IMG/VR virus record: IMGVR_UViG_3300044700_000691
Coordinates: 124,001-188,000 of that record
Direction: 5' to 3' (one strand)
DNA length: 64,000 bases
Part shown: positions 1 to 64,000 of the stretch, one piece after another
Numbering within the stretch: position 1 is the first letter of the stretch
Layout of the letters: each line of letters begins with the position of its first letter
The notes under the pieces: generated by a model
Told to the model about the DNA's origin: nothing
The model's input: the letters and a program-made list of their open reading frames with translations, nothing else
The model's database searches: none
Position numbers and translations under genes: made by a program

Positions 1-1
1 C

Positions 2-3000
2 GATCAATTTGGTAATTCTGAAACTAAACAGGTTACAGTTAATATTAAAATATCGCCTGAGGATGCTGTGTATGAAACACAAGCTAAAGTTTTTCAAAAA
101 AGAAAGTTAGAAGTTGTTAAATTTGCATCACAGCTATATACTGATACAGCAGCAACTGATATTTTATATCCATTTACTGGCTCACTTGCCGAATTTTATA
201 AAAAGATTGAGGATCCTTTAAAATTATTTACGCTACAGGAAAAAGGTTTAACCACAAGTTCAGCTAACGTTGATAAAAAATTAAAAAAAGAAGGCCTTGA
301 CGGAATAGTTAAAGAAAAAAGATCAAATGGTACAGAGGAACAGTTCTATATTGAAAATACTGAAAAGTATCAGCAGTTTTATGAAAATCTTGAGCCTAAG
401 ATTGAAGCTCGTATTGAAGTAGAGCGTCAGAAATTTAGAAAAGACTTAGTTAGCTCTGGTAAATTTTTAAAATTATCAAATCTTGCCAAAAAACAGGTAT
501 TTGATGTTGTTAATAATGGTAATATAGAGGCAAAACCTACTGAAAAACTTATTGTAAATGGAGTAGAGGTTTTACCAAGCGAATATGGGCAAAATGCTAG
601 AACTGCAATTAAAAACAGCTCAGCTGAAGTATTAGGTTTAATTAAAGACATTGAAACCCGAATCGCTAAGATAAAGGAGGCAAATTCGCCAAAACCAGAC
701 GATTTAGCCAAAGCTCTTGCGGCAACTGGCTGTGTTCCGCCTGATGAAGGCCCCTGTAAAAAATTAGCAAAAGCCGGCTCTGACCCATTGGGTTACAAAT
801 CAATGACCGTGCAGCCAACTGAAGCTAATCCAGATTATACATGTGGCTGTTATTGGAAAGAGGTAACTAAACACCTAAATAAGCTAAACCTATTACCTAT
901 TCCAGATATTATGCGCCTACCCGCATTAAGATATTGGCCAGTTGGATTAATTATCCCAACTCCATATCCAATTAGAATTCCACTACCTCAAATTTGGTTT
1001 CATATAGTAACCTTAAACTTACCATTTGGTACTCTAGTTATTTGGTATGTACAGTGTGGAATCGTTCCATCACCAATTGTTATGTACATTGGACCAGATG
1101 GAAAAAAGATTATCCTATTAAGTTTTAGAGCACTACAAGGTCAATTTGATCCAGTTGGATATACACTAGATGAAGCCAGCGTTTCTCCATTAGGAATAAA
1201 CCAAACATCAATTGGAAAACCTAGCGGAACTGGCGCAAAGACAATTACGTTTGGTAATATCATGGTAAATGCTAAATTGCAAAAAGTAGCAAAAGTTGCA
1301 GCACAAGCGCAAGCCTTATTGGAATTAGCGGATCCTGGTAAATTAATGCCAAACGGTTTTAATATTCCATTTAAACCAGGCGAAAAACCAGACTGGAAAA
1401 CTGGAGATGAAGATTTTTTAGATACTGCAACTGCTTCCTTAAATGATTTTACCGTATTTGTTAAAAATATTAATCGCACAATTTGCGTTAAAATAGATGA
1501 ACTTGGAGATTTTGAATTACCTAATTTTTCAATCGCATTAAAAAGCGCCCAAGACTCTGCTAAAAATCGACAAACTACGCTAGCCGGCCTTCCGTATAAT
1601 TTTGATCAAGCCTGGCTAAACTGCGATCCAGGTAATCTTTATTCAAATATTCCATCTAACTTCTCACACTCAAACTTAAATATTGATTCTAATGAATGTA
1701 AAGAAATGGTATTATCTCTTTCGCTAGATTTAGATAAATTTTTAGATAAACTTAAACTTGGAACCTATACCATTCCAAAAGACAAGGGCAAATCAATTAA
1801 ACCTGAAGCCATGCTTGATGGAGTAATTGATTCTGTTATGGAGTATATGTCAAGAACAAACTTTGGAAAAGCCAAATCTATCAACTTTAATAAGAAGTTT
1901 AGAAAAGCAATGCGAGATTTAGATTTAAATGCCGCAATTGATGCAGCCGCAGCTAAAGTTGATATAACTAAAGTCGAAAGTGTAACCGCATTTAAGAAAA
2001 CTGCAAAAGGTTACGTTGATCAAATATGTGATGTTTTTTCTGGAAAAAACCTAAAGGTAAAAAGAGATTCTCCAGAATTTCAACGAAAGGTTGATGCTGA
2101 AATTGCAAAAAGAAAAAGATTTAACGAAAGAAATGCTGAGTATGATGCAAATCACCCTAAACAAGCAGCTCGCGTACAATCCTATGAAAAAAAGATTGGT
2201 CAAGAAACTCCAAGGGCACTTTCAATTGATAAACTGACTGTTGCAAACTTTGTTTATGAGGCCGAGATTAAAAAAAGAAAACGTTTTGCTGAATTACTGG
2301 GTCACTCTGTTGCTGGATTTACTAAACCAATTAAAGATGCACTGGGTAATTTTACACAAATTGTAAAACCTAAGTGTTGCCCAAGCGATCTAGCAATACC
2401 CCAATTTATTGATCCTCTGGTTCTTGCAATTATTATGTCTTTTAGACAATTGGCTCATACTGCAATTGATGCACTAACAACTGACTTAATCAAATCTATA
2501 TTTGGCGAAGTATTTAGTGTAACAAAGGAAATTATCCAATCAATAACAAATCTTATAGCTAAATCTATTCCAAATATAGATATTCCGCTAAATGGCGCAG
2601 CCGCTCTGCAACTCCTTTTAAGTATATTAAAGCCATTCTTACCTCTGTTAAGAATTCCGCTAGGGCCTCTTCCTAGAATATTAGGTGTGCCACAATTAAC
2701 GATCAACTTAGATTCATTAATTAAACCGTTATTAAAAGCAGGTATTCAGGTGTTAATGGATAAAATATTAAGCCTATTACCTATTAGAATATGTGATTTA
2801 CCAATTACTGCAATTTCAACTGCCTGGATTTCTGCTCTATATAGAGGAATTAAGGTTGCAATTAAAATGGCAATTACTGAACTAATAGAAACTTTACTAG
2901 CGCCGTTACAATCCTTATTTAAATTAATTAACCTATTAAAAGGGGTTAAGGGTGCATTTACAGCTCTTTTTGATATGACCAATCCTTTTCTTAAAATCTA

Positions 3001-3370
3001 TAAAATGATTAAAGAGGCTCTGGAAAGATCTCTCCCAACTCCAGCTTTTATTAAAACGGTTAACCAATTAATCTTGTTAGCTCAATTAGAAATTTTAAAA
3101 GTAATGGACAAAGCTGCTAAGAATTTACCAGAAATTGCCGTATATTTACCGATCGCGGCTGGCCAATCACTAGGTCTTGGAAATATTCTACGAGCAGGCG
3201 TGCACCCAATCCTAAATCAAGATGACCTTCCAACTTGGGATAGGTTAACTATGAAGAACCCTTTATATGTTATGTTTTTGGATGATTTAGCGCATAAAGC
3301 AAAGGCAGCAACCGGTACGATTTTAGGCCAAGATTTTTTAGGTACCCCAGTGTATGTTCCTACTCCATAA
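2..3370 (+). CDS. Large hypothetical protein (>1100 aa), N-terminus cut by the window edge; possibly virion-associated
   Basis: The frame is open from position 2 through the GTG at 68 used in the track. It has Cys clusters (CVPPDEGPC, CGCYW, PKCCP), Pro-rich hydrophobic stretches and long amphipathic helices. No family recognised. Confidence 0.8.
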   Translation, partial: DQFGNSETKQVTVNIKISPEDAVYETQAKVFQKRKLEVVKFASQLYTDTAATDILYPFTGSLAEFYKKIEDPLKLFTLQEKGLTTSSANVDKKLKKEGLDGIVKEKRSNGTEEQFYIENTEKYQQFYENLEPKIEARIEVERQKFRKDLVSSGKFLKLSNLAKKQVFDVVNNGNIEAKPTEKLIVNGVEVLPSEYGQNARTAIKNSSAEVLGLIKDIETRIAKIKEANSPKPDDLAKALAATGCVPPDEGPCKKLAKAGSDPLGYKSMTVQPTEANPDYTCGCYWKEVTKHLNKLNLLPIPDIMRLPALRYWPVGLIIPTPYPIRIPLPQIWFHIVTLNLPFGTLVIWYVQCGIVPSPIVMYIGPDGKKIILLSFRALQGQFDPVGYTLDEASVSPLGINQTSIGKPSGTGAKTITFGNIMVNAKLQKVAKVAAQAQALLELADPGKLMPNGFNIPFKPGEKPDWKTGDEDFLDTATASLNDFTVFVKNINRTICVKIDELGDFELPNFSIALKSAQDSAKNRQTTLAGLPYNFDQAWLNCDPGNLYSNIPSNFSHSNLNIDSNECKEMVLSLSLDLDKFLDKLKLGTYTIPKDKGKSIKPEAMLDGVIDSVMEYMSRTNFGKAKSINFNKKFRKAMRDLDLNAAIDAAAAKVDITKVESVTAFKKTAKGYVDQICDVFSGKNLKVKRDSPEFQRKVDAEIAKRKRFNERNAEYDANHPKQAARVQSYEKKIGQETPRALSIDKLTVANFVYEAEIKKRKRFAELLGHSVAGFTKPIKDALGNFTQIVKPKCCPSDLAIPQFIDPLVLAIIMSFRQLAHTAIDALTTDLIKSIFGEVFSVTKEIIQSITNLIAKSIPNIDIPLNGAAALQLLLSILKPFLPLLRIPLGPLPRILGVPQLTINLDSLIKPLLKAGIQVLMDKILSLLPIRICDLPITAISTAWISALYRGIKVAIKMAITELIETLLAPLQSLFKLINLLKGVKGAFTALFDMTNPFLKIYKMIKEALERSLPTPAFIKTVNQLILLAQLEILKVMDKAAKNLPEIAVYLPIAAGQSLGLGNILRAGVHPILNQDDLPTWDRLTMKNPLYVMFLDDLAHKAKAATGTILGQDFLGTPVYVPTP

Positions 3371-3372
3371 TC

Positions 3373-3401
3373 AAAACTACTAGCCCTTTATCTGTATAAT
3401 A
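3373..3401 (+). promoter_or_regulatory. Putative early/middle promoter AAAAC-N16-GTATAATA
   Basis: Intergenic, upstream of the S1 gene. The same bipartite motif recurs before other replication genes. Confidence 0.6.
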
Positions 3402-3426
3402 TTTTAGATTATTCAAATATAAAAAT

Positions 3427-4605
3427 ATGACTTATACCAACGAGGAACTTGAAATTCTTTTTTCACAAGGAAATTCAAAAATTAACAAATCAGTTAAATT
3501 ATCAGAAGCCGATCGAAAAGCTAATGTTAAAATTTTCTGTAAGGAGCCTTATGCTCAGGACCTATACGATAAATATTTTGGATCAGAAGCTGGTCACCGA
3601 CTACCAACTGCAAGTAAAGATATTCCAGTAGGAGAAATCCGAACAGTTAGCCTTAAGAAAATTGACTTTGCTATGTCAATGGTTGAAATGGAAGACGTTT
3701 CATCAATGACTAGTATTTTTGTACCATTTAGAGAATTTTCTCAGGAACCTTCGTTAAGTCTCCTAAATGAAGATAAAGATCGTAAATATAAAGTTATGGT
3801 CTATAAATCTAACATGAGCGAAATTCTTGGATCAGAGAAAAAATGTGCAGCCCTTACTCTTAGAGAAGACGTTGAATACTTTACTAAGAATAATAAATGG
3901 TTCTATGTTAAAGTGGTTGAGCTTATTAAAGGAGGTTACCTTGCAATCTATAAAAACCAAATTAAATGTTTCTTACCAGGTTCGCACGCTGCAGCCAACG
4001 TAATTAGAGATTTCTCTGAGTATCTACACAAAGAAATTCCAGTTATGGTTGAAAATTATGATTCAGTTAATAACCTATTCATTGTTTCATACAAGAAATA
4101 TATTAAAGAAACCCTTCCACAAAAAGTATCTGATCTATCATTTAGCCAGAAATATACTGGAACTCTTACCAATAATCCTTATGACTTTGGAATATTTGTT
4201 GAATTCCAAAACTACTACACCGGACTTATACACAAGTCAGATTTTGAAAATGACGCAGCCTTTAAGGAATTCTCAAAAGGTTTACGTTCAGGCAATCAAA
4301 TTGACTTCTGGGTTAAAGACGTCGTGCAGAAGAAAGGAGAGTACAGAATTATACTTACCACCAAGCCAGACTCAATTGATCCAGTTAAGAAAAGCTGGCA
4401 AAGCCTTAAGGACGGCATTGAGAACCAAATTTTAAACTATTCATATAGTAAAGGGTCTATGACAATGACTCTACCTGATGAGCAAACTATTTCTGTTTCA
4501 GTATCTGCTACTGTAATGCAAGATCACAACGTTGATGGTCGAGTATTAATACAAAAAGTTGATGTAATAAAACAAAATTTAGGGTTCGAAGTACTGTTAG
4601 ATTAA
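3427..4605 (+). CDS. rpsA: Ribosomal protein S1-like multi-OB-fold RNA-binding protein
   Basis: S1-repeat signatures: VKVVELIKGGY..CFLPGS, EIPVMVENYD..NLFIVSYK, YTGTL..YDFGIFVEF..TGLIHKSD. Confidence 0.8.
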   Translation: MTYTNEELEILFSQGNSKINKSVKLSEADRKANVKIFCKEPYAQDLYDKYFGSEAGHRLPTASKDIPVGEIRTVSLKKIDFAMSMVEMEDVSSMTSIFVPFREFSQEPSLSLLNEDKDRKYKVMVYKSNMSEILGSEKKCAALTLREDVEYFTKNNKWFYVKVVELIKGGYLAIYKNQIKCFLPGSHAAANVIRDFSEYLHKEIPVMVENYDSVNNLFIVSYKKYIKETLPQKVSDLSFSQKYTGTLTNNPYDFGIFVEFQNYYTGLIHKSDFENDAAFKEFSKGLRSGNQIDFWVKDVVQKKGEYRIILTTKPDSIDPVKKSWQSLKDGIENQILNYSYSKGSMTMTLPDEQTISVSVSATVMQDHNVDGRVLIQKVDVIKQNLGFEVLLD

Positions 4606-4614
4606 GTATATTAA

Positions 4615-4622
4615 GATAAATA
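4615..4622 (+). promoter_or_regulatory. T4-type late promoter-like GATAAATA
   Basis: Intergenic match to the (T/A/G)ATAAATA motif, 7 nt before the ATG at 4630. Confidence 0.4.
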
Positions 4623-4629
4623 TCCTTAT

Positions 4630-4770
4630 ATGACACACGGTAAAAGTACACTAGATGTTAAGTTGAAAGCACGTCAAACTACAGAAAACAGCGCAGCTTA
4701 TCACAAATCAACATCCATTTTTAAAGCACAACCGAGTCAATCTTTATTCACATTTAAAAAAATAAATTAA
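4630..4770 (+). CDS. Small hypothetical protein, 46 aa (below the ORF-track cutoff)
   Basis: ATG 4630 to TAA 4770 ([16 protein letters not shown]...) fills the gap and ends 2 nt before the nrdB ATG. Confidence 0.35.
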
Positions 4771-4772
4771 AA

Positions 4773-5735
4773 ATGGAACCGATTCTAACCGAGAATCCGC
4801 ACAGATTCGTCATCTTCCCTATTCAGCATCATGATCTGTGGGACTTTTATAAAAGGTCAGAGGCGTCTTTTTGGACAGCCGAAGAAATTGACTTAGCGGC
4901 GGACTTAACTGACTGGCGAACTAAACTTAACGACGACGAGCGTTATTTTGTTAAAAACATACTAGCTTTCTTTGCCGCATCAGATGGCATTGTAAACGAG
5001 AACTTAGCTGAAAATTTTGTTAGAGAGGTGCAATACCCAGAAGCTAAATTTTTCTATGGTTTTCAAATTATGATGGAGAATATCCATTCTGAAACATATT
5101 CCCTTCTTATTGATACTTATATTAGTGATGAAGAAGAAAAAGCCAACTTATTTAACGCGATTGATACAATTGATGCAGTTAAGAAAAAGGCAGAATGGGC
5201 ATTAAAATGGATTAAAAGTGATTCATTTGCTGAGAGACTAGTTGCATTTGCTGCAGTCGAAGGTATCTTTTTTTCTGGCTCTTTTTGTTCAATATTTTGG
5301 TTAAAGAAAAGAGGCCTTATGCCAGGACTAAGTTTTTCAAATGAACTTATTTCAAGAGATGAGGGTATGCATACAGATTTTGCAGTACACCTACATAATA
5401 ATCATATTGTAAATAAAGTTTCCGAAGAAAAAATCAAAGAGATTATTCTTTCTGCTTTGGAAATTGAAAAAGAATTCATTACAGAGTCTCTTCCAGTTAG
5501 ACTCATCGGTATGAATGCTGACTTAATGAAGCAATATCTGGAATTTGTTACAGATAGATTGCTACTTGACTTAGGTTGCAGTAAAGAGTTTAATGTTAAA
5601 AACCCATTTGACTTTATGACTAATATTGCACTTAAAGGAAAAACTAACTTCTTTGAAAAAAGAGTTGGGGAATACCAAAAGGCCGGCGTAAACTCTGCGA
5701 GTATTCAAGATTTTTCTACCGACGAGGATTTTTAA
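4773..5735 (+). CDS. nrdB: Ribonucleotide reductase class Ia beta subunit
   Basis: [17 protein letters not shown] and SRDEGMH di-iron motifs; C-terminal [12 protein letters not shown]. Confidence 0.97.
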
Positions 5736-5753
5736 AAAATAAGAGATAAGAAC

Positions 5754-8162
5754 ATGAAGGTTACCAAAAGAGATGGCTCGTTAGAGACCCTTAGACTAGA
5801 TAAGATTACCAACCGTATTAAAAAACAAACATATGGTTTAAATTCAGATTTCGTAGATGCGTTAGAGGTTGCTACTAAAGTAGTTTCTGGTATTTATGAT
5901 GGAATTACTACAGCTGAGCTTGATAATTTAGCAGCAGAAACCGCTGCTTCTTTAAATCATGCCCACCCAGATTATTCATACCTTGCTGCAAGAATTGCAA
6001 TTACGCGTTTACATAAAACCGTTAGTAAAAAGTTTTCAGATGTTATTGAATCTTTGTATTCATATATTGATCCTAAAACATTATTACCAGCTGGCTTAAT
6101 TAACGATGACGTAATTAAAGCTGTTCGTAAGCATGCTGATACCCTAAATGAATCTATCCTACACGATAGAGATTTTAATTTTGACTATTTTGGATTTAAG
6201 ACCCTTGAAAAGAGTTACCTATTAAAAATAAACGGTGAAACTGCAGAGGCTCCTCAACATATGTACATGAGAGTAGCAGTTGGTATTTGGGGAGAAGATA
6301 TTCAAAATGTGTTAAAGACATATGAATTATTGTCTACTCACAAAATGACACATGCAACTCCTACGTTATTCAACGCTGGAACAAGACGCCCTCAATTATC
6401 TTCATGCTTTCTATTAACTATGCAGGAAGATTCAATTCAAGGAATTTATAAAACCCTTTCTGATGTTGCAGCGATTTCACAAAATGCAGGTGGAATTGGG
6501 TTATCTATACATAATATTAGAGCAACAGGTTCCTATATTAAAGGAACAAATGGATCCTCTAATGGAATTGTTCCAATGCTTAAAGTATTTAACGAAACAG
6601 CTAGATATGTTGATCAAGGTGGCGGAAAGCGTAAAGGCTCATTTGCAATTTACCTTGAACCTTGGCATGCTGACGTCGAGGATTGGTTAGATCTTCGTAA
6701 AAACCACGGTAAAGAAGAACGCCGAGCTAGGGATCTTTTCTTAGCACTATGGACTCCTGATTTATTTATGGAAAGAGTTGAAGCCGATGCAGATTGGACT
6801 CTATTTTGTCCAGCTGAAATTGGTGTTGAACTTTGGGAAATGCACGGCCAAGAATTTAAAGAAAATTACGAAAGACTTGAAAGTGAAGGAAAGGGTCGTC
6901 GCACAATAAAAGCAAGAGCTCTTTGGCAAAAGGTATTAGAATCTCAAATTGAAACAGGCACGCCTTATATTCTTTATAAAGATGCAGCTAATGAGAAATC
7001 TAATCAAAAAAATCTAGGTACAATTAAGTCTTCAAACTTATGTACAGAGATTATGGAATACACAAGCAAGGACGAGCAAGCTGTTTGTAATCTTGCTTCA
7101 ATTGCAGTTAATCAATTTATCAAGTTTCCAGAGAAAAGATCGTTAAAGCAGCGTAGAGCTCATGCAGAATACGATCATCAAGCACTATACGATGTTACTT
7201 ATCAAACTACCCTAAATCTTAATAAGGTAATTGATATTAATTTCTATCCAACACCAGAGACCAAAGCCTCTAATATGAAACACCGTCCAATTGGAATCGG
7301 TATTCAGGGATTGGCCGATACATTTGCAATCTTAGGCTTACCTTTTACTTCAGATGAAGCTAAATCTCTAAATGAAGACATTTTTGAAACAATTTATTTT
7401 GCTTCAATGAAAGCTTCAGCCGATCTTGCTAAGAAACTTGGTGCATACGAATCGTTTGAAGGCAGTCCTTTAAGTCAAGGCCAATTTCAGTTTAATCTAT
7501 GGCAAGCCGACGAGTCCAAATTTTCTGGAAGATGGGATTGGTCTGCATTAAGAAAGCAGGTTATAAAAACTGGTGCACGCAATTCATTATTATTAGCACC
7601 AATGCCAACTGCGTCAACTGCTCAAATTATGGGTAATAACGAAGCGTTTGAGGCATTTACATCAAATTTGTATACTAGACGAACCCTATCTGGAGAATTT
7701 GTTATTGTTAACAAGCACCTAGTTAGAGACCTAGTTGAATTGGATCTATGGTCAGACAATATAAAGAATAGAATTATTACTGAAAAGGGCTCTGTTCAAA
7801 ATATTGCAGAAATTCCCGTTGAAATTAGAGAAATCTATAAAACAGTTTGGGAATTAAAACAGAAAGACATTATTGATATGTCAGCTGACCGTGGTAAATT
7901 TATATGTCAGTCACAGTCGCTTAACCTTTTTATTAAAGATGCAAATGCTGCTAAATTAACGTCTGCACATTTCCACTCTTGGAGAAAGGGTCTTAAAACT
8001 GGAATGTACTACCTAAGAACCGAATCTGCCGTTGATGCAATAGCGGGTCTTGGGGTTGATTCAGCTGCACTAAAAAAGTCTACCCTAACTGCTGAGCAAA
8101 TTCAAAGTGATTTAACTTGTTCGATTGACAATCCAGACGATTGTATTGCCTGTTCTTCTTAA
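5754..8162 (+). CDS. nrdA: Ribonucleotide reductase class Ia alpha subunit with N-terminal ATP-cone
   Basis: VTKRDG ATP-cone, TPTLFNAG, QLSSCF, SNLCTEI, LAPMPTAS, KTGMYYLR and C-terminal CIAC. Confidence 0.98.
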   Translation: MKVTKRDGSLETLRLDKITNRIKKQTYGLNSDFVDALEVATKVVSGIYDGITTAELDNLAAETAASLNHAHPDYSYLAARIAITRLHKTVSKKFSDVIESLYSYIDPKTLLPAGLINDDVIKAVRKHADTLNESILHDRDFNFDYFGFKTLEKSYLLKINGETAEAPQHMYMRVAVGIWGEDIQNVLKTYELLSTHKMTHATPTLFNAGTRRPQLSSCFLLTMQEDSIQGIYKTLSDVAAISQNAGGIGLSIHNIRATGSYIKGTNGSSNGIVPMLKVFNETARYVDQGGGKRKGSFAIYLEPWHADVEDWLDLRKNHGKEERRARDLFLALWTPDLFMERVEADADWTLFCPAEIGVELWEMHGQEFKENYERLESEGKGRRTIKARALWQKVLESQIETGTPYILYKDAANEKSNQKNLGTIKSSNLCTEIMEYTSKDEQAVCNLASIAVNQFIKFPEKRSLKQRRAHAEYDHQALYDVTYQTTLNLNKVIDINFYPTPETKASNMKHRPIGIGIQGLADTFAILGLPFTSDEAKSLNEDIFETIYFASMKASADLAKKLGAYESFEGSPLSQGQFQFNLWQADESKFSGRWDWSALRKQVIKTGARNSLLLAPMPTASTAQIMGNNEAFEAFTSNLYTRRTLSGEFVIVNKHLVRDLVELDLWSDNIKNRIITEKGSVQNIAEIPVEIREIYKTVWELKQKDIIDMSADRGKFICQSQSLNLFIKDANAAKLTSAHFHSWRKGLKTGMYYLRTESAVDAIAGLGVDSAALKKSTLTAEQIQSDLTCSIDNPDDCIACSS

Positions 8163-8168
8163 TAAATA
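8161..8168 (+). promoter_or_regulatory. Late promoter-like AATAAATA
   Basis: 19 nt before ATG 8188, the same spacing seen at other late genes. Confidence 0.6.
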
Positions 8169-8187
8169 GAATAAAGAGGCCAATACT

Positions 8188-8610
8188 ATGCTTAAGAATT
8201 TTAATTCCTGGTTAACCGAACAAACTGACCCAATGTCAATGGATCCAGCGGTTGCTGCTCCGGCCGTGCCGGTGGCACCTGGCAAACCTGCTCAAATTAG
8301 AGCAATTTTAATATCAAATCCAATTGGTTCAGTCGATATGCCTGGCGATATGTCAACTAAGCAATTTAACGAATATGTTCTAGACCTCGATAGAGTTAAA
8401 GAATGGATTACTAAAAATGCAAAGGAGTCAGAACAAGAAATTTTAGACTACTTATCAGGAAAAGATATTGAAGTTAAAGACGCCCATAAAAAATTCACGA
8501 AAGCTGTACAAGCTGACGAATTTGGAAAAGCTCAAACTGTAATTGATATAGATTTTACTAAAGAAGGCGAACCTACTACCAAAGACATTAACTTAATATT
8601 TTTAGCATAA
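8188..8610 (+). CDS. Hypothetical protein with N-terminal capsid-targeting-like motif; putative internal head protein
   Basis: Starts MLKNFNSWLTE, follows a late-promoter motif, and has a Pro/Ala linker. Confidence 0.75.
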   Translation: MLKNFNSWLTEQTDPMSMDPAVAAPAVPVAPGKPAQIRAILISNPIGSVDMPGDMSTKQFNEYVLDLDRVKEWITKNAKESEQEILDYLSGKDIEVKDAHKKFTKAVQADEFGKAQTVIDIDFTKEGEPTTKDINLIFLA

Positions 8611-9272
8611 TGCAGCTAAGTGAACTTTCACAAAATATAACTAACGATATCTTTCGGTTAATTCAGCAAAATGTTGGAAAACCCGAAAGATATCGTTCTT
8701 TTGATTTAGAATACAAAGATCCAATTTATTTTGACTTAAAGGTCAATATTAAGATTACTGATACTCTGCATCCAACTAAGGACCTATATTTTAAAACAGT
8801 TCCGTCTGAGGTCTTAAAATTTGAAAAGTTTGGATTTGCAATAGATGGAGATTCATTTGGTGGAGATAATGAAGATGGAGCCGAGATTGAAATTTCAGTT
8901 GCAGTTGACCAAACCCAAATTAATTCACCTAAACTTAAAGCCCGAATTCTTGATGTTGCTCGACACGAAGTTGAACACATTTTACAAAGAGGTCCTAACT
9001 TTTCACTAGATCACAAAGTTAAAATACCTAGACCCATAACTAGGGAACTTGCAAAATCCAACTATCGATATTTTATCCTAAGCGACGAAATACCTGCACA
9101 GGTTAGAGGACTTGCAGAAGAGGCTCAGCTATCTGGCCAAACTGTAAAAGAGTGTGCAATTGAATACCTAACCCCATTCCTAGAATTAGGATTTATTACC
9201 CAGAAAGAAATTGAAATGGTTCTTACTACATGGCAAGCCTGGGCATCTCAACATAATATTAAATTCGAGTAA
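8610..9272 (+). CDS. Hypothetical protein with HExxH (possible zinc metallopeptidase)
   Basis: ARHEVEHILQ followed by YFILSDEIPAQ (candidate third ligand Glu). Start overlaps the previous stop (TAATG). Confidence 0.6.
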   Translation: MQLSELSQNITNDIFRLIQQNVGKPERYRSFDLEYKDPIYFDLKVNIKITDTLHPTKDLYFKTVPSEVLKFEKFGFAIDGDSFGGDNEDGAEIEISVAVDQTQINSPKLKARILDVARHEVEHILQRGPNFSLDHKVKIPRPITRELAKSNYRYFILSDEIPAQVRGLAEEAQLSGQTVKECAIEYLTPFLELGFITQKEIEMVLTTWQAWASQHNIKFE

Positions 9273-9299
9273 AACTTTGGCAGTTTATTGGGTAAAATA
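9271..9299 (+). promoter_or_regulatory. Putative early/middle promoter AAAAC-N16-GTAAAATA
   Basis: Upstream of gp32; matches the recurring bipartite motif. Confidence 0.6.
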
Positions 9300-9330
9300 T
9301 CTATAATAAACTTAAAAAACCAAAGAAACA

Positions 9331-10359
9331 ATGGATTTATTCAATTTAAACACCGATGACTTTACCGCGCCGAAAGCCGGCACCGCACGTAGCGTAGATG
9401 AAAACCTCTACAACCCTGGACCAGATCAAGCTCAAAATGGAGTTTACCGTTCAGTAATCAGATTTATTCCTTGGATCGGGGATCCAGCTAAGAGTAAATA
9501 CAAGAAGTATTATGCTCGACTAACAAACCCGTTGACAGGCGAAAGATTTACACTAGACTGCCCATCTTCACTAGGCAAACCGTCTATCTTATGGACGCTT
9601 GATTTAGAGCTTCGTAAATTAGCAAACGAAGAACCTGAAATCGTAAAAGAGATTCAAAAGAATTTCATGAGAGCTTACAATTATTACTCTCTTGTTTACA
9701 TTAAGAAAGACCCTCAGTTTCCACAACTTGAAGGCAAAATTAAAGTGTATAGCTTTGGCTACAATATTGATAATTTGATCCAACAAGAGTTAAACCCAGA
9801 AGCAGAATTGATGAACATTAGAAAAATCAATCCTTATTCTATGCTTGAAGGAAAAGACATGGTACTTGTAGTAAAACGTAAAACTAAGAGCTGGAGAGAT
9901 TACTCTTCTTCTAAATTTATGTCAGAAACAAGCCCATTAATCTTAAAATTAGATGATGGTCGCGAACTTCCAGTAAATGGCGAAGAAAAGGTTCAAACCT
10001 ACGTAAAAGGATTCTTGGAGAAAAACTCTCCAGATTTGAGTCAGTACTTCTACAAAGAGTGGTCAGATTCAGACTATGAGAAAGTTGCAGAATTTATTAA
10101 AGCAATTATTCCTCATAAATCTATTCTTGATCAAGTTTTAGCAAACACAAGAGATGAGAGAATTAAACCTTATTTCTCAGCGATTAAATCAGCTCAACCC
10201 GTAAACAGAGTAGTAGCAGATGATTTAGATTTTGCTGCGCCAGCTAAACCAATTGCAAACAATGCGTTTGATGATTTTGATGCTCCAACACAAGCACCAG
10301 CTGCTCCAGTGAAAGCTGCTCCATCAAATGACTTTGACGATCTATTAGCAGATCTTTAA
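9331..10359 (+). CDS. gp32: Single-stranded DNA-binding protein (T4 gp32 family)
   Basis: VIRFIP, DCPSSLG, YYSLVYIKKDPQFPQLEGKIKVY, NPYSMLEG, and acidic tail ending DFDDLLADL. Confidence 0.9.
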   Translation: MDLFNLNTDDFTAPKAGTARSVDENLYNPGPDQAQNGVYRSVIRFIPWIGDPAKSKYKKYYARLTNPLTGERFTLDCPSSLGKPSILWTLDLELRKLANEEPEIVKEIQKNFMRAYNYYSLVYIKKDPQFPQLEGKIKVYSFGYNIDNLIQQELNPEAELMNIRKINPYSMLEGKDMVLVVKRKTKSWRDYSSSKFMSETSPLILKLDDGRELPVNGEEKVQTYVKGFLEKNSPDLSQYFYKEWSDSDYEKVAEFIKAIIPHKSILDQVLANTRDERIKPYFSAIKSAQPVNRVVADDLDFAAPAKPIANNAFDDFDAPTQAPAAPVKAAPSNDFDDLLADL

Positions 10360-10380
10360 TCTTTAAAATAATTTAAATAC

Positions 10381-10695
10381 ATGTCAAAAGAACAAGTAAA
10401 TACAGAGGAAACTGTTCAGCAAGAAGCTCCCAAGACTTATCTATTGTCAACTATTTCTTACACAGATAAAGCTGATTATAATAAGTTTTTAGAAAACCTA
10501 TCTCCTGAACATGCACTAATCGTGCTAATTTCTGCCGCTAATCACGGCCAACTTAAGGGTGCATATAATTTGGATGAAGCTGAACTTATTGCAAAGGCAA
10601 TTCGTACAATTACTCCAAACTCTGCACAAGAAGAAACCCCTGCTGAAGAGGCTGCTCCTAAAAAAGCAAAGGCTTCTGCTAAAAATCCTAAATAA
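10381..10695 (+). CDS. Hypothetical protein
   Basis: 104-aa ORF in operon context with a Lys/Ala-rich C-terminus. Confidence 0.7.
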   Translation: MSKEQVNTEETVQQEAPKTYLLSTISYTDKADYNKFLENLSPEHALIVLISAANHGQLKGAYNLDEAELIAKAIRTITPNSAQEETPAEEAAPKKAKASAKNPK

Positions 10696-11804
10696 TGAAT
10701 ATAGTAATTGATGGAAATGCTTTTCTTAATGTCTCTGCCTCGATTGTCAAGAATATGTTACAACAAGACAAGCGCATCGGCGAAAAGTACTTTGTCAATG
10801 ATTTGTTTGATGACAGCAAGTTTTTATTAAAACAACAAGCTGCTGTTTCATTTAGGACATTTGTTATCAACTACTTCAGCTCCATTGTCTCTCCTTTTAA
10901 GGGCAGCACTGGAGCTGTTTTCTTCGTTTTTGATTCTAAAAGCTGGCGAAAAGAATATATTAAGCAGTTTTTTAAAGAAGATGATAAACAAGAAGGCCAA
11001 TTTGAATACAAAGGAACCCGTAAATACGACGATAAGATTTATCTATTTTTTGAACTTTTTCAAAATGAGATTATGTCTGAACTAAAGGAAATGGGCGCAG
11101 TTTCTGCCAGAATTCTTGGAGCAGAGGGCGACGATTTAATAGCCCATATTGTTGATAATTTTAATGGAGATATTTGTATTTGGTCAGTAGATAAAGATCT
11201 AATCCAATTGTTGGAAAGCGGCAAGCGCTCAGTTATTTTAGTTACTCCGAAAATGATGACTAAAAATAAACGGGTAATTGTTGCACATAACAAACAGGAA
11301 GAGAAACCTGCCGATATTTTTAATTTTGAATCAGCTGTTGACAATTCTAATCTTGATGAACTTCTTAAAGAATTTACACACAGAAGTTTTGTTAAGTATG
11401 AAGTTGACCCAGCTGAGGAATTAATGTTAAAAATATTAGGCGGTGATCCATCTGATACAATTCCTAGAGTCCATCCAAAGATGACAAAGTCTAAGATTGA
11501 AGCTGTAATTTCTACCCTAAAACAAAACCAAGGCGATTGGTCAATGTTAGTCCATAAGTTAAGAACAAACGATCCATATGTAAAAGACATGATAACTGAA
11601 GCTAGTGTTAAGGAGCTTAAGTTAGCTTCCCAAGAGTTACAGGATCAATTCAGAAAGACTTTAGACTTTAATATTAAGATCATATGTCTATCAATAGATC
11701 ATGTCCCTGCGAAGCTCTCTGGTTCAATCCGAGAGTCGTTTGATTTTAATTCAATAAAGAGATTTGACATTAACGCATTTAAAAAATATCATTCTTCAAA
11801 ATGA
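10695..11804 (+). CDS. rnh: RNase H / 5'-3' flap exonuclease (T4 rnh family)
   Basis: IVIDGN, VFDSKSWRK, YKGTR, GAEGDDLIA, SVDKDLIQL and GGDPSDTIP. Confidence 0.9.
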   Translation: MNIVIDGNAFLNVSASIVKNMLQQDKRIGEKYFVNDLFDDSKFLLKQQAAVSFRTFVINYFSSIVSPFKGSTGAVFFVFDSKSWRKEYIKQFFKEDDKQEGQFEYKGTRKYDDKIYLFFELFQNEIMSELKEMGAVSARILGAEGDDLIAHIVDNFNGDICIWSVDKDLIQLLESGKRSVILVTPKMMTKNKRVIVAHNKQEEKPADIFNFESAVDNSNLDELLKEFTHRSFVKYEVDPAEELMLKILGGDPSDTIPRVHPKMTKSKIEAVISTLKQNQGDWSMLVHKLRTNDPYVKDMITEASVKELKLASQELQDQFRKTLDFNIKIICLSIDHVPAKLSGSIRESFDFNSIKRFDINAFKKYHSSK

Positions 11805-12115
11805 GCTCACCAATAATCCCAATTTACGATCGAGTGGTTATTAAACCAGACGAACAAAACAAAAAAACTGAAACTGGTATAATTCTGCCGCCTGATACTA
11901 GAAAACGCTCTAATAGTGGGGTAGTTATTGCAGTAGGCGGCGGAGCAGAAAGACCTATTCCATTAGAACCAGGAGATAAAGTAATCTATCAGCGTCATGC
12001 TGGATTGGATATGCAATGGAATGGCGAGACTTACTTAGTGGTTCTTGCACATGAAATTGTTGCAAAAATTGTAGCAGACTCTGCTCCAACCTTTCTTGAA
12101 CCTGGCGAAAGATAA
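11801..12115 (+). CDS. groES: Co-chaperonin GroES-like
   Basis: PIYDRVVIK, mobile loop TETGIILP, GVVIAVG, PGDKVIY and YLVV..EIVA. Confidence 0.9.
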   Translation: MSSPIIPIYDRVVIKPDEQNKKTETGIILPPDTRKRSNSGVVIAVGGGAERPIPLEPGDKVIYQRHAGLDMQWNGETYLVVLAHEIVAKIVADSAPTFLEPGER

Positions 12116-12133
12116 TCCCAGTTAATACTACAT

Positions 12134-12160
12134 AAAAAAAGCCGCTATTAGCGGCTTTTC
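12134..12160. terminator. Bidirectional intrinsic terminator
   Basis: AAAAGCCGC-TATTA-GCGGCTTTT hairpin with A/T tracts on both sides, between convergent groES and sheath genes. Confidence 0.85.
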
Positions 12161-12180
12161 TTGTTTATTAAGAGTCGTTC

Positions 12181-15100
12181 TTAGAACGAAGGAATAAATC
12201 CAGTTGCTTCTGAAGAAAGACCTCCACCAACTCTTGTAATTGTAATACGGTTGATGAATTTGTGAATACCTCTTGGGAAATCTAAGAATACATCGATAAT
12301 CGCTGAGTTTGCAGATAATACTTCTGGACCGTTATTGGTCGAGTCAAATACTACTGTATAACTTGCAACACCTTGTGCATTTTTAGCTCTATCTAAATAA
12401 CCTTCAACTAATGTTTTAATTCTTAAACGAGTAATTTCATCGTTAAAATCAAATAAGAAGTTGAATAGGATTCTTTCGATATCTTTTTCGATTGTTGCAA
12501 GAGCTTCTCTAACGTGAGTATTATTAAGAGCTGAATTAATTTTTTGATATGCAGTATTATTTGTAAATACCATGATACCAAATCCTCTACGACGAACGAT
12601 TAAGTTATAACCAACTGGCTCTAAGTAATCTCTATCTTCTTGAGATAATTCATATTCAACATTAACAATTTCAGGATCTCCTAAGATACCATTTTTACCA
12701 GCTACAATTGAGAAAGGTCTGCCTGCTTCGTACTTATTCATAAATGCATTTGCAACGTATGCTGCCGGCGGAACTGACTTGTTTCTACCATTATCATTTA
12801 CAATTAAGTTAGGCATAAAGTATGCTGCGTAAGATGCCATTGGAACTCCATTAACTTCTTCATCTACAAATTTAAATGTAGTAGTTGGATTAAGATCCAA
12901 ATTACCTCCATCTGCAATATGTTTAGCAGAAACTAATTTTGTAGTTAAATCAGAGAATGATGGTTCAACTGAAAGCTCTAATTGTCTGTAAGATGGAGCA
13001 TTTAAGATTGCTAAACACTGACCATTGTCTGCTGCAAGTTTTGCTAAATAATATTTAGATGAACCAGAGATATCACCTTCGTAAGTATCAATAATATATC
13101 TAAAATCTACAGCTTGACCTTCAGCCAATGTGCTTGCAATATTTGTGTTTTCATATAACCAACCTAAAATATCAGCTTGTCTAGTAGCAGTTCCATTAGG
13201 AAGTTGAGCATCTCTCATTACAAATCCGCTTAGCTTAACGCCTTTAGATGAAGTAATATAGTTTCTAATACCTTTATGGAAAATAATATCAGTATCAATG
13301 TCAACTCCAATTATAGTTGAATCGCTTGGTACTAATGTTGTAACTGTAAACTTTTTGTAAGTTTTTGTTGTAACAGTAGTAAACGCTGCAACTAAAGCTT
13401 TAGTAAAAGTATAAGTTCCACCGCTTCCTGCTGTTGTTGCCGCAGATAAAGTTAAGACATTTCCTACTTTATTAGTTACCGTAGTATTAGCTGCAATTCC
13501 TGTACCAGCTACTGTGCATCCAATTACAATATTTGCATTTGCTGCAGTTAAGGTAATTGTAGTTGCGCCTGTGATAAATGAGTTAACTGCAATTGCAGTT
13601 TCGTTAACAGCTGGGACAGCTGCTGTAACAACTGATGCCGAAGAAATTTCGTCTGCTCCAGCAACTGAAACAATTTTTAAGAATCTTGAACGTTTTGCTC
13701 CATTTGCTTTAGCTTTCACATAGTGATTAGGCTTAACAAATTCTGTAACGCTATCTAAATAAGCAGCATTACTTGCTGTTACAGCTGGAGAACCACTTCC
13801 TATTGTTACTGAGGTTGAGCTAAGAACTTTCATCTCAATTTTATTAAGAGCAGTCTTAGTTGTAGTAATTTCAAGACCATTATTGTTTGCAGTTAATTCA
13901 GTTGCAAAATCAAATACCTTTGTTGTTGTGCTAGTTCCATGAATATCTAGTGAAAGCTTAACAAATGTATCAACTACAGTAATTACTGGAATAGTTGCGC
14001 TTTGATTAGTTAAAGCAACGTTATCAAAACATTTAATTTTAATATAGCTTTTAGTAACTAAGTTAACAACTTCAGTAAATCCAGATTCAACTTTAAGATA
14101 TTTAGATGCAACCGTTCCGTTTTGCGTAGTAATAAAACCATTACCAGTTACAATAAATCCATCATACCATGCGTTGTAAAGTTGAGTACCTTCACGAGCA
14201 ATAATAATTTGATTACCGTTTTCTGTTACGACTCTACTAGAATCTGAAACTCCAGTTGTAACTTCAAATACTGCTGTGTTTTTAACTGGTGCTTTATAAC
14301 CAAGTACATCTAATTTAGCATTAGCGTCGGTGTAGTCTCCAATAAAACCATTATCAATAAAGTAATCTTGAAAATCTGCTGCAATAAGGTCTGTATAACC
14401 ATGACCAGCTAAATCGATTCGGTGTGAATCCATTGAAGCATTTGCAAAAACAGTGTCAAGGTCAATCAATTCAATTTTGTTTTCGTCTAGTGCACAAAAT
14501 AATTCGGTTTGAGAAAATAATCTGTTGAATACTCTGTCAATTGAAATATCTGAACCAGTTGCATCTTTAAATTGAGGAATAATTGAGCCGTTTACTCTTG
14601 CAATATTCTTAACTTCTCTTAAATTTAAGAAACCATTAAGTTTAGACATAATTAAACCTTTTTCGTTAAAGTATGTTTTATAAACAGGGTCAGTTGAAAG
14701 TCTCATATTATCTGACCAGTCGCCTTCTACTGCAATTAATTCAATAATATAGTCAGCAACGATATCATCTGGGTGAAGATAACTTGGAATAGTTACTTTG
14801 TCTCCGCCTGTAACCTTGTAGTATTCTTTAACAGTTACATCGTATCCGCTAACGTCTGCAAGCTTGGCCCAAACAGTAACTGGGCGTTTTCCTAAGTTAA
14901 CAATAGAAAAAATCTTATTGTCATCTTCTGAACTTAACGCGTTATTTTTAGTTCTGTTGAACTGGTCTTCGTCAGCATACCATAACTTCTGAGTATTAAA
15001 GAAGCTAGAAAGTGGTTGCTCGAATGCAGATGCATTAAAATCTGAATTAAATGATGCAGATTCAGTGTTGAATGTTGCAAATGTTACTTTGTCTAATGTA

Positions 15101-15393
15101 TCGTCAGTTGGCAATACGTTCAAAGCATAAACTGGGCCTTTTCTTAGAGCTACTTCTAAAGTTCTATGAAAATAACTACCCTTGCTTTCAAGTTTAGTGT
15201 CTCTTTCACCATAAACTGCTAGCGCGCTGTTTAAGTCGCTTAAAGCCACAACAGTATTGATTGGTCCTCTTTTACTCGATCCGATAACTAATCGGCCGGT
15301 TCCTAAAGGTAATGCAATGTTTTGACTCTCATCGATTTCAACTGTGTAAACACCACTTGATTTAAAGCGATTGAGATTTAATTTTTGTGCCAT
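12181..15393 (-). CDS. gp18: Tail sheath protein (gp18-like), enlarged to 1070 aa
   Basis: N-terminal SSGVYTVEIDES and GSSKRGPIN. C-terminal VPPAAYVA, NNTAYQKINSALNNTHVR..IEK, FDFNDEITR and VFDSTNN. Confidence 0.93.
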   Translation of the reverse strand: MAQKLNLNRFKSSGVYTVEIDESQNIALPLGTGRLVIGSSKRGPINTVVALSDLNSALAVYGERDTKLESKGSYFHRTLEVALRKGPVYALNVLPTDDTLDKVTFATFNTESASFNSDFNASAFEQPLSSFFNTQKLWYADEDQFNRTKNNALSSEDDNKIFSIVNLGKRPVTVWAKLADVSGYDVTVKEYYKVTGGDKVTIPSYLHPDDIVADYIIELIAVEGDWSDNMRLSTDPVYKTYFNEKGLIMSKLNGFLNLREVKNIARVNGSIIPQFKDATGSDISIDRVFNRLFSQTELFCALDENKIELIDLDTVFANASMDSHRIDLAGHGYTDLIAADFQDYFIDNGFIGDYTDANAKLDVLGYKAPVKNTAVFEVTTGVSDSSRVVTENGNQIIIAREGTQLYNAWYDGFIVTGNGFITTQNGTVASKYLKVESGFTEVVNLVTKSYIKIKCFDNVALTNQSATIPVITVVDTFVKLSLDIHGTSTTTKVFDFATELTANNNGLEITTTKTALNKIEMKVLSSTSVTIGSGSPAVTASNAAYLDSVTEFVKPNHYVKAKANGAKRSRFLKIVSVAGADEISSASVVTAAVPAVNETAIAVNSFITGATTITLTAANANIVIGCTVAGTGIAANTTVTNKVGNVLTLSAATTAGSGGTYTFTKALVAAFTTVTTKTYKKFTVTTLVPSDSTIIGVDIDTDIIFHKGIRNYITSSKGVKLSGFVMRDAQLPNGTATRQADILGWLYENTNIASTLAEGQAVDFRYIIDTYEGDISGSSKYYLAKLAADNGQCLAILNAPSYRQLELSVEPSFSDLTTKLVSAKHIADGGNLDLNPTTTFKFVDEEVNGVPMASYAAYFMPNLIVNDNGRNKSVPPAAYVANAFMNKYEAGRPFSIVAGKNGILGDPEIVNVEYELSQEDRDYLEPVGYNLIVRRRGFGIMVFTNNTAYQKINSALNNTHVREALATIEKDIERILFNFLFDFNDEITRLRIKTLVEGYLDRAKNAQGVASYTVVFDSTNNGPEVLSANSAIIDVFLDFPRGIHKFINRITITRVGGGLSSEATGFIPSF

Positions 15394-15415
15394 TTCGGTC
15401 CTACTATTTTTAAGT

Positions 15416-15423
15416 TATTTATT
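15416..15423 (-). promoter_or_regulatory. Late promoter-like AATAAATA (sheath)
   Basis: 22 nt upstream of the sheath ATG. Confidence 0.65.
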
Positions 15424-15482
15424 TAACTTCGGACTCAAGATTTTGTCTAGATTGTCCTTTGCTATCATTATTTATCATCGCA

Positions 15483-15513
15483 AAGATCTTAGTATATCTA
15501 AGACAGTATAAGA
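15483..15513 (+). promoter_or_regulatory. Variant early/middle promoter AAGATC-N17-GTATAAGA
   Basis: Precedes the dUTPase-polymerase operon; resembles the site before uvsX. Confidence 0.4.
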
Positions 15514-15539
15514 AATTACGAAAAATCAAATTACTCACC

Positions 15540-16028
15540 ATGAATTCAATGAAAAGAACCCCAAAACCTCTATCTAGAGGAGAATTAATTAGATTTATTA
15601 AGATTAGAGACGTTAAGTCGCCCGAATACGGAACTCCCGGTTCAGCTGGAATAGACTTTTTTGTTCCAAATGATTTTAAAGGCGCAATACTTGAACCAGG
15701 TGAAGCCATTTTAATTCCAAGCGGTATTCGTGCAAGGCTTCCTCTACATACAGCTCTAATTGCATTCAATAAAAGCGGGGTTGCTACAAAGAAGAGACTC
15801 CAAGTTGGTGCCCAAGTAGTAGATTGTGATTACCAAGGGGAAATCCATCTACATCACTATAATTGTGGAACAATCGATGCGTTAGTTTCTCCAGGAGATA
15901 AAATTGTACAGTTTATTCTTACCCCAATTATTAAAGCAAAATTAATTGAGTGTGAAAATGAGTCTGAGGTATTTCCAACACAATCTGATAGAGGTTCTGG
16001 CGGATTTGGTTCCACTGGAACAAATTAA
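15540..16028 (+). CDS. dut: Trimeric dUTPase (start probably ATG 15540 or 15549, not the track's TTG 15459)
   Basis: GSAGIDF, IPSGI, NKSG, VVDCDYQGEI, GDKIVQ and RGSGGFGSTG motifs. Confidence 0.93.
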   Translation: MNSMKRTPKPLSRGELIRFIKIRDVKSPEYGTPGSAGIDFFVPNDFKGAILEPGEAILIPSGIRARLPLHTALIAFNKSGVATKKRLQVGAQVVDCDYQGEIHLHHYNCGTIDALVSPGDKIVQFILTPIIKAKLIECENESEVFPTQSDRGSGGFGSTGTN

Positions 16029-16056
16029 TTGGTATATTAACCCAAAGTAAGATAAA

Positions 16057-17436
16057 ATGATAATAAGCTCTGAATTTAAACAAGAAGATTCTAAACTAGT
16101 AGTTTCATATTATGATGAAGCTGGTAATATTGCATATGCAGTAAAGCATATCCACGATGCTGATCAATTTAATTGGAAGCTGACGGGTCGCCCTTCGGAG
16201 TATCGAAATTGGGATAATAAATTTGTTGATAAAAGTAAAAGCAAATGGCTAAGTCGCTTCCGAATCGAAGAACTTATTCAAACCAGCTTTACTAAAGAAG
16301 AGCTTGATCAAATCTATTCTGAATATACTCCAAAGAAATATTTTCTCGATATTGAGATTCAGTTAACTTCAAACGAGTTCCCCGATCCAGCCAAAGCTGC
16401 CATGCCAGTAAACTTAATTTCATTTTGTGGTCCAGATAATGTAACCTATATTTTATCCACAATGAAAAAGCTAGATAACGAAGCTATTTCTAAAATGGAA
16501 GCAGAGATTAATGAATACCTAAGTGCACAAGGCCAGGTATTTACACTTAAATATATGTTTTTTGAGAAAGAAGAAGACTTAATGTCAACCTTCTTCCATC
16601 GAATACTTCCAAAGCTTCCATTTATTACAGGTTGGAATGTAATTGAATTTGACTGGAAATATCTAATTAATCGATGCAAGCGCCTTAATATTAAACCAAT
16701 GGAATCTATGGTTTGTGATAGGCTAATCGGTAAAGGTCAAGCGCCAGTTCATTTAGGTCTACTCGATTATCTTGAAGTATTTATGAACCTTAAACCAATT
16801 AAAGTTGTTGAAAATTACAAGCTTGATTACATTTCTCAATTAGTGCTTGGAGTAAGTAAATTACATCACGAATATGGTTCAATGATGGAAGCTCAACAAG
16901 ATGTTGAAAACTTCGTAAAGTATAACGCAATTGACGTAATGCTTGTTAAATTAATTGAAGATAAGCTAAGTCTACTTGATGTAGCCTTCGCTATTTCCAA
17001 AACTGCACAAGTTGATGTATCGAAAGTCTTTAGTGCAGTGTTTATTACAGAATCCCTAATGTGTCGCCACTTTTTACGAGATGGTAAGAAAATGGCATCA
17101 GACAAAAGAGATTTAGCCGAACAGGTAACATACGAAGGTGCCTATGTAAGTAAGCCTATTCCAGGTCACCATAAATATGTTTCATGCTTTGACTTTTCGT
17201 CAATGTACCCTAACGTTCAAATCCAGTTTAATATTTCTCCTGATACATACTTAGGTAAAATGAAACCTGGTCATATTCTTAAAGAGGATGAAATTTATAC
17301 AAAAAATGGTACCCTTTTTACTAAGAAGAAAGACTCAGCTGCTCGAGTTATACTAAAATCAATGTACGATCGACGTATGGGTATTAAAGGGCATATCACT
17401 GAATTAAAACAAGCAGCGAAAAAAGCCGCACACTAA
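16057..17436 (+). CDS. gp43A: Family B DNA polymerase, N-terminal half (exonuclease + motif A), ending in the fingers
   Basis: ExoI FLDIEI, ExoII GWNVIEFDWKYL, ExoIII YNAIDV, then YEGAYV and motif A FDFSSMYP. Stops after ILKSMYDRR, lacking motifs B and C. Confidence 0.92.
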   Translation: MIISSEFKQEDSKLVVSYYDEAGNIAYAVKHIHDADQFNWKLTGRPSEYRNWDNKFVDKSKSKWLSRFRIEELIQTSFTKEELDQIYSEYTPKKYFLDIEIQLTSNEFPDPAKAAMPVNLISFCGPDNVTYILSTMKKLDNEAISKMEAEINEYLSAQGQVFTLKYMFFEKEEDLMSTFFHRILPKLPFITGWNVIEFDWKYLINRCKRLNIKPMESMVCDRLIGKGQAPVHLGLLDYLEVFMNLKPIKVVENYKLDYISQLVLGVSKLHHEYGSMMEAQQDVENFVKYNAIDVMLVKLIEDKLSLLDVAFAISKTAQVDVSKVFSAVFITESLMCRHFLRDGKKMASDKRDLAEQVTYEGAYVSKPIPGHHKYVSCFDFSSMYPNVQIQFNISPDTYLGKMKPGHILKEDEIYTKNGTLFTKKKDSAARVILKSMYDRRMGIKGHITELKQAAKKAAH

Positions 17437-18026
17437 TGATAAAATGGTTAAAAAACAAAATAAACAAATATATGTACGATATTGATGCACTCGCCCAAAC
17501 TAGAGATTTTATTATGGGCAAAGATTACCAATGGGTAAATACCCCAGATAATACCAAAATGTCAACAATTACCAAGGTAGTTGACGTATTTAGTAGAGGA
17601 GGCCTAATGGCTGTAAAATTAGCTGATGGCTCTAGTATAAGTTTAGAAGAACTTAATACTAAATTAATGGCAATTATGGATGGACAAGAAGCTTTAACTA
17701 GAGCCGAATGTATGTCTATTAGAGGGCCAGTAATTGATCCAAATATAACTAACGCAGAAGCCTTGCCTAAAGTTAGTCAACCTGTTCAAGCTGAGGTCCA
17801 AGCTACGTTAAAATCTGCAGGTATATTTGAAATGTTTGCGACTGAGGAGTCTTTACTAAACCTAAATTTAAGAGTAAACTTGCCTTCACTTAACTTATTG
17901 AAGATGATGTACAAGAACTCACAGAACAAGTCAGAATTTTTAACAGAGTTAGCAAACCATATAAATAATCAAATAACAGCAGATCATATTAAAGATGCCT
18001 TGCTGAAAAAACTTGATTCTAAATAG
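17436..18026 (+). CDS. Hypothetical protein
   Basis: 196-aa ORF whose start overlaps the polymerase N-half stop (TAATG). Confidence 0.75.
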   Translation: MIKWLKNKINKYMYDIDALAQTRDFIMGKDYQWVNTPDNTKMSTITKVVDVFSRGGLMAVKLADGSSISLEELNTKLMAIMDGQEALTRAECMSIRGPVIDPNITNAEALPKVSQPVQAEVQATLKSAGIFEMFATEESLLNLNLRVNLPSLNLLKMMYKNSQNKSEFLTELANHINNQITADHIKDALLKKLDSK

Positions 18027-18376
18027 TGGAGCTAATTATTTTACCAATTGAAGTCTCGGATTCAGAAAAAATACGAGCAATTTACTGTAAGCCAGATGGC
18101 GAACCAGTTACAATAAAAATTGATCATGCTAAAGATGCGTCGAGTTTTTCTGCAATTAAACGCATGTATCAAGAGATTGGGGTAGAAGACTTAGAACAAT
18201 CTAGAATATTTAAATTAGGAAAAATAGACAAGGACCTGTGTTTTGCTGTTAATGTTAGCGGGCTAAAAGCTGACTCAGATTTAACCAGAGTACCTTTCTA
18301 TAAAGTAATGCAAGGCGAGCATTCAAATTCAAAATTACTTGCTGCAAGCTTCCTAACTATATCATACTTTGCCTAA
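18026..18376 (+). CDS. Hypothetical protein, possibly degenerate Nudix fold
   Basis: DASSFSAIKRMYQEIGV loosely resembles a Nudix box but lacks the canonical REuxEE. Confidence 0.5.
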   Translation: MELIILPIEVSDSEKIRAIYCKPDGEPVTIKIDHAKDASSFSAIKRMYQEIGVEDLEQSRIFKLGKIDKDLCFAVNVSGLKADSDLTRVPFYKVMQGEHSNSKLLAASFLTISYFA

Positions 18377-18404
18377 GATCCTTTATCCCCTTCTGTGTAA
18401 AAGA
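18375..18404 (+). promoter_or_regulatory. Variant early/middle promoter AAGATC-N16-GTAAAAGA
   Basis: Intergenic, upstream of uvsX. Confidence 0.45.
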
Positions 18405-18430
18405 GGATATAACAAAAGGATTAAATATTT

Positions 18431-19624
18431 ATGGCAAAATCTACACTAGATGCATTCGCAAAATTTAATGATTTACTTGAAAAGAAAGTAAAATCTAAAA
18501 TTGAAATTCGTGGCTTCTCCGATATCGAGGAGTATATTCCAACAGGCAACTTTTTACTAAACGCACAAATGTCAGGCTCCTTGTTTGGAGGTTATCCAAA
18601 TACTCGAAGTATTGGAATTGCTGGAGACTCTGGTGCTGGTAAAACCTTCCTCTGCTTAAATGCAGTTCGTGAATTACAGAAAAAAGATTACATGGTTATC
18701 TACATTGATACCGAAGGCGCAATCGATTCACATGACTATGTAAAATTTGGAGTAGACCTTTCTAAATTAAAATATCTACGTATGGGTCTTATTAGCGAGG
18801 TAAAATTCTATATTAATGACCTAATTGACACAATCAAAGAAAATCCAGGTCTTAAAATCGCGCTATTTGTTGACTCAGTTGGAATGTTAGACACAGACAA
18901 GAGCAAACGAGATATGGATGCAGGTAAAAATGCTTCAGATATGGGTCTTCGTGCAAAGGAAATGCGATCCCTTTTTAAATCTTTAACACTAGATCTTTCG
19001 AATTATAAAGTTCCCTTCATTTTTACAAATCACACCTATGCGTCAATGGATCAGTATACGCCAAAGGGTATGTCAGGCGGTGGTGGTCCAGAGTTTTCAG
19101 CTTCAATTATTTTAATGCTAAGCAAAGGAACACTTCGTGACGAAAACAAAACTACAACTGGAATTATTGTTCGCAGTAAAACCAAAAAGAATCGTTTAGC
19201 TCGTCCGCTTGATATTGAATTCCATATCTCTTTTCATAAAGGTATGAATCCATTTGTTGGATTAGAACAATATGTAAATTGGGAAAACTGTGGAGTTGGC
19301 AGAGGCGTAATTATAACTCAAAAAGAGTTTGATAAGATGAAGCCAGAGGAGCAAGAAATTGTTTCACCATTTGAATTAAATGGAGAGACTGTCTATTTTT
19401 ATCCTAAAAAACTTGGAAAAACTTATATTGTAAGACACAATGGAGATGCCGTTCCAGTTAAAGAATTTTTCTCAGCTAGGCTTTTTACAAATGAGGTTCT
19501 ACATGAACTTGATGAAAACATTATTAAGCCAACCTTTAAATTCCCTGAAACTCAAGACGGTATTGTCGATATGGAAACTGATGAACTAACAGAAATTACA
19601 GATTTAGATGGAGCCGAAGATTAG
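18431..19624 (+). CDS. uvsX: RecA-like recombinase UvsX
   Basis: IPTG..LLN..MSG, Walker A GDSGAGKT, IDTEGA, VDSVG, FTNHTY and SGGGG..FSAS. Confidence 0.93.
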   Translation: MAKSTLDAFAKFNDLLEKKVKSKIEIRGFSDIEEYIPTGNFLLNAQMSGSLFGGYPNTRSIGIAGDSGAGKTFLCLNAVRELQKKDYMVIYIDTEGAIDSHDYVKFGVDLSKLKYLRMGLISEVKFYINDLIDTIKENPGLKIALFVDSVGMLDTDKSKRDMDAGKNASDMGLRAKEMRSLFKSLTLDLSNYKVPFIFTNHTYASMDQYTPKGMSGGGGPEFSASIILMLSKGTLRDENKTTTGIIVRSKTKKNRLARPLDIEFHISFHKGMNPFVGLEQYVNWENCGVGRGVIITQKEFDKMKPEEQEIVSPFELNGETVYFYPKKLGKTYIVRHNGDAVPVKEFFSARLFTNEVLHELDENIIKPTFKFPETQDGIVDMETDELTEITDLDGAED

Positions 19625-19952
19625 TTTTAAACTTAAGTCGGAGCTTCCAATTAAATATGAGTTAGGTTTACACAGAGTGCTTCCGTCATATCCAACCGAA
19701 ACTGATTTTATGGTTGATATTATTCAATATATTATTAAGGTTTGTGAAATAAAGGATAAAAACTTCAATCCAGCTGATTTGAAATTTTCAGCAAAAACCC
19801 TTAAGTATGTATTTAATGAAAACGAGGTAACTCCAGGTTTCAAAGATAAACTACGAATTGTAATTAAAAAATTAATGGATGCAGAAACTCTGATTAAAAG
19901 AGGAGAATTTTTGTATATTAATAAAGCAGTATTTAACGAACTGTATAACTAA
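19608..19952 (+). CDS. Hypothetical protein, possible winged-helix
   Basis: C-terminal LRIVIKKLMDAETLIKRGEFLYI resembles a wHTH helix plus wing. Lies between uvsX and the helicase. Confidence 0.6.
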   Translation: MEPKISFKLKSELPIKYELGLHRVLPSYPTETDFMVDIIQYIIKVCEIKDKNFNPADLKFSAKTLKYVFNENEVTPGFKDKLRIVIKKLMDAETLIKRGEFLYINKAVFNELYN

Positions 19953-19957
19953 AAAAT

Positions 19958-21445
19958 ATGATAGACTTTAAAGAAAATATTGAGTTACTGGAGAAAGTTA
20001 TTCTTAACTTCATTCTAATGGATGATAATAACGAAACACTAATTCGCCCAAAGAATGTGGAGGCTCTTGATATACGGGAAGTAATTCCTAAAATGAAGAC
20101 CCAGTACTTCAATAATGATGATCTTGGTAATATTTTTAAAGTAGTAAAAAACTATTATAAAGAATATCATAAAGTTCCGTCTAAAACAGAAATTCGTCAA
20201 CTACTTAACCTAGCTAGTTATGAAATATCTGACGAGCATTTTGATACTCTATTGAGTGTAAACTTAGGAGAATACAATTATGAATTCTTAACTAAATATA
20301 CAAAGTCGTTTATTTTAATTAAGAATCTTAACTCTTCGATTATTGATATTTTATCATTTTTAAAGACTACTGAAATTAGTCCAGAGAATGTTAATATTAT
20401 TACAGATCAAGTTAGGACTAAGCTAAATACAAACCTAAATGTTTCTTTTAGTAATGCTGAATCTGGTCTAAACTTTTTTAATGCAGTAGATCACGTTCAA
20501 GTTTCTAAAATAGGTACTCCAACTGGCTTTCCGTTTCTTGATAAAACGCAGGGCGGCGGCTGGAACCCTAAAACCCTAGTTGTTTTCCAAGGTAGACCTA
20601 AAGTTGGTAAATCCATGGTTCTTTCTAATATTGCAGCTCGTGCATTTATGACAGGTTGTCAAACTGGAGTTGCAACACTAGAATTATCCGATACTAAATA
20701 TATGAAGAGACTAGGTTCGAATATCTTAAATATTCAATCTAATCACTATAATGATATTACTTCAGCGGATCGTACCCAGTTAATTGAAGCTAAAATTGAA
20801 CAATTTAAACAAAGCGGCTCCAATCCTGGAGAACTTTGGATTAAAGAGTTTGCAACCGGTAGCGCAACCGCAGTTGATATTGAGAACTATTTCCTAAAGG
20901 TACAGGAAAGTACAGGTCAACACATGCAAATTATAATAGTTGACTATATTAATTTAATGAGACCTATGCGTGAGCAGGGAAATACTTACGAGAAAATCAA
21001 AGTAATTTCTGAAGAATTAAGAGCAGTAGCTCAACGAAATGAATGGACTATTATTACTGCAACTCAAATTAAACGTGATGCAGTAGACGATCAAAATATT
21101 GGAATGTCAGATATTGCAGAATCATTTGGTCTTGTCCATACAGTTGACTCTCTTTATGGATTGATGCGAGGTCCAATGGAAAAACGAATTAAAATTAAGG
21201 TTATTGCTAACCGTGATGAAGGCTATACGGAAAGCTTTAAAATGTATCGAATGAATTACGATTTCTCTAGACTTGTCGAAGAAACTGATCCAGCTAGCGA
21301 ATACTACTCGGATGACGATGATATTTCTGCAATCGAAGATGATTTACGTCTACAGTATGCAAATGTCCAACCTAAACCGCAGTTGACCATTGCGCCTACT
21401 ATCAAGCAGTTTGGAGAACATAGCGACATTTTAGAAAATTTATAA
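19958..21445 (+). CDS. gp41: Replicative DnaB-like helicase (gp41)
   Basis: PTGFPFLD..GG, Walker A GRPKVGKS, TLEL, IIVDYINLM, TATQ and IAESFG. Confidence 0.93.
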   Translation: MIDFKENIELLEKVILNFILMDDNNETLIRPKNVEALDIREVIPKMKTQYFNNDDLGNIFKVVKNYYKEYHKVPSKTEIRQLLNLASYEISDEHFDTLLSVNLGEYNYEFLTKYTKSFILIKNLNSSIIDILSFLKTTEISPENVNIITDQVRTKLNTNLNVSFSNAESGLNFFNAVDHVQVSKIGTPTGFPFLDKTQGGGWNPKTLVVFQGRPKVGKSMVLSNIAARAFMTGCQTGVATLELSDTKYMKRLGSNILNIQSNHYNDITSADRTQLIEAKIEQFKQSGSNPGELWIKEFATGSATAVDIENYFLKVQESTGQHMQIIIVDYINLMRPMREQGNTYEKIKVISEELRAVAQRNEWTIITATQIKRDAVDDQNIGMSDIAESFGLVHTVDSLYGLMRGPMEKRIKIKVIANRDEGYTESFKMYRMNYDFSRLVEETDPASEYYSDDDDISAIEDDLRLQYANVQPKPQLTIAPTIKQFGEHSDILENL

Positions 21446-21462
21446 AAAAACTACAATAAGTT

Positions 21463-22119
21463 ATGTGGAAGAAAAAAGTTAAAGAGGAAGAACTATTTAC
21501 AAACGAAGGCGACAATTGGTCAGCCTTAGATGGAGAAGATAGTGAAGTCTCTAGTCACGACGATTCTGAAGAAATTGATTTAGCTGAAGACTCTGAAATT
21601 GATGATGGCGATGAAGCAAGGTATCAACAACACTTAAAATTAAAGAGAGAAGATAAAATCTTCAATAACTCTTGGAATAGTGGAGATGGAGGTAGCGATG
21701 AGATTTATCAAAACAATGGAATTAGGTTAGATCCAAGTCATACTGATAGTCATCTACTGGATGCAGCATCATTTGATCGATATACTGATAAGATGATTAT
21801 CGAACGAGACCTAAATAATATTGCACTAGCAGATGAAGTTATGATTGGCTTAATGGAAATATCGTCACAGGGTCGCAAATTTACTAAACCTGAATTAAAT
21901 CTAGCGTTTGCTAGACTATGCGAACTGGTTAGAACTAATAGAAAAACAACATTCATTGGACCAATCGATGTATTAGATTTCGTGTCAATGATTTCTCAAC
22001 TAGATTTTAAACGACTGTTTGAATCAATGGAATACGAACATAAAGAGGTTCTTTTATTAGAACTTAATAATAAATTTGGAATACTAGACGGTAAGGTTCG
22101 ATTTAAAAAGTTATTTTAA
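21463..22119 (+). CDS. Hypothetical protein with very acidic N-terminal region
   Basis: 218-aa ORF with an Asp/Glu-rich first ~55 aa; its stop overlaps the gp47 start. Confidence 0.75.
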   Translation: MWKKKVKEEELFTNEGDNWSALDGEDSEVSSHDDSEEIDLAEDSEIDDGDEARYQQHLKLKREDKIFNNSWNSGDGGSDEIYQNNGIRLDPSHTDSHLLDAASFDRYTDKMIIERDLNNIALADEVMIGLMEISSQGRKFTKPELNLAFARLCELVRTNRKTTFIGPIDVLDFVSMISQLDFKRLFESMEYEHKEVLLLELNNKFGILDGKVRFKKLF

Positions 22120-23243
22120 TGAAGTTAAACAATATAGACAAAATCTTTTTAGTAGGTGATCTCCATCTTGGAATTAGAAACAATTCTGTAGAGTGGGCAG
22201 ATATTCAAAAAGAATTTTTATTAGAAGTTTTACCAAAAACGGCAGCTGACAATGGATTTAATCCAGAAACAGATATTCTTATTTTAGAGGGCGATATTTT
22301 TCATTCTAGAGAATCTATTAATGTTAGAATTCAAAATGATTCAATGGAAATTTTTGAAAATCTGGCTAAAGTATTTAAAAGAGGTGTCTTTATTATATTA
22401 GGTAATCATGATGTCTATTACAAAGATTCAAATCAAGTTAACTCAGTTCGCCACCTAAAACACCTTGCTGAAAATATCCATGTATTTGAGAGCCCAGAGA
22501 TTTTAACAATTAACGAAACTGAGAATTGGCTAATGCTACCTTGGGTTGAAGATACTAAAACTCTAGGAGGCCATGTTGCAGACTATGCAGGTATGTGTAA
22601 TCGTATTGTATGTCATGCAGATATTAAGGGTCTTAAATTTAATAGATGGACCAAAGTTGAACATGGATTAGAAATTACCGCCCTATCCCAGTATAACAGG
22701 GTTTACTCTGGCCACATCCATCACAGACAAGAACAAGATAATATATTGTATACCGGAACGCCCTACCAGATGGACCGTGGTGATCGAGGGAACGCTAAGG
22801 GGTATTACATAATAGATGCTAAAAACAATTATACAGAAACCTTTATTGAAAACCTAACATCGCCAAATTATGTCAAATACGATATATGCGAGTTATTAGA
22901 TATGAATATTGATCAGCTAAAAGGATTATTAACCAATAATTTTGTTGATGTTATGATTGAGATTAATTTATCCAATAAAATTCCGCTTAGTCAGTTCTTA
23001 GCTGTATTAGAGCAGATAAAATATAGAAAAATTGAATTTTTTACCTATACAAGTAGTGATTCATCCGAAGCTAAGCCGGCTGATATTTTGTTAGACCTAT
23101 CAAGTTCAGATAAGTTTGATGCGTTTGAAATTTTTAAAACCTACTTAAATTCAAAACAATACACTCCAGTTATGAAAAAGGATCTTATTACAAAATTCTT
23201 TGAAATACAGGAAAGAGCAAAACAAGATAAAGACTATGTTTAA
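22119..23243 (+). CDS. gp47: Recombination nuclease, Mre11/SbcD-like (gp47)
   Basis: GDLHLG, GDIFH, GNHD, CH and SGHIH metallophosphoesterase motifs; YTGTPYQ. Confidence 0.93.
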   Translation: MKLNNIDKIFLVGDLHLGIRNNSVEWADIQKEFLLEVLPKTAADNGFNPETDILILEGDIFHSRESINVRIQNDSMEIFENLAKVFKRGVFIILGNHDVYYKDSNQVNSVRHLKHLAENIHVFESPEILTINETENWLMLPWVEDTKTLGGHVADYAGMCNRIVCHADIKGLKFNRWTKVEHGLEITALSQYNRVYSGHIHHRQEQDNILYTGTPYQMDRGDRGNAKGYYIIDAKNNYTETFIENLTSPNYVKYDICELLDMNIDQLKGLLTNNFVDVMIEINLSNKIPLSQFLAVLEQIKYRKIEFFTYTSSDSSEAKPADILLDLSSSDKFDAFEIFKTYLNSKQYTPVMKKDLITKFFEIQERAKQDKDYV

Positions 23244-23745
23244 TATTGGAATTACAAATAAAGTTAAAATACAGCTTGACCCGGTCGAAGGTTTTCCTAA
23301 GATTATAGCTACCAATAGAATTTTACAAGGTGAACCTATTGAAACAGTTTGTGCACACGATTTAAATATGATTCAGGCAAAACTTGTATTTAGTTTAGCA
23401 CCAGCATTTTCAAATACAATTCAGACCAATCCAATCAAATTAAAGCAATTAAATTCTGAGATGGATAAGTTAGTTAATGATTTAAGAAATGAATTACTTG
23501 AGTCAAACTCCGATGCTACGCCAGAAGATCTTAAAAATATTCAAGATGATCCACGATTGGTTGATAAATTACATGCATATCACTGGCTGGACTTTTTAAC
23601 AGGTAATATTTCAAGCTATACTGTATCAGACTATCCAAACGCTAGTATTGAATGGAATGATCAAATTAAAACTTGGCAAGTTATTGCTTCTACTGAAATT
23701 TTGACAGATCAGGTAATAAGCTTGCCTAAACCAAAAGACTTATGA
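23236..23745 (+). CDS. SET-domain-like protein, apparently degenerate (start ATG 23236)
   Basis: KIIATNRILQGEPIE resembles the SET N-motif. YTVSDYPNASIEW..WQVIASTEILTDQVISL resembles NHSxxPN..A.RDI..GEEI, but NH is replaced. Confidence 0.55.
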   Translation: MFNIGITNKVKIQLDPVEGFPKIIATNRILQGEPIETVCAHDLNMIQAKLVFSLAPAFSNTIQTNPIKLKQLNSEMDKLVNDLRNELLESNSDATPEDLKNIQDDPRLVDKLHAYHWLDFLTGNISSYTVSDYPNASIEWNDQIKTWQVIASTEILTDQVISLPKPKDL

Positions 23746-25406
23746 AAATAAAGGAATTTGCATTTAAAAATATTTGCTCGTATGGAAATAAGATACAAAC
23801 TTTTAAATTTTCAGATGAGCCAAATTTAATTCTTGTTCAAGGAACAAACGGGTCTGGTAAATCCAGTATATCGGATGCCTTGACTGTTTCTATATATGGA
23901 AAATCTGGTATTAGAAAAATCAAAGAGATTCCAAATAGAATCAATAAAAATGCCTATACTTTAGTAAAGTTTACCGCAAACAATGGTGATGAAGTTGAAA
24001 TAGAAAGAGGACTTGAACCAAATTTCTCTAAAATTCTAATTAACGGAAATGACTATAATTTACCTGATAAAAGAAGAGTTGATGAATTTATTGAAGAAGA
24101 ACTTGTTAAAATTCCATTTAATGTTTTTTCAAATACGATTTCTCTTTCAGTAAATGACTTTAAGAGTTTTGTTAAATTGAGCCCAGCTGATAAACGAAAA
24201 ATTATTGATAAGATCTTTGGATTAGATCTAGTTAATGATATGAATCAATTGGTTAAAGAAGACGCAAAAACAGTAAAGGGCAAGCAATTCGCTAGTCAAA
24301 CTGCTCTTACTAAAAATCAACATCTATTAGAGCAAGCAGTGCAACAATTATTAGCTCTGCAACAAGACTTAACTCAAGAAAAGGAAAGCAGAATTATTCA
24401 ACTAAACGATATTTTAACTAGAGCCAAGTCTAAACAAGACGAAGTTAAGCTATCATATGCTGATCTTAAAACCGAATTGGACGCTACTAAGAATAAGTTA
24501 AAGGCTGCCAGAGAATCTAAATCTTCGTGCACATTTAATATTGCTGAGATCGATAAAAAATTAGCAATATATGCAAAAAACAAGTGTCCACACTGCTTAA
24601 GCGATTTAACTGATACTGTTCATATTGGAATTAAGCAGCAACTGGAAGATAATAAAGCCAATTTTCAAGAAGAACTTTTGCCAATAGCAACTAAGATTTC
24701 AGAAATAGAAACTGGAGCTAGGGATCTTGAAGCATCTCAAGAAAAATTTAGAAACGACCATGCAAAACTTTCGTCAGCAATCGATTCTGCAAAAATAGAA
24801 TTGGATTCGCTAACGCAATCGCAAGACTCAGAAAAACAAACTCAATATCTACAAAAGATTATTGATCAGTTAAACGAAGATATTGAATCGACTAACACCG
24901 ATCTAGGCGAATTAGATAAGGAACTTTCAGTTAATCAAGAGCTTGAAGTAATTCTTTCAGATAACGGAATGAAACGTATCCTAATGAATCAAATTATTCC
25001 TCTACTTAATAAGAATATTCTAAGAACTTCTAAAATGCTTGAGTTTAAGTTTGCATTTGAATTTGATTTGGAATTTAATCCTATTATTACACACCTTGGA
25101 ATGCAAATTTCGCCAGAGTCACTATCAGCCGGCGAACAAAAGAAAATGAATCTAATTGTACTATTGTGTATATTAGAATTAATTAAAATGAAAAATAATA
25201 AAATTAATCTACTTTTTCTAGATGAAATATTTTCTTCTCTAGATTCTGTAAGTATTTACAAAGTAGTTGATTTGTTAAAAACTTTTGCTAAGAAGCACAA
25301 TATGACAGTGTTTGTAATCTCGCATGATCCATTACCGGAAGAGTTTTTTGATATTAAGGTGTTTGTCGAAAACAAAGACCATTTTTCTGATATAAGAGTA
25401 AATTAA
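23742..25406 (+). CDS. gp46: Recombination ATPase, Rad50/SbcC-like (gp46)
   Basis: Walker A GTNGSGKS, coiled coil with zinc hook CPHC, signature LSAGE and Walker B LFLDE. Confidence 0.95.
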   Translation: MKIKEFAFKNICSYGNKIQTFKFSDEPNLILVQGTNGSGKSSISDALTVSIYGKSGIRKIKEIPNRINKNAYTLVKFTANNGDEVEIERGLEPNFSKILINGNDYNLPDKRRVDEFIEEELVKIPFNVFSNTISLSVNDFKSFVKLSPADKRKIIDKIFGLDLVNDMNQLVKEDAKTVKGKQFASQTALTKNQHLLEQAVQQLLALQQDLTQEKESRIIQLNDILTRAKSKQDEVKLSYADLKTELDATKNKLKAARESKSSCTFNIAEIDKKLAIYAKNKCPHCLSDLTDTVHIGIKQQLEDNKANFQEELLPIATKISEIETGARDLEASQEKFRNDHAKLSSAIDSAKIELDSLTQSQDSEKQTQYLQKIIDQLNEDIESTNTDLGELDKELSVNQELEVILSDNGMKRILMNQIIPLLNKNILRTSKMLEFKFAFEFDLEFNPIITHLGMQISPESLSAGEQKKMNLIVLLCILELIKMKNNKINLLFLDEIFSSLDSVSIYKVVDLLKTFAKKHNMTVFVISHDPLPEEFFDIKVFVENKDHFSDIRVN

Positions 25407-25415
25407 TATAGACCT

Positions 25416-26294
25416 ATGCATACTTACAAAGGAACATCATTCGCAGAAGCTTACCAAAAATCACTAATTGATTTATTTGATAATGGCGACTTGTGTGAAA
25501 CCCGAGGAACTACCAGTAAAGAATTACTAAATGTTTCATTAGAAATTACTGATCCAAGTCAGTGTATGTATACTAATATGACCAGGTCAACCCAGACCAA
25601 ATATATTGCAGCTGAATTATTATGGTATTATGCCGGACGTAATGACGTTGCGTTTATTTCAAAGTATGCTAAATTTTGGGAACAGATACAAAATCCAAAT
25701 GGAACTGTAAACTCAGCATACGGTAACTTAATATTTAAGCCAAAGTCGCTAGGCGGTCTTACTCAATATGAATGGGCAGTTGCTTCCTTAGCAAAAGATA
25801 AGGACAGTCGACAGGCGATACTTCACTTTAATACGCCAGAACATCAATATAACGGAAATAAAGATTTTGTTTGTACAATGTATGGAATTTTTCATATTAG
25901 ACATAATAAACTAAATTTCAGTGTCTATATGAGATCCAATGATGCAATTTGGGGTACTCCAACTGATGTTGCATTTTTCTGTTCTCTTCAAATGCAAGCC
26001 CTAGCACATCTAAAAGAATTTTATCCAGAATTGGAACTTGGTACATACACTCACCATGCAAATTCATATCACATATATGATAGACACTATGAGTTAGTTA
26101 GTAAAATGCTGCTTGGCGAGTTTATCCCAACTAGACTACCATCAGTTAAAACTAATCTAGTATCAATGTCTGGCCATCCAACTCAAGATTTTACAGATAT
26201 TTTTGAATTTGTTGAACAGGACCAAGATGATATTTTAATTCTACAAGAAAAAGACGATCTTTTAACCTGGATTGTAAACCAATTTGAAGTATGA
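25416..26294 (+). CDS. Thymidylate-synthase-fold enzyme, probably dCMP (hydroxy)methylase-like
   Basis: AELLWY, NSAYG, DSRQA, catalytic DFVCT (C153), MRSNDAIWGTPTD (D184) and SYHIY. The Asp at the E. coli ThyA N177 position matches T4 gp42. Confidence 0.8.
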   Translation: MHTYKGTSFAEAYQKSLIDLFDNGDLCETRGTTSKELLNVSLEITDPSQCMYTNMTRSTQTKYIAAELLWYYAGRNDVAFISKYAKFWEQIQNPNGTVNSAYGNLIFKPKSLGGLTQYEWAVASLAKDKDSRQAILHFNTPEHQYNGNKDFVCTMYGIFHIRHNKLNFSVYMRSNDAIWGTPTDVAFFCSLQMQALAHLKEFYPELELGTYTHHANSYHIYDRHYELVSKMLLGEFIPTRLPSVKTNLVSMSGHPTQDFTDIFEFVEQDQDDILILQEKDDLLTWIVNQFEV

Positions 26295-26737
26295 TAACTA
26301 GATATGATATAGTATACATGAAAATGGCGTCACAATGGGGCCAGTTATCCAATGCTCGTCGTAAAAAGGTTGGAGCTCTATTGGTAAAAAACAATACTAT
26401 TATTGCAGATGGTTATAATGGAACCCCTTCTGGATTTGAAAACGAGTGCGAAACTCCAATCTTTGATAAAGATAATAACTTTTTAGACTATGAAACTAAG
26501 TGGTACGTTTTGCATGCTGAATCAAATGCATTAGCTAAAGTTGCAAAATCCACACAATCTTCTGAGGGATCTACTCTTTATGTTACAATGTCTCCGTGTA
26601 GAGAATGTAGCAAATTAATTCTACAAGCTGGAATTAACCGAGTAGTTTATTCAGAAACATACAGAGACTCTGCCGGTCTCGACTTATTAAAAAAGGCAGG
26701 GGTTGATGTAGTTCAGATTCTAACCGAGTCTGAATAA
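26291..26737 (+). CDS. dCMP deaminase
   Basis: KVGALLV, GYNGTPSG, HAESNA and SPCRECSK zinc motifs. Confidence 0.93.
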   Translation: MITRYDIVYMKMASQWGQLSNARRKKVGALLVKNNTIIADGYNGTPSGFENECETPIFDKDNNFLDYETKWYVLHAESNALAKVAKSTQSSEGSTLYVTMSPCRECSKLILQAGINRVVYSETYRDSAGLDLLKKAGVDVVQILTESE

Positions 26738-26754
26738 AAAAAGTTATCCACATT

Positions 26755-27156
26755 TTGACAGAAGATATTGCAACCAGAGAATTAACTATTGTTTTCGTAA
26801 GAGATTATAAAACATTCGTTGAGCGCTTTTCTAAAAAAAGTAAAAGCGACTATGTTCTTAATATTAATAAGATCGTAAAGGAAAAATTTCAAACTGAAAT
26901 CTTTATTCCAAATAAAGTCCAAGCGTTTCTATTAAATTATGAAATTTCTAAATTGATTGATAAAGTTATTAAGATAAAGAACCAGAAATATTCCAGGCTA
27001 ATTTATCTAAATACTGAGCTTTCGCCAACTGGCATCTTGAATTCAATTAATTTCTTAAAGACCACATATACTTGGGTCGAGTTTGATTTTACCGTAATTG
27101 ATCCAGACCAAGAATTTCAAGCCGTTCTAAAAGACATAAAAAAAGGAGATCATTGA
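26755..27156 (+). CDS. Hypothetical protein
   Basis: 133-aa ORF with a TTG start; last gene of the + strand block. Confidence 0.6.
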   Translation: MTEDIATRELTIVFVRDYKTFVERFSKKSKSDYVLNINKIVKEKFQTEIFIPNKVQAFLLNYEISKLIDKVIKIKNQKYSRLIYLNTELSPTGILNSINFLKTTYTWVEFDFTVIDPDQEFQAVLKDIKKGDH

Positions 27157-27165
27157 TCTCCTTTT
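27141..27165. terminator. Bidirectional intrinsic terminator
   Basis: Perfect 11-bp stem AAAAGGAGATC-ATT-GATCTCCTTTT at a convergent junction. Confidence 0.85.
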
Positions 27166-27185
27166 CTATTTAAGTAAATTTAATA

Positions 27186-27764
27186 TTATTCTTCGTCTTC
27201 GTCAGTTAATTCTTCCGACTCGTCCTCTTCTGGCATTTCTGCAACTCTTTGAATAGCTGCTTTAAATATTTCAACACATTCGTCTTTTTCGATTTCCATT
27301 TTTTCGCAAGCAATTTCTAAAATTTCTTTTAGTTCATCACTAAACTCTTCCATAAACATTTCAAGAGCTTCTTCGTCGATTTCTGGAGTTTCTTCTATTT
27401 CAGTGTCTTTAATTTCTTCGTCTTCTTCAAACATATAGTTTTCAAATTGAGGAACATGACTTTCTTTTACTATTGTAACGCCCATTGCTGGAGTCGTATT
27501 TAAAGGTTCTTCGATTTTAATCTTAGCTGCACGACTTGGTACATCACTATTAAAAGCTTTCCAATAACTATCGTTATTATGATTCTTTCCGCCATTTTCA
27601 AAGTTAGCGTCTCTTTTTGCAATATTAGTCCATTCTTTTAAAGACTTTCTTTTAGATTTATCAAATGACTCAGTTTCGTTAGGTCCACCAAACGACGGAG
27701 CCTTTATATCCATAAATCTTTTAAAGTCTTTAACAGCGCTGCTTTTTAGGTTAAAAATATCCAT
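27186..27764 (-). CDS. Acidic hypothetical protein; putative internal head/core protein
   Basis: Follows the tail tube gene. Carries VKDFKRFM and VPQFENYMFEE motifs and has a very acidic C-terminal half. Confidence 0.75.
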   Translation of the reverse strand: MDIFNLKSSAVKDFKRFMDIKAPSFGGPNETESFDKSKRKSLKEWTNIAKRDANFENGGKNHNNDSYWKAFNSDVPSRAAKIKIEEPLNTTPAMGVTIVKESHVPQFENYMFEEDEEIKDTEIEETPEIDEEALEMFMEEFSDELKEILEIACEKMEIEKDECVEIFKAAIQRVAEMPEEDESEELTDEDEE

Positions 27765-27785
27765 TTAGCTTTAGGTTTTTAATTT

Positions 27786-28373
27786 TTAGAATTGTCCGTT
27801 TCTGGTTTCAGTATAGCTATCTGCAACGAATTGGAATGCTGTTGTATAGATTGCATCACCTTCGTATTTCAAATCCATTTCACCAGTTAAATTATCTCCG
27901 TAAACAAATACTGGAGAGAATGTGAATTCTCTATAGATATCGCCGGCTCTGTTGTGTATACCTACATAAATGTTGGCACCGTTTGGAGCATAGTCCTTTT
28001 TAAGACCTTGACGACCAGTTAATGGATCGTATACTAGGTTACCCCATGCTCTAAATTGATTGTAAATATACATTTCATTTGCGTCATTTAAGTTGACTTC
28101 AAACTCAATTGTAAGTTTTGCACCAGTTTCCTTAGGAGCTGCTGCCGCGAAATATCTTTTAGAGAATCTGTACTTTTGTTCAGCCAATGTACCGGTACCA
28201 GCTTGTTCTGGTAAACCTTTAATTGATTTTACGTGCTCAACCAATAATGGGGTAATTGTATTATTGTTGATTGATGCAGGAGGGGTAATAATTACCGTGA
28301 ACTGGTTAAGGTATAACGGTTCAAATAGATTACGACCTACTGTTGAATTTTTAAAATGTGGTAAACCTGCCAT
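27786..28373 (-). CDS. gp19: Tail tube protein (gp19-like)
   Basis: MAGLPHF..FEPLYLNQF, LTIEFEVN, FRAWGNLVYDPLTG..GLKKDY; 195 aa, after a late promoter. Confidence 0.8.
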   Translation of the reverse strand: MAGLPHFKNSTVGRNLFEPLYLNQFTVIITPPASINNNTITPLLVEHVKSIKGLPEQAGTGTLAEQKYRFSKRYFAAAAPKETGAKLTIEFEVNLNDANEMYIYNQFRAWGNLVYDPLTGRQGLKKDYAPNGANIYVGIHNRAGDIYREFTFSPVFVYGDNLTGEMDLKYEGDAIYTTAFQFVADSYTETRNGQF

Positions 28374-28393
28374 TTATATTGGACCTTTTTGTT

Positions 28394-28401
28394 TATTTAT
28401 T
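28394..28401 (-). promoter_or_regulatory. Late promoter-like AATAAATA (tube)
   Basis: 20 nt upstream of the tube ATG. Confidence 0.65.
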
Positions 28402-28408
28402 CTTTGAG

Positions 28409-29587
28409 TTATGCATTATCTCTACGCTCGTCTTCCTCCCATTTGGTAAGAAGCTTTTTAAACTCAGCTTCTTTTTGTTCTGGAGTCATGGTTTTTGTTC
28501 TATTGAACTCTAACTCATTTATTCTACGCTTTAACTCTCTTGCACTAACTTCGTTATAAGTCTTTGCGGTTTGAGTTGATGGTAGAGATTCGTTTCCAAC
28601 AATATCTAAATCTAACGTTGGAATAACTGCAACAATTAAGTTTCCAGCATAGACTGGATCATCGCTTTGAAAATCTTCAAGCTTCATATCAAAGCTTGCA
28701 CCAAATAATTTAGTTAATCTAGTAGAAGCTGGTGTAATTGAAATAGTAAATTTATCGGCGTTTGCTATTTTATCGCCGCCTAATTCCTTTAACATGTTAT
28801 TTGACATTAAATATCTAAATTTAATGTTTTTTTCGCCAGAACCTTCTTCAATCATTCGTAACTTATTTGTTTTAATAGTTACATAATAATTACAGCAGTC
28901 TTCTTCTGGTTTTTCTTCAATTGTACACTCTTTTTCAACTTCCTCTAGCGTTTTGTATGGGCCAGACGCAAGTTTTATCTTACCCTTAGCTTCAATATCA
29001 GTTCCAATTAAAGATTCTATAGTTGGAGCAGTTTCGCCAGACTTAACCTCGATTGTATGTATTACTTTATTCTCGTCTTCCATTGTTAAACAATAAAAAA
29101 GAGATTCGGCCGGAGCCGGTAGCAATTTTTGATCTTCTGGATCTTCTTTTGTATATTGAGCTGCATCATATGGAATAGTTGCAGGCAAGCCTGGTTTTTG
29201 TATAACAGCAGGTAGTCCTGGTTTTTGAGTAACTGCAGGCAATCCAGGTTTCTGAATAGTCGCAAGTTCCTTACTTCCTTGAACAGCAGGTAGATTAGAT
29301 CCTCCGGCTGGAAGCTCAAGAGCTTCGTTTTTAGTAGACTTGCTCTTCTTTTCATTAACATAACCACAAATAACTTTGTGTATTGCAAGTAAAAGGTCAC
29401 GTATTTTATCTGCACCTGTATACTTTACATAGGTAGAATTTCCATAGGCATCTACAAAATCTAGGTCAGGGTACACATTAAAGTTGTGCAAAACGGTTTT
29501 TTGATCGTTTTGGTTCCAAACTGGCTCGCAGTCTTTAACTTGCCATTTAAGTTCGTGACTTTGAAAAATTTCGCAGATTACTCCCAT
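28409..29587 (-). CDS. Hypothetical protein with internal 9-aa repeats
   Basis: 392-aa ORF containing (I/T)QKPGLPA(V/T) repeats. Confidence 0.75.
   Translation of the reverse strand: MGVICEIFQSHELKWQVKDCEPVWNQNDQKTVLHNFNVYPDLDFVDAYGNSTYVKYTGADKIRDLLLAIHKVICGYVNEKKSKSTKNEALELPAGGSNLPAVQGSKELATIQKPGLPAVTQKPGLPAVIQKPGLPATIPYDAAQYTKEDPEDQKLLPAPAESLFYCLTMEDENKVIHTIEVKSGETAPTIESLIGTDIEAKGKIKLASGPYKTLEEVEKECTIEEKPEEDCCNYYVTIKTNKLRMIEEGSGEKNIKFRYLMSNNMLKELGGDKIANADKFTISITPASTRLTKLFGASFDMKLEDFQSDDPVYAGNLIVAVIPTLDLDIVGNESLPSTQTAKTYNEVSARELKRRINELEFNRTKTMTPEQKEAEFKKLLTKWEEDERRDNA
29181..29261 (-). repeat. 27-bp imperfect coding tandem repeat x3
   Basis: Units start at 29181, 29208 and 29235 (gcaggcaagcctggtttttgtataaca and variants); a degenerate fourth unit follows. 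Confidence 0.85.
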
Positions 29588-29591
29588 TTAA

Positions 29592-30077
29592 TTATGCTTG
29601 TGGTTTTTCTCCTCTAAAGGCTTTACCTTTATTGGAATCTTTTCTTTCTGGATCAACTGTTTTATAGTTTGCCCAAATTTCATTGTATATTCGACAGCTT
29701 GCTCCCATAAAATTAATAATGCCGACAAATTTCTTACGATCATCGCCAGTCATCTTGGAAACTTTTCTTCCAATACGTCGAGCATCGTCAAGATCTAATT
29801 CTTCTTCGTCATCTTTACCAACTAATTCTTTAAGAGAATTTCTTTTCTTTTCATTTAGTTGAATAAAAGACTCAAACGTCATTGATCTTGAGTCTTCAGC
29901 ATATGCTGACTCATGGTCAGCTGCATATGATTCAAATCGATCAAGCTCGTCGCCAGTCATTAGACCAGTTGCATACATAACAAATCTTTCATAAAGATCT
30001 GCTCTTTCCTGCATAGGAATACCTGCTTCATCCATATATTGAATTATGCTAGGAGGTACGCTTAGTGTAATCCTCAT
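29592..30077 (-). CDS. Hypothetical protein with internal capsid-targeting-like motif
   Basis: SMTFESFIQLNE-KKR in mid-protein. Confidence 0.75.
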   Translation of the reverse strand: MRITLSVPPSIIQYMDEAGIPMQERADLYERFVMYATGLMTGDELDRFESYAADHESAYAEDSRSMTFESFIQLNEKKRNSLKELVGKDDEEELDLDDARRIGRKVSKMTGDDRKKFVGIINFMGASCRIYNEIWANYKTVDPERKDSNKGKAFRGEKPQA

Positions 30078-30088
30078 CGAGTTTTTAA

Positions 30089-30442
30089 TTATTTTTGTTT
30101 GCTAGCCATCTTAGGATCAACTGACTTAGTGATAGCTGTACCTTTAATAACTAATTTGCCAAATGCTGGATCAACTGACTTAGTGATAGCTTTACCTTTA
30201 GGCGCAGCTTCTGCTAAGTTTTGGTTAACAGACTTAGTGATTTTAGCACCTTTAGCGGCTTTAAGATCAGTCATTTTAGTGTCAACTGATTTTTTAATGC
30301 TAGAACCTTTAGGCATATCTAATTTAGCCATTTTAGGATCAACGCTTTTTCCTAATCTAGAACCTGCAGCAGGCATAGATGCTAAGTTTTGGTTAACTTT
30401 TTCAGTTAGGAATTCTGTGTAAGACAATACTTGGTTTGCCAT
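30089..30442 (-). CDS. Basic Lys/Ala-rich repeat protein; putative DNA-condensing internal protein
   Basis: N-terminal VLSYTEFLTE, then six 17-19-aa KSV(D/N)-type repeats. An exact 24-bp duplicate lies at 30114-30137 and 30168-30191. Confidence 0.8.
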   Translation of the reverse strand: MANQVLSYTEFLTEKVNQNLASMPAAGSRLGKSVDPKMAKLDMPKGSSIKKSVDTKMTDLKAAKGAKITKSVNQNLAEAAPKGKAITKSVDPAFGKLVIKGTAITKSVDPKMASKQK

Positions 30443-30600
30443 TTCATTGTTTCATTTTTTTAATTACTCGATCTTCTCTGATCACTCCTGGTCTCTCCAA
30501 TCCTGTAATATGAGTATTCATATTAAAAATAAGTTAAGGCCGTTAGAGGGTCTCAGATTAAATAGTTGTTATAATTACCTAATTAGACAATTATTTTAGT

Positions 30601-30608
30601 TATTTATC
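30601..30608 (-). promoter_or_regulatory. Late promoter-like GATAAATA
   Basis: Just downstream of the capsid terminator, about 160 nt ahead of the 30442 gene. Confidence 0.5.
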
Positions 30609-30625
30609 TGACCTCTTAAAATAAG

Positions 30626-30647
30626 AAAGCCCTCCGAAGAGGGCTTT
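30626..30647 (-). terminator. Intrinsic terminator with UUCG tetraloop after the major capsid gene
   Basis: On the minus strand: AAAGCCCTC-TTCG-GAGGGCTTT, then a U-rich tract. C(UUCG)G loops are typical of T4 terminators. Confidence 0.9.
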
Positions 30648-30676
30648 ACTTTATTGAGATATTAATCTATTAAAGA

Positions 30677-32266
30677 CTAAGCAACATACTCACCAGTTAA
30701 GTGTTTAACACCCGTTGCATTAGCACCGTCAACAATATTAAATTGTACGTACTGAGTTTGTGGATGCCATCCAGCTTCAACTAGAGCATATCTTGACTTC
30801 ATTCCGATTTTCGGAGAGAATGTACCCTCTGAAATAGTTTGAAGAGATTCAGCCATGATGTAAGGCATGAATTTAAGTCCTGGCTCTTCGTCAGCACCTT
30901 TACGTCCGATAAGAACAGTGTTGTTATCAAAACGTAAGTTTGGATCAACATAGATAGTTAAACCGTGAACTTTACCAGCAGGGTAAAGAGTTCCAGCAGT
31001 AGAACCTAAATCATTGTTGAATGGAGCGATTGAATAACCAGCAGCATCAGCCATAGCAGATGCAACTTTAGCAGAAACTACTGCGAAAGTACCAGCTCCG
31101 AAACGAGCTCTGTGATAAATTAAGTTAGCAGATTCAAGAATCTTAGTAACTAATTTTCTTTGAGAAGTCGTTACGTTTTCAAAAGTACCAGAACCTGGTT
31201 GAACGTTAACGTTAGCAACATAACCTTCAGTTGCGTTAGCAAGTGTAGCATTAGTTGTAGCTAAGTTTTTAACTTTAGAAACGATTTCTTTGTTGATTGT
31301 TTGAGCAAGCTCATTAACAGCAACGTTCTCCAACATAGAGATTGCATCGAAATTCCAAACTCTGTTAAGATCTTGGATTTGTTCAACAGTTGCAGAGATA
31401 GAAACTTGAGAAGTTTTAGCCTCAACGAACTTAGTAAACATTTTAAGACCCATTTGACGGAATTTAGAACCTTCACCAGCTGCTCTATCCATAGATTGAG
31501 TATACTCATTTCCAGAAAGGAAAGGACCAGAGAAATCTGTGTGAGCTTCAGTTGAAGTCGAAGTGAATCCAGAGATGTGGTTTTCTAAAGCAGATACTAA
31601 ATCAACTTTGTTAGCCGCATCTAAAGTTACACTGTTTAACACTTTACCAGCACCTAAGTAAGTAGCTAAAGTGATAGAATCATCAGAAGTAACTACTTTG
31701 AAGATCAATTGACCGTCAATACGTGAAGCACCTACGAATTGTAGTGTAAGTACTGCAGCTGTTCCAGCTCCATCACCATCAACTGTGTACTCAGTACCAG
31801 CTGTGAATGTAGCCTTTTCACCTGTAGTGAAATCAGCGATTTTGATCAAATATGGTTCGAATTCAGTACCTAAGTTACCACCTTGGTAAACATAATCTAG
31901 GTAAGGAAGGAAACCAACTGGAGAGTCCATAGGAACTACACCAACTAGGTCGAAACCAATTGTTTTTGCTGCTACTTGAATAGCAACTGGCAATAAACTT
32001 GGGAATTTATCACCTGAACCGTTTGCACCTGTTGTAGGAGCTAATGGGTTACCGATTCCACTGATAGAACCTGGTTGTTGATAGAATAAGCCTGGAGCAA
32101 CTGTAGCTTCATTGATTGAACCTGCGTTTTCGAACATTGCGTGATAGTGGCAATAATCTACTAACCAAGGACGTGAATCTGCGTTTACACCATAGCTTTC
32201 TAAAACTGGAGCCCAAGTTGACTTAATCGAAGAATCGTTTAGTCTTTTAAATACTTTTGTAGACAT
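30677..32266 (-). CDS. gp23: Major capsid protein (gp23-like)
   Basis: KSTWAPVLE, IGFDLVGVVPMDSPVG, ELAQTINKEI, GAGTFAVVSAKVASA, YMPYI-like FMPYI and KIGMKSRYAL. Confidence 0.95.
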   Translation of the reverse strand: MSTKVFKRLNDSSIKSTWAPVLESYGVNADSRPWLVDYCHYHAMFENAGSINEATVAPGLFYQQPGSISGIGNPLAPTTGANGSGDKFPSLLPVAIQVAAKTIGFDLVGVVPMDSPVGFLPYLDYVYQGGNLGTEFEPYLIKIADFTTGEKATFTAGTEYTVDGDGAGTAAVLTLQFVGASRIDGQLIFKVVTSDDSITLATYLGAGKVLNSVTLDAANKVDLVSALENHISGFTSTSTEAHTDFSGPFLSGNEYTQSMDRAAGEGSKFRQMGLKMFTKFVEAKTSQVSISATVEQIQDLNRVWNFDAISMLENVAVNELAQTINKEIVSKVKNLATTNATLANATEGYVANVNVQPGSGTFENVTTSQRKLVTKILESANLIYHRARFGAGTFAVVSAKVASAMADAAGYSIAPFNNDLGSTAGTLYPAGKVHGLTIYVDPNLRFDNNTVLIGRKGADEEPGLKFMPYIMAESLQTISEGTFSPKIGMKSRYALVEAGWHPQTQYVQFNIVDGANATGVKHLTGEYVA

Positions 32267-32283
32267 TTTGTTTTAAAAATTTT

Positions 32284-33630
32284 TTAGTTTTGTGCTCTTC
32301 TTTTTAGAGCGTCGAGGTATGTGTTACCATAGCCTCTTTGATGTTCCGCAACTTTCTCAATCGAGATAAAACCTTCTCTACCTTGGCTTTCGTTGATGTG
32401 TTGCGCATTTTTATTTTGTTTTTCGAAATAAATTCTTTCATTAATTCCTCTTAGATCTCTGCTCTCCCAGAAGTTTTTAACTTGGTAAGGAGTGTTAAGA
32501 ACAGTTAGGGAAGCTTGTGCTTCTAAGCGGCTCTTTTCTGCAGGGGTCATGCTTTCAAAAATATCTTTGAATTTAGTAGGCATGAATTTGATTAAGGTAG
32601 GAACGTTTTCTTGTTGTTTGTTAAGAACTGACTCAATAATTTGGATAACGTCTTCTTCTTTAAAATAAACTGCTCCAGAAAGAGCTTCTATAATAGCAGT
32701 TTTTTGTGTTTGATCTAAATTAAAGAATCTTGATTTATTATCTTCGTTAAGAAGTTTTAGGAATGGATATCTGCTTTCTAATACAGATTTAGCTGAGTTA
32801 TCTTTAATATGCTTAACAATTGCATTTACTGAACCAACTATATCGTTAACTTTAGAACCTTCAGCAACTTGGTAGTTTACTGATTCGTCTAATTTTTCGA
32901 TTTGGCTAAATGCAGAGGCAGATTTGGTAGAAAGACCAGATTTACCGTCATTTAGTGATTCTGCAATATACTCAGAATATTTAATTCCTTTTTCAAGGTT
33001 TTCAGCAAGATAATTAGCGTAACCAACTGAGTGCTTTAAGTTTTCAGCAACGTATTCAGTGTATCTGATACCTTGTTCTGATTTTTCAGCAACATACTCA
33101 GTGTATTGAATTCCTTTATCAAGGTTTTCTGCTAAGTATTCTGTGTACTTAATATTTTTGTTTACGTTTTCTGCGATATGCTCAGAGTAATCAATTGCAT
33201 TATTTAAGTTTTCGCCAACGTATTCAGAGTAACCGATACCTTGTTCAACTTTTTCAGCAAGATAATCCGAGTAATCGATTACCTTATTAACTTTCTCAGC
33301 AACATGCTCAGAATAGTCAATTGATTTGTTTAACATGCCAGAAAGGTAATTGTTATATTCAATTACTTTGCCAAGCTCGCTTGAAAGATAGTTAACGTAC
33401 TCAACTAATTGGTTATTAGTTGCAGGTGTGTTTTCTTCTTCAGCATTTAGATCTGTAACCAAATTCGGATCTTCATCTGTTTGGTCTTCTTCGGTAACTG
33501 CGAAGTTATCAACCATTTTATCTACACTCTCCTTAAGAGAATCAAACTTGCCTTTAACAAGTTCAGAATATTGGTTGAACGCTTCTTTCGTTACAAACTC
33601 ATTAGTCATGTGTTTGTTATTATTTTCCAT
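32284..33630 (-). CDS. Putative nested, in-frame scaffold protein (448 aa, MENNNKH...)
   Basis: In-frame ATG at 33630 lies 20 nt downstream of an internal GATAAATA (33651-33658), with an A-rich leader. Confidence 0.6.
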   Translation of the reverse strand: MENNNKHMTNEFVTKEAFNQYSELVKGKFDSLKESVDKMVDNFAVTEEDQTDEDPNLVTDLNAEEENTPATNNQLVEYVNYLSSELGKVIEYNNYLSGMLNKSIDYSEHVAEKVNKVIDYSDYLAEKVEQGIGYSEYVGENLNNAIDYSEHIAENVNKNIKYTEYLAENLDKGIQYTEYVAEKSEQGIRYTEYVAENLKHSVGYANYLAENLEKGIKYSEYIAESLNDGKSGLSTKSASAFSQIEKLDESVNYQVAEGSKVNDIVGSVNAIVKHIKDNSAKSVLESRYPFLKLLNEDNKSRFFNLDQTQKTAIIEALSGAVYFKEEDVIQIIESVLNKQQENVPTLIKFMPTKFKDIFESMTPAEKSRLEAQASLTVLNTPYQVKNFWESRDLRGINERIYFEKQNKNAQHINESQGREGFISIEKVAEHQRGYGNTYLDALKRRAQN

Positions 33631-34314
33631 AGGTTTTACTATCTCTTCATTATTTATCTTATAAACTTTGATCGATTCTGCGAGGTTTAAGCTTTCAGAA
33701 ATATCTACCAATTTGTTTATAATTGAGCTTGATTTAATATTATCCAAAGATTCGAAAAGCATAGAATAATTGCTTTGGAAACTTTCGTTAACTGATCTTC
33801 TAAGAACTGCTTCGCTAAAACCAGGCTCAGCGACTAAGTCGTATGTGAATATTCTTTGGATTTTTACTTTACCCTCATTTGCTACTTGACCAGCAGCTCT
33901 TGAAGAGGTTGAAATTGTACAGCCTGACTCAACTAGAGTTTTTGCAATCTGACCAGCCGGTGTATTTAGCAGACGTACTTTAATTTTTACGTTATTAGAA
34001 TCTTGATCGTACCATAATTTCTCAATTACGTGAGAAACATTCTTAAGTGAAACATCAAAATTTTGTGGATGATCTAACTCACCAAATAGTTGACCCTTTT
34101 CGATTTTCTCGTTTAGGTATTCTAGGTGTGGAAGATACTCAGCTTTTTCGTAGATTCGGTTGTTGTTATTCTTTGTGTCAAATACTGCACAAACCCCTTC
34201 CATAACAATGTCACCATTCTCTGACTTAACTGTGTTTAGACCTTCATTTACTCTTTCAATAATGAAGAGCATATCTGAGGTATTTGTAATTTCGTTTACG
34301 TCTGTAAGGACCAC
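32284..34314 (-). CDS. gp21: Prohead protease (gp21-like) fused to scaffold/core domain
   Basis: N-terminal ~200 aa: NNNNRIY, GELDHP, VSHVI, LNTPAG, SSRAAG, DLVAEPGF. About 450 aa of coiled-coil and repeat sequence follows. The alternative start is ATG 34272. Confidence 0.9.
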   Translation of the reverse strand: MVLTDVNEITNTSDMLFIIERVNEGLNTVKSENGDIVMEGVCAVFDTKNNNNRIYEKAEYLPHLEYLNEKIEKGQLFGELDHPQNFDVSLKNVSHVIEKLWYDQDSNNVKIKVRLLNTPAGQIAKTLVESGCTISTSSRAAGQVANEGKVKIQRIFTYDLVAEPGFSEAVLRRSVNESFQSNYSMLFESLDNIKSSSIINKLVDISESLNLAESIKVYKINNEEIVKPMENNNKHMTNEFVTKEAFNQYSELVKGKFDSLKESVDKMVDNFAVTEEDQTDEDPNLVTDLNAEEENTPATNNQLVEYVNYLSSELGKVIEYNNYLSGMLNKSIDYSEHVAEKVNKVIDYSDYLAEKVEQGIGYSEYVGENLNNAIDYSEHIAENVNKNIKYTEYLAENLDKGIQYTEYVAEKSEQGIRYTEYVAENLKHSVGYANYLAENLEKGIKYSEYIAESLNDGKSGLSTKSASAFSQIEKLDESVNYQVAEGSKVNDIVGSVNAIVKHIKDNSAKSVLESRYPFLKLLNEDNKSRFFNLDQTQKTAIIEALSGAVYFKEEDVIQIIESVLNKQQENVPTLIKFMPTKFKDIFESMTPAEKSRLEAQASLTVLNTPYQVKNFWESRDLRGINERIYFEKQNKNAQHINESQGREGFISIEKVAEHQRGYGNTYLDALKRRAQN
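32944..33405 (-). repeat. 11 tandem 14-aa (42-bp) coiled-coil repeats in the scaffold
   Basis: VEYVNYLSSELGKV / IEYNNYLSGMLNKS / IDYSEHVAEKVNKV ... IKYSEYIAESLNDG; consensus IxYSEYxAExxxxG. Confidence 0.9.
33651..33658 (-). promoter_or_regulatory. Internal late promoter-like GATAAATA
   Basis: Lies in the protease-scaffold linker at the canonical ~20-nt distance from an in-frame ATG. Confidence 0.6.
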
Positions 34315-34333
34315 GTTGCCTGATTTTTTTTAT

Positions 34334-34341
34334 TATTTATA
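34334..34341 (-). promoter_or_regulatory. T4 late promoter consensus TATAAATA
   Basis: Exact T4 late consensus 19 nt upstream of the protease GTG. Confidence 0.75.
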
Positions 34342-34384
34342 TCGTATCAGTACAAATAATTTATAACAGATGACAACTTGTCAT

Positions 34385-35239
34385 CTATATAGTTTTATTT
34401 ATTAAGCGTAGTAGGTCCTGCTTCTCGAGATCAGTTAGTTTATCAAAATTAGGTACCCTTGTATGAATTTTAAAGACATATGCACCTTTATTTTGAAACC
34501 CAGTAGCTAATCCTCGGCCTGGAATGGTTATTTGAATATCGCTAAAGGACTTAGCGCTAAGAGATTTTATCTTAAATTTTGTGCCAGACACAGATTTAAA
34601 GATTAGATTTTCAATATTAATTAACTCGGTTAAGTCTACTTCTCTGTTATCTATAATATTACCGGCTGCATCCATAACAATACCAGATGGTATTACTATT
34701 TCTAATAGGACATATAGATTACCAATAAATGTGCGATTAAACATTGCACCTCCACCAAGTTTACCAGTATTTCCCATATTTTGGAAAGTTAATCTAGAAA
34801 ATGCTCGATTACCATCAAAAATTAATTGGTGTTTGGTTTTGTCTGGGCTAAGCTCTACACTAAAACGATTTGGGGTAGACTCGCCCTTTTTATTATAGAC
34901 TACTTCAATAGTCTTACCAGTTAAAAGGTCTTTAAGATCGATTTTTTGATTAACTACTATATCAAGATCAATACCCCAATTTTGGGTAAAAATATCGGTT
35001 GAGCCAAATCCGCTAAACATGTCACGAAGGTCCTCAAAGTTAGCACCGCCTTTATCGTAACCTTTACGCTTTTCTACATCTCCTAATACACCATAAGCTT
35101 CGGCGATTTCCTTAAATTTGGAATCACCGTCAGGATTTTTATCAGGGTGATATTTAATGGCAAGTTTTCGATATGCCTTTTTAATATCTGCCTGATTGCA
35201 TCCGCGCTCAACTTCTAGTATATTATAATAGTCTTTCAC
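34385..35239 (-). CDS. dnaJ: J-domain chaperone (DnaJ/CbpA-like, no zinc finger)
   Basis: [25 protein letters not shown]-domain; C-terminal GNLYV and IPGRGL..GAYVF. Confidence 0.88.
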
Positions 35240-35258
35240 TATAATTAATATACCTAAA

Positions 35259-36062
35259 TTACTTACCCACGGTAACTGTATCTGATAAAATTAATGGTTT
35301 TGCTAAACTTACAACGCCTTTAGCTAGGCCTGGGGTCGACGGCATTTTGCCATCGATCATTGATGCAAGGGACTCAATTGTTGCCATAAGTGCATCTCCC
35401 ATAACAGCTGGCTCAGTTAAGCCGCTTGCTCCAAGTCTAGTAAAGTCTCCTCTAAGCCATACTTGCTCAGATGTTACCCTAACCTCAGAGGTTGCTGTAA
35501 TATCAACAGTTGAATTTGCAATAATTTTAATAGTAGGACCCTCTAGTTCAATAATAGACTCAGTGTCTTTATGCTCAATTGTAATAGTTGAATCCTGAGC
35601 AATATTAATTCGGGATTTTTTATTTTCGAATGTTAAGCCTTTGCCTACAGTAAACCACAATTTAAGCTGTTCATCGCCATCCCATAGGATAAAATGCGAA
35701 CCTAAATATTCACCATCCTTTTTTAATTCTTCCTGTAAGTCTGCCGCAAGTTCCTGTAACTGAGAATACTCAGGCGAATAAATGTCGCCTTGATCAAATG
35801 TTACAACTACAAGGGCTCCGTTTTTTGGAATAGAAATACTGGCAGCACCCTCTTTACCAAAAAATGTAGGTTTTGCCATTGGATTTGCCCAAGGAAGATC
35901 CTCAGTTTTTAGTGTATCAAATACTCCATGCACTAAAATTTTACATCGACCCTGTTTAAGAGGATCGTTTGCATCAACAACTGTACCCATATACTTTTTT
36001 AAAATATAGTCAATCGTTGTGTCTGACGAGCGTTTAATATCTAGGTCTCTGTTTACAATCAT
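35259..36062 (-). CDS. gp5: Baseplate central spike (gp5/gpV-like OB-fold, no lysozyme domain)
   Basis: [39 protein letters not shown]-fold, then a short beta-strand-rich region. Confidence 0.82.
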
Positions 36063-37765
36063 TATGGCTTAAGTGGATTTTGACTAGTTATTTTACCTCC
36101 AACTTTCCTTTGGTTTACCGCTTTCATAATTGGAACGTCTCCTGGGAAAATATCAGTATTAATTTTTCCAATTTGGGTAATCTCCTTTCCAGGAAACATA
36201 TCATTCTTGATTGGTGAAGCTGTTCTGGTGTCTTTACCTGGAAATATATCATTTTTAATTGGTAAAACAGTTCTAATGTCTTTGCCTGGGAAAGTGTCTT
36301 TTGTAATTGTACCACCGGCCTTTCGTTCAGTTAATATCTGTACTAGCGATCCATCATATAAGTCATCATTAATTGGAGCAGCTCCTCTTTCTTTGGTAAC
36401 TGCGGTTAAATCTGTTGGCGAAAACTTTTCAAATGGCCTAGAATTAAGAGGACCATTTGATAGTGCACCATCAACGGCTGCATCAAACTGTCTTTCTAGA
36501 CCAAGTAGAGCATCATTTAGGGCTCGTTGAGGAGCTCCTAATATATTAGTTAGAGCTCGACGGCCCGCGGATAACACTCTAGTTATTCCTCCAGTAAAAG
36601 GACCAAGATCAAGAGCACCGCCCAATCCTCCAAATAGTGGATTTAAGCCAGCTTCATCATCAAAGAAACCAGCTGTGCCAAATGCTTTATCGCCAAAATA
36701 TGTGGCTGGCATTACTCGATCAACAATAATTTTAATTTTAGGTTGTAGGTTACTGGAAGATTCGCCAGTCGACGATTTAGTTTGAGTTCCTGCATTTTCT
36801 AAAAAGTCTGAAAAATCAAATTTGCAGCCCATGCATCTAAATGCAATTCCACCAAAGTTTACCTGGCCACTGAACGTTTCATCGTATTGTGCACTGGGTC
36901 CGCCAAAGCCTAAATTAATATTAAGTCCAACATTTTCACCATTTTTTAGGAAACGTAAATCCATAAAATAGATATCCATTGAGAACTTTTCAAGATTCGG
37001 AGGCAATACCTTTCTACCATTAAACGAATCATAACTCAATAGACGATATGCTTCGGCAAGGCGGGTTAATCTAAGATCTACTGTCTCATCTCCAGTTATT
37101 GTAAGTGTAATTGGTTCAAATTTGTAGCCTGCTTGGCAAGCTTTCCATAGGTTAGGTATTCCATCTAGTTCTTTAAATGCCCATGGAGATTTTTCTTGAA
37201 TATGATTTAAAGTTTTAATAAATTCCATTAAATAGAAACCTCGGTTTAATTCGCCAGCCGGTCTATTTGTGATAGTAGAGGCTGCTGCCGAATTCAATAG
37301 TAGATTTTTAGGTAAAATTTCGTCGTTAGTTTCACTAAGTTTAAGAGAAAAACTATTCAAGTATTGAATTGCACAGGCTTCGCTGGCATTTGCAAGTAGG
37401 TCAGGAAAATTTGTTCCAGTGTTTACTTCAGTAATACCGCTTCCATCTGATGACATTTTTGCCCAGTCTGGCAAATAGAACAGTGGATTTGCTTTAAGCC
37501 CAGTGTATGGGTTTATAGTTCCTTTAGCTTCACTTAATTGACTATGTATGTCTAGTGCAAATCCAAAATAGGTAGGTTCATCATATCCAGTCGAAAGCCT
37601 AGAATTTCTAAATGATTGAATAATATTAGGTAATGATCTAGTATCTTTATCATTTACAACAGATGCTACCCAAGAGCTTCTTTTATCACCAGCTGTTGCG
37701 TCAGCACCCAAGGCACTGCTATTAACATATGGATCTGGTTGTGGTTCAAAATCTGGTAATGACAT
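36062..37765 (-). CDS. Putative baseplate/tail-associated protein with C-terminal repeats
   Basis: 567 aa, within the baseplate operon (context only). Confidence 0.6.
   Translation of the reverse strand: MSLPDFEPQPDPYVNSSALGADATAGDKRSSWVASVVNDKDTRSLPNIIQSFRNSRLSTGYDEPTYFGFALDIHSQLSEAKGTINPYTGLKANPLFYLPDWAKMSSDGSGITEVNTGTNFPDLLANASEACAIQYLNSFSLKLSETNDEILPKNLLLNSAAASTITNRPAGELNRGFYLMEFIKTLNHIQEKSPWAFKELDGIPNLWKACQAGYKFEPITLTITGDETVDLRLTRLAEAYRLLSYDSFNGRKVLPPNLEKFSMDIYFMDLRFLKNGENVGLNINLGFGGPSAQYDETFSGQVNFGGIAFRCMGCKFDFSDFLENAGTQTKSSTGESSSNLQPKIKIIVDRVMPATYFGDKAFGTAGFFDDEAGLNPLFGGLGGALDLGPFTGGITRVLSAGRRALTNILGAPQRALNDALLGLERQFDAAVDGALSNGPLNSRPFEKFSPTDLTAVTKERGAAPINDDLYDGSLVQILTERKAGGTITKDTFPGKDIRTVLPIKNDIFPGKDTRTASPIKNDMFPGKEITQIGKINTDIFPGDVPIMKAVNQRKVGGKITSQNPLKP
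36138..36305 (-). repeat. 48-bp (16-aa) coding repeat x4, motif D(T/I/M)FPG
   Basis: cc(t/a)gg(g)aaa cores at 36141, 36189, 36237 and 36285. Confidence 0.85.
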
Positions 37766-37770
37766 TGTAT

Positions 37771-39303
37771 TTAAATATTTTTTTCCGAGTCTAATTTATT
37801 ATCATCACTAATTTCAAGCCATTCGCGTCTAACTAAAATAAGTTCAGTTGAATATTTAAATTCAGACGCTTCTGGGCTTCCATTAAATTCATATATTATA
37901 TCTTTTACAATATATGGTCCAGTCAAGTATAAATCAATTACTTCCCCTGATCCTTTGATTGAGGTGACGGGTTGTTCAAAGTTTGAATCTGGCGCAATTG
38001 CATCTGCTTCACCTGATAATTGTCTCTTAATTAACACATCAACTTTACCACCTCGATAGATAGCTTGAGTTACTCCAGGCAGCTTAACAACCAAATAATT
38101 TTTTCCAAGTTCATCAGTATTATGGCTATTTAGTAATCTAGCAAATTTATAGTTTGCATGGCCGTTATTATAGTCAACTCCAACCCACCTACTAGTTTGT
38201 TCCTTTGAAAATGTAGCAAGCTTGGGTTTTTGATAAGTAGCATTTTTATTCTCAATTGTTTTTTCGCTCAATGGCTCAATATAGTGATTGATTGGCAGCT
38301 TATTTTCTAAATAAAACTTTCTATCGTGCCACGTAATACTTTTCCTAAAGCTTTGTTTTGATAAAACCTCGCCGTGGTTAGAATACATTGCATAGTGTGC
38401 AATGTTGAATCCAGAATGGGTGTCCGTGATTGACGAAGATAATAGTACATCGATTAACTCTGTGTCTTTAGGTTTATCGTCTTTTGATTCAGTCTTACTT
38501 ACACTATTGACTGCACTATATTGAGACTCCATTCCATCGCCGGCTGTTTGCATAACTTTAGTTTCTTTGCTAAGGGCTTTTTCATAATTAACAAAATTTA
38601 AAATATAATTAGTGTCGATAAAACATCCAAAAAAGCTCTTTTCGTTTTTATAGGCTCTAGCACAAATATCTTGTATGAAAGTTTCAATCGTTCCGTTTGG
38701 ATTAATCCAAGTCATTAGATCATCAGTTGAAGTTTCGTTTGTTGCAAAACCTAATTTTAGGTGATCGGCCAAACTTTTTAGTGCCTCCCATGATTTCTTT
38801 TTTGGAATACTTTGTACAGTATTTCCATATATTCCAGGAACATATAGCTTTGCAGTAATTGTATAGATACTTTCAATGCGGCCTGCTCCAGTGTAAAGTG
38901 TACTTAACTCAGAGCTTACAATATTAGTAATTAAATAATCAGATCTAATTGGTTTTATTGCTGGCGAAAGGGACTTTATGTATAGTTTTAAAATAGGGTT
39001 GGTTCTTGGAAAATACATTCCAGAAAATACTCCAGTATTATCAATAACACTTAGCGTCAGCTCTGGCAAAAATCCATTTTGATTTATAGAAAGAGACACT
39101 AGCCTATTTTGTGGAACAACATAGTTATCAATTTCAACATAGGGTGCAATCAACCCAGTTACAGTTTGAATATTTGCGTTATTTGCGCGCTCGGTGGTTA
39201 CTTCTGACTCTGACTCAAAACTTTCTGGATTTATATGAGAAATCCTTCTAATTTCTAAATTAGGTTGAGTAATCGCTAATATTGAATTTGGATCCAGTGC
39301 CAT
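37771..39303 (-). CDS. Putative baseplate hub protein (gp27-like)
   Basis: 510 aa, between the gp53-like gene and the spike. Has a beta-rich C-terminus (LTGPYIVKDIIYEF..YSTELILVRREW) like hub proteins. Confidence 0.55.
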   Translation of the reverse strand: MALDPNSILAITQPNLEIRRISHINPESFESESEVTTERANNANIQTVTGLIAPYVEIDNYVVPQNRLVSLSINQNGFLPELTLSVIDNTGVFSGMYFPRTNPILKLYIKSLSPAIKPIRSDYLITNIVSSELSTLYTGAGRIESIYTITAKLYVPGIYGNTVQSIPKKKSWEALKSLADHLKLGFATNETSTDDLMTWINPNGTIETFIQDICARAYKNEKSFFGCFIDTNYILNFVNYEKALSKETKVMQTAGDGMESQYSAVNSVSKTESKDDKPKDTELIDVLLSSSITDTHSGFNIAHYAMYSNHGEVLSKQSFRKSITWHDRKFYLENKLPINHYIEPLSEKTIENKNATYQKPKLATFSKEQTSRWVGVDYNNGHANYKFARLLNSHNTDELGKNYLVVKLPGVTQAIYRGGKVDVLIKRQLSGEADAIAPDSNFEQPVTSIKGSGEVIDLYLTGPYIVKDIIYEFNGSPEASEFKYSTELILVRREWLEISDDNKLDSEKNI

Positions 39304-39872
39304 TATTTAAATATTTTTGATTCAATTAGGTTTTTTAACACATTTGATCTTGAAATTGGGGTAGGACAGTCCTGTTTATTAACCTTTGTAACATCTGCAC
39401 CAAATATAACCTTTCCATTTTGAACTTTAATATTTTTATCGTTAGGCAGAGTCAAATTTGGCTGCGTCAAACTTGTTCCAAGCTTCTTTAAATATGAAAG
39501 TCTAGTTGAATCCCTTTTTGTAGCTAAAATTACGTTCGGCAAAGCTTTAACTGTGCCCTTATCTATAATATCTTCGGTTTTAACGAAATATGCATCAGGT
39601 GTATTTGGAACCCTAATTAATTGATCTCTAACCAAACTAAATGGATTTGATATACCATTATATTTACACAAGATATCTGCATAGTTTTCAGTTCCATAAT
39701 ATAGAATTGATATTAAATCTGGTCGCATTTCTTCAATAGGATCAACTTTATGTAAAGTATAGTCGCTAGTTAACTGCTTACTATCAAACCTAACTGTACC
39801 TTTGCTAAGGATTTTTTGAGTAAAACTTCCTGAAAAAAATGGTTTATTTGATATAGTTTTAAATAATAACAT
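39303..39872 (-). CDS. gp53: Baseplate wedge protein gp53-like (LysM-like)
   Basis: EEMRPDLISILYYG..YADILCKYNGISNPFSL..IRVP. Confidence 0.85.
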   Translation of the reverse strand: MLLFKTISNKPFFSGSFTQKILSKGTVRFDSKQLTSDYTLHKVDPIEEMRPDLISILYYGTENYADILCKYNGISNPFSLVRDQLIRVPNTPDAYFVKTEDIIDKGTVKALPNVILATKRDSTRLSYLKKLGTSLTQPNLTLPNDKNIKVQNGKVIFGADVTKVNKQDCPTPISRSNVLKNLIESKIFK

Positions 39873-39888
39873 GGTTTACTTTATATTT

Positions 39889-41700
39889 TTATCTAGATCC
39901 GCCGACTGTACCAACTTCAGGCGGCACATAGAAGTATACGTCCTTTAGAAATACTGCGCCTTCTCCGTCCGCTGTGCCTGCGCCATATCGATTATTTAAC
40001 CAATTTGCAACTTGTCCTTGTCTGGCGTCGCTTGCGCTCTGCTTTTTCGGCTCCTCCGTGGTTCCTCTACTAGCTAATTCCTGACCTTTATTTTCTATTC
40101 CGTATGTATTAGCCTGATCATATGTGTGTCCTACAAATGTTTCAACATAATCGGTTCGACCTAAGTTAAACGTTTGTCTAATATCAGCACTATCTCTTGG
40201 TCTGGTTGGAGAAAGAGTTACTGTAAATTTTAAATCAATTGGAAAATCTTCTGGACCCAATTCTTCGCCAAAATCCAATGAACAGCTTCTAACAATAACA
40301 TCTCCAATTCTCATAATTGGATTCATTGGGTTGCCTATTGTTAAGTGCCAGTTCCCAGTTGGCATGTCTGGAACATTTGCTCTCTGTTGAACAAATGCAG
40401 GAAAACTGTCGGCTAGTGCCTTTGTTATTTCAACATTAAGAGCTGCCTCCATGGAAGCTTTGTCTGCTGCTGACATACCTTCATATGGGTTAACATTAAA
40501 ATCACCACTTAATACAGATTTAGCAGTACCCACTACTACATTGGTAGCAGTCTTTGCCAAAGCCGGCGCTAATTTGCCTGCCAATTTTAAAATTGAACCT
40601 GCCCTGGCCTTGGCGATATCGGTAAATGCAGCAAGTAACTTATCTGGATTTAATCCGCCTGAAACAAAGGCACTTTCTAGTAGAGCCTGTTCAGTTGGTG
40701 CAAGTGCAAGTCCTAGTTTTTTATAGTAGACGTTTAGTGACTGCAACCATTCTCCATCAGAATAGGTTAAAGCTAGCATGTTTGCAATAATGTCTAGTGC
40801 AACTCTTTTTTGACTCATCCCAAAATACGAATCAGTTTTATATTCAAATATAATTACCCAATTGGCATCTTGAGCAGTAGTCGAAAGCCCTCTATCCCTA
40901 ATTAAAAAATCTTTTTTAACATTAACTGGACCTTGTATTTGATTAAAAAAGGCGCCATTATCTGCCCATAATCCCTTTAAATAAATTTGTTCATTTTCTT
41001 CAATTTTAGCCCTACCGTATTGGTCAGCGGTTCCGCCACCAGCTATTCCATCTGCCTGATTTGCTAGATTTTCTACCGCTGCTATGAGAGCTTTATTCGC
41101 GCCGCTTGCACTTAAACCTTTAACTAGGGATTGTGTAAAATTAGTAACATTATTTCCCGCAACTTCCTTAGGCGCAGTGTCCTTTTTTGTCCAAGCCAGC
41201 GACCATGTACTTTGCCAAATTTTGTTTAGGTCATTACCCGTTCCAGCCCCAAACCAAGTTACAGCCTGTGCGACTGGTATATTTTGAACCGGTTTTGCTC
41301 TTTTAATTGCAGCATCGTCATTTGATGCTAACGGAAATTTTCTAAGGGTTATAAGTCGGTTGTTTGGCACAATTCCATACCATTTACAAAATAGGAAATC
41401 TGACCATGTGTATGGCGAGTTTTTTATGCCATACTTACTATTATCTTGATTGACTGGAATAGTTTTAGCCCAGTCAACAATAGCAGATGCAGTTGGATTA
41501 CTAATAATATGAGGCGCGGCCCCATGTCTTGAACTTTGATTATTGGATGAATAGGTTGATTCATCAATTATATCAACTCCACCACTATACTTAAACACAT
41601 AAAATGCATTAAATAGAGAAGTGGCTCCGCCCGATGACTGTGGAGCACCGGTTTTGGTATCTATAACTGGAACTTCTTGTCCTTTACTGCCTGTTGCCAT
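39889..41700 (-). CDS. Putative baseplate tube-cap/initiator protein
   Basis: 603 aa. The C-terminal WHLTIGNP..DVIVRSCSLDF..PIDLKFTVTL resembles tube-fold gp48/gp54-type proteins, and the gene sits in the baseplate context. Confidence 0.5.
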   Translation of the reverse strand: MATGSKGQEVPVIDTKTGAPQSSGGATSLFNAFYVFKYSGGVDIIDESTYSSNNQSSRHGAAPHIISNPTASAIVDWAKTIPVNQDNSKYGIKNSPYTWSDFLFCKWYGIVPNNRLITLRKFPLASNDDAAIKRAKPVQNIPVAQAVTWFGAGTGNDLNKIWQSTWSLAWTKKDTAPKEVAGNNVTNFTQSLVKGLSASGANKALIAAVENLANQADGIAGGGTADQYGRAKIEENEQIYLKGLWADNGAFFNQIQGPVNVKKDFLIRDRGLSTTAQDANWVIIFEYKTDSYFGMSQKRVALDIIANMLALTYSDGEWLQSLNVYYKKLGLALAPTEQALLESAFVSGGLNPDKLLAAFTDIAKARAGSILKLAGKLAPALAKTATNVVVGTAKSVLSGDFNVNPYEGMSAADKASMEAALNVEITKALADSFPAFVQQRANVPDMPTGNWHLTIGNPMNPIMRIGDVIVRSCSLDFGEELGPEDFPIDLKFTVTLSPTRPRDSADIRQTFNLGRTDYVETFVGHTYDQANTYGIENKGQELASRGTTEEPKKQSASDARQGQVANWLNNRYGAGTADGEGAVFLKDVYFYVPPEVGTVGGSR

Positions 41701-41763
41701 TTAGTTAATCCTTTTTATTATCTATTTGTGACAATAAAAGAGTTCGTATGCGGAGGTAATGGA

Positions 41764-42483
41764 TTATCCGTGAAACGGATCGAGATCTGGATTAGGAATC
41801 ATTTTCCAGCGTCTTTCTAGGTTCATGCCTTGGCCTCTAGCTAATTGAATCTCTGTTGAGTGATCTTTAATTGCATTTAGTGCACCAATATAATCACGTC
41901 GATCAACAAACGATTGAACATAGTCAGCAACATCATCAGTTAAAGAAACTCTATAAACAACTGGATGGCGCTGTTGATTAAAGCTGCAGCGCATCATCAT
42001 CATATTTAGCTGACCATTGTATGCTTGCATTACGCTCTTTCGGGTCGGGGCAGTTTCATCAGCAAGACCTAAATCATGGATTCTATCTAATTGATTTAGG
42101 TAATTATGATCAATATTTTCTTTAGTAAAAGATTCTACACCATGACAATCTGCAATACCAAAGTACCAACTAGCTGGCTTCTTTGCTTCATTTAAAAAAG
42201 AAGAAAAGGTTAGTACTCTACTTTCAGGCAACGGCTCATTTACATCAATTAGGTCTAGATCTGCATCGCGAAGATCGTAAATCTCGTCAAAGGTTGTACC
42301 TTCGAACTCAATAGGTTCTTCTAAATCGACCATGTATAAAGTTTGATCTGGTGCATAGTCTAATCTATAGACTTTGCCAATAGTAACAATTTTATTATCA
42401 ATTGGGGCGCCTACCAGATTGAGACGGTCCATTGTATCTTTAGATAATCTAAGCTTAACTTTATCGCCGATTTCAAATGCCAT
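41764..42483 (-). CDS. Two-domain hypothetical protein (SH3/KOW-like N-domain; internal targeting-like motif)
   Basis: FEIGDKVKL at the N-terminus; RVLTFSSFLNE-AKK between the domains. Confidence 0.75.
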   Translation of the reverse strand: MAFEIGDKVKLRLSKDTMDRLNLVGAPIDNKIVTIGKVYRLDYAPDQTLYMVDLEEPIEFEGTTFDEIYDLRDADLDLIDVNEPLPESRVLTFSSFLNEAKKPASWYFGIADCHGVESFTKENIDHNYLNQLDRIHDLGLADETAPTRKSVMQAYNGQLNMMMMRCSFNQQRHPVVYRVSLTDDVADYVQSFVDRRDYIGALNAIKDHSTEIQLARGQGMNLERRWKMIPNPDLDPFHG

Positions 42484-42484
42484 T

Positions 42485-42751
42485 TTATGATTTATAGATT
42501 TTTACAACCAAATTACCATCGCCTTTAATTAGTCGATGCCAATCGTGCTTTTTAATATTTATTCGATTGGTTTGATTTAACTCTATAGGTAGTGAGTTAT
42601 CTAATTGGATTTTCCAGCCATTACCCTCAATCAATTCAAGAGCACGATCTTCATCATCCCTATGCCATAATAGTTCAATTGGATCCACTGCTTGGGTGAA
42701 TTTTCGTATTACCCAGTTATCACCAGATGCTATATCTTTATATGGATGCAT
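42485..42751 (-). CDS. Small cupin-like protein (start probably ATG 42751)
   Basis: WHRDDEDR and WHRLIKG His motifs spaced like a cupin. The ATG directly follows the upstream stop. Confidence 0.6.
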   Translation of the reverse strand: MHPYKDIASGDNWVIRKFTQAVDPIELLWHRDDEDRALELIEGNGWKIQLDNSLPIELNQTNRINIKKHDWHRLIKGDGNLVVKIYKS

Positions 42752-42752
42752 G

Positions 42753-43229
42753 TTACCTAGTCTTTTTGACATCTGCCCAAGATTTACTTGGACCTGCCGC
42801 ATTTACTCTAGCCATTGCCCATTGATGAGCAGTCATTCCTGGTCTGGAACCAGAAGAGTAGAATGCACCTAGACCTTTGGAATATTCTCGTTTTAAATCA
42901 GCAAACGAATAACCCTTTTTAGTAGCAACTGCCCTAATTTTAGCTAGGGTTTCTTTGCTAAGGTTAGAAGATTTTTTCTTATCCGCCTCAGTTACCTTTG
43001 AATCAGGTCTTGGCGTATTTTTCCAACCAGATTTCTTTCGTTCAGCGGCCTCCATCTCATCTCTAAGTTTATATGCAGCATCCTTTTTACCGCTATCTAA
43101 TAAACTCTTCGCTTTATCTAGCTTTTTATCTCTAGAACTTCCTTCTGGGGCTTTATATTGAGCTGGATTTTCAAGAGTCGACTTTTTCTCAAGTAAACTT
43201 ATGTATTCATTAAATGGTTTTACGTACAT
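42753..43229 (-). CDS. Conserved phage hypothetical protein with N-terminal targeting-like motif
   Basis: MYVKPFNEYISLLE at the start. C-terminal GSRPGMTAHQWAMARVN is recalled as DUF5824-like (unverified). Confidence 0.75.
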   Translation of the reverse strand: MYVKPFNEYISLLEKKSTLENPAQYKAPEGSSRDKKLDKAKSLLDSGKKDAAYKLRDEMEAAERKKSGWKNTPRPDSKVTEADKKKSSNLSKETLAKIRAVATKKGYSFADLKREYSKGLGAFYSSGSRPGMTAHQWAMARVNAAGPSKSWADVKKTR

Positions 43230-43232
43230 CGT

Positions 43233-43520
43233 TTATGACTTTTTATTTAGTTGGCGCTTTACCTCGGCTCTAACCTTTTCCATCTTTTTAGCATAGGCTG
43301 GATTATCATTACGATTAAATACAATTTGCTGGTTAAGGCTACCTGTAATTTTTCTCATATCGCCGCCTCTAGTTTTAATTAACCATGAAGCTAAGGCTTT
43401 GATTCCAAGGCTTTTAAATCTACCATTTGCATCAGGGGCATTTGAATCGTGCCAATCTGGTGAGTTTTTGGTTTTTCTTGCCTCTGTAATAAATTCTGTG
43501 TATGTAAGTATATTATTCAT
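43233..43520 (-). CDS. Basic hypothetical protein with N-terminal targeting-like motif (start probably ATG 43520)
   Basis: MNNILTYTEFITE-ARK. Confidence 0.75.
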   Translation of the reverse strand: MNNILTYTEFITEARKTKNSPDWHDSNAPDANGRFKSLGIKALASWLIKTRGGDMRKITGSLNQQIVFNRNDNPAYAKKMEKVRAEVKRQLNKKS

Positions 43521-43524
43521 ATAA

Positions 43525-44052
43525 TTACCAGTACCCCGGATAAGTTTTACCGCCCCAAAGATGAGCATATCGATTTATTCGGCAAGCCCAATATCCAGCT
43601 TTGGTTTTGTCTTTCTTTAGGTGACATTGATGTCTAGCTGCAAATGATGCTCTAGCCTTTGGATTGCTTACCTTTGCGGTAAGGCCTCCATGGATATCGC
43701 CGAATGCAATTTTAATGATTTTGCCAGTTTTTGGATTTTTAACGTAGACATGATACTTTTTAGCACCACCTCGTTTTGGATAGTTTAGGTCAACTTCTCG
43801 ACCTTTATATTCAGCCTCATTAAGTTCTTCAATTGGAAAATCTAGTGGCACTGGCTCCCCTAAATATTCTCCAATAAAACCTAAATCAGTTTTTATGAAT
43901 AATTCCTCTGTAATAGAATCAAATGTAACCCCATTTTCAAAATAAAACCTAGCCTCAGTTAATAACGAAATATGTGCATCACTGCCCGGCCTAAAGGCGG
44001 ATTCGGCAATACATATATTTTCATTTAAATGATACTGTAGATTAGGCGACAT
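43525..44052 (-). CDS. Conserved phage hypothetical protein, basic C-domain with His/Cys cluster
   Basis: LNE-AEYKGREVDL..KKYHVYVKN..FGD..SFAARHQC..GYWAC. Confidence 0.75.
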   Translation of the reverse strand: MSPNLQYHLNENICIAESAFRPGSDAHISLLTEARFYFENGVTFDSITEELFIKTDLGFIGEYLGEPVPLDFPIEELNEAEYKGREVDLNYPKRGGAKKYHVYVKNPKTGKIIKIAFGDIHGGLTAKVSNPKARASFAARHQCHLKKDKTKAGYWACRINRYAHLWGGKTYPGYW

Positions 44053-44066
44053 TTAATAATTAGATT

Positions 44067-44411
44067 TTAGTATTCCTTTGGGTCTTCTTGAATTAGTTCC
44101 TTATCTTGAGAATCGTTAACTTCATTAATTAAAAAGTTAAATACCTCTTCTACGTCATCTTTTGATGTAGCAATATGGTCAGCTGCCCATGCGTGTCCGT
44201 TTTTCAAAATTTCATCAACACTAGACTCGTCCATTTCTAATAAAAGATCAACACATCTTTTAATTGTTTTAAGATTTCCAAAAAACATATAATTTTCATA
44301 TTCAGCTTCATGTGAATCTTCTTTGCTGTGTATTGGTTCAGCTGCTAGTTGAATTTGAGTTGGCTCGAAATCTTCTTGTGAAAATGATTCGAAAGTTTTA
44401 ATTTTTTGCAT
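44067..44411 (-). CDS. Hypothetical protein with N-terminal targeting-like motif
   Basis: MQKIKTFESFSQE; NGHAWAADHI. Confidence 0.75.
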   Translation of the reverse strand: MQKIKTFESFSQEDFEPTQIQLAAEPIHSKEDSHEAEYENYMFFGNLKTIKRCVDLLLEMDESSVDEILKNGHAWAADHIATSKDDVEEVFNFLINEVNDSQDKELIQEDPKEY

Positions 44412-44412
44412 T

Positions 44413-46026
44413 TTACTTTTTATTTAAATTTTTATAAAAGCTAGTAAAGTCTAAAATATTTCTATTAGCTTTTTTAGATTTCTTTGGTTGAAAATTATCA
44501 CCAGAACCTGGTGAAGTTTGAGTTGGCGCAATTGGATTACCCATGCCGCCGATACTTGCTGGTGTTTGCATTGCTACACCTGGTGATGCAACATCCTCTT
44601 TAACTTGACCGGATCCAACTTTAGTTGCTCCTTTAATTTTACTTTGTGGTGCATCTAGTCCGCTTTCTGCACTTGTAAATAAGAAGCGTGTCCACTTTTC
44701 AGCTTTTAATTGAGCCTCTTTACCACCAGTCACCTTGGCAGTTCTTGAAATGGTTCTTCCAATAATAGGTAAAGTTGCTTGTCTAAATCTTGCGAGTTGA
44801 GCTCCAAGATTCTTTTGCTCTTCTCCTTGATATTCGACAGTTGCCGATAGCGTACCAAGATAGGTTCCAATCTTTAGTAGATAATTAATTCGGCTGGAGT
44901 CTAACATTTGTTTAGACGTAATTGCAATTTTAGTTCTTTCAAATAGAGGAAGCTTAATTTCTGGAGAATAGGCAACTCCCTTATAACGACTTATGTCAAG
45001 GTCAGTTTTATATTTTCCAAGACGAGTCCTTGCCTCTAAGTATGCCTCAATTGCCTCAACCATATATTGTTTCTTGGCCGAATCGTCGAGAGTCTGTAAC
45101 ATAGTTCGACGTTTTGTAATAGCATCAATTTCGCCTCGCTCATCCGTCATAATCATAATACGAACTTTTACAAATTGAGACTCTAATGTATTTAGGTCTG
45201 GCCAATTTCTAAGTTCTTCGATTGCATTTCTAATAATAACGTCACGTTTAACTAATTTCTCAGCCTTACCGCCAGTTCGCTTATTAAAATCCTCTGACGA
45301 TTTCTTGAAGTCGTCAACATCATTATCCATTTCCGTTTGAACTTCTTCCCATTCAACATCAATAATATCTGGTTCAGGCTTCTTTTTATCCTCATCTTTA
45401 TTTGAAAAGTCTGAAATAATATAGGCTACCTTTACCGAGTCTTCTGCTGTTTTTCTAAAGTCTTCAGAATCTGCAGTCGTACCATCCATTTTTTCCTTGG
45501 CAGAGCTAACTAATGTTTTAGTAACCTCAGCTTCAGTTTTCTTTTGATCAGTAAATGAAATTTTAATTTTATCAAGCAGGTCATTAACCTCGGCTGTCCA
45601 ATTGCTCTCCTCAATGGTTTGATATGCTTCCCATACAATAGCCATTCGACCTTTGTATGCTCGTATTCTCTCTAACTGTAATTCAATGTCTTCGCCATCT
45701 TTAATCATTTGATCAAGAACTTCGGTTTCAATTTTTAAAGTTTGAGAAATAAAATCAATATACTTATTTAAAATATCAATCCATTCTTTATTAAGAAAAG
45801 CTTGGCTTAATTGCTGAAGAACCTGAGGATCAGTCTTTGCCTTATTTAAAATATCATTTTCGATAAGTCTTGATAAAAACTCATCGACCTTCTTCATGAT
45901 ATCCTCCTCCTTTTTATTGGAGCCTTTGGCAAATGTGATAATATCAGAAATTTCATTTCCAATAATAATTAATTCAGATTCTAATAGAAGCTGTTCGAGG
46001 ATATGTATGTGTTTAAATTTCAGCAT
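44413..46026 (-). CDS. Large helical hypothetical protein; putative internal head protein
   Basis: N-terminal LEQLLLE-S and C-terminal NILDFTSFYKNL; 537 aa. Confidence 0.75.
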   Translation of the reverse strand: MLKFKHIHILEQLLLESELIIIGNEISDIITFAKGSNKKEEDIMKKVDEFLSRLIENDILNKAKTDPQVLQQLSQAFLNKEWIDILNKYIDFISQTLKIETEVLDQMIKDGEDIELQLERIRAYKGRMAIVWEAYQTIEESNWTAEVNDLLDKIKISFTDQKKTEAEVTKTLVSSAKEKMDGTTADSEDFRKTAEDSVKVAYIISDFSNKDEDKKKPEPDIIDVEWEEVQTEMDNDVDDFKKSSEDFNKRTGGKAEKLVKRDVIIRNAIEELRNWPDLNTLESQFVKVRIMIMTDERGEIDAITKRRTMLQTLDDSAKKQYMVEAIEAYLEARTRLGKYKTDLDISRYKGVAYSPEIKLPLFERTKIAITSKQMLDSSRINYLLKIGTYLGTLSATVEYQGEEQKNLGAQLARFRQATLPIIGRTISRTAKVTGGKEAQLKAEKWTRFLFTSAESGLDAPQSKIKGATKVGSGQVKEDVASPGVAMQTPASIGGMGNPIAPTQTSPGSGDNFQPKKSKKANRNILDFTSFYKNLNKK

Positions 46027-46445
46027 TAGTCTAGGGTTAATCTGTATGCAAGTTTATTCTTTAATGATAAAAACTCGTCTCTTACATTGTATAATTCAGT
46101 GTTTGTTTCTTGATCAAATATTTCACAAAAATCTTGTTGAAATACTCTTTCGATATTTTGAATAAAAATTGGCATTGCTTGATCGTAGTCCATAACTAGA
46201 ATTGCGCAGCCTCCAACTTTAAATCTGCCAAATTTACCAATGATCTGTTCAGCAATTTCATCAACTAATCCTAAGAAATCATCATAAAATGCACCAAATG
46301 CATTGTGTTGAGCTTCGTTTGTAGTTTGCCAATGTAAAATATGAGCCTGGTCTCTAATTTGCAGTAGACTTAACATAAATGTAGATACATCCATGGCATC
46401 AGTCTGTGGCTCGTCTAACCCGCTTTGTAATTCAAATGGAATCAT
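46026..46445 (-). CDS. Dps/ferritin-like four-helix protein (start probably ATG 46445)
   Basis: QAHILHWQT..AQHNAFGAFYDDF..LVDEIAEQ matches ferritin-like HxxHW...H...Y...D..AE. The ATG overlaps the upstream stop (ATGA). Confidence 0.7.
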   Translation of the reverse strand: MIPFELQSGLDEPQTDAMDVSTFMLSLLQIRDQAHILHWQTTNEAQHNAFGAFYDDFLGLVDEIAEQIIGKFGRFKVGGCAILVMDYDQAMPIFIQNIERVFQQDFCEIFDQETNTELYNVRDEFLSLKNKLAYRLTLD

Positions 46446-46621
46446 TTCTTTGTAGTATGTTTTTTCCAATCGGCGAATGGTTTAATCCAAAAGGTCCGAT
46501 TAGTTTCCTTTTGTAAAAGATCCATAATCTTATTGTCTCCACTTGGATGCTGCATAACTGCATTTTCCAATCTGGCTTTACCCTGAAGATAAGCTTTGTA
46601 GTTTTTCTGAGAAGAATTCAC
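46442..46621 (-). CDS. Small hypothetical protein, 59 aa (not in the track)
   Basis: GTG 46621 to TGA 46442, 19 nt after a late promoter, with an ATGA overlap into the next gene. Confidence 0.6.
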   Translation of the reverse strand: MNSSQKNYKAYLQGKARLENAVMQHPSGDNKIMDLLQKETNRTFWIKPFADWKKHTTKK

Positions 46622-46640
46622 AAGTTTCGCCCTTTTAGGA

Positions 46641-46648
46641 TATTTATT
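46641..46648 (-). promoter_or_regulatory. Late promoter-like AATAAATA
   Basis: Heads the minus-strand run 46621 to 41764. Confidence 0.6.
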
Positions 46649-46663
46649 AGAGCAAGGCTAGAC

Positions 46664-49558
46664 TTATTCTTGAGGAGCAGTTGAGAATGAATCCATGTTA
46701 AGATCTATTCCCAATAGAGAGTCAGATGAAGTAGATTTAGGTCTAATATTATTAGCCTGTTCAATCTTAAAGTATTTAAGCTGATCATCTGTAATCTTTC
46801 CGTTAATTAAAACATAGTCTCCTGTGTGTTTACTAACTGCCATAAAATATGTGCCGTCCTGTAAATATCGATCAAACTCAATCTTTAATACTCCATTTAA
46901 ATAGACACCAGTATTAAATGTACCGTCTTCTGCGATTGCACCGTTAAATACAGCAGTCAACTCATCTTTGTAGTTCTTATAGATTAGGTTGAATCCGGCT
47001 GCTAAAATTTCAACAACCTCTTCTTTAGTTGAAGCTTGAACAGCAGCTGTAATTCCTTGGCTAAAATATTCTTTTCTTGGAGTAGCAGAAGCTGATGGTG
47101 TAAATGCCGTAGAGTTTTCAAAATACTCTGGCACTTCCTGTTTAGCTGCAGTAAATAGATCGGCTAAACCTTTTCTAATATAGTTTCCAGTATCTGCTCC
47201 CATACCAGTACCGCTTTGTCCAGTTAATCTAAAATTATCTCCGCTTGATTTAATTTCAATTAAATCTGTCTTAATTTTAATATCGCCCTTATCTCTATTT
47301 CCAGCGTTTACCGCATCCTTAATTAAGATTGACATTAAAATTTCGCCGCGACCAATGTTTACATTACCAACTGACCCAATTAAATTAAAAAGCTGATCAT
47401 ATAGTGCTGGGCTAAGACCTGTCGTATCAAATAAGGTTTTTAGATTGCCGTTTGGGCTATTTGTAATATCTTCAAATGTAATAGTTGGATTATCTAAATA
47501 CACCAATAGGTCATCGTCTTGATCAAGATCGTCCGCAATTGAAACAATGGTTTTTGCTAAATCTTTATAGCCTTTACCTGTGCCGAGAATATCAAATAAC
47601 TCTTTATTTACGTCGTTATGGGTTCTCTTTAATAGTTTTTCAATCTTTTTATAGAGAGCCTCATTATATGGTGCATCAATAATTAAATCAAGCAGGTCAC
47701 TTTTCTTTTTATCAAGCTCTGCAACTGAAATCGACTCAGTTAAAAGGGATTCTTCAATCTCCTTTGTCATATTATAAAACTCTGAGTGTAGAGGCTTACT
47801 GGTTATGTTTTTATACAAAACAAAATCTTGGTTTTTAACTGAATTAACAAGCTCTGCTTCTAGTTCAATTTTAGGTACTTCTACTACCTTTAACTGAGAT
47901 GGAATTTTTGCGTATGGAGCTCTCTTATTAATACGATTTAGGTCAATTACTAAATCTGGCACAAACTCTAAGTTGGTTGCAATTGCTTTAATTGAATAAC
48001 CTTGGCCAATTGCACCAATTAATTCATCTATTCCAACTGAATCTACAGTTGAACCGCCTACTACATAATCTGAAGTTTTTGATAATCGGTCAATTGAATT
48101 TTTGACTGTTTCCGAAGACATTGGAAAAGCTGAACTTCTTTGTCCAGGGTGATACGCTACCATTAAACAAGGAACATCATACTTTCCTTTAATATTAGCT
48201 GCGATTTTTTCGTGTTCTTTACTTAGAGGTTGAAATTTATCTAGGTAAATAACGATTTCAATATCTTTTTTTTTAGTTTGATTTGCTTGAAATTGACTAA
48301 AAAAATCTGAGGCATCCTCATCTGTACCAAAAAATTGATTAAATGTTGGAAAAAATGCCTCGTTTAATTTATCCTCTGCTGCAAGTTGAACTTTAGCAAT
48401 TTGGGATTTTAGAGTTTCTTTCATAGTTTTATTAAAAAAGGTTGAGCTAACTCTAATATTTTTCTTTCTAAATGTATTTAAGAAAACTCTGTACAATTCC
48501 TTAAGAGTTTTATCTGAATCGATTAATCTAATTACCATATCATCATTGATCAAGACACGATTAACATCAAACTCCGGCTTATTTAGGAATTCTGGAGTTG
48601 TTATTTCAAGACCGCGATATTTGCTACCGTGCTCCTGTATAAAATCTTTAAATATTGCATTTATAATTTGAATATAACGTCTTTCAAATGTTGTACCATC
48701 TGGCTTAATTGCATCAAGGTCTGCTTGTGAATAGGTTTCAATAAAATTCATTAAGTCAGCTGTCATAATCCAAATGTAATCATCAGTCTTTGGTGCAGCT
48801 ACTCTGTCTTGTGCCTTTTCCTTTGCTCTTGCTTGGAAAACCGGGTCAACTAATTTTGCTAAAAATACTGAATCTTCTCCGCCTGGTTCATAGAATCTAA
48901 AAACAATACCTTCGATATCTTTGTCAGCGGTGTCTCTTAAAAAAGAGGTTCTAAGTTCAGGATTAAGAACATTAATAATGTATTTGGTAAAAGATGCAGT
49001 TTTAAATTTTCCAACTAACTCATCAAGCGGAGTATAGACAAAATCTAAAATTTTCTCTTTTTGATCATCTGTTAGTTTTCCTTGAAAAATAATTGGTGGG
49101 CGCTCGATATCTAAAATATCCGCCCATTTGTCTAATTCTGCCTTATCTTGGATAGTCTCAGCCTGTTCGCCAGCTTTATCCAATATATGAATATAACTTA
49201 GGATCAAGTGGTTTTTAGGTAATCTATCGTATTGTATTGATTGAGCAGTCGGTGAACTAAAATACTCCATTCCAAAATGATAGTTACATGGAAGTTTTTC
49301 AATTGAGTCAGCCGATAATTCATCGAAGTGTTTAAGTGCAGGGTTATAGTATGAACTTAGGACACGATCTACACCTGTTAATTTAGTATTACGTTTAAAA
49401 AATTCAAATGGTTCTTCGGAATTTCCACAATTTCTTTGTGCACCAAAAAATGCACCGTCCATTTTTTCGTTAACAATAACTTCTTTATTAAGAAGAGCCT
49501 CTAAAAATTCTTTGCCCTTTTTTTCGTAAATGTCCTTTAAGTGGTTTAGTCCTGCCAT
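46664..49558 (-). CDS. Multidomain protein: Rnl2-like nucleotidyltransferase/ligase + degenerate HxGH NTase + PD-(D/E)xK nuclease-like
   Basis: EKMDG (motif I), FGMEY, IEGIVFR (IV), LAKLVDP (V); YLDKFQPLSKEHEKI; GRGEIL..GDIKI..IEIKS. Confidence 0.7.
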   Translation of the reverse strand: MAGLNHLKDIYEKKGKEFLEALLNKEVIVNEKMDGAFFGAQRNCGNSEEPFEFFKRNTKLTGVDRVLSSYYNPALKHFDELSADSIEKLPCNYHFGMEYFSSPTAQSIQYDRLPKNHLILSYIHILDKAGEQAETIQDKAELDKWADILDIERPPIIFQGKLTDDQKEKILDFVYTPLDELVGKFKTASFTKYIINVLNPELRTSFLRDTADKDIEGIVFRFYEPGGEDSVFLAKLVDPVFQARAKEKAQDRVAAPKTDDYIWIMTADLMNFIETYSQADLDAIKPDGTTFERRYIQIINAIFKDFIQEHGSKYRGLEITTPEFLNKPEFDVNRVLINDDMVIRLIDSDKTLKELYRVFLNTFRKKNIRVSSTFFNKTMKETLKSQIAKVQLAAEDKLNEAFFPTFNQFFGTDEDASDFFSQFQANQTKKKDIEIVIYLDKFQPLSKEHEKIAANIKGKYDVPCLMVAYHPGQRSSAFPMSSETVKNSIDRLSKTSDYVVGGSTVDSVGIDELIGAIGQGYSIKAIATNLEFVPDLVIDLNRINKRAPYAKIPSQLKVVEVPKIELEAELVNSVKNQDFVLYKNITSKPLHSEFYNMTKEIEESLLTESISVAELDKKKSDLLDLIIDAPYNEALYKKIEKLLKRTHNDVNKELFDILGTGKGYKDLAKTIVSIADDLDQDDDLLVYLDNPTITFEDITNSPNGNLKTLFDTTGLSPALYDQLFNLIGSVGNVNIGRGEILMSILIKDAVNAGNRDKGDIKIKTDLIEIKSSGDNFRLTGQSGTGMGADTGNYIRKGLADLFTAAKQEVPEYFENSTAFTPSASATPRKEYFSQGITAAVQASTKEEVVEILAAGFNLIYKNYKDELTAVFNGAIAEDGTFNTGVYLNGVLKIEFDRYLQDGTYFMAVSKHTGDYVLINGKITDDQLKYFKIEQANNIRPKSTSSDSLLGIDLNMDSFSTAPQE

Positions 49559-49573
49559 AAATTTAAATTAGTA

Positions 49574-50074
49574 TTAGTCCAAAGATCCGTATTTTCCTGC
49601 TCCCATATCCTTTGCAAAATCTTTGCCAGCCTTTGAAGAAACGCTAAGGCTAATGCCTTTTAGTAAACCAGCATCCTCTGGGTTCTCTTCAAAATAGGTA
49701 ATTAAGCTAGCTAGGTTAACATTTTGATATGGTTGAATTGTTCCTTCTGGTAGTTTTTTTTCTAATTCTCTACCAGATGAATAGTCTTTCCAGTTAAGAT
49801 TCCAACAATAAAATCTAACTTCTTCTTTCATTTTTGTTGTATAGTAACGGTCAACATCTGCAAGTCTGGCTTGAACTTCAGAAAGATCAGTTTTATATGA
49901 AGTCGAGTGGCCATAGATATCAGCTGGTGTTCCAATGCTTAAACTATCTGATGTAATATCAGTCAATTTAACTAGTTGGTCCATAAGTTCCTGAAATGGT
50001 AATCCTTTAAGTGCCTCAGATTCTTCTGCTTCGTTTAGGAACTGCTTAAAGTTTCCAATAGTGCGTTTTGTCAT
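49574..50074 (-). CDS. Hypothetical protein with N-terminal targeting-like motif
   Basis: MTKRTIGNFKQFLNE-AEE, after a late promoter. Confidence 0.75.
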   Translation of the reverse strand: MTKRTIGNFKQFLNEAEESEALKGLPFQELMDQLVKLTDITSDSLSIGTPADIYGHSTSYKTDLSEVQARLADVDRYYTTKMKEEVRFYCWNLNWKDYSSGRELEKKLPEGTIQPYQNVNLASLITYFEENPEDAGLLKGISLSVSSKAGKDFAKDMGAGKYGSLD

Positions 50075-50095
50075 TTTATAGTTGCCTATTTCTGA

Positions 50096-50695
50096 TTATT
50101 TATCCCGAACTAATCTTTGGATTAACTCGCAAAACTCATCAACTGAGTCTTGACTAAAATTATTTGTAAAATGGTCAAAGGAATTACCTTCACGAGCATC
50201 TTTAAATCTAAATGGCGCATCTTCAATCAATTTTAGCATAAGTCGCTTTTCTTCTTTTGCTGAAACTAATCCATCCCATAGGTCTTTTTTGCGAGCCTGA
50301 TCCTGTTTAAATTCATCTGGTGCATCAATCATAATAGTTTTGCAGTTTTGGTAGCCCGGTCTTTTAATTAAGCCATATAGCTCAGATTGAGCTTGACTAA
50401 ATTCCAAGCGATTCCAAATGGTTGCCCAAGTAGCTGCGGTAATATGAGCTCTATCAAATACAAAAATCTTATCGGGAAAATGCTCATGTAGATCAAGTAT
50501 TGTCATAATATTACCCATACTAAAATAGTGAATACCAGAATCAGATTTATCCCATTCTTTAACTATTGCTGAATATTCATCAGCTAGGTAAAATTTATAA
50601 TAAAATAGATTTAATTCATCACCGTGTAGCTTAACCAGTTGATTAAGTAAATGGGTTTTGCCTGAGTGACGGGTACCTTCAATAAAAATTATCAT
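50096..50695 (-). CDS. P-loop nucleoside monophosphate kinase (thymidylate-kinase-like)
   Basis: IIFIEGTRHSGKT Walker A and VFDRAH (the TMPK DR motif). Confidence 0.75.
   Translation of the reverse strand: MIIFIEGTRHSGKTHLLNQLVKLHGDELNLFYYKFYLADEYSAIVKEWDKSDSGIHYFSMGNIMTILDLHEHFPDKIFVFDRAHITAATWATIWNRLEFSQAQSELYGLIKRPGYQNCKTIMIDAPDEFKQDQARKKDLWDGLVSAKEEKRLMLKLIEDAPFRFKDAREGNSFDHFTNNFSQDSVDEFCELIQRLVRDK
50097..50104 (-). promoter_or_regulatory. Late promoter-like GATAAATA
   Basis: 22 nt upstream of ATG 50074. Confidence 0.6.
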
Positions 50696-51222
50696 GAGTA
50701 TTTAAGTTGTATTCTTTCTCTTGATAATATACCAATATTTCCATTAATTTGGAGCAATTCGGTCTTATCAACAAACCAATATTCAATTGATTTTGTAATC
50801 TTACTTAGGTATGGATCTTTAGTGTATTTGTCTATTTGAACTAGAGAATCTTCAAATATTCGGATTTTATCAAAAGACGGCCCGACTGTATCTAAATATT
50901 CAAGTAGCATTTGCGGCTTATCTGTATTACGCTCGCATAGAATAATTTGGTTAAATGTTTTGGTAATTCCAAAATTATCTAAAACTGCCTCCATTGCCTT
51001 TCTGGTTGCAGCTACCCGGTGGCTTAGAATTATTGTAGTGTGATCCTTATCCAGTTTGTTAAAAACCGACTCGATTAGTTGCAATCTATATAGATTGGTA
51101 TTTAGGGATTTTGGATTATCGAACCACTCATATGGTTTTTTGAACTCTGTACCAGCATGGGTAAATGGGGGAACCCTAAATAAGGTTTCATCAAAATCTA
51201 CGACGTTTAAAACTTTCTCCAT
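50692..51222 (-). CDS. HAD-superfamily phosphatase (start probably ATG 51222)
   Basis: VVDFDETLF..P, IILSHR, DK and IRIFEDS; the pattern resembles the RNA-repair-associated HAD family. Confidence 0.75.
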   Translation of the reverse strand: MEKVLNVVDFDETLFRVPPFTHAGTEFKKPYEWFDNPKSLNTNLYRLQLIESVFNKLDKDHTTIILSHRVAATRKAMEAVLDNFGITKTFNQIILCERNTDKPQMLLEYLDTVGPSFDKIRIFEDSLVQIDKYTKDPYLSKITKSIEYWFVDKTELLQINGNIGILSRERIQLKYS

Positions 51223-51226
51223 ATGA

Positions 51227-51234
51227 AATAAATA
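51227..51234 (+). promoter_or_regulatory. Late promoter-like AATAAATA
   Basis: 25 nt before TTG 51260; divergent from and overlapping the opposite promoter region. Confidence 0.4.
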
Positions 51235-51246
51235 ACTTTGAAATAA

Positions 51247-51275
51247 TATTATACTAAAATTGAACTTAGAGTTTA
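51247..51275 (-). promoter_or_regulatory. Putative early/middle promoter TAAAC-N16-GTATAATA
   Basis: Upstream of the HAD-kinase pair. Confidence 0.6.
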
Positions 51276-51721
51276 TAAAAGGGGAGTACGAAGGTAACAG
51301 AGTTAACTTGGTTAGGGAAACTATCCAAAGAAAACAGCCATTTTCCATCTTTACTTTCAGCAACCCAAAGATTTATCGTCAATTTTTAACAGATTTATCC
51401 AAATTTGCAACCTTGCCGTATGTTCGTCAAACATTTATGACAAATCATCAAATGGGAGGCTATCCTATCATCTATCCAAGCATCTTTATAACTAATGTTG
51501 GATCAGCCGTATCTGATCAAGACTTTAAAAATATGATGCTAGGCAGTTTAAAACAGTACCATATCGATTCTATAATTTGTCTCTATGCAGGTCAAATTAG
51601 TTCCTATTATAAAAATGGAGACAGGCACTCCATTGGAACAGATATCTACACTTCACTCAATCCACAAGAATTTGATACATATTATTTTAAGGTTGAGAGT
51701 ACTTGTTACACCTTTGTTTAA
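51260..51721 (+). CDS. Hypothetical protein
   Basis: 153-aa ORF with a TTG start. Confidence 0.65.
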   Translation: MNLEFIKGEYEGNRVNLVRETIQRKQPFSIFTFSNPKIYRQFLTDLSKFATLPYVRQTFMTNHQMGGYPIIYPSIFITNVGSAVSDQDFKNMMLGSLKQYHIDSIICLYAGQISSYYKNGDRHSIGTDIYTSLNPQEFDTYYFKVESTCYTFV

Positions 51722-51748
51722 ACCTTAGGGCCAGTACCAAGTAAAAGA
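51719..51748 (+). promoter_or_regulatory. Putative early/middle promoter TAAAC-N17-GTAAAAGA
   Basis: Immediately upstream of uvsY. Confidence 0.55.
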
Positions 51749-51752
51749 AGAT

Positions 51753-52202
51753 ATGGAATTCGAACAACAATCACCAGAAGTTAAAAAGAGTTTATCTGAT
51801 GTTTTTTCAGCAAAGCGTAAAGCTGTGTCTGAAGAGGTACAGGAAGGAATTGGTTATATGAGTAATATAAAGCGACTCGCTGATGCCCAAGTCTACTTTT
51901 TAAGCTTGCGTCAACGATTGCTTGAGGAAAACCATACCCTAATTGAACACTTCAATCGCTACAAAAAGAAATATAGAGAACAAAAAGGAGACGAGTGGGA
52001 AGCAGTCTCCAGAACATCCCAGCTAAGATACAATTCTAACGAAAAGACTACTATTGTCGACGGAAAAACGTCTATTATCAAAGAAACGATCGACCAGATC
52101 GAAAGCCAAATTCAATTTTATCAAGACACAATCAAGACAGTAGACGCCGCGCTTTTTGGTACAAAAACTAGACTTGATATTGAAAAGATGCTGGGTGTGT
52201 AA
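51753..52202 (+). CDS. uvsY: Recombination mediator UvsY-like
   Basis: 149-aa helical protein ending QIQFYQDTIKTVDAALFGTKTRLDIEK, directly upstream of uvsW as in T4. Confidence 0.65.
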   Translation: MEFEQQSPEVKKSLSDVFSAKRKAVSEEVQEGIGYMSNIKRLADAQVYFLSLRQRLLEENHTLIEHFNRYKKKYREQKGDEWEAVSRTSQLRYNSNEKTTIVDGKTSIIKETIDQIESQIQFYQDTIKTVDAALFGTKTRLDIEKMLGV

Positions 52203-52217
52203 AAACATCCAAAGAGT

Positions 52218-53780
52218 TTGCTAAAGTTTAAGTTAACACCAGATAAAAGATATTTTCAATTAATACATAATGACCTTAAAAAAGAACTGGTTGATCTTAA
52301 GAACTTTTTTAAAAAACGAGCTAAAGGCTATCACTTCAGTCCGCTATTTCAGCGTCGCCTTTGGGACGGTTACGATAAATTTATTGATCGTGAAAACCGA
52401 ATTGGCGTAGGGTTATGGTATCAAATCAAACAGTTTAGCCAAATTTATGGTCATGAAATTGAGTTAGATGGCTTAGATTCTCTGCTTAATCTTGAATTTA
52501 CAAAGGATCAACTTGATAAATTTGCAAGCGTCCTATTAGATGGAGTTGATCTTACTCCATACGATTACCAAATGGAAGCTGCCTACCGTGCACTTAAATT
52601 TAAGTTTAGCGCTCAGGAATTAGCAACATCAGCCGGTAAAACCCTAATCCTATTTTTATATCTAAGTTTCCTTAAACGTAAGGGAATTATTAATGGTAAA
52701 GATAAAAAGGCTCTAATCGTAGTGCCTAATATCTCACTAGTTGGCCAAACTGCAGAAAAATTTATGAAAGACTATCATACTGGTCTAATTAACTGGAATA
52801 TCCTTGAAGTTGGTGGTAAAAACAAATACTCAGACAAGAAATTTGAAGATGCTGACCTGGTTATTTCAACATATCAAAGTTTAGCAAAACGCGATGGAGA
52901 TTTTTTTAAGAAATTTACCGTACTGTGTATTGATGAGTGCCATACTTCAAGAGGCGATACAATTAAAGATATTCTTCTAGCCTCAACCAATGTTGAATAT
53001 AAGCTGGGTCTATCTGGAACAATTCAAGTAGATGAAGATTTTTCTGATTTCTATAAAATCCAAGAATACATTGGCCCTCTAAGCATGACTCTTAAATCAA
53101 GCTTTTTAATTGAAAACAAACATTCGCCTGATGTTTACATCAAGATGCTTTTCTTAAAATATCCTGAAACTGAACCTTTTATCCAAAACTATAAGTATAT
53201 GCAGGAGCACGGTAAAAGTCAATTTCATCGTATTGAAGACTATGGCAAAAACATGTTTCAAATGGAAAAGGATTTTATTATTTCATATGAACCGCGTGTA
53301 GATTTTATTTCGTCACTAGTCCAAAAACTAGGCGGCAACTCACTGATACTATTCATTAATGTGAAGGACAAATATGGTCAACGTATTAAAGAAAGAATTT
53401 TAGAATGGAATCCAAATTCATTCTATATTGATGGTGAAGTAAGTGGAGATCATCGAGCCGAATATAAAGATGCAATGGAAGCTGGGTCTAATGTGGCCCT
53501 AGTTGCAAGCTATGCAACCTTTGCGACTGGTATTGACTTAAAGAATGTGCAAAATATTATTTTTGCAGAAAGCTATAAATCTGAAATTACTATTCGACAA
53601 GCAGTCGGTCGTGGAATGCGAAAGTTGGCTGGAAAAAGCAAGGTAACAATTTACGATCTAGTTGATGATCTAAGTGGTTATATTGTAAAGCACGGTAAAG
53701 TTCGTGAGAAAATTTATGAAAAGGAACAGTGGATTGTGTCTAAACACAGCTACGATTTAAGTAAATTTCTTAAGGATTAA
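52218..53780 (+). CDS. uvsW: SF2 DNA helicase UvsW
   Basis: PYDYQ, ATSAGKT, ISTYQSL, IDECH, GLSGT, FATGID and QAVGRGMR. Confidence 0.93.
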   Translation: MLKFKLTPDKRYFQLIHNDLKKELVDLKNFFKKRAKGYHFSPLFQRRLWDGYDKFIDRENRIGVGLWYQIKQFSQIYGHEIELDGLDSLLNLEFTKDQLDKFASVLLDGVDLTPYDYQMEAAYRALKFKFSAQELATSAGKTLILFLYLSFLKRKGIINGKDKKALIVVPNISLVGQTAEKFMKDYHTGLINWNILEVGGKNKYSDKKFEDADLVISTYQSLAKRDGDFFKKFTVLCIDECHTSRGDTIKDILLASTNVEYKLGLSGTIQVDEDFSDFYKIQEYIGPLSMTLKSSFLIENKHSPDVYIKMLFLKYPETEPFIQNYKYMQEHGKSQFHRIEDYGKNMFQMEKDFIISYEPRVDFISSLVQKLGGNSLILFINVKDKYGQRIKERILEWNPNSFYIDGEVSGDHRAEYKDAMEAGSNVALVASYATFATGIDLKNVQNIIFAESYKSEITIRQAVGRGMRKLAGKSKVTIYDLVDDLSGYIVKHGKVREKIYEKEQWIVSKHSYDLSKFLKD

Positions 53781-54559
53781 TTAATATGACCGTCTGCAAC
53801 TTCCTCTTCTAAAAAATCTAGAAAATACTGCTTTGCATTTTGCTCAAATTCTCTGTGTTGACGTTGGATTGACTTAAGATCATCTTCAATCTGTTCAAGT
53901 TTAGAGTATTCTGCCTTAAACCATTTAATAGATTCAGTTAATTTATCAGTAATATCCTTTACTGCGTCTTCATCTTCAACTAAACCAAGTTCAGCAAGAC
54001 GTTTCCATTCAGCACTATTAATTGCATTAGCAACGTCTGCAATAGTTTCTTCATCGTAATATTCTTTAGTATCTAAATATTCCTGAATGGTTTCTTCAGC
54101 GTATTCTAATAGACGATCTGCTCCATTATCTGGTGAAAGGTGAATCCAACCGCCGCTATTGCCGCCCCAACCAACATGTCCAACCCAATCATAAGATTGT
54201 TCAATGTCTTCTTGGAACATTTCGGCTTGGTCCTGTAGCCATCTATACCAAATATCAGAGAGTCTTTCTTCGTCCAGCTCTATGCCAACCTTTGCCAAAA
54301 CCTCTTCATTATCTGGCGAATTATAAACCTTTACGTTTAGGGCAAAAAAGTCTCCATTGTATTGATTACGACCTCTGTTTAGATTCCAACCATCTGAAAA
54401 TATCGAATCGATCTTGGCCTCAAATAATTCTAGTTTTTCAAGTAAGTCCTTTTCCAACCAAAAATCTCCAAGCTGCTCTGTATAAAAGGCAACTAGCGAA
54501 TTATTATTTGCCTTTACGTATTCTCTACTAAAATTTTCAAATAGTTTAATATGTTTCAT
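53777..54559 (-). CDS. Acidic hypothetical protein with N-terminal targeting-like motif
   Basis: MKHIKLFENFSRE; GWGGNSGGW. Confidence 0.75.
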   Translation of the reverse strand: MKHIKLFENFSREYVKANNNSLVAFYTEQLGDFWLEKDLLEKLELFEAKIDSIFSDGWNLNRGRNQYNGDFFALNVKVYNSPDNEEVLAKVGIELDEERLSDIWYRWLQDQAEMFQEDIEQSYDWVGHVGWGGNSGGWIHLSPDNGADRLLEYAEETIQEYLDTKEYYDEETIADVANAINSAEWKRLAELGLVEDEDAVKDITDKLTESIKWFKAEYSKLEQIEDDLKSIQRQHREFEQNAKQYFLDFLEEEVADGHIN

Positions 54560-54560
54560 G

Positions 54561-55013
54561 TTATTCTACTCGACCATCATTTCCATCCATTGCATCATGC
54601 ACTGAATTTAAATTGTCCAGGGATGTAGTTAATTGAGAATACATCCAAGACTCTAGTTGCTCGCCTTTAGCCATTCGGTCTTTAATCATATTTGCATAGT
54701 CTGCAATTCTTTCAAGTTGGCCAAATGTCATTTCATTTAATTCAGCTAGGGTATCTCTGCCCTCTGCTTTATTTGTAAATTCTTCAAAAAGAAGTATTGA
54801 AGATTCATTAACTGGTTGGTAAGCTAAGGTTTTGGTTTTTTCTTTAACCGCAGTAGATTTAATTTGTGTAGTTTGACCTTGAGACACCTTAACCGCTAAT
54901 TCTGTAACCTTGTCTCTAATCGCACAAATTTTTTGATAGTCCCGTTTAGTTATCTGAGTCGTTGATTCGTTAATTGTAGACAAATAGGTTAAAAACTGGT
55001 CGATTTGCGACAT
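54561..55013 (-). CDS. Hypothetical protein (start probably ATG 55013)
   Basis: MSQIDQFLTYLSTINE-S and internal ILLFEEFTN. C-terminal QLERIADYA..LESWMYSQLT is a pattern recalled from T4-like head-region proteins. Confidence 0.72.
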   Translation of the reverse strand: MSQIDQFLTYLSTINESTTQITKRDYQKICAIRDKVTELAVKVSQGQTTQIKSTAVKEKTKTLAYQPVNESSILLFEEFTNKAEGRDTLAELNEMTFGQLERIADYANMIKDRMAKGEQLESWMYSQLTTSLDNLNSVHDAMDGNDGRVE

Positions 55014-55015
55014 AT

Positions 55016-55630
55016 TTAAAGAGATATTTTTGCAGCAATAATTATCCCAAGCACCAATTTGCAATAAATCATTTGGAAATCGTAATACGTCATAATAATA
55101 TCGTATTGCTTTTTATCCATTTTTATTACGTTTGCGCCAGAAGATAATTTATTAATGTTATTTATTAATTGTACAGTCTCTTTGAGTTGAGTTACGCCAA
55201 TTAGACGCATCAAAATATCATTAAACGTACTGTAATTTAGGGTAGAGCGCTCGTCCGCGATCTTTTTTAGCCAGTGTTCAATTACCAGGACAGCATCACG
55301 TTTTTTAATAATGTCCCCAGCGGGTAAAGCCTCATTTATTATATGAACAATATCATCAAGCTCAGTAATTAGGTCTGCCCTAGTACTTAACCAGTCCAGT
55401 TCTCTGTCAAAAACTGAAATTGCAGTAGTTTGCTTTTCTCTAGAATAGACAAAGTTAATAACAAAAGGATTTGTCATTGAATTTGCTGTAATTACAAACT
55501 CCCCGTCATCGGCCTGAGGTCTTTTTAGCTCCTCGGCTTCAATCTGGAAGTCTTGGAATGGAAAGTTTCGCAAAAAAGGATAATTTGCGTAAACTTTAGA
55601 TAGAGTTCTGTCTTGTGCTACCAATGCCAT
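55016..55630 (-). CDS. Hypothetical protein
   Basis: 204 aa, after a late-promoter motif. Confidence 0.7.
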   Translation of the reverse strand: MALVAQDRTLSKVYANYPFLRNFPFQDFQIEAEELKRPQADDGEFVITANSMTNPFVINFVYSREKQTTAISVFDRELDWLSTRADLITELDDIVHIINEALPAGDIIKKRDAVLVIEHWLKKIADERSTLNYSTFNDILMRLIGVTQLKETVQLINNINKLSSGANVIKMDKKQYDIIMTYYDFQMIYCKLVLGIIIAAKISL

Positions 55631-55642
55631 GCTAATTTTTAT

Positions 55643-55650
55643 TATTTATT
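55643..55650 (-). promoter_or_regulatory. Late promoter-like AATAAATA
   Basis: 12 nt upstream of ATG 55630. Confidence 0.5.
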
Positions 55651-55668
55651 AGTATTATACTAGTAGGT

Positions 55669-55697
55669 TAAACTAAGAACACCAACCGAGTAAAACA
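55669..55697 (+). promoter_or_regulatory. Putative early/middle promoter TAAAC-N16-GTAAAACA
   Basis: 7 nt before the ATG of the polymerase C-half. Confidence 0.6.
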
Positions 55698-55704
55698 CTT
55701 AAGT

Positions 55705-57135
55705 ATGCAAACAAAAGAACAATTAGACAAAGAGATTAAACGTCTTAATCTAGAGCAAAACGCTCTAAAAATCTTGATTAACTCGTTTTACGGAGCCTTC
55801 GGTAATAAGTATTTCTATTTTCACGATACAGATATTGCACAATCGATCACCCTACAAGGACAAGACCTTATTAAATTTTCAATTAAAGCAATTAATCACT
55901 ACTTTACAGAAAAGTGGCACCTTGATACAGAATTACATGAAAAGCTTGGCATATCCAATCTAAAGATTAATCAAGTTAAAGAAGAATCTGCAATTTATAC
56001 TGACACAGACTCATGTTATGTTAGTTTTCATCCAGCGATTAACTCAATCGAAGGTTTTCCTTTAAATGATACAGAAGCTCTTAAGTTTTGCTTGGCAATC
56101 AATCGCGAAAGACTAAGTGCCTATTTCAAAGCAGCCTTTCAAAAATATGCAACTGCATTTAATACTGATAATTGCCAAGAGTTTGAAATGGAAAATCTTT
56201 CTAGAGCCGCAATTTGGTGTGCTAAAAAGAAATACGTTCTTAAAGTAAGTTATGAAGACAATCCAGCTGAAGAGTTATCAGAAAAAGAAAGTCAAGTAGT
56301 AAAAGGTCTTGAAAAAGTTCAATCATCATATCCTATTTGGGCAAGAACCCATCTTGAAAAACTATACGACTTCTTTTTAGATCGCGGTTATGACTTAGAT
56401 CTTGAAGATGAGCTTATTCCTAAATTACAGGCCCTACGTGCTGAAATGGAAACTCTTTCGCCCGATGATATTTGTTTCTCGTTTTCTGTTCGTACCTATG
56501 ATAAGTATGTTAAGAGTGAACATCCTTTAAAATTAGATAAAGGTGTTCCAATTTATACTAGAGCTGCAGCTTATCATAATTTCATGTTAAAAGAAACAGG
56601 TAATATAAAATATAATCGTGTGCTAAGCGGTAAAGTTAAATTTTACTATGCTGCGCCCAATCCATACGAATTTGATATTTTTGCATTTTCTCCAGGAGTT
56701 TATCCAACTGAATTTGCTCTACCGATGGATAAAGATCAGCAGTTCTTTCGTTTAATTTGTGAACCTTTAAATAAGCTGCTTCTTGCAATGGGATTACCTC
56801 AAATTAATCCACAATTACGTCGTGCAATTGAAGTAGTTAAACACAGACCTAAAAAAGGTCAAGATATACAGTCTTTTCCGATTCATATCGTCGACTCTGA
56901 GACATTTGAAAATACCCTAGTTCCAGAGTCTCTTCAAGAGTTTATTGCAAATCCAGATTCAGCAATTCCACCTCAATTGATGCCACAATACTTAAGTATT
57001 GTATCTAAATATGGTTTAAATACAGTGGTTGTCCCAGATGCTGAACTTGCAAAATATATTGATAAAATTAAGAAAAAGAAAGCTACAAAAGCCGTTGTTG
57101 TCGAAGAAGATGAGATGGAGGAAGTAGAAGACTAA
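55705..57135 (+). CDS. gp43B: Family B DNA polymerase, C-terminal half (motifs B and C, thumb)
   Basis: QNALKILINSFYGAFG (motif B), SITLQGQ, IYTDTDSCY (motif C), KKKYVL, VKGLE..SS.P. Confidence 0.93.
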   Translation: MQTKEQLDKEIKRLNLEQNALKILINSFYGAFGNKYFYFHDTDIAQSITLQGQDLIKFSIKAINHYFTEKWHLDTELHEKLGISNLKINQVKEESAIYTDTDSCYVSFHPAINSIEGFPLNDTEALKFCLAINRERLSAYFKAAFQKYATAFNTDNCQEFEMENLSRAAIWCAKKKYVLKVSYEDNPAEELSEKESQVVKGLEKVQSSYPIWARTHLEKLYDFFLDRGYDLDLEDELIPKLQALRAEMETLSPDDICFSFSVRTYDKYVKSEHPLKLDKGVPIYTRAAAYHNFMLKETGNIKYNRVLSGKVKFYYAAPNPYEFDIFAFSPGVYPTEFALPMDKDQQFFRLICEPLNKLLLAMGLPQINPQLRRAIEVVKHRPKKGQDIQSFPIHIVDSETFENTLVPESLQEFIANPDSAIPPQLMPQYLSIVSKYGLNTVVVPDAELAKYIDKIKKKKATKAVVVEEDEMEEVED

Positions 57136-57139
57136 TTAA

Positions 57140-58246
57140 ATGGAGATAACTGAAGTTTCAAAGTTTGTAAAAAGTGTCATGAGCGCCAGATTTCCTGGCA
57201 TTCACGATAAACAGACTATTGATGAGAGCGATGGCAAATTAAATTTTGCATGTCCATTTTGCGGAGACTCTAAGGTTAAAGCTTCCAAAAAAAGAGGACA
57301 CCTCTATATGGAAACTAAAACCTATAAGTGTTTTAACGATGGTTGCATGGCATGGATGAGTCTTGCTGAATTTGTTGCAAGCCTAAGCAATCAATATGGA
57401 ATTATATCGTCTCTGTTCTTAGACGAAGCTGATCTTGATATTAATTACAAAAAAACTACTGAAAATCACCTTGTTAGATTCTTAACATCTAACAGAAAAG
57501 GTATGATTTCAATTAGTGATGTAATTAACCGTTTTTCGCTAAAGAGATTAGACCAAATTTCAGAAAATTCTGCTGCATATAGCTTTGCTCAATCTAGAGG
57601 CTTAACTAAAGTTAAAAACTTTGGCGATATTATGTATGCTGATGCAATGGATAATAAAGTTTATATTTTTAACTTTGATCACCGTTCTGGTAAAATTCTA
57701 GGCCTTGCAACTAGAAGTTTAGACCCATTTACCGATAGAAAATACCTGATTAAATCCTATAATGAGGTTTCTAAAATCTTTACAAATGGAGATACTCCAG
57801 AAATTATTGATGATGCCAATTATCTTAATAACTATTTTAATATCCTAAATGTTGATTTTACGCAGCCGCTAATGGTTGCAGAAGGTCAAATTGACTCAAT
57901 GTTTTTAAAGAACGGTTTAGCAACATCTGGTGTTTCCAAAGCTAAATCTATCTTAAAAGCAATGGGTGCAGTCGATATTAAAATTATATTTGACCGAGAC
58001 AAAGCCGGTAAAGATTCAATGCTAGCTTTTATTAAAGATGGATATTCTGTATTTTTATGGAATAGTTTAATGGATGAATTAAAGAAAAAGTTTCCAACTC
58101 AAATTATTAAGCTTTCAAAAATTAAAGATATTAATGACCTATTTCTTTTCCTAAATAAACAGGATCCATCATTTACAATTTCTCAATTTCAAGACTTAAT
58201 AGGTAAGCACTTTAGTAATTCAGTATATGATATAGTCTACCTATAA
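57140..58246 (+). CDS. gp61: DNA primase (gp61-like)
   Basis: Zinc finger FACPFCGDS..RGH..YKCFNDGC; TOPRIM VAEGQIDSMF, IIFDRDKAG and KDINDL. Confidence 0.92.
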   Translation: MEITEVSKFVKSVMSARFPGIHDKQTIDESDGKLNFACPFCGDSKVKASKKRGHLYMETKTYKCFNDGCMAWMSLAEFVASLSNQYGIISSLFLDEADLDINYKKTTENHLVRFLTSNRKGMISISDVINRFSLKRLDQISENSAAYSFAQSRGLTKVKNFGDIMYADAMDNKVYIFNFDHRSGKILGLATRSLDPFTDRKYLIKSYNEVSKIFTNGDTPEIIDDANYLNNYFNILNVDFTQPLMVAEGQIDSMFLKNGLATSGVSKAKSILKAMGAVDIKIIFDRDKAGKDSMLAFIKDGYSVFLWNSLMDELKKKFPTQIIKLSKIKDINDLFLFLNKQDPSFTISQFQDLIGKHFSNSVYDIVYL

Positions 58247-58249
58247 ATA
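58242..58249 (+). promoter_or_regulatory. T4 late promoter consensus TATAAATA
   Basis: Exact consensus 5 nt before the gp4 ATG. Confidence 0.6.
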
Positions 58250-58254
58250 TTAAT

Positions 58255-58767
58255 ATGAAAGATCCCAATCAAAAAAAGAATATAAAAACATTTCTTAAAC
58301 CTAGAATCGGCGGATCTGTTAAACAGGGGTATTTTAGACCTCAACAGCCAGATCGTTATATGGGCGATCCGGGTCAAATTATCTATCGATCCAGTTGGGA
58401 ATATAAATTTCTAAAATGGTTAGATTCAAGCCCGTCAGTTCTTAAGTATTCGTCTGAACCATTTGGTATTCCATACTATAATCCAATGGACAAGCGCGGT
58501 CATATTTACTATATTGATTTTTTTGTTAAATTAGCTGGGCCAACCGGTAACGAAGAAAATTGGTTAATTGAAGTTAAGCCAAACAAATATGTTTCGCCAC
58601 CAACTAAACCTAAACGCATGACAGATAAGCAAACTGCAAGTTATGTCTATGCAGCAAAGCAGTTTATTACAAATCAGGCAAAATTTGAAGCAGCCAGAGA
58701 CTATGCTGCACAAAAAGGAATTAAGTTTGGAATTATTACCGAAAACTTCTTGTTTAAAAGTTTGTAG
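58255..58767 (+). CDS. gp4: Head completion nuclease (gp4, TnsA-like)
   Basis: GYFRP..PDRYMGD..IIYRSSWE..SSEP..IPY..YYIDF..LIEVKP. Confidence 0.9.
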   Translation: MKDPNQKKNIKTFLKPRIGGSVKQGYFRPQQPDRYMGDPGQIIYRSSWEYKFLKWLDSSPSVLKYSSEPFGIPYYNPMDKRGHIYYIDFFVKLAGPTGNEENWLIEVKPNKYVSPPTKPKRMTDKQTASYVYAAKQFITNQAKFEAARDYAAQKGIKFGIITENFLFKSL

Positions 58768-58771
58768 AATA
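58742..58771 (+). promoter_or_regulatory. Putative early/middle promoter AAAAC-N17-GTAGAATA
   Basis: Overlaps the gp4 end, 5 nt before ATG 58777. Confidence 0.45.
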
Positions 58772-58776
58772 TAAAG

Positions 58777-59442
58777 ATGATAAAAACAACATTTAGTTCC
58801 CAAATAGACGATTTTAGAAGTAAAGGTGAAAAACTAGAGGATCCTTTCTTTAGCGAACTTTCGCCATTACCAGACTCAGTTTTTATTCCAGCTCATATCT
58901 ATACTTTCTTTGCCTTACCAGTTGACGATCAACAAATCCCAACGGCTGATCAATATCTTGATGCAAAGGCAATGACTAACTATTCAATTAAGCGACCTTA
59001 TTATGACCAGAGACCAATCGGCATCTGTTTAGCAAATGACGCAGAGTCTGTTACCATATTAAATCTTAAAATAATGCCATTAGGGGCTACCCAAGTTATC
59101 CTGAATATACTCTGGCAGACTCTTAATAGTATCATACGTAAATCATATGATGATAAAGGACAATTCATCAATGATACCCGAAAGTTATATCAACTTCCTG
59201 AATATGCCCCACTTATGGGATTTAATTCAAATCCATTTGCAATGGTGGATCTTTTTCAAAACGCGAGCGGCGGAAAATTTAACGTGCGTTACGCAGTAAA
59301 TAAATATCAAAAAGAAGCTATTACCAATCCAAAGCTTATACCCTTTCACCTGGTACCCAGAATTGCTCAAACTAATATTTTTGACGGCATTCAGACAAGA
59401 TCAATAAGCATGGAATCAGTAATATCACAATTTAACGCATAA
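58777..59442 (+). CDS. gp2: DNA end protector (gp2-like)
   Basis: HIYTFF..PYYDQRPI..ILNLKIMP pattern, adjacent to gp4. Confidence 0.6.
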   Translation: MIKTTFSSQIDDFRSKGEKLEDPFFSELSPLPDSVFIPAHIYTFFALPVDDQQIPTADQYLDAKAMTNYSIKRPYYDQRPIGICLANDAESVTILNLKIMPLGATQVILNILWQTLNSIIRKSYDDKGQFINDTRKLYQLPEYAPLMGFNSNPFAMVDLFQNASGGKFNVRYAVNKYQKEAITNPKLIPFHLVPRIAQTNIFDGIQTRSISMESVISQFNA

Positions 59443-59444
59443 TT

Positions 59445-61154
59445 ATGGCAGGATTTCTAGACAATATCGGCTTAGGAGGACTTAAATCAAGACTATCAGA
59501 TTTAAGCCGAGTTGGTATGAAGTACGAGGATCTTTTAATTAAGAACTCACAATCGATAGGTTTTATTGAAAGTCAATTAATGCAAGCTCGAGGCAGTGTT
59601 TTACCAGGAGGTCAGACTGACTCTTTAGCAAGAGCAACTATGGCAATCTCAGATACAACATCTGCTCTTAGAACTAAAGCTATTGCATTTTTCCAATTGG
59701 ATTATGCAACAAAACGCGAAAGACTTAGAGACCTTGCATCAAATGGTGAAATTGAATTTGTAATTGAGTCTATTACAGACGACGTTATTGTATTTGATGA
59801 AGATAACAGATTTGCTTATCCAAATGACCTAGTTGGCGAAATGCTCTACAAAGGTAAAAACAAAGAGCAGCGTCTTAAATATCAAGAGAAAGTTATTGAC
59901 AAATACAATGAAAACTTTGAAAAAATCTACAATGCATGGGGTTTCAACGAAGGAATTTCAGCATGGCAGTATTTCTTTCAATGGTTAATTGAAGGTCACT
60001 TAGCATTTGAAATTCTCTATGATGACTTACAAAATCCAAGAGAAATTATTGGATTTAAGGAGATTGACCCTTCTACACTATATCCACAAATTAAAAAGGA
60101 TGCAGCTGGAAAGATCTTTTTAGAATGGGCACAAAAAGTTCCTGGCGAATCTAAAGTAAGAACACTTACTGATTCTCAGGTTTTATACCTATCATATTCA
60201 AACCACTTTAGAACAAAACGTATCTCGTTTGTTGAAAGAATGGTTAGATCATTTAACTTAATGCGTGTTATTGAACACTCTAAAGTTATTTGGCATACAA
60301 TGAACGCTCCGATTCGTTTAACAACTAAAGTTCCAATTGGAAGTAAGTCACTAAACAAAGCAAAAGAAGATGTTCGTGAATTTGCAAACCAATTAAAAGA
60401 AGATATTTTCTTTGATACTAATACTGGTGAAATTCAGGTAGACGGTCGTCCAAATCTACTATTCTACAAGAATTATATTTTACCAGTTAATGACCAAAAC
60501 CAGTCAATTGAAATTGCACCACTAGAATACGCAGGTCCTAATATGTCTGGCTCTGAACTTCTTAACTACTTTAAAGAAAAGTTAAAGATGGATTCAAAAA
60601 TCCCTTATTCACGATGGGATTCAGCAAATGGCTCAGGTCAATATACAATGAATGCTGAAGGTATTCGTCGAGAAGAGATTCGTTATAATAAATTTGTAAC
60701 GCGTTTGCGCTCTGCATTTAAGGAACTTTTAACTAAGCCTCTATATTTACAAATGTGTCTTGATTTTAAAGACTTAAAAGATGATTATCGTTTTAAAAAT
60801 GCAGTTGGTATTAACTGGCATGATGATAACGTCTTTGAAGAAATTAAACAACAGGACTTACTTAATAAACGTCTTGCAACAATTAACGCTCTTAAAGGAG
60901 TTGTTGATGATGAAGGCAAACCATACTTCTCTACTGAATACTTGGTTAAAGAGTATTTACGTATGAGTGATGAAGATCTTCAAAAGAATAGAGACTATAT
61001 GAATCAAACTCCAACTGGAGAAGGCGAAGCTGGAGAAGCAGCCGCACCTGGAGCTGCTCCTGAAGCAGGTACTGCACCGGAAGGTGGAGCTGGCGCTGAA
61101 GCCGCAGCTGGCAAAGAAACTGCATCTGAATTAGGCGCGCCTGGAGCTCTATAA
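59445..61154 (+). CDS. gp20: Portal vertex protein (gp20)
   Basis: EIEFVIESITDD, WLIEGHLAF, RISFVE, EDIFF, LKMDSKIPYSR, IRREEIRYNKFVTRLRSAF and F.EIKQ.DLL..RL. Confidence 0.92.
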   Translation: MAGFLDNIGLGGLKSRLSDLSRVGMKYEDLLIKNSQSIGFIESQLMQARGSVLPGGQTDSLARATMAISDTTSALRTKAIAFFQLDYATKRERLRDLASNGEIEFVIESITDDVIVFDEDNRFAYPNDLVGEMLYKGKNKEQRLKYQEKVIDKYNENFEKIYNAWGFNEGISAWQYFFQWLIEGHLAFEILYDDLQNPREIIGFKEIDPSTLYPQIKKDAAGKIFLEWAQKVPGESKVRTLTDSQVLYLSYSNHFRTKRISFVERMVRSFNLMRVIEHSKVIWHTMNAPIRLTTKVPIGSKSLNKAKEDVREFANQLKEDIFFDTNTGEIQVDGRPNLLFYKNYILPVNDQNQSIEIAPLEYAGPNMSGSELLNYFKEKLKMDSKIPYSRWDSANGSGQYTMNAEGIRREEIRYNKFVTRLRSAFKELLTKPLYLQMCLDFKDLKDDYRFKNAVGINWHDDNVFEEIKQQDLLNKRLATINALKGVVDDEGKPYFSTEYLVKEYLRMSDEDLQKNRDYMNQTPTGEGEAGEAAAPGAAPEAGTAPEGGAGAEAAAGKETASELGAPGAL

Positions 61155-61172
61155 TAACTAACAATTTTTCAT

Positions 61173-61200
61173 AAAAAAAGCCGCAATTTGCGGCTTTTTC
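61173..61200. terminator. Bidirectional intrinsic terminator
   Basis: AAAAAGCCGCA-ATT-TGCGGCTTTTT between the convergent portal and gp25-like genes. Confidence 0.85.
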
Positions 61201-61217
61201 TTTTTATATCGAGTCCG

Positions 61218-61595
61218 TTATTTGTATGCAATAACAAATCTAGCCTTACCATCAATTGTTAATAATAGGTGTATAGAATCTTTAAATTGATCTATTCCGT
61301 CTGGTACAAGATAAGCCTTAACTTCAAAGTTTCTATTCTTTAATAGTGAACAATATTGTTTTAATTGGTAGCGTACGCCGATTTCTAATCCAGCTAAATC
61401 TACTGAGTCTGAAAAATCAAATAAGAACGACTCTTCATCTACTCCATAATCGGACCCACCGAGTACAGTTTTAGTTGGAGTTAATAGCGTCATTTTAATT
61501 TGAGCCAATAACACCTGTAATTCTTCCCTTTCAATAAATGAAAGTTCTTCGTATCCTGGATCGTTTTCGTGTTTTAAGTAAATATCAGTAATCAT
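61218..61595 (-). CDS. gp25: Baseplate wedge subunit gp25-like
   Basis: QIKMTLLTP..VLG..DYGVD..FLF gp25/GPW pattern; 125 aa. Confidence 0.7.
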   Translation of the reverse strand: MITDIYLKHENDPGYEELSFIEREELQVLLAQIKMTLLTPTKTVLGGSDYGVDEESFLFDFSDSVDLAGLEIGVRYQLKQYCSLLKNRNFEVKAYLVPDGIDQFKDSIHLLLTIDGKARFVIAYK

Positions 61596-61596
61596 A

Positions 61597-62331
61597 TTAG
61601 AATCTCATTGTATACATCCAACCGGCAGAGTTTTCGCCTTTAATTGCTTCCAAAACAGCTGCCATTTCAGTATCAGCCTTTGTTACTAGGTTGGTGTAAT
61701 TTATTTTAACATCTCCAGGTAGTACATAGTCAAATGTAGTAATCATTTCCCCAAGTCTCTGTTTAGACTTTGCTCTGCAATAGCGTTGAAACATTTCATC
61801 TTCATATAGATTAGATGGATCAATTTTCTTAGCAACTTCTAGCACAGCGCCTCTCTTAGGGGTTCTGCCAAGAACAGTTATTTGTTTAGTGTTTTTGTTA
61901 TAATCATATGCAATTGTATCTAACAGAAAGGCTTTAGTTAAATCCAGGAATGAAAACATTACTGTTCTATACATTAAAGATTCTCCAACAAACGGTGTTA
62001 AGAAAGTTTCGGCTCCAATAAATTTGTTTTCGCCAAAGTCTCTATCCACTGTTGAAAATACTGAAGCTCCAGTCGGCTCAACTGCTTTGTGAACAAATTG
62101 TACGCAATCTGGTAAAGTAATAGTACGGCTTGCTTTAAATTGAGCAGCACTAAACACATCAATTGGAATTTGCAAATACGCTTTATCTAGAGCATATTGC
62201 CAATTATCATAGAAGAAAACCTCAGCATTCTTTATAACCCTTTCTACTTCTTTGGTTGGAAGTTGATAGGGAAGGGCTCCTGAAAAAGTTACTTCATCAA
62301 TAATATCTGATATTAATTCTTGTCTAGTCAC
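61597..62331 (-). CDS. gp13: Neck protein gp13-like
   Basis: GALPYQL..VERVI.NA..FFYD at the N-terminus; YCRAKSKQRLG..LPGDVKINY at the C-terminus. Confidence 0.85.
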   Translation of the reverse strand: MTRQELISDIIDEVTFSGALPYQLPTKEVERVIKNAEVFFYDNWQYALDKAYLQIPIDVFSAAQFKASRTITLPDCVQFVHKAVEPTGASVFSTVDRDFGENKFIGAETFLTPFVGESLMYRTVMFSFLDLTKAFLLDTIAYDYNKNTKQITVLGRTPKRGAVLEVAKKIDPSNLYEDEMFQRYCRAKSKQRLGEMITTFDYVLPGDVKINYTNLVTKADTEMAAVLEAIKGENSAGWMYTMRF

Positions 62332-62350
62332 GCAGTTTGCGTTATTTTAA

Positions 62351-62578
62351 TTAGGCAGTTGGTGCCTGTGCAGCAGCCATTTTAGCAGCTTCTGCTTTCT
62401 TTTTATCCTCTTCGGTTTTTGCAGCAGTAGCATCAGCAATTTTTAATTTAATTGCATCAAGTTCTTTTTGAGAATCTAGTACCTTTTGCATAGCAGTTGC
62501 TTCTTGTTGGTTTAACGCAACTAGGTCTGCTGAAGCATCTTCATTTAGACCAAAGTAGTTTTGAAATGACTTAATCAT
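62351..62578 (-). CDS. Small coiled-coil protein with N-terminal targeting-like motif
   Basis: MIKSFQNYFGLNE-DA; late promoter 20 nt upstream. Confidence 0.75.
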   Translation of the reverse strand: MIKSFQNYFGLNEDASADLVALNQQEATAMQKVLDSQKELDAIKLKIADATAAKTEEDKKKAEAAKMAAAQAPTA

Positions 62579-62597
62579 TTTATTGTAGTTCTTTTTG

Positions 62598-63941
62598 TTA
62601 TTTATCGGAAATATAGTCCGAAAAAGTTTTTATACGGGTTGTGCCAGAACCAGGATTTGCTCCAAGTTCTTGACGACTTGCTTTATATGAACCCCATTGA
62701 GATGGTACGCGAATAGTTCCGGAAACTCGTTGTGGATTTCTTTCCGGTTGCAGGTCATCCATATCTGGATTGCTTTTCGTGCGGTCTCTGAATAACTCTG
62801 GTGTTAGCAGGTCCTCTTCAATCTTTCCACCTAATATCATCCATACCTTTTTAGGGTCCTTTCCTTCAGGGATCCCCTGTGAAAAGCTATCAAAGTCTTG
62901 TGCTAACCAAAACTCTCTCATTAGAGTGCCAGATACGCCATCTTCATCTCCGTCTGCACCAGAGTTTCCTCCAAATTCAGGGCGTTCAGTTTCTATTCTA
63001 TTAATTTTAGAAATTGAGCCTTGCCATTTTTCCATAGCAGCCCATCTGGGCATATCCTCATCTGTAGCATAAAGATTAACTACCGTATTTGGTGCATATT
63101 GTGTTTGGCCAAGAGCTTCAACAAATTCATATCCACTTCTGACTGGAGTAACGTTTGATAGGTGCAATTCAACATTATCAAAGTCTTCTAAATAGTAATC
63201 TAATACATCCATTGCAGATTTGCCGCTAATTCCAGCCATTTCTGTCTTGGAAATAAACACATGTACCTCGTCGTTTTCTTCTGCAATTTTTGCAATTGCA
63301 TCATAGTGACCGGCATGTGGTGGTTTAAATTTACCACTAAATATTCCGACGGTTTTAATATTTAATTTTGGAACTTGAGTACGACCAATTTTTCTGGTCT
63401 TCATTGTAATTTCTGCAAACTCAGTCTCTAGACTCTTTGCAAGTGCTAGGTTTTTGCGATCATCATCATAAAAAGTAAAATGAGTAAAGCCTTTTGCCAT
63501 TAGTTTACGAAAGGCTTCTTTTTTCTTTTCTGCAATAGTGCCGTCGAATCCAAATTCTGGATCACTTACTGCATAAATTAGGTTGGGGTGAATATCTATA
63601 CCGTGGGATAATAGAAATTCTCTGACTAGTTTCTTATTATCTCTAGCTGTAATAATCCCGACAGCAGTCCCGGATTCGTATGCAGAACGTAATATGTTAA
63701 GTACCCATTCAACTAATCTTCCAGCCTTTAAAATATTAGCATCATTGAATTGGGTATAGTTAACCTCATGATGAGGTTCCTTTTCATAATCGTTAAACTC
63801 CTGTGGAGTAAGATCAAATTTCTCGCCAGTCAAGGCATCCTTAACAAGGATCTTTGCATTGGTAACAACTAGCGTGTCATCCAAATCAAATACGATAATT
63901 GAATTGTCTCTAGAAAATGCCATTTCGTTTACTGTTTGCAC
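62598..63941 (-). CDS. HAD phosphatase fused to HxGH nucleotidyltransferase (cytidylyltransferase/NMNAT-like fold)
   Basis: IVFDLDDTL..IITAR..KK..FYDDD, then IFSGKFKPPHAGH..SGTLMR; C-terminal RIKTFSDYISDK. Confidence 0.8.
   Translation of the reverse strand: MQTVNEMAFSRDNSIIVFDLDDTLVVTNAKILVKDALTGEKFDLTPQEFNDYEKEPHHEVNYTQFNDANILKAGRLVEWVLNILRSAYESGTAVGIITARDNKKLVREFLLSHGIDIHPNLIYAVSDPEFGFDGTIAEKKKEAFRKLMAKGFTHFTFYDDDRKNLALAKSLETEFAEITMKTRKIGRTQVPKLNIKTVGIFSGKFKPPHAGHYDAIAKIAEENDEVHVFISKTEMAGISGKSAMDVLDYYLEDFDNVELHLSNVTPVRSGYEFVEALGQTQYAPNTVVNLYATDEDMPRWAAMEKWQGSISKINRIETERPEFGGNSGADGDEDGVSGTLMREFWLAQDFDSFSQGIPEGKDPKKVWMILGGKIEEDLLTPELFRDRTKSNPDMDDLQPERNPQRVSGTIRVPSQWGSYKASRQELGANPGSGTTRIKTFSDYISDK
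62599..62606 (-). promoter_or_regulatory. Late promoter-like GATAAATA
   Basis: 20 nt upstream of ATG 62578. Confidence 0.6.
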
Positions 63942-63958
63942 TGGCCATTATTTTTTAT

Positions 63959-63966
63959 TATTTATT
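63959..63966 (-). promoter_or_regulatory. Late promoter-like AATAAATA
   Basis: 17 nt upstream of GTG 63941. Confidence 0.55.
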
Positions 63967-64000
63967 TAGCCAGTATATCAATGTAAATATACTAATCCTG

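What the first reader, a model, noticed from the sequence alone, without database searches (positions are those of the whole stretch)
8188..63941. About 15 proteins share a capsid-targeting-like peptide at N-terminal, internal and C-terminal positions: a large packaged cargo system
Seen at N-termini: MLKNFNSWLTE (8188), VLSYTEFLTE (30442), VKPFNEYISLLE (43229), ILTYTEFITE (43520), KIKTFESFSQE (44411), IGNFKQFLNE (50074), HIKLFENFSRE (54559), IKSFQNYFGLNE (62578). Seen internally: MTFESFIQLNE (gene 29592-30077), VLTFSSFLNE (41764-42483), VPQFENYMFEE (27186-27764), FPTFNQFF (46664-49558), ILLFEEFTN (54561-55013). Seen at C-termini: ILDFTSFYKNL (44413-46026) and RIKTFSDYISDK (62598-63941). Established: T4 internal proteins use an N-terminal MKTYQEFIAE tag and gp21 cleaves after (I/L)-x-E. 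Most of these genes follow late-promoter motifs. Inference: the phage loads and probably injects a large, partly enzymatic protein payload, using a position-independent tag that may dock on the scaffold. Internal tags followed by L-N-E sites suggest proteolytically processed polyproteins.
Basis: partly seen in the sequence, partly recalled or inferred. Interest (0 to 1): 0.85.

Follow-up and report, generated by a model that had tools for sequence, protein, structure and literature searches.

The report
Capsid-targeting tags on phage cargo proteins
An uncultured T4-related jumbo phage puts the same short peptide, very like the T4 "capsid targeting sequence", on about 15 unrelated proteins at their start, middle or end, which probably marks them for loading into the head and trimming by the head protease.

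Summary
All 15 peptides translate as stated. The motif is Φ-x-x-[FY]-x-x-[FYW]-Φ, and in 13 of 15 cases E follows at +6 or +8. It gives 15 hits at 12 bits or more, against 0.5 in shuffled proteomes.

The window comes from an uncultured jumbo myophage with a T4-type head module: a Gp23-family capsid protein, an S77/gp21 protease and a gp20-like portal. The tags are conserved in relatives down to about 57% capsid identity. A stricter version, IKTFESFxxE, is N-terminal in 48 of 57 matches in IMG/VR.

The conserved positions are the ones that mutagenesis of T4 IPIII found to matter: residues 4 and 7 for targeting, 8 and 10 for cleavage.

Position independence is supported by comparison. One cargo domain carries the tag upstream in some phages and downstream in others. 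Another orthologue ends exactly at the tag.

Each repeat holds Y-x-x-Y-[LIV]-A-E, the same core as the tags.

Packaging, cleavage and injection are inferred, not shown. This is a new variant of a known kind.

The parts
8191..8223 (+). N-terminal tag LKNFNSWLTE of gene 8188-8610 (acidic 140-aa protein next to the nrd genes)
   Evidence: ATAAATA 26 nt upstream
30398..30430 (-). N-terminal tag VLSYTEFLTE of gene 30089-30442. This is a basic Lys-rich protein with KSVDPKM repeats, immediately downstream of the capsid gene, and is a likely major internal protein.
   Evidence: conserved in nearly all relatives; best match in the proteome to the protease repeat unit, 16 bits; mature pI 10.3
43191..43223 (-). 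N-terminal tag VKPFNEYISLLE of gene 42753-43229 (basic, DUF5824)
43479..43511 (-). N-terminal tag ILTYTEFITE of gene 43233-43520 (basic). Among the window's tags it is closest to T4 MKTYQEFIAE.
   Evidence: (relatives have a stop just upstream of MNNIL)
44370..44402 (-). N-terminal tag IKTFESFSQE of gene 44067-44411 (acidic)
   Evidence: the same domain family has the tag downstream of the domain in L147, L149 and L158
50027..50059 (-). N-terminal tag IGNFKQFLNE of gene 49574-50074
   Evidence: ATAAATA 29 nt upstream
54518..54550 (-). N-terminal tag IKLFENFSRE of gene 53777-54559 (acidic, 10 [LI]xE sites)
62543..62575 (-). N-terminal tag IKSFQNYFGLNE of gene 62351-62578
   Evidence: ATAAATA 27 nt upstream
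29853..29885 (-). Internal tag MTFESFIQLNE in gene 29592-30077, between an acidic N part and a basic C part
   Evidence: Conserved at about aa 65-75 in relatives that lack the Met, so it is not an alternative start
42184..42216 (-). Internal tag VLTFSSFLNE in gene 41764-42483, with VNE upstream
   Evidence: top non-N-terminal hit
27423..27455 (-). Internal tag VPQFENYMFEE in gene 27186-27764 (the weakest case)
   Evidence: Conserved only in closer relatives; not among the top 16 non-N-terminal hits (all 8.2 bits or more) of the N-terminal-trained PSSM
48320..48352 (-). Internal tag FPTFNQFFGTDE in the linker of the 964-aa protein 46664-49558. The protein has an RNA-ligase-like N half, a HUP nucleotidyltransferase-like domain and a PD-(D/E)xK-like C part.
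   Evidence: Tag columns invariant in homologues of 41-99% identity; AF2 linker 396-431 disordered; folds
54765..54797 (-). Internal tag ILLFEEFTNKAE in gene 54561-55013, with VNE upstream
   Evidence: Orthologues in L088, L094 and L095 end right after the tag
44425..44457 (-). C-terminal tag ILDFTSFYKNL of gene 44413-46026 (no E after it)
44491..44616 (-). Segment of gene 44413-46026 (aa 471-512) that copies the capsid protein's predicted maturation site and N-arm (aa 47-88)
   Evidence: Local alignment score 112 against 40.8 +/- 6.1 for shuffles
62601..62633 (-). C-terminal tag IKTFSDYISDK of gene 62598-63941 (HAD/PNK-like phosphatase plus HxGH nucleotidyltransferase). D at +6.
   Evidence: conserved in orthologues
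32284..34314 (-). Prohead protease gene: an S77/gp21-like domain plus a long scaffold-like C-terminal extension
   Evidence: hhalign to T4 gp21, 95.5%; no separate scaffold gene between it and the capsid gene
32947..33408 (-). Eleven tandem 14-residue repeats (aa 303-456), each with the core Y-x-x-Y-[LIV]-[AG]-E, which is the same as the tags
   Evidence: TRF period 42/84; 7-11 per relative; predicted long helix, low confidence
30677..32266 (-). Major capsid protein, Gp23 family; predicted maturation site ...GSINE|A
34334..34340 (-). ATAAATA late-promoter-like motif 26 nt upstream of the protease start. The same motif, with the same spacing, lies before 8188, 15393, 28373, 46621, 50074, 55630, 62578 and 63941.
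   Evidence: 10 of 26 copies lie within 60 nt upstream of a same-strand start (3% expected)

Best explanation
The peptides are capsid-targeting and processing tags of the T4 CTS type, used by a distant, uncultured jumbo relative of T4.

Each tag is a short segment with hydrophobic residues at -3 and +4 and aromatic residues at 0 and +3, spaced as on one face of a helix.

1. Inferred: during head assembly the tag docks its protein onto the scaffolding core. In this phage the core is probably built by the helical, repeat-bearing C-terminal extension of the protease gene product.
2. Inferred: once the Gp23-type shell has closed, the S77 protease cuts after the Glu at +6 or +8. Those sites ([LI]-[TN]-E) resemble the capsid protein's own predicted site (INE).
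3. N-terminal tags are then removed.
4. Internal tags lie in linkers, and 4 of 5 have a second [LIVM]-x-E just upstream. They would be excised, splitting a precursor into two packaged proteins.
5. C-terminal tags lack the Glu. They either stay on or are removed at a site further upstream.
6. The 11 scaffold repeats each carry a cleavage site and would be cut into pieces of about 14 residues that leave the head.

Shown here: the motif, its enrichment, its conservation, its variable position among orthologues, and the T4-type head genes. Inferred from T4: docking, cleavage, retention in the head and ejection into the host.
For: - Head module: Gp23 Pfam 9e-48, Peptidase_S77 2e-12, hhalign to T4 gp21 95.5% with the H and S motifs invariant, and a gp20-like portal.
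- Enrichment and frame specificity.
- E at +6 or +8 in 13 of 13 non-C-terminal tags.
- The review PMC9026906 reports that in the IPIII CTS residues 4 and 7 govern targeting and residues 8 and 10 govern processing. Those are exactly the conserved aromatic 0, aromatic +3, hydrophobic +4 and E +6 here. It also reports that Asp at position 10 blocks processing but not targeting. The C-terminal tag of 62598-63941 has D at +6.
- The window PSSM scores the N-termini of T4 ipI, ipII and ipIII at 10.9-11.1 bits.
- Tags are conserved in relatives of 57-100% capsid identity. Their codons vary, so selection acts on the protein.
- The IMG/VR scan for IKTFE[ST]FxxE gave 57 matches. 48 are at an N-terminus, in about 30 distinct proteins, mostly on contigs that carry homologues of window genes.
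- Position varies among orthologues.
- The tag of the 964-aa protein is invariant in its homologues and lies in a disordered linker.
- Tag-like repeats are present in the protease extension of every relative examined.
- T4 internal proteins co-purify with the scaffold protein gp22.
- No tags in 11 replication or metabolism proteins.
Against: - There are no virion data. The lineage has no cultured member in the phage collection (best capsid match 40%).
- LR756500.1, the nearest deposited genome, has the protease repeats but no tags within 41 kb of its capsid gene.
- Tenacibaculum phage PTm1 has neither this tag nor this repeat.
- Individual internal hits are not significant by score alone.
- A PSSM built from the protease repeats picks out only one tag, 30089. 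The tag-repeat link therefore rests on a core of four positions.
- The extension shows no detectable homology to T4 gp22.
- Both AF2 models have low confidence.
Confidence: 0.8

Rival explanations
1. The tag marks components of the prohead core that are built in and then degraded, like T4 gp22, gp67 and gp68, rather than cargo that is kept and injected. The 'payload' would then be mostly temporary scaffold.
For: - Several tag proteins are small and acidic (pI 4.2-4.9).
- 53777-54559 has 10 [LI]xE sites against 5.5 expected, and the protease extension has 21 against 11.
- The tag core is the repeat unit of the scaffold-like extension.
Against: - Three tag proteins are strongly basic, like T4 internal proteins.
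- Two are large multi-domain enzymes with intact-looking catalytic motifs (KxDG ligase motif, HxGH, DxDxT). That makes little sense for disposable scaffold.
- Most cargo bodies have a near-expected density of [LI]xE sites.
Confidence: 0.25
2. The motif is an extended recognition element (P7-P1) of the protease. Tagged proteins would be captured by binding the protease itself, not the scaffold.
For: - The same Ar-x-x-Ar-Φ-x-E core precedes cleavage-type Glu residues in the tags, in the 11 repeats of the protease's own extension, and at the T4 gp23 maturation site, where the propeptide ends FGSFLTE.
Against: - C-terminal tags have no Glu yet are conserved.
- In T4, targeting (residues 4 and 7) and processing (residues 8 and 10) are genetically separable, and internal proteins co-purify with gp22.
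- The window's own capsid site (GSINE) has no aromatic pair directly before it.
Confidence: 0.12
3. The peptide is a short linear motif for another hub, for example the phage DnaJ protein encoded next to the protease or a replication clamp. It would have nothing to do with the capsid.
For: - A J-domain protein (Pfam DnaJ, 1e-24) lies directly upstream of the protease gene.
- Motifs that work at either end or inside a protein are typical of hub-binding peptides.
Against: - No replication protein carries the motif.
- The invariant Glu at +6 or +8 and the match to the T4 CTS determinants are not explained.
- The genes cluster with head genes behind late-type motifs.
Confidence: 0.04
4. The motif is a chance or compositional effect, for example AT-rich codons at gene starts.
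For: The genome is 35% G+C. K, I, N, F and Y are common at N-termini.
Against: - Shuffles, six-frame controls, internal and C-terminal copies, and conservation with varied codons all argue against it.
- So does the N-terminal position of 48 of 57 matches in IMG/VR.
Confidence: 0.01

Closest known systems
T4 capsid targeting sequence of IPI, IPII, IPIII and Alt (Mullaney and Black 1996; reviews PMC9026906, PMC3012670)
   Same: - A peptide of about 10 residues on otherwise unrelated proteins.
- Aromatic residues at positions 4 and 7, a hydrophobic residue at 8 and Glu at 10.
- An L/I-x-E site for an S77 protease.
- A Gp23-type shell.
- Cargo that includes basic DNA-binding-like proteins and enzymes.
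   Different: - At least 15 tagged proteins in 64 kb, against 3 IPs plus Alt in T4.
- Seven tags are internal or C-terminal.
- Internal tags are flanked by sites on both sides.
- The scaffold-like part of the protease gene carries 11 tag-like repeats.
- The usual consensus is IK[TSL]F..F rather than KTYQEF.
- The lineage is uncultured and has jumbo genomes (contigs up to 271 kb).
Propeptides of head and ejection proteins of phiKZ-like giant phages (SPN3US, 201phi2-1; PMC5694885)
   Same: Many internal head proteins are loaded through removable propeptides and cut after Glu by a related prohead protease. The payload is large and partly enzymatic.
   Different: In those phages the propeptides are 100 or more residues long and share no common short motif. 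The protease is of the S80 type and cuts at S/A/G-x-E. Here the tag is short and shared, and the protease matches S77 better (2e-12 against 6.5e-9).
Encapsulin cargo-loading peptides and microcompartment encapsulation peptides (from established knowledge; not tested here)
   Same: Short, transferable peptides, often amphipathic, that can sit at either end of a cargo protein or between its domains and load it into a protein shell. The encapsulin shell has the same HK97 fold as phage capsids.
   Different: Those peptides bind the shell protein directly and are not removed by a protease. There is no sequence relationship.
Protease-scaffold fusions and nested genes (lambda C/Nu3, P2 gpO, herpesvirus UL26/UL26.5; from established knowledge)
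   Same: A protease domain is followed by a scaffold-like helical part in one reading frame. A Met that is invariant within a variable linker (Met236) could give a nested scaffold product.
   Different: In T4 itself gp21 and gp22 are separate genes. Tandem repeats of 14 residues, each with a cleavage site and a tag-like core, have not to my knowledge been described.

Membership tests
T4-type CTS / internal-protein system | Head built from a Gp23-family capsid protein and matured by a gp21-type (S77) serine protease | tested here: met
   Pfam Gp23 9e-48, Peptidase_S77 2e-12. hhalign to T4 gp21 95.5%. The DHP and SSRAAG columns are invariant in 18 orthologues.
T4-type CTS / internal-protein system | Short shared peptide whose residues 4 and 7 (aromatic) determine targeting | tested here: met
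   Aromatic residues at 0 and +3 in 15 of 15 tags. The T4 determinants are taken from PMC9026906. T4 IPs score 10.9-11.1 bits with the window PSSM.
T4-type CTS / internal-protein system | Peptide ends in the protease site L/I-x-E (residues 8-10) | tested here: met
   E at +6 or +8 in 13 of 13 non-C-terminal tags. Nine of these sites are [LI]-x-E (LTE twice, ITE, LLE, LNE five times); the others are SQE, SRE, MFE and TDE. One tag has E at both +6 and +8 and is counted at +6. The tag of 54561-55013 ends KAE at +8 and is outside these counts.
T4-type CTS / internal-protein system | Tag is N-terminal | tested here: not met
   8 tags are N-terminal, 5 internal and 2 C-terminal. This is the main departure from T4.
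T4-type CTS / internal-protein system | Tagged proteins are found in proheads and virions, lose the tag, and enter the host | not testable with these tools
   No cultured member and no proteome. The best deposited capsid match is 40%.
T4-type CTS / internal-protein system | Tag is transferable to foreign proteins | tested here: inconclusive
   Natural 'transfers' were seen. The same tag occurs on unrelated proteins, and on either side of the same domain in different phages. No experiment was possible.
phiKZ-like inner-body / ejection-protein system | S80 protease, S/A/G-x-E sites, long unrelated propeptides | tested here: not met
   The S80 hit is weaker than the S77 hit. The tags are 10-12 residues long and shared. 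Only 2 of 13 sites are S-x-E.
T4 gp22 scaffold family (for the protease extension) | Detectable homology to gp22 | tested here: not met
   hhalign probability 0.4%. Calling the extension scaffold-like rests on its position, its predicted long helix and its cleavage-site repeats.

The most novel reading that the evidence does not exclude
The tag is a single copy of the repeat unit of the scaffold. Cargo would enter the head by inserting one Ar-x-x-Ar-Φ-x-E helix among the 11 equivalent units of the protease/scaffold rod. The protease would then dissolve scaffold and tags at the same kind of site. This would explain how the T4 CTS docks, which is still unknown. It would also explain why the tag works at any position, and it would allow packaged proteins to be predicted from sequence across a large lineage of uncultured jumbo phages.
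Probability: 0.3. Interest if true: 0.8.

Novelty: new variant of a known kind. Interest (0 to 1): 0.62.

Why it matters
It extends the T4 capsid-targeting principle to a widespread, uncultured lineage of jumbo phages. It also shows by comparison that such a tag can act from the start, the middle or the end of a protein.

Proteins likely to be carried in the head can then be predicted from sequence alone. Here these are RNA-ligase-like, phosphatase/nucleotidyltransferase and nuclease-like enzymes, which are candidates for early counter-defence, together with basic DNA-associated proteins.

The tag-like repeats in the scaffold part of the protease gene give a testable idea of what the CTS binds to. 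A short tag that works at any position could also broaden the use of phage heads as protein carriers.

Tried and rejected
- Megablast of 22 kb against deposited phages found nothing.
- LR756500.1, the nearest deposited relative, showed no tag enrichment near its capsid gene and no N-terminal Ar-x-x-Ar-Φ peptides.
- A 14-column PSSM of the protease repeats finds only the tag of 30089-30442 (16 bits). The other tags do not score, so the tags are not simple copies of the repeat.
- Profile comparison of the protease extension with T4 gp22 gave no homology. A short resemblance (YLAENLDKGI against WLAENKLAVDKGI) is anecdotal.
- The exact T4 late promoter TATAAATA occurs 3 times against 9.5 expected.
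- Sequence searches of PDB with the 964-aa and 239-aa cargo proteins found nothing. The 447-aa protein gave only weak PPAT hits.
- The head region of Tenacibaculum phage PTm1 has no window-type tags, and its protease extension has different W-rich repeats. It cannot serve as a proteomic proxy.
- AF2 of the protease (pLDDT 51) and of the 964-aa protein (pLDDT 56) is good only for secondary structure and domain limits. Foldseek E-values are weak, 1e-3 to 1e-2.
- An apparent hit in 50692-51363 (aa 38) lies upstream of the likely true start and was dropped.
- The idea that internal tags are alternative starts was rejected, because relatives keep the tag without a Met or another start codon.

Full report
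**What the window is.** The window has 35% G+C, no tRNA genes and no close match among deposited phages.

Family searches identify these genes:
- a T4-type major capsid protein at 30677-32266 (Pfam Gp23, 9e-48);
- a prohead protease at 32284-34314 (Peptidase_S77, the gp21 family);
- a gp20-like portal at 59445-61154;
- a head-closure protein and an adaptor, a contractile sheath at 12181-15393, and a baseplate hub;
- a T4-like replication set: a split family-B polymerase, UvsX, a gp41-like helicase, gp46/47-like nuclease subunits, primase, a UvsW-like helicase, thymidylate synthase and NrdAB.

The best deposited capsid matches are huge uncultured phages (LR756500.1, 40%) and the Lak megaphages (33%). 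IMG/VR holds many relatives with 57-100% capsid identity, on contigs of up to 271 kb. One 217-kb contig is identical to the window. The window is therefore part of an uncultured jumbo myophage that is distantly related to T4.

**Check of the observation.** Aligned on the first aromatic residue (position 0), the motif is [ILV] at -3, [FY] at 0, [FYW] at +3 and a mostly hydrophobic residue at +4.
- A loose regex gives 24 hits against 5.7 +/- 2.6 in shuffles.
- A PSSM gives 15 hits at 12 bits or more against 0.5 in shuffles.
- 15 of 17 six-frame hits lie in real coding frames.
- Glu follows at +6 or +8 in all 13 N-terminal and internal tags, and in neither C-terminal tag. The background frequency of Glu is 0.069.
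- The tags use varied codons, so the constraint is on the protein and not on a DNA repeat.
- No hit occurs in 11 replication or nucleotide-metabolism proteins (5,057 aa).
- The 10 kb beyond the right end of the window has no tags.

A PSSM trained only on the N-terminal tags ranks the internal and C-terminal claims 1, 2, 5, 6, 8 and 11 among 18,225 positions, with false positives in between. Those cases need the further evidence given below.

**Conservation.**
- The gene directly after the capsid gene keeps its tag throughout the lineage, for example VLSYEEYLFEKK and VLNYNEFLLEKK.
- The internal tag of 29592-30077 is kept at the same place in relatives that have no Met there, so it is not a hidden start.
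- The C-terminal tag of 62598-63941 is conserved while the sequence before it drifts.
- The tag columns of the 964-aa protein are invariant in homologues down to 41% identity in the searched C-terminal half. They lie in a segment that AF2 leaves disordered between two folded domains.
- A scan of IMG/VR for DNA encoding IKTFE[ST]FxxE found 57 matches. 48 sit at an N-terminus, usually as MK[HY]IKTFESF[LIV]NE, in about 30 distinct proteins. Most of these contigs carry homologues of window genes at 23-66% identity. The tag is thus a hallmark of a broad lineage.

**Position independence.**
- The domain of gene 44067-44411 has the tag at its N-terminus in the window, in L164 and in L172. In L147, L149 and L158 the same domain comes first and the tag follows it, ahead of a further module.
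- The orthologue of 54561-55013 ends right after the tag in L088, L094 and L095. In the window a 55-residue domain follows the tag.
- Four of the five internal tags also have a [LIVM]-x-E within 11 residues upstream. The background rate is 0.16, which gives p of about 0.003. This fits excision of the tag and release of two products.

**Comparison with T4.** I fetched T4 (NC_000866, positions 1-135000) rather than relying on memory.
The window PSSM scores them at 10.9-11.1 bits.
- According to the review PMC9026906, in the IPIII CTS residues 4 and 7 matter for targeting and residues 8 and 10 for processing. Asp at position 10 blocks processing but not targeting. Those four positions are exactly the conserved positions here.
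- The C-terminal tag of 62598-63941 has Asp at +6.
- The same review gives L/I-X-E as the gp21 site and notes that internal proteins co-purify with gp22.
- The window's capsid protein has a predicted maturation site, GSINE|A, of the same type as the tag ends.

The protease gene encodes 676 residues. After the S77 domain come 11 tandem repeats of 14 residues (aa 303-456). Their consensus is [GSV]-I-x-Y-[ST]-[END]-Y-[LIV]-[AG]-E-[NK]-[LV]-x-x. They are visible as a 42/84-nt tandem repeat in the DNA.
- Each unit has the tag core, aromatic-x-x-aromatic-hydrophobic-x-Glu.
- One unit (VIDYSDYLAEKVEQ) is close to the tag of 30089-30442 with its four following residues (VLSYTEFLTEKVNQ). That tag is the best match to the repeat profile in the whole proteome, at 16 bits.
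- Every relative examined has 7-11 such units, and LR756500.1 has 4.
- AF2 predicts a long helix here, with low confidence, followed by a better-defined helical C-terminal domain.
- No separate scaffold gene lies between the protease and capsid genes. The extension probably plays the scaffold role, although it has no detectable homology to gp22.
- A Met that is invariant within a variable linker (aa 236) may give a nested scaffold product.

The other tags do not match the repeat profile beyond the four-position core. The idea that cargo docks by mimicking a scaffold repeat is therefore a hypothesis, to which I give about 0.3.

**Cargo.**
- After tag removal, three products are strongly basic (pI 10.1-10.7). 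These include the Lys-rich repeat protein encoded next to the capsid gene. Five products are acidic.
- The 964-aa protein has an RNA-ligase-like N half (Pfam RNA_ligase, a KxDG motif, Foldseek hits to RNA ligases). It also has a HUP-type nucleotidyltransferase-like domain and a C part with an invariant pattern that looks like PD-(D/E)xK.
- 62598-63941 combines a HAD/PNK-like phosphatase with an HxGH nucleotidyltransferase. In other phages the phosphatase stands alone without a tag.
- The tail of 44413-46026 copies the capsid protein's maturation site and N-arm before its C-terminal tag.

**Expression.** ATAAATA, which is 7 of the 8 bases of the T4 late promoter, lies 24-29 nt upstream of nine genes. 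These are four tag genes, the first genes of the two tag operons (46621 and 55630), the sheath gene, 27786-28373 and the protease gene. A tenth copy lies 12 nt upstream of the head-closure gene at 58255, giving 10 of 26 copies near a start where 3% is expected. Late expression is plausible but not shown.

**Verdict.** This is a capsid-targeting and processing tag of the T4 kind, in a new and widespread variant. It is used on many more proteins than in T4, at any position in the chain, and is mirrored by repeats in the scaffold-like part of the protease. Packaging, cleavage and injection remain inferences from T4.

Noticed in passing
window 33607-33609 (-), codon 236 of the protease gene: A Met that is invariant in 19 orthologues lies inside an otherwise variable linker, just before the helical extension. 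It may be a nested start giving a separate scaffold protein, as in lambda C/Nu3.
   Followed up: partly
window 34385-35239 (-): A DnaJ homologue (J domain 1e-24, weak DnaJ_C hit) is encoded directly upstream of the protease gene. It may be a phage co-chaperone for head assembly.
   Followed up: partly
window 16057-17436 (+) and 55705-57135 (+): The family-B DNA polymerase is split into two genes 38 kb apart. They match positions 71-493 and 499-839 of the same PHROG profile.
   Followed up: no
window 44491-44616 (-): The C-terminal tail of the 537-aa protein copies the capsid protein's predicted cleavage site and N-arm (score 112 against 41 +/- 6 for shuffles). It could be a way to bind the shell lattice.
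   Followed up: partly
L082:18966-19130 (T4 gene 61.1) and L084:4945-6510 (T4 gene 23): The uncharacterised 54-aa T4 protein gp61.1 starts with MKTFKEFIKE, which is CTS-like and scores 12.4 bits. The T4 gp23 propeptide ends with FGSFLTE, the same core as the tags, directly at its maturation site.
   Followed up: no
window 43525-44052 (-): This 175-aa protein has no tag but has 8 [LI]-x-E sites (1.8 expected), all in its first 80 residues, ahead of a basic C part. It may be another processed core or internal protein. It is conserved (35-74% identity) in many contigs of the lineage.
   Followed up: partly
window 55016-55630 (-), aa 22-33: NFPFQDFQIEAEE is a degenerate tag-like peptide near the N-terminus, conserved in close relatives. 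It scores below threshold and could be a sixteenth instance.
   Followed up: no
window 28409-29587 (-) and 30089-30442 (-): Both genes contain short peptide repeats: QKPGLPAV three times in the first, and [IT]-K-KSVD-[PT]-KM about five times in the basic protein encoded next to the capsid gene.
   Followed up: no
L187:13231-14925 (Tenacibaculum phage PTm1 ORF-300): The PTm1 protease also has a long C-terminal extension with tandem repeats, but of a different W-rich type with LSE sites. A repeat-bearing protease extension may be common in these jumbo T4-like phages, with a lineage-specific repeat sequence.
   Followed up: partly

Follow-up and report, generated by a model that had tools for sequence, protein, structure and literature searches.

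Two distant phage genes that encode complementary halves of one gp43-type DNA polymerase

Two half-length polymerase genes and their surroundings

The window analysed here – a stretch of 64,000 nucleotides from the IMG/VR record IMGVR_UViG_3300044700_000691 – carries two half-length family B polymerase genes, polN and polC, separated by 38,269 nt. Both ORFs occupy exactly the coordinates that a first-pass annotation of the same DNA had assigned to them, and the peptides it quoted for the end of the one and the start of the other are present. The features on which the argument draws are these:

15540..16028, + strand: dUTPase (Pfam PF00692, E 3e-18), ending 28 nt upstream of polN
16057..17436, + strand: polN, the N half (459 aa), with an N-terminal domain, a proofreading 3'-5' exonuclease, a palm piece bearing motif A, and fingers helix 1
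17434..17442, + strand: triple in-frame stop TAA TGA TAA closing polN, seen directly in the sequence
17436..18026, + strand: conserved 196-aa ORF of unknown family, syntenic and 34-38% identical in three relatives (L012, L015, L018)
18431-19624, + strand: UvsX-like recombinase, followed by a small ORF
19958-21445, + strand: gp41-type DnaB helicase, after the recombinase and the small ORF
27186..51363, - strand: virion gene block of about 24 kb between the halves, including a baseplate protein
30677-32266, - strand: major head protein, in the virion block
32284-34314, - strand: prohead protease, in the virion block
55705..57135, + strand: polC, the C half (476 aa), with fingers helix 2 and motif B, a palm piece bearing motif C and KKxY, and finally the thumb
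57140..58246, + strand: gp61-type DNA primase (phrog_47, E 4e-29), 4 nt downstream of polC
58242-58249: TATAAATA sequence
58255-58767, + strand: gp4-like head completion protein, followed by an ORF and then the portal gene
59445-61154, + strand: portal, downstream of the gp4-like gene

Matches to polN include the Pfam family DNA_pol_B_exo1 (E 3e-14) and positions 30-147 of the DNA_pol_B profile; residues 108-490 of RB69 gp43 align to it (phmmer against the PDB, E 3e-32), and the best Foldseek match of its predicted structure is to RB69 and T4 gp43 (E 1e-22). Its exonuclease motifs fit Exo I (DxE), Exo II (Nx2-3FD) and Exo III (Yx3D) of gp43-type family B enzymes: D98-I-E100, N194..F198-D199 and Y289..D293 are invariant across 21 N halves, as are D379 and Y384. 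The catalytic motif A, of the DxxSLYPS type, reads DFSSMYPN, and the first fingers helix comprises residues 428-458. The match continues in polC with DNA_pol_B positions 144-237 and RB69 gp43 residues 555-758 (phmmer against the PDB, E 2e-7), and RB69 and T4 gp43 are again the best Foldseek match (E 7.5e-8). Here the dNTP-binding motif B is KILINSFYG (KxxxNSxYG), motif C is YTDTDS (YGDTDS) and KKKY stands for KKRY; K22, N26, Y29, G30, D100, D102, K174, K175 and Y177 are invariant across 13 C halves, and the starts of polC homologues all agree to within about 4 residues. The dN/dS of polN (0.03-0.055) indicates strong purifying selection, a level equalled by polC (0.034-0.056).

The first-pass annotation had assigned the halves to separate operons, one with dUTPase and one with primase. 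The separation is borne out, with opposite-strand structural genes lying between the halves, and both neighbours are where they were said to be. The primase follows polC in every relative examined; the dUTPase, in contrast, is linked to polN only among the near relatives of the window, being absent in L012, L015 and L018 and missing upstream of polN at 63-67% identity. The likely start of the dUTPase gene is the ATG at 15540, although the ORF listing begins earlier, at TTG 15459. As a separate observation, dUTPase, thymidylate synthase and dCMP deaminase are all encoded by the phage.

Downstream of polN, the ATG of the 196-aa ORF overlaps the polN stop (TAATG), an arrangement that suggests translational coupling. 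This ORF occupies the position of the C half in uninterrupted relatives and has no match in Pfam or PHROG; a remnant of polC was considered and rejected, the two being unrelated (hhalign probability 0.1%). In uninterrupted cyanophage-type relatives (L045-L052) the order is gp43-uvsX-gp41, and the stretch from 18431 to 21445, with its UvsX-like recombinase and gp41-type helicase, would on this comparison be the ancestral downstream neighbourhood of gp43. The shared order argues that polN stayed in place and that polC moved.

One element of the first-pass annotation, a promoter of the same class before each half, found no support. Around both halves, shuffled sequence yields more sigma-70-like sites than the real one. 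The only places with a TTAGTAT...TA[AG] motif are upstream of the dUTPase gene and upstream of polC; this motif is a post hoc definition, however, and is not enriched. A further element, TTTGGTA[AC]ATTAAACC, is kept upstream of polC in relatives, and in the window a similar sequence, TTGGTATATTAACC, stands immediately upstream of polN; with 10 matches against 9.7 expected (pattern search allowing 2 mismatches), the element was dropped as evidence for a shared promoter.

Complementarity of the halves and their distribution

The two products amount to 935 aa, without a large insertion. By alignment they complement each other as halves of a single gp43-type polymerase, with the cut between the fingers helices. 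Placed on the single ORF of the uninterrupted relatives, polN residue 457 and polC residue 5 map 6 nt apart: the whole gene is tiled by polN and polC, with two codons left between them. With 15 aa in the tail of polN and 21 aa in the head of polC, the split enzyme has 36 aa where the fingertip of the whole enzyme has about 32 aa. There is accordingly no real gap or overlap, in agreement with the complementarity proposed at first pass. Alignment with 43A/43B of phage 44RR2.8t and with an uninterrupted relative shows the chain to be interrupted between helices N and P of the fingers; in RB69 numbering the N half extends to about residue 490-501 and the C half begins at about 539. Where the gp43 type is a single polypeptide, there are here two ORFs, the first of them closed by three stops.

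The first-pass annotation had pointed to related genomes as the place to look for the split and its spacing, and both recur there. Eleven independent IMG/VR contigs – from different samples and 56-100% identical – carry both halves on the same strand, 38.2-49.1 kb apart; four of these are genomes of about 271 kb in different circular permutations. Both flanking neighbourhoods are syntenic among relatives down to about 56% identity. No fragment was found beside an intact partner, an arrangement that would have told against the split: polC was near polN at none of 21 polN loci (10-kb flanks), and no leftover missing half was detected elsewhere in the window (tblastn, E<=10). In megaphage relatives (Lak / LR7565xx) the halves are 100-280 kb apart and on opposite strands. 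In the cultured Chryseobacterium phage MA9V-2 (OR513085) they are 3.5 kb apart, with three genes between them, including TnpB; a tblastn search with the C half of the relative P0084 returned no Chryseobacterium phage match.

Proteins consisting of the N half only make up 116 of the 150 nearest 50%-identity clusters, and on the tree split and whole forms interleave, with split forms predominating in the clade. The first-pass annotation had supposed a state fixed by a large rearrangement. The first part of that supposition survives: with the same two neighbourhoods and the 38-49 kb spacing kept down to about 56% identity, the arrangement appears to be both fixed and old. A one-off rearrangement it is not, the split polymerase being what a very large clade of environmental phages most commonly carries.

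Alternative readings and the proposed assembled enzyme

In family B polymerases, which use a two-metal mechanism, neither motif A alone nor motif C alone provides a polymerase active site. The halves might nonetheless not cooperate: one could be decaying, or the two could hold separate jobs (polN, for example, as a free-standing exonuclease), with replication left to another polymerase. The contig is at least 217 kb long and the window covers 64 kb of it, leaving space for such an enzyme, and Group 2.2 jumbo phages have been reported with an extra minimal Pol III alpha that is split between distant genes (PMC7824862). Against this stand the purifying selection, strong and of equal degree in the two halves, the invariance of polymerase-site residues on both sides of the break and the unfailing co-occurrence of polN and polC on the contigs of relatives, and we regard the absence of cooperation as improbable.

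We give even less credence to the idea that the halves are rejoined into a single-chain polymerase, be it by a split intein, by trans-splicing introns or by excision of the 38-kb segment. Inteins do visit the polymerase gene, as shown by the one inside motif C in the C half of the relative P0061, and the common strand of polN and polC makes excision possible in principle. But the first-pass reading of the locus as free of inteins, introns and homing endonucleases proved sound. Neither half contains an intein or endonuclease domain by Pfam, and an intein would have no room, since polN stops about 15 aa past its conserved helix and polC begins 21 aa before motif B. Searches of the 64-kb window gave no Rfam match, introns included, anywhere; tRNAs were likewise not found, and no repeat of 10 nt or more that could support excision is shared between the two junctions. 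Excision would moreover remove DNA carrying essential head, baseplate and replication genes, and in the megaphage relatives the opposite orientation of the halves and the still greater distance between them speak against any such route. As for a chimeric or mis-joined assembly of what is really one gene or two adjacent genes, the source is indeed a metagenomic contig, but the same order and gap on 11 contigs from different samples (four of them permuted genomes), the clean ends of both genes and the lack of polC at all 21 polN loci effectively refute it.

The most likely reading is an obligate two-subunit replicase, in which polN and polC would form an active heterodimer. More fully, we put at about 0.85 the probability that the polymerase consists of two polypeptides with a nick in the fingertip loop, that these make up a non-covalent active enzyme, and that this arrangement is of ancient origin, stable and widespread in a large uncultured T4-like clade.

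How would the halves come together? The first-pass annotation favoured a coiled coil of the fingers. The palm of family B polymerases is built of sequence from both sides of the fingers, and motif A lies in polN, with motif C and KKxY in polC. In monomer AF2 models the N-terminal and exonuclease domains (pLDDT above 85) and the thumb are confident, and pLDDT falls below 50 in the palm pieces and fingers helices (N half 349-396 and 426-437; C half 7-53 and 151-205), although the low interface values could partly come from shallow alignments (13 and 21 sequences). This division of the palm motifs, together with the loss of confidence in the palm pieces and fingers helices, makes assembly through the fingers coiled coil alone unlikely.

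We propose instead that the phage produces its T4 gp43 homologue in the form of two polypeptides, equivalent to a single nick in the fingertip loop. Each half would probably be translated from a transcription unit of its own, the two units being 38 kb apart, with polN in its ancestral gp43-uvsX-gp41 place and polC presumably relocated in front of the primase. The two would associate non-covalently into one active enzyme; the main interface would be the palm sheet shared by both chains together with the antiparallel pair of fingers helices, with additional exonuclease-thumb contacts as in RB69 gp43. The split state itself is old and stable, and it is widespread in a large clade of uncultured T4-like jumbo phages and megaphages.

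On this proposal, two unlinked genes can encode a replicative polymerase with no coupling through an operon or through co-translation, and unlinked polymerase genes would be normal for a very large group of environmental jumbo phages, Lak megaphage relatives included. There are practical consequences. Annotation pipelines and "PolB" marker phylogenies see two half-length proteins, and completeness checks could call polN or polC truncated; a survey of aquatic jumbo phages listed two polymerase VOGs and never used the word "split". A bolder suggestion, which we consider doubtful, is that the fingertip nick has been selected repeatedly, instead of being an accident that the phages tolerate, and that the unlinked halves are autonomous modules meeting in trans. 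Were this so, polymerase could be regulated by subunit supply, subunits could mix between co-infecting phages, and nucleotide selectivity could be altered at the open fingertip, as in an engineered Pfu split (where Q484R was also needed).

Comparison with known split polymerases

Fingertip splits and far-apart PolB halves have each been published already; their combination was not found in the literature, our search for a paper describing a distant fingertip split having lain largely outside subscription journals. Closest in kind are the fingertip-split gp43A/gp43B of Aeromonas phages 44RR2.8t, 25, 31 and 65 and of Acinetobacter phage 133 (Petrov et al. 2006, 2010, as cited in PMC3061061 and PMC2988022). 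The first-pass annotation had described these genes as neighbours, correctly: they are 49 nt apart in 44RR2.8t, and the accounts in the same two sources place T4-related gp43A and gp43B cistrons 2 bp to 3 kb apart. The proteins of phage 25 co-purify and are active (PMC2988022). The window pair shares with them the family, a break between the fingers helices, two independently translated cistrons and the lack of an intein. Whereas the 44RR2.8t-type cistrons are adjacent, however, those of the window are 38.3 kb apart, in separate operons with opposite-strand genes between; the residue at which the chain is broken is not that of 44RR2.8t, and the retained tip segments are unequal in length.

The DNAP-N and DNAP-C subunits of PhiKZ (gp82 and gp50) form a stable, interdigitated 1:1 heterodimer, as determined by cryo-EM (PMC13648687). 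This chimallivirus enzyme is likewise a jumbo-phage family B replicase from non-adjacent genes, its N subunit contributing motif A and its C subunit motif C. It is divided, in contrast, within a large insertion of the palm that precedes the fingers, leaving both helices in DNAP-C, whereas the window enzyme is divided between the helices; and the PhiKZ polymerase is highly divergent, totals 1369 aa and has an Rhc accessory subunit, unlike the compact, classic gp43 type of the window.

Outside the phages, the PolB of Methanobacterium thermoautotrophicum is a natural, intein-free enzyme whose two genes are 85 kb apart and whose products are made independently (Kelman et al. 1999, as cited in PMC3061061). 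It differs in being archaeal and in being divided within the palm, at a site that the same source places about 83 residues C-terminal to the fingertip position. Pfu SQ, split near the fingertip, reconstitutes wild-type-like activity from fragments that were each expressed and purified on their own (PMC3061061), and so demonstrates that the fold tolerates a fingertip nick without gene linkage; its altered use of gamma-phosphate-modified nucleotides appeared only in combination with Q484R (PMC3061061). Pfu SQ is an artificial, thermophilic enzyme from a bicistronic construct, whereas the split described here is natural, and the clade, with many natural fingertip-split enzymes, would offer a test bed for open-fingertip nucleotide selectivity.

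Homologous N-only and C-only genes are found in MA9V-2 and the Lak / LR7565xx megaphages, at 26-35% identity to the window halves. The gp43A/gp43B split is that of a few isolates, whereas the window type characterizes a huge uncultured clade. Taken together, the distances of 49 nt, 3.5 kb, 38-49 kb and 100-280 kb provide a natural series on the drifting apart of a split enzyme gene.

Anatomy of the two halves

16057–17436, plus strand: polN, the N half of a gp43-type DNA polymerase, 459 aa
55705–57135, plus strand: polC, the C half, 476 aa

The phage to which these genes belong (contig IMGVR_UViG_3300044700_000691, 216,815 bp) is a T4-like jumbo myovirus. Searches of the window against PHROG and Pfam identified NrdB, NrdA, a gp32-type SSB, dUTPase, UvsX, a gp41-type helicase, gp47/gp46, thymidylate synthase, dCMP deaminase, a Dda-like helicase and a gp61-type primase, together with a gp23-type major head protein, prohead protease, a baseplate protein, a gp4-type head completion protein, portal and tail sheath. 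The sheath (12181–15393, minus strand) is unusually long at 1070 aa; among relatives, good conservation is limited to its N-terminal part and C-terminal ~360 aa, and its middle contains a low-complexity Ala/Thr/Val-rich stretch.

The coordinates and anatomy of both halves are exactly as the first-pass annotation described them: polN carries Exo I–III and motif A (invariant across 21 aligned homologues), and polC carries motifs B, C and KKxY (invariant across 13). In Pfam, polN matches DNA_pol_B_exo1 and positions 30–147 of the DNA_pol_B profile, while polC matches positions 144–237 of that same profile. Alignment to solved structures pairs RB69 gp43 residues 108–490 with polN (E 3e-32) and residues 555–758 with polC, and the AlphaFold model of each half, taken separately, finds its best structural matches in RB69 and T4 gp43. 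That the halves are complementary is upheld by uninterrupted cyanophage-type relatives from IMG/VR (loci L045–L052), in which polN residue 457 and polC residue 5 fall only 6 nt apart inside one 818-aa ORF. Because the halves adjoin in such ORFs, and because the polN tail (15 aa) and polC head (21 aa) together approximate the fingertip length of that whole enzyme, the split is a clean nick in the loop joining fingers helix N to helix P.

Both halves have clean boundaries and are conserved: polN is terminated by TAA-TGA-TAA, the starts of polC homologues all lie within about 4 residues of each other, and dN/dS is 0.03–0.06 and equal for the two, indicating strong purifying selection. The submitters of one relative (P0106) labelled it 'DNA polymerase subunit B' in GenBank.

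Between polN and uvsX (17436–18376), in the exact position of the C half in uninterrupted relatives, lie two conserved ORFs of 196 and 116 aa, family unknown. The polN stop and the ATG of the 196-aa ORF overlap (TAATG), an arrangement suggestive of translational coupling; this ORF has no Pfam or PHROG match and no similarity to polC, and could be a polymerase accessory protein.

Distribution and history of the separated genes

Both halves occur on the same strand, 38.2–49.1 kb apart, in 11 contigs from different metagenomes (56–100% identity to the window's genes). Four of the 11 are ~271-kb genomes in different circular permutations, each with a 43.2-kb gap. Relatives keep both neighbourhoods: minus-strand sheath, then polN–orf–orf–uvsX–orf–gp41–orf–gp47; and dda, minus-strand orfs, then polC–primase–gp4–orf–portal. 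None of 21 polN loci examined with 10-kb flanks contains polC, and the window holds no remnant of either partner half. Given this recurrent spacing, the conserved neighbourhoods and the lack of a nearby partner, misassembly is excluded for practical purposes.

Scanned in full with HMMER, 1.84 billion cluster representatives yielded 5597 polN relatives (E ≤ 0.001). Among the best 150 clusters at 50% identity, 116 are proteins of 430–600 aa without C-half homology and 27 are whole enzymes. The two forms are intermixed on a FastTree phylogeny of the N-half region (with supported split/whole sister pairs, for example P0197/P0208), where well-supported branches require at least 12 changes between them; since that support is only moderately reliable, we leave the count loose and take the pattern to mean that the gene has repeatedly split and/or fused at the fingertip. 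All nine members of the window's clade are split. The arrangement is a state of the clade rather than the one-off rearrangement first envisaged. Because uninterrupted relatives have the order gp43–uvsX–gp41, polN is, judged by gene order, the half that stayed at the ancestral place, and polC the half that relocated to directly upstream of primase.

Wider and narrower spacings come from an annotated phage collection. In four uncultured megaphages the halves lie on opposite strands, ~101 kb (LR745206), ~132 kb (LR756502), ~281 kb (LR756504) and, in Prevotella phage Lak-A2, ~221 kb apart. In several of these the C-half match is in two pieces (LR745206.1, 130586–131938; LR756502.1, 120504–121853; Lak-A2, MK250019.1, 345586–347593); in Lak-A2 ~355 residues are spread over ~2 kb, a hint that something (an intein, an intron or a recoded stop) interrupts the C half. 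In Chryseobacterium phage MA9V-2, which is cultured, the halves are annotated as 'DNA polymerase II' (495 aa) and 'DNA polymerase family B' (425 aa); they lie 3.5 kb apart (L139:871–4172, record 150871–154172), with three genes between them, one annotated as a TnpB-family RNA-guided endonuclease; it may represent an intermediate stage with a mobile element sitting between the halves.

Rejoining, proposed assembly and expression

No means of rejoining the two halves was found. The absence of mobile elements noted at first pass is borne out: Pfam finds no intein domain in polN or polC, no Rfam family matches anywhere in the window, and the two junctions have no 10-mers in common. The intervening 38 kb includes essential genes, about 24 kb of it is on the opposite strand, and in more distant relatives the halves themselves are on opposite strands. 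Inteins do visit this split gene, as shown by a 719-aa polC homologue (P0061, 58% identical) whose motif C is interrupted by PF14890 between DTD and S (columns 104–284 of the C-half alignment A1), though this is away from the fingertip site.

Most likely, polN and polC form an obligate two-subunit replicase, whose association and activity we infer. The family B palm, as RB69 gp43 structures established, is built from sequence on either side of the fingers; the active site would therefore need the motif A aspartate of polN plus the motif C aspartates of polC. Rather than the fingers coiled coil alone that was first proposed, the interface probably comprises the palm as well as the fingers. Monomer AF2 models are confident for the polN NTD and exonuclease domain (pLDDT above 85) and the polC thumb. 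Confidence drops in the polN palm piece (residues 349–396, about 28), in part of its terminal helix 428–458 (below 50 over 426–437), and in the polC first helix and motif B (7–53) and palm strands (151–205; both below 50), a drop that shallow alignments may partly explain; the predicted pattern would fit a palm shared by two subunits. Each terminal segment is predicted to form a long helix, and at 31 and 32 residues the two match in length, as expected of a nicked helical hairpin. Published precedents show that such enzymes can work: phage 25 gp43A and gp43B co-purified and were active (PMC2988022), fingertip-split Pfu polymerase is wild-type-like even from separately purified fragments (PMC3061061), and gp82 and gp50 of PhiKZ assemble 1:1 into an interdigitated complex (PMC13648687).

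The halves do occupy separate transcription units, and the dUTPase linkage is present in the window but is lineage-specific rather than general. A promoter of the same class before both was not confirmed. The element TTATTTATTT(A/G)GTA(A/C)ATTAAACC is conserved ~40–70 nt upstream of polC in 56–63% identical relatives (L077, L091, L100, L114), and TTGGTATATTAACC, which resembles it, is located 15 nt before polN in the window (16029–16042); the element may be a phage-specific promoter, though it lacks statistical support inside the window. Sites with the T4-type late promoter sequence TATAAATA are depleted in the window, numbering 3 against an expected 9.5 (17960–17967, plus; 34334–34341, minus; 58242–58249, plus). 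The prohead protease and gp4-like head completion genes, both typical late genes, each have one of these sites immediately upstream. These observations suggest T4-like late transcription, with a promoter boundary between primase and gp4. Upstream of polN, polC and primase (16026–16056, 55674–55704, 57136–57139) the sequence is A/T-rich and contains nothing resembling a Shine-Dalgarno site; this would fit a Bacteroidota-type candidate host, with which the nearest cultured relatives, Chryseobacterium and Prevotella phages, likewise agree.

Relation to known split polymerases

In the searchable literature, with partial coverage of subscription papers, we found no account of a fingertip split combined with complete gene unlinking, nor of such a state prevailing throughout a large environmental clade; given that coverage, an earlier description may exist elsewhere. 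A comparative jumbo-phage study does not mention an unlinked fingertip split (PMC7824862), and a 2025 account of aquatic jumbo 'moraphages', not necessarily the same lineage as ours, lists two 'DNA-directed DNA polymerase' VOGs without the word split (PMC12619734). Fingertip splits with adjacent cistrons are already published for T4-like phages (PMC3061061, PMC2988022), and the first-pass statement that such genes are neighbours is correct: in Aeromonas phage 44RR2.8t they are 49 nt apart, whereas here the distance is 38 kb. Far-apart halves are known from Methanobacterium PolB (85 kb; PMC3061061) and PhiKZ (PMC13648687), but the former is split in the palm and the latter at a palm insertion.

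What the first reader, a model, noticed from the sequence alone, without database searches (positions are those of the whole stretch)
25416..26737. 'Thymidylate synthase' has the dCMP-specific signature, predicting modified-cytosine DNA
Seen: catalytic C153 in DFVCT (not PCH) and D184 in RSNDAIWGTPTD, 31 residues apart. Established: E. coli ThyA has C146/N177, T4 dCMP hydroxymethylase has C148/D179, and this Asn/Asp position sets dUMP versus dCMP preference. It is coupled to a dCMP deaminase. A dUTPase and an unassigned NMP kinase are also in the window, as T4 has cd, gp56 and gp1. Inference: the phage makes a 5-substituted dCMP (methyl, hydroxymethyl or other) as anti-restriction protection.
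Basis: partly seen in the sequence, partly recalled or inferred. Interest (0 to 1): 0.75.

Follow-up and report, generated by a model that had tools for sequence, protein, structure and literature searches.

The report
Phage dCMP hydroxymethylase beside dCMP deaminase
A large freshwater T4-like phage carries, besides an ordinary thymidylate synthase, a second divergent copy whose active site matches phage T4's dCMP hydroxymethylase, so its DNA very probably carries 5-hydroxymethylcytosine: a sound prediction, but of a well-known kind.

Summary
ORF 25416-26294 (292 aa) is a thymidylate-synthase-fold protein with C153 in DFVCT and D184 in GTPTD. Its stop overlaps (ATGA) the start of a dCMP deaminase at 26291-26737.

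At eight active-site positions, four of them published as diagnostic, the protein is identical to T4 gp42. These include L143->D (hydroxymethyl rather than methyl product), D169 kept (not a 5-hydroxy-dCMP synthase) and N177->D (dCMP rather than dUMP). Ser174 and Arg132 mark a deoxyribo substrate. All 120 close homologues, and 136 of the 150 nearest cluster representatives, share the signature.

The same genome also encodes a canonical ThyA (PCH, Asn177) outside the window. Near-complete relatives carry both genes too, which is the T4 td + 42 + cd arrangement.

The "unassigned NMP kinase" (50096-50695, minus strand) folds as a thymidylate kinase. The dUTPase is an ordinary trimeric dUTPase and is not related to gp56. 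I found no gp56/MazG-type dCTPase, glycosyltransferase or carbamoyltransferase in the available 84% of the genome.

The pairing of an N177D synthase homologue with a nearby dCMP deaminase is already published as a marker of cytosine-modified phage DNA. This is a new member of a known kind; only chemistry on virion DNA can prove it.

The parts
25416..26294 (+). Divergent thymidylate-synthase homologue, predicted dCMP hydroxymethylase (5hmdCMP synthase), 292 aa. Key residues: E67, R132, D150, C153, T154, R173-S174-N175-D176, D184, H219, Y221.
26291..26737 (+). dCMP deaminase, 148 aa, translationally coupled to the upstream gene (ATGA overlap). Zn-site motifs HAE and PCREC are present.
   Evidence: adjacency conserved in the related IMG/VR loci that extend that far.
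26755..27156 (+). Conserved 133-aa protein of unknown function that follows the deaminase in the related loci that extend that far. Its predicted fold weakly resembles P-loop kinases, but it has no Walker A motif. Whether it belongs to the pathway is unproven.
   Evidence: (no family).
27139..27167 (-). Terminator-like hairpin (13 pairs followed by a T run) where the plus-strand replication/nucleotide operon meets the minus-strand structural genes.
15540..16028 (+). Trimeric dUTPase (162 aa as called) with all five dUTPase motifs, including the C-terminal RGSGGFGSTG. It supplies dUMP and is not a gp56 homologue.
50096..50695 (-). P-loop protein (GTRHSGKT) with a thymidylate-kinase fold. It is the candidate dNMP kinase that would phosphorylate 5hmdCMP (and dTMP).
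4773..8162 (+). Class I ribonucleotide reductase, small (4773-5735) and large (5754-8162) subunits, which supply dNDPs.
22119..25406 (+). gp47-like (22119-23243) and gp46-like (23742-25406) recombination nuclease subunits directly upstream. They form part of the conserved order uvsX-41-47-46-hydroxymethylase-deaminase.

Best explanation
The ORF at 25416-26294 is a dCMP hydroxymethylase of the T4 gp42 type. Cys153 attacks C6 of dCMP and methylene-tetrahydrofolate donates the one-carbon unit. Because the pocket carries Asp150 in place of the water-excluding Leu143 of ThyA, and lacks ThyA's closing C-terminal tail, the exocyclic methylene intermediate is hydrated to give 5-hydroxymethyl-dCMP instead of being reduced to a methyl group.

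The thymidylate-kinase-fold protein at 50096-50695, together with a host NDP kinase, would raise the product to 5hmdCTP, which the phage polymerase incorporates. The translationally coupled dCMP deaminase draws on the same dCMP pool to make dUMP. With the dUTPase, it feeds the phage's separate canonical ThyA. The two adjacent genes therefore sit at the dCMP branch point that sets the hmC:T ratio for a 36% G+C genome, as cd, 42 and td do in T4.

Shown here: the fold, the residue signature, the second ThyA, conserved synteny and the kinase fold. Inferred: the product, its incorporation into DNA, its extent and its anti-restriction role.
For: Residue signature: at the eight compared active-site positions the protein reads D/C/T/R/S/N/D/D, identical to T4 gp42. 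It differs from XP12 5mdCMP synthase (N/C/P/../D/D), from SP8, ViI and phiW-14 5hmdUMP synthases (D/C/N/../D/N), from RB69 5hodCMP synthase (E/C/T/../N/D) and from ThyA (L/C/H/../D/N). The meaning of L143, D169 and N177 is taken from PMC13326640, and that of H147 and N177 from PMC8670742.

Substrate sugar: S174 and R132 match the deoxyribose-preferring Ser/Arg pair, not the Ala/Lys pair of MilA (PMC5175136; alignment).

Other catalytic residues: E67, H219 and Y221 align with T4 Glu60, His216 and Tyr218 and are invariant in the family.

Second synthase: a canonical ThyA with PCH and GLPFNIASY lies at genome 194088-195371 (278 bits). Three 93-100% complete relatives also carry both genes. No ThyX was found.

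Phylogeny: the family falls inside a strongly supported clade of non-methylating homologues, apart from ThyA and XP12.

Conservation: the signature is invariant in 120/120 homologues and present in 136/150 nearest representatives. The gene order 46-hydroxymethylase-deaminase holds in the 80 IMG/VR loci wherever they extend that far.

Cultured relatives: homologues with the same signature lie next to beta-glucosyltransferase (Lactobacillus ATCCB, Enterococcus vipetofem) or carbamoyltransferase plus dCMP deaminase (Xp15). VPE25/VFW DNA resists bisulfite conversion and restriction.

Published association: a dCMP deaminase within 3 kb of a synthase homologue occurs in 70% of modified versus 6% of unmodified contigs.

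Kinase: the AF2 model (pLDDT 79.6) matches thymidylate kinases over its full length.

Expression: the locus is present in three freshwater metatranscriptome libraries.
Against: There is no chemical evidence; the DNA comes from metagenomes only.

L143D/E is a published correlate of hydroxymethyl products, not a proven determinant, and only one 5mdCMP synthase (XP12) was available to me as a contrast.

I found no gp56/MazG/PRA-PH-type dCTPase, so dCTP may not be excluded and replacement of C could be partial.

I found no homologue of T4 gp1, Alc or DenA. I also found no glycosyltransferase or carbamoyltransferase in the 84% of the genome available (plus the Pfam tables).

The tree does not resolve which characterised enzyme is the sister group. 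Identity to T4 gp42 is only 28.6% over 210 residues.
Confidence: 0.75

Rival explanations
1. The enzyme is a dCMP methyltransferase (5-methyl-dCMP synthase, as in XP12). The coupled deaminase would then convert 5mdCMP to dTMP, as shown for some metagenomic synthase-deaminase pairs.
For: Same N177D substitution. In-cis deaminases that prefer 5mC or 5hmC have been demonstrated, and five of seven cognate synthase homologues made 5mdCMP.
Against: XP12 differs at the L143 and H147 positions (N and P, versus D and T here) and branches outside the clade that holds the query. The phage has its own canonical ThyA plus a dUTPase, so it does not need a 5mdCMP route to dTMP.
Confidence: 0.07
2. 5hmdCMP is made but is mostly deaminated by the neighbouring enzyme to 5hmdUMP. 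The modified base in DNA would then be 5hmdU or a thymidine hypermodification.
For: Tight translational coupling, and adjacency conserved across the related loci that reach that far. Some phage dCMP deaminases deaminate 5hmdC nucleotides. The next conserved gene has a weak kinase-like fold.
Against: The seven deaminases shown to act on 5hmdC were all linked to predicted 5mdCMP synthases, not hydroxymethylases. Known 5hmdU phages make 5hmdUMP directly with an Asn177 enzyme. The phage keeps a canonical ThyA. The 133-aa protein lacks a Walker A motif.
Confidence: 0.07
3. The enzyme is a flavin-dependent 5-hydroxy-dCMP synthase, as in RB69 gp48 and DLP3 gp80.
For: It shares N177D, an acidic residue at the L143 position and Thr at the H147 position with RB69 gp48. 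Both lie in the same broad clade.
Against: The published diagnostic D169N change is absent. Asp176 is invariant in all 120 homologues. No arabinosyl or other glycosyltransferase cluster was found.
Confidence: 0.03
4. The enzyme is a second, divergent thymidylate synthase or a dUMP hydroxymethylase acting on dUMP supplied by the coupled deaminase.
For: Databases annotate it as thymidylate synthase. A deaminase-to-synthase order would make metabolic sense.
Against: It has Asp rather than Asn at position 177, and it lacks the PCH motif and His147. It scores far below the ThyA equivalog cut-offs. A genuine ThyA is present. All tested dUMP hydroxymethylases keep Asn177.
Confidence: 0.04
5. The enzyme is a CMP (ribonucleotide) hydroxymethylase like MilA or BcmA, serving a nucleoside product or RNA rather than DNA.
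For: MilA is the top-scoring solved structure. Both proteins have a C-terminal extension beyond the synthase core.
Against: It has Ser174 and Arg132 where ribose-preferring enzymes have Ala and Lys. It is embedded in a T4-like DNA replication and dNTP module that is conserved across the related loci.
Confidence: 0.02

Closest known systems
Phage T4 gp42 dCMP hydroxymethylase (PDB 1B5E), with T4 cd and td
   Same: Thymidylate-synthase fold and an identical eight-residue active-site signature (D/C/T/R/S/N/D/D). The equivalents of Glu60, His216 and Tyr218 are kept. It lacks the closing C-terminal tail of ThyA. It coexists with a canonical ThyA and a dCMP deaminase in a T4-like genome of about 35% G+C.
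   Different: Only 28.6% identity over 210 residues. It carries a roughly 60-residue C-terminal extension that T4 lacks. Here the gene is fused in an operon with the deaminase and sits after gene 46. No homologue of gp56, gp1, alpha/beta-glucosyltransferase, Alc or DenA was detected.
Synthase-homologue plus dCMP-deaminase pairs from MetaGPA metaviromes (Yang et al. 2021, eLife; Yang et al. 2024, bioRxiv)
   Same: An N177D homologue within 3 kb of a PF00383/PF14437 deaminase, the published genomic marker of cytosine-modified phage DNA.
   Different: The published examples often also carry PRA-PH (dCTPase-like) and carbamoyltransferase genes, which are absent here. The deaminases shown to prefer 5mC were paired with 5mdCMP synthases, not hydroxymethylase-type enzymes.
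Enterococcus phages VPE25/VFW/vipetofem and Lactobacillus phage ATCCB synthase homologues
   Same: 37-39% identity and the same DCTDD signature. VPE25/VFW cytosines are experimentally modified.
   Different: Those genes lie beside a beta-glucosyltransferase (and, in ATCCB, a UDP-galactopyranose mutase). They belong to siphoviruses of Gram-positive hosts and have no adjacent deaminase.
Xanthomonas phage Xp15 cluster (carbamoyltransferase - synthase homologue - dCMP deaminase)
   Same: 37% identity, the same signature except Ser at the C168 position, and a deaminase immediately downstream.
   Different: It has a carbamoyltransferase, consistent with the published 5-carbamoyloxymethylcytosine pathway. 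None was found here.
MilA CMP 5-hydroxymethylase (PDB 5JNH)
   Same: The best-scoring solved relative. It has Asp at both the 143 and 177 positions and a C-terminal extension.
   Different: MilA has Ala176/Lys133, which favour ribose; the phage enzyme has Ser/Arg. MilA belongs to an antibiotic biosynthesis pathway.
RB69 gp48 5-hydroxy-dCMP synthase and XP12 5-methyl-dCMP synthase
   Same: Cytosine-specific thymidylate-synthase homologues with N177D.
   Different: RB69 carries D169N (Asp is kept here). XP12 has Asn and Pro at the 143 and 147 positions and branches outside the query's clade.

Membership tests
Thymidylate synthase superfamily (Pfam PF00303 fold) | Significant match to the family profile with a catalytic Cys nucleophile | tested here: met
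   87.7 bits against a cut-off of 24.3. C153 aligns with C146 of E. coli ThyA and C148 of T4 gp42.
Canonical ThyA (dUMP to dTMP) | Asn177, His147, the Leu143-Pro-Pro-Cys motif and a score above the ThyA equivalog cut-offs | tested here: not met
   The protein has D184, T154 and D150-F-V-C. NCBIfam ThyA models give 44-67 bits against cut-offs of 108-405. The genome's other copy meets these criteria.
dCMP hydroxymethylase (T4 gp42 type, 5hmdCMP synthase) | Asp at the position of E. coli Asn177 (cytosine specificity) | tested here: met
   D184, invariant in 120/120 homologues.
dCMP hydroxymethylase (T4 gp42 type, 5hmdCMP synthase) | Acidic residue at the position of Leu143 (admits water, giving a hydroxymethyl product) | tested here: met
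   D150 lies three residues before the Cys, as D145 does in T4. The criterion is from PMC13326640.
dCMP hydroxymethylase (T4 gp42 type, 5hmdCMP synthase) | Asp169 retained (not Asn) | tested here: met
   D176 in RSND, identical to T4 RSND.
dCMP hydroxymethylase (T4 gp42 type, 5hmdCMP synthase) | Deoxyribose-type pocket: Ser167 and Arg126' equivalents, plus the His/Tyr pair that binds the 3'-OH | tested here: met
   S174, R132, H219 and Y221.
dCMP hydroxymethylase (T4 gp42 type, 5hmdCMP synthase) | Enzyme converts dCMP plus CH2-THF to 5hmdCMP plus THF | not testable with these tools
   Needs an enzyme assay or co-expression followed by LC-MS.
5-hydroxy-dCMP synthase (RB69 gp48 type) | D169N substitution | tested here: not met
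   Asp176 is present and invariant.
dUMP hydroxymethylase (SPO1/SP8, ViI, phiW-14 type) | Asn177 retained, with an acidic residue at 143 | tested here: not met
   The query has Asp at 177. SP8, ViI and phiW-14 all have Asn.
T4-style complete hmC replacement system | dCTPase (gp56 or a MazG/PRA-PH analogue) that removes dCTP | tested here: not met
   No BLAST hit to gp56 beyond a 22-residue chance-level match. No MazG was found, and only a 13-bit sub-threshold PRA-PH match inside a 964-aa protein that lacks the metal-binding motif. About 16% of the genome was unavailable.
T4-style complete hmC replacement system | Phage dNMP kinase able to phosphorylate 5hmdCMP | tested here: inconclusive
   There is no gp1 homologue. 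A thymidylate-kinase-fold P-loop protein and a guanylate-kinase-like protein are present, but their substrate range is unknown.
T4-style complete hmC replacement system | DNA glycosyltransferase acting on 5hmC | tested here: not met
   No match to T4 alpha- or beta-glucosyltransferase, PF09198, GT2 or GT1 in this genome. Near-complete relatives do carry GT2 and GT1 domains of unknown target.

The most novel reading that the evidence does not exclude
A large clade of freshwater/aquatic T4-like jumbo phages (about 400 IMG/VR contigs) substitutes cytosine with 5hmC without any recognisable dCTPase or DNA glycosyltransferase. The clade would then either carry bare or partial 5hmC, or process it by a so-far unknown route. 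That route might involve the conserved 133-aa kinase-fold protein lacking a P-loop that follows the hydroxymethylase-deaminase pair.
Probability: 0.2. Interest if true: 0.55.

Novelty: new member of a known kind. Interest (0 to 1): 0.32.

Why it matters
If virion DNA confirms it, a widespread group of uncultured freshwater T4-like jumbo phages would join the T-even phages as users of 5-hydroxymethylcytosine. That bears on how these genomes are sequenced and restricted, on host defence (type IV restriction, CRISPR) in lakes, and on the supply of new hydroxymethylases, deaminases and kinases as tools for DNA-modification chemistry.

It would not change current understanding. The residue code and the synthase-deaminase linkage are already published. 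The useful result here is a well-supported functional re-annotation of a gene that every source labels "thymidylate synthase".

Tried and rejected
- **Nucleotide search against phage records:** no match.
- **BLASTP of T4 proteins against all 244 ORFs:** gp1, gp56, alpha-gt, beta-gt, Alc, DenA, Frd and Dam gave nothing. Only gp42 and cd hit.
- **Weak gp56 hit to a 149-aa ORF (genome 66756-67205):** Pfam shows only coiled-coil noise, so I rejected it.
- **13-bit PRA-PH match inside the 964-aa RNA-ligase-domain protein (46664-49558):** no EExxE-type motif, so I rejected it as a dCTPase.
- **ThyX, MazG, T4 beta-gt and carbamoyltransferase profiles:** no match in the genome.
- **Placing the relatives' glycosyltransferase genes by synteny:** failed. 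The flanks have no homologues here, and one GT1-domain protein lies among tail-fibre genes.
- **Looking 10 kb beyond the record's end in a longer JGI contig:** no relevant gene.
- **Complex prediction of hydroxymethylase with deaminase:** no answer (score 0.00), which is no evidence either way.
- **Maximum-likelihood tree:** did not resolve the sister group.
- **Palindrome avoidance:** no strong depletion of C-containing sites (GATC 1.01, CCGG 0.96, GCGC 0.99). This fits protected DNA but is not diagnostic.
- **Public runs:** held only as assembled contigs, so no read-level modification signal could be sought.
- **Wasted look-up:** one search added nothing.
Full report
**Setting.** The window is bases 124001-188000 of a 216,815-bp IMG/VR virus record, 36% G+C, estimated 84% complete. 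The phage is T4-like. The window holds gp23 capsid protein, the gp21-type prohead protease, gp20 portal, gp13, gp32, an RNase H-like 5'-3' exonuclease, UvsX, a gp41-type helicase, gp47/gp46, UvsW, class I ribonucleotide reductase, GroES and a family B DNA polymerase split into two distant genes. Identical or near-identical copies occur in many freshwater metagenomes and in metatranscriptomes. Offsets between this record and a 231,953-bp JGI contig of the same phage fit a circularly permuted genome of about 259 kb. That agrees with the 84% completeness estimate (arithmetic).

**Observation.** ORF 25416-26294 encodes 292 residues with C153 in DFVCT and D184 in GTPTD. It matches Pfam Thymidylat_synt (87.7 bits) but falls far below every NCBIfam ThyA equivalog cut-off. 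Its best solved relatives are MilA CMP hydroxymethylase and T4 dCMP hydroxymethylase, ahead of all true thymidylate synthases. C153 and D184 align with T4 C148 and D179. The ORF's stop overlaps the start codon of a 148-aa dCMP deaminase (ATGA). The deaminase's nearest solved relative is the cyanophage S-TIM5 enzyme, and its zinc motifs are intact.

**What the enzyme makes.** Recent literature gives a residue code for this superfamily, in E. coli ThyA numbering:
- N177D selects dCMP over dUMP.
- An acidic residue in place of Leu143 correlates with hydroxymethyl rather than methyl products.
- D169N marks the flavin-dependent 5-hydroxy-dCMP synthases of RB69 and DLP3 (PMC13326640).
- His147 and Asn177 are the two positions that differ between modified and unmodified metavirome contigs (PMC8670742).

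I aligned the query with enzymes of known product, fetched from their genome records: T4 gp42, RB69 gp48 and td, XP12, SP8, ViI and phiW-14.

| Enzyme (product) | Signature at L143 / C146 / H147 / R166 / S167 / C168 / D169 / N177 |
|---|---|
| Query | D / C / T / R / S / N / D / D |
| T4 gp42 (5hmdCMP) | D / C / T / R / S / N / D / D |
| XP12 (5mdCMP) | N / C / P / R / S / S / D / D |
| SP8, ViI, phiW-14 (5hmdUMP) | D / C / N / R / S / N, Q or G / D / N |
| RB69 gp48 (5hodCMP) | E / C / T / R / S / Q / N / D |
| ThyA | Leu143 (LPPCH), His147, Asn177 |

The query is identical to T4 gp42 at all eight positions. MilA's ribose preference depends on Ala176 and Lys133, where deoxyribose-specific enzymes have Ser and Arg (PMC5175136). 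The query has Ser174 and Arg132. E67, H219 and Y221 correspond to T4 Glu60, His216 and Tyr218. The sequence therefore predicts dCMP as substrate and 5-hydroxymethyl-dCMP as product.

A quick maximum-likelihood tree puts the family inside a strongly supported clade of all non-methylating homologues, apart from ThyA and XP12. It does not resolve the sister group.

**It is not the phage's thymidylate synthase.** A whole-genome profile search found a second, high-scoring homologue at genome 194088-195371, outside the window. It has LPPCH, QRSVD and GLPFNIASY, so it is a canonical ThyA. No ThyX is present. Three 93-100% complete relatives, about 60% identical in the hydroxymethylase, each carry both a canonical ThyA (211-289 bits) and the divergent copy (71-78 bits). 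This is the T4 arrangement of td plus gene 42 plus cd.

**Family and context.**
- The protein has 904 homologues at E<1e-5 in the word-indexed search.
- It has 335 cluster representatives at E<1e-30 in the exhaustive search.
- It has 399 relatives in IMG/VR.
- The signature is invariant in the 120 listed homologues and present in 136 of the 150 nearest representatives.
- In the 80 fetched loci the order uvsX-41-47-46-hydroxymethylase-deaminase-(133-aa protein) is kept wherever the locus extends that far, down to 59% identity.
- The closest cultured-phage homologues (35-39% identity, same signature) lie next to a beta-glucosyltransferase (Lactobacillus ATCCB, Enterococcus vipetofem) or next to a carbamoyltransferase and a dCMP deaminase (Xanthomonas Xp15).
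- The vipetofem relatives VPE25 and VFW have bisulfite-resistant, restriction-resistant cytosines (PMC4999554).
- The linkage of a dCMP deaminase to an N177D homologue has been published as a marker of cytosine-modified phage DNA: 70% of modified contigs against 6% of unmodified ones (bioRxiv 10.1101/2024.12.05.627091).

**Companion enzymes.**
It is unrelated to T4 gp56.
- The "unassigned NMP kinase" is the P-loop protein at 50096-50695 on the minus strand. It has no significant family hit: nothing in PHROGs, and only sub-threshold generic AAA matches in Pfam. Language-model look-alikes carry Thymidylate_kin and dNK domains. Its AlphaFold model (pLDDT 79.6) matches thymidylate kinases over the full length, with TM up to 0.71.
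- Elsewhere the genome has a guanylate-kinase-like protein, a NUDIX hydrolase, thioredoxin and a non-specific endonuclease.
- I found no gp56/MazG/PRA-PH dCTPase, no DHFR, no Alc or DenA, and no glycosyltransferase or carbamoyltransferase (and the Pfam tables).
- Pfam coverage excludes roughly 74-120 kb, which holds large structural genes, and the missing 40 kb or so.
- Relatives have GT2 and GT1 domains whose targets are unknown.

**Mechanism proposed.** dCMP comes from breakdown of host DNA and from nucleotide turnover. It is partitioned by the two coupled enzymes. The hydroxymethylase makes 5hmdCMP, which the thymidylate-kinase-fold kinase and a host NDP kinase raise to the triphosphate. 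The deaminase makes dUMP for the phage ThyA. Without a dCTPase, replacement of C may be incomplete. Without a transferase, the base may stay as bare 5hmC. Both points are open.

The seven deaminases shown to act on 5hmdC were all paired with predicted 5mdCMP synthases, so I regard a conventional dCMP-to-dUMP role as more likely here. The alternative, in which this deaminase acts on 5hmdCMP, is kept as a rival.

**Verdict.** This is a new member of a known kind, of moderate to low interest. No experiment exists for this phage, and the decisive tests are nucleoside LC-MS and enzyme assays.

Noticed in passing
window 16057-17436 (+) and 55705-57135 (+): The family B DNA polymerase is encoded as two separate genes about 38 kb apart: an exonuclease plus N-terminal polymerase part (459 aa) and a C-terminal polymerase part (476 aa). 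A TnsA-like endonuclease-domain protein lies at 58255-58767, just downstream of the second part.
   Followed up: no
window 26755-27156 (+): A conserved, basic 133-aa protein follows the deaminase in the related loci that extend that far. It has no family hit. Its AF2 model (pLDDT 80) weakly resembles P-loop kinases such as T4 polynucleotide kinase, but the Walker A motif is absent (FVRDYKTF).
   Followed up: partly
outside the window: genome 194088-195371 (-) and 195343-195708 (-); locus L001 1207-2490 and 2462-2827: The canonical ThyA is unusually long (427 aa), with internal insertions relative to the Pfam model. It overlaps a small HAD-family phosphatase gene (DxDGT motif; possibly a nucleotidase). 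An Endonuclease_NS gene lies nearby.
   Followed up: partly
window 46664-49558 (-): A 964-aa protein with an N-terminal RNA-ligase domain (residues 25-235) and about 730 residues of unknown function. It lies in the same gene run as the thymidylate-kinase-fold gene, one gene away.
   Followed up: partly
window 11801-12115 (+); outside the window: genome 121702-123294 (+): The phage encodes both GroES (Cpn10) and GroEL (Cpn60) homologues. Elsewhere the genome has ribosomal protein S21, two sigma-70-like factors, a ClpB-like AAA protein, PhoH, an IMPDH/GMP-reductase-like protein, UvdE and Fpg repair enzymes.
   Followed up: no
whole record versus JGI contig Ga0451734_0000001: Coordinate offsets between the two assemblies differ by 259,028 bp. 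This implies a circularly permuted genome of about 259 kb, of which this record holds 84%. The next 10 kb beyond its end encode Hc1, ClpP and a cREC_REC domain protein.
   Followed up: partly
window 23742-27156: The locus is present at 99-100% identity in two freshwater metatranscriptome libraries, with a 95-99% variant in a third. This is consistent with expression in lakes, but DNA carry-over is not excluded.
   Followed up: partly
window 1-3370 (+), running off the window start: A 1342-aa ORF with no Pfam hit spans the start of the window. A 1070-aa ORF with no hit lies at 12181-15393 (-), between the GroES and dUTPase genes.
   Followed up: no
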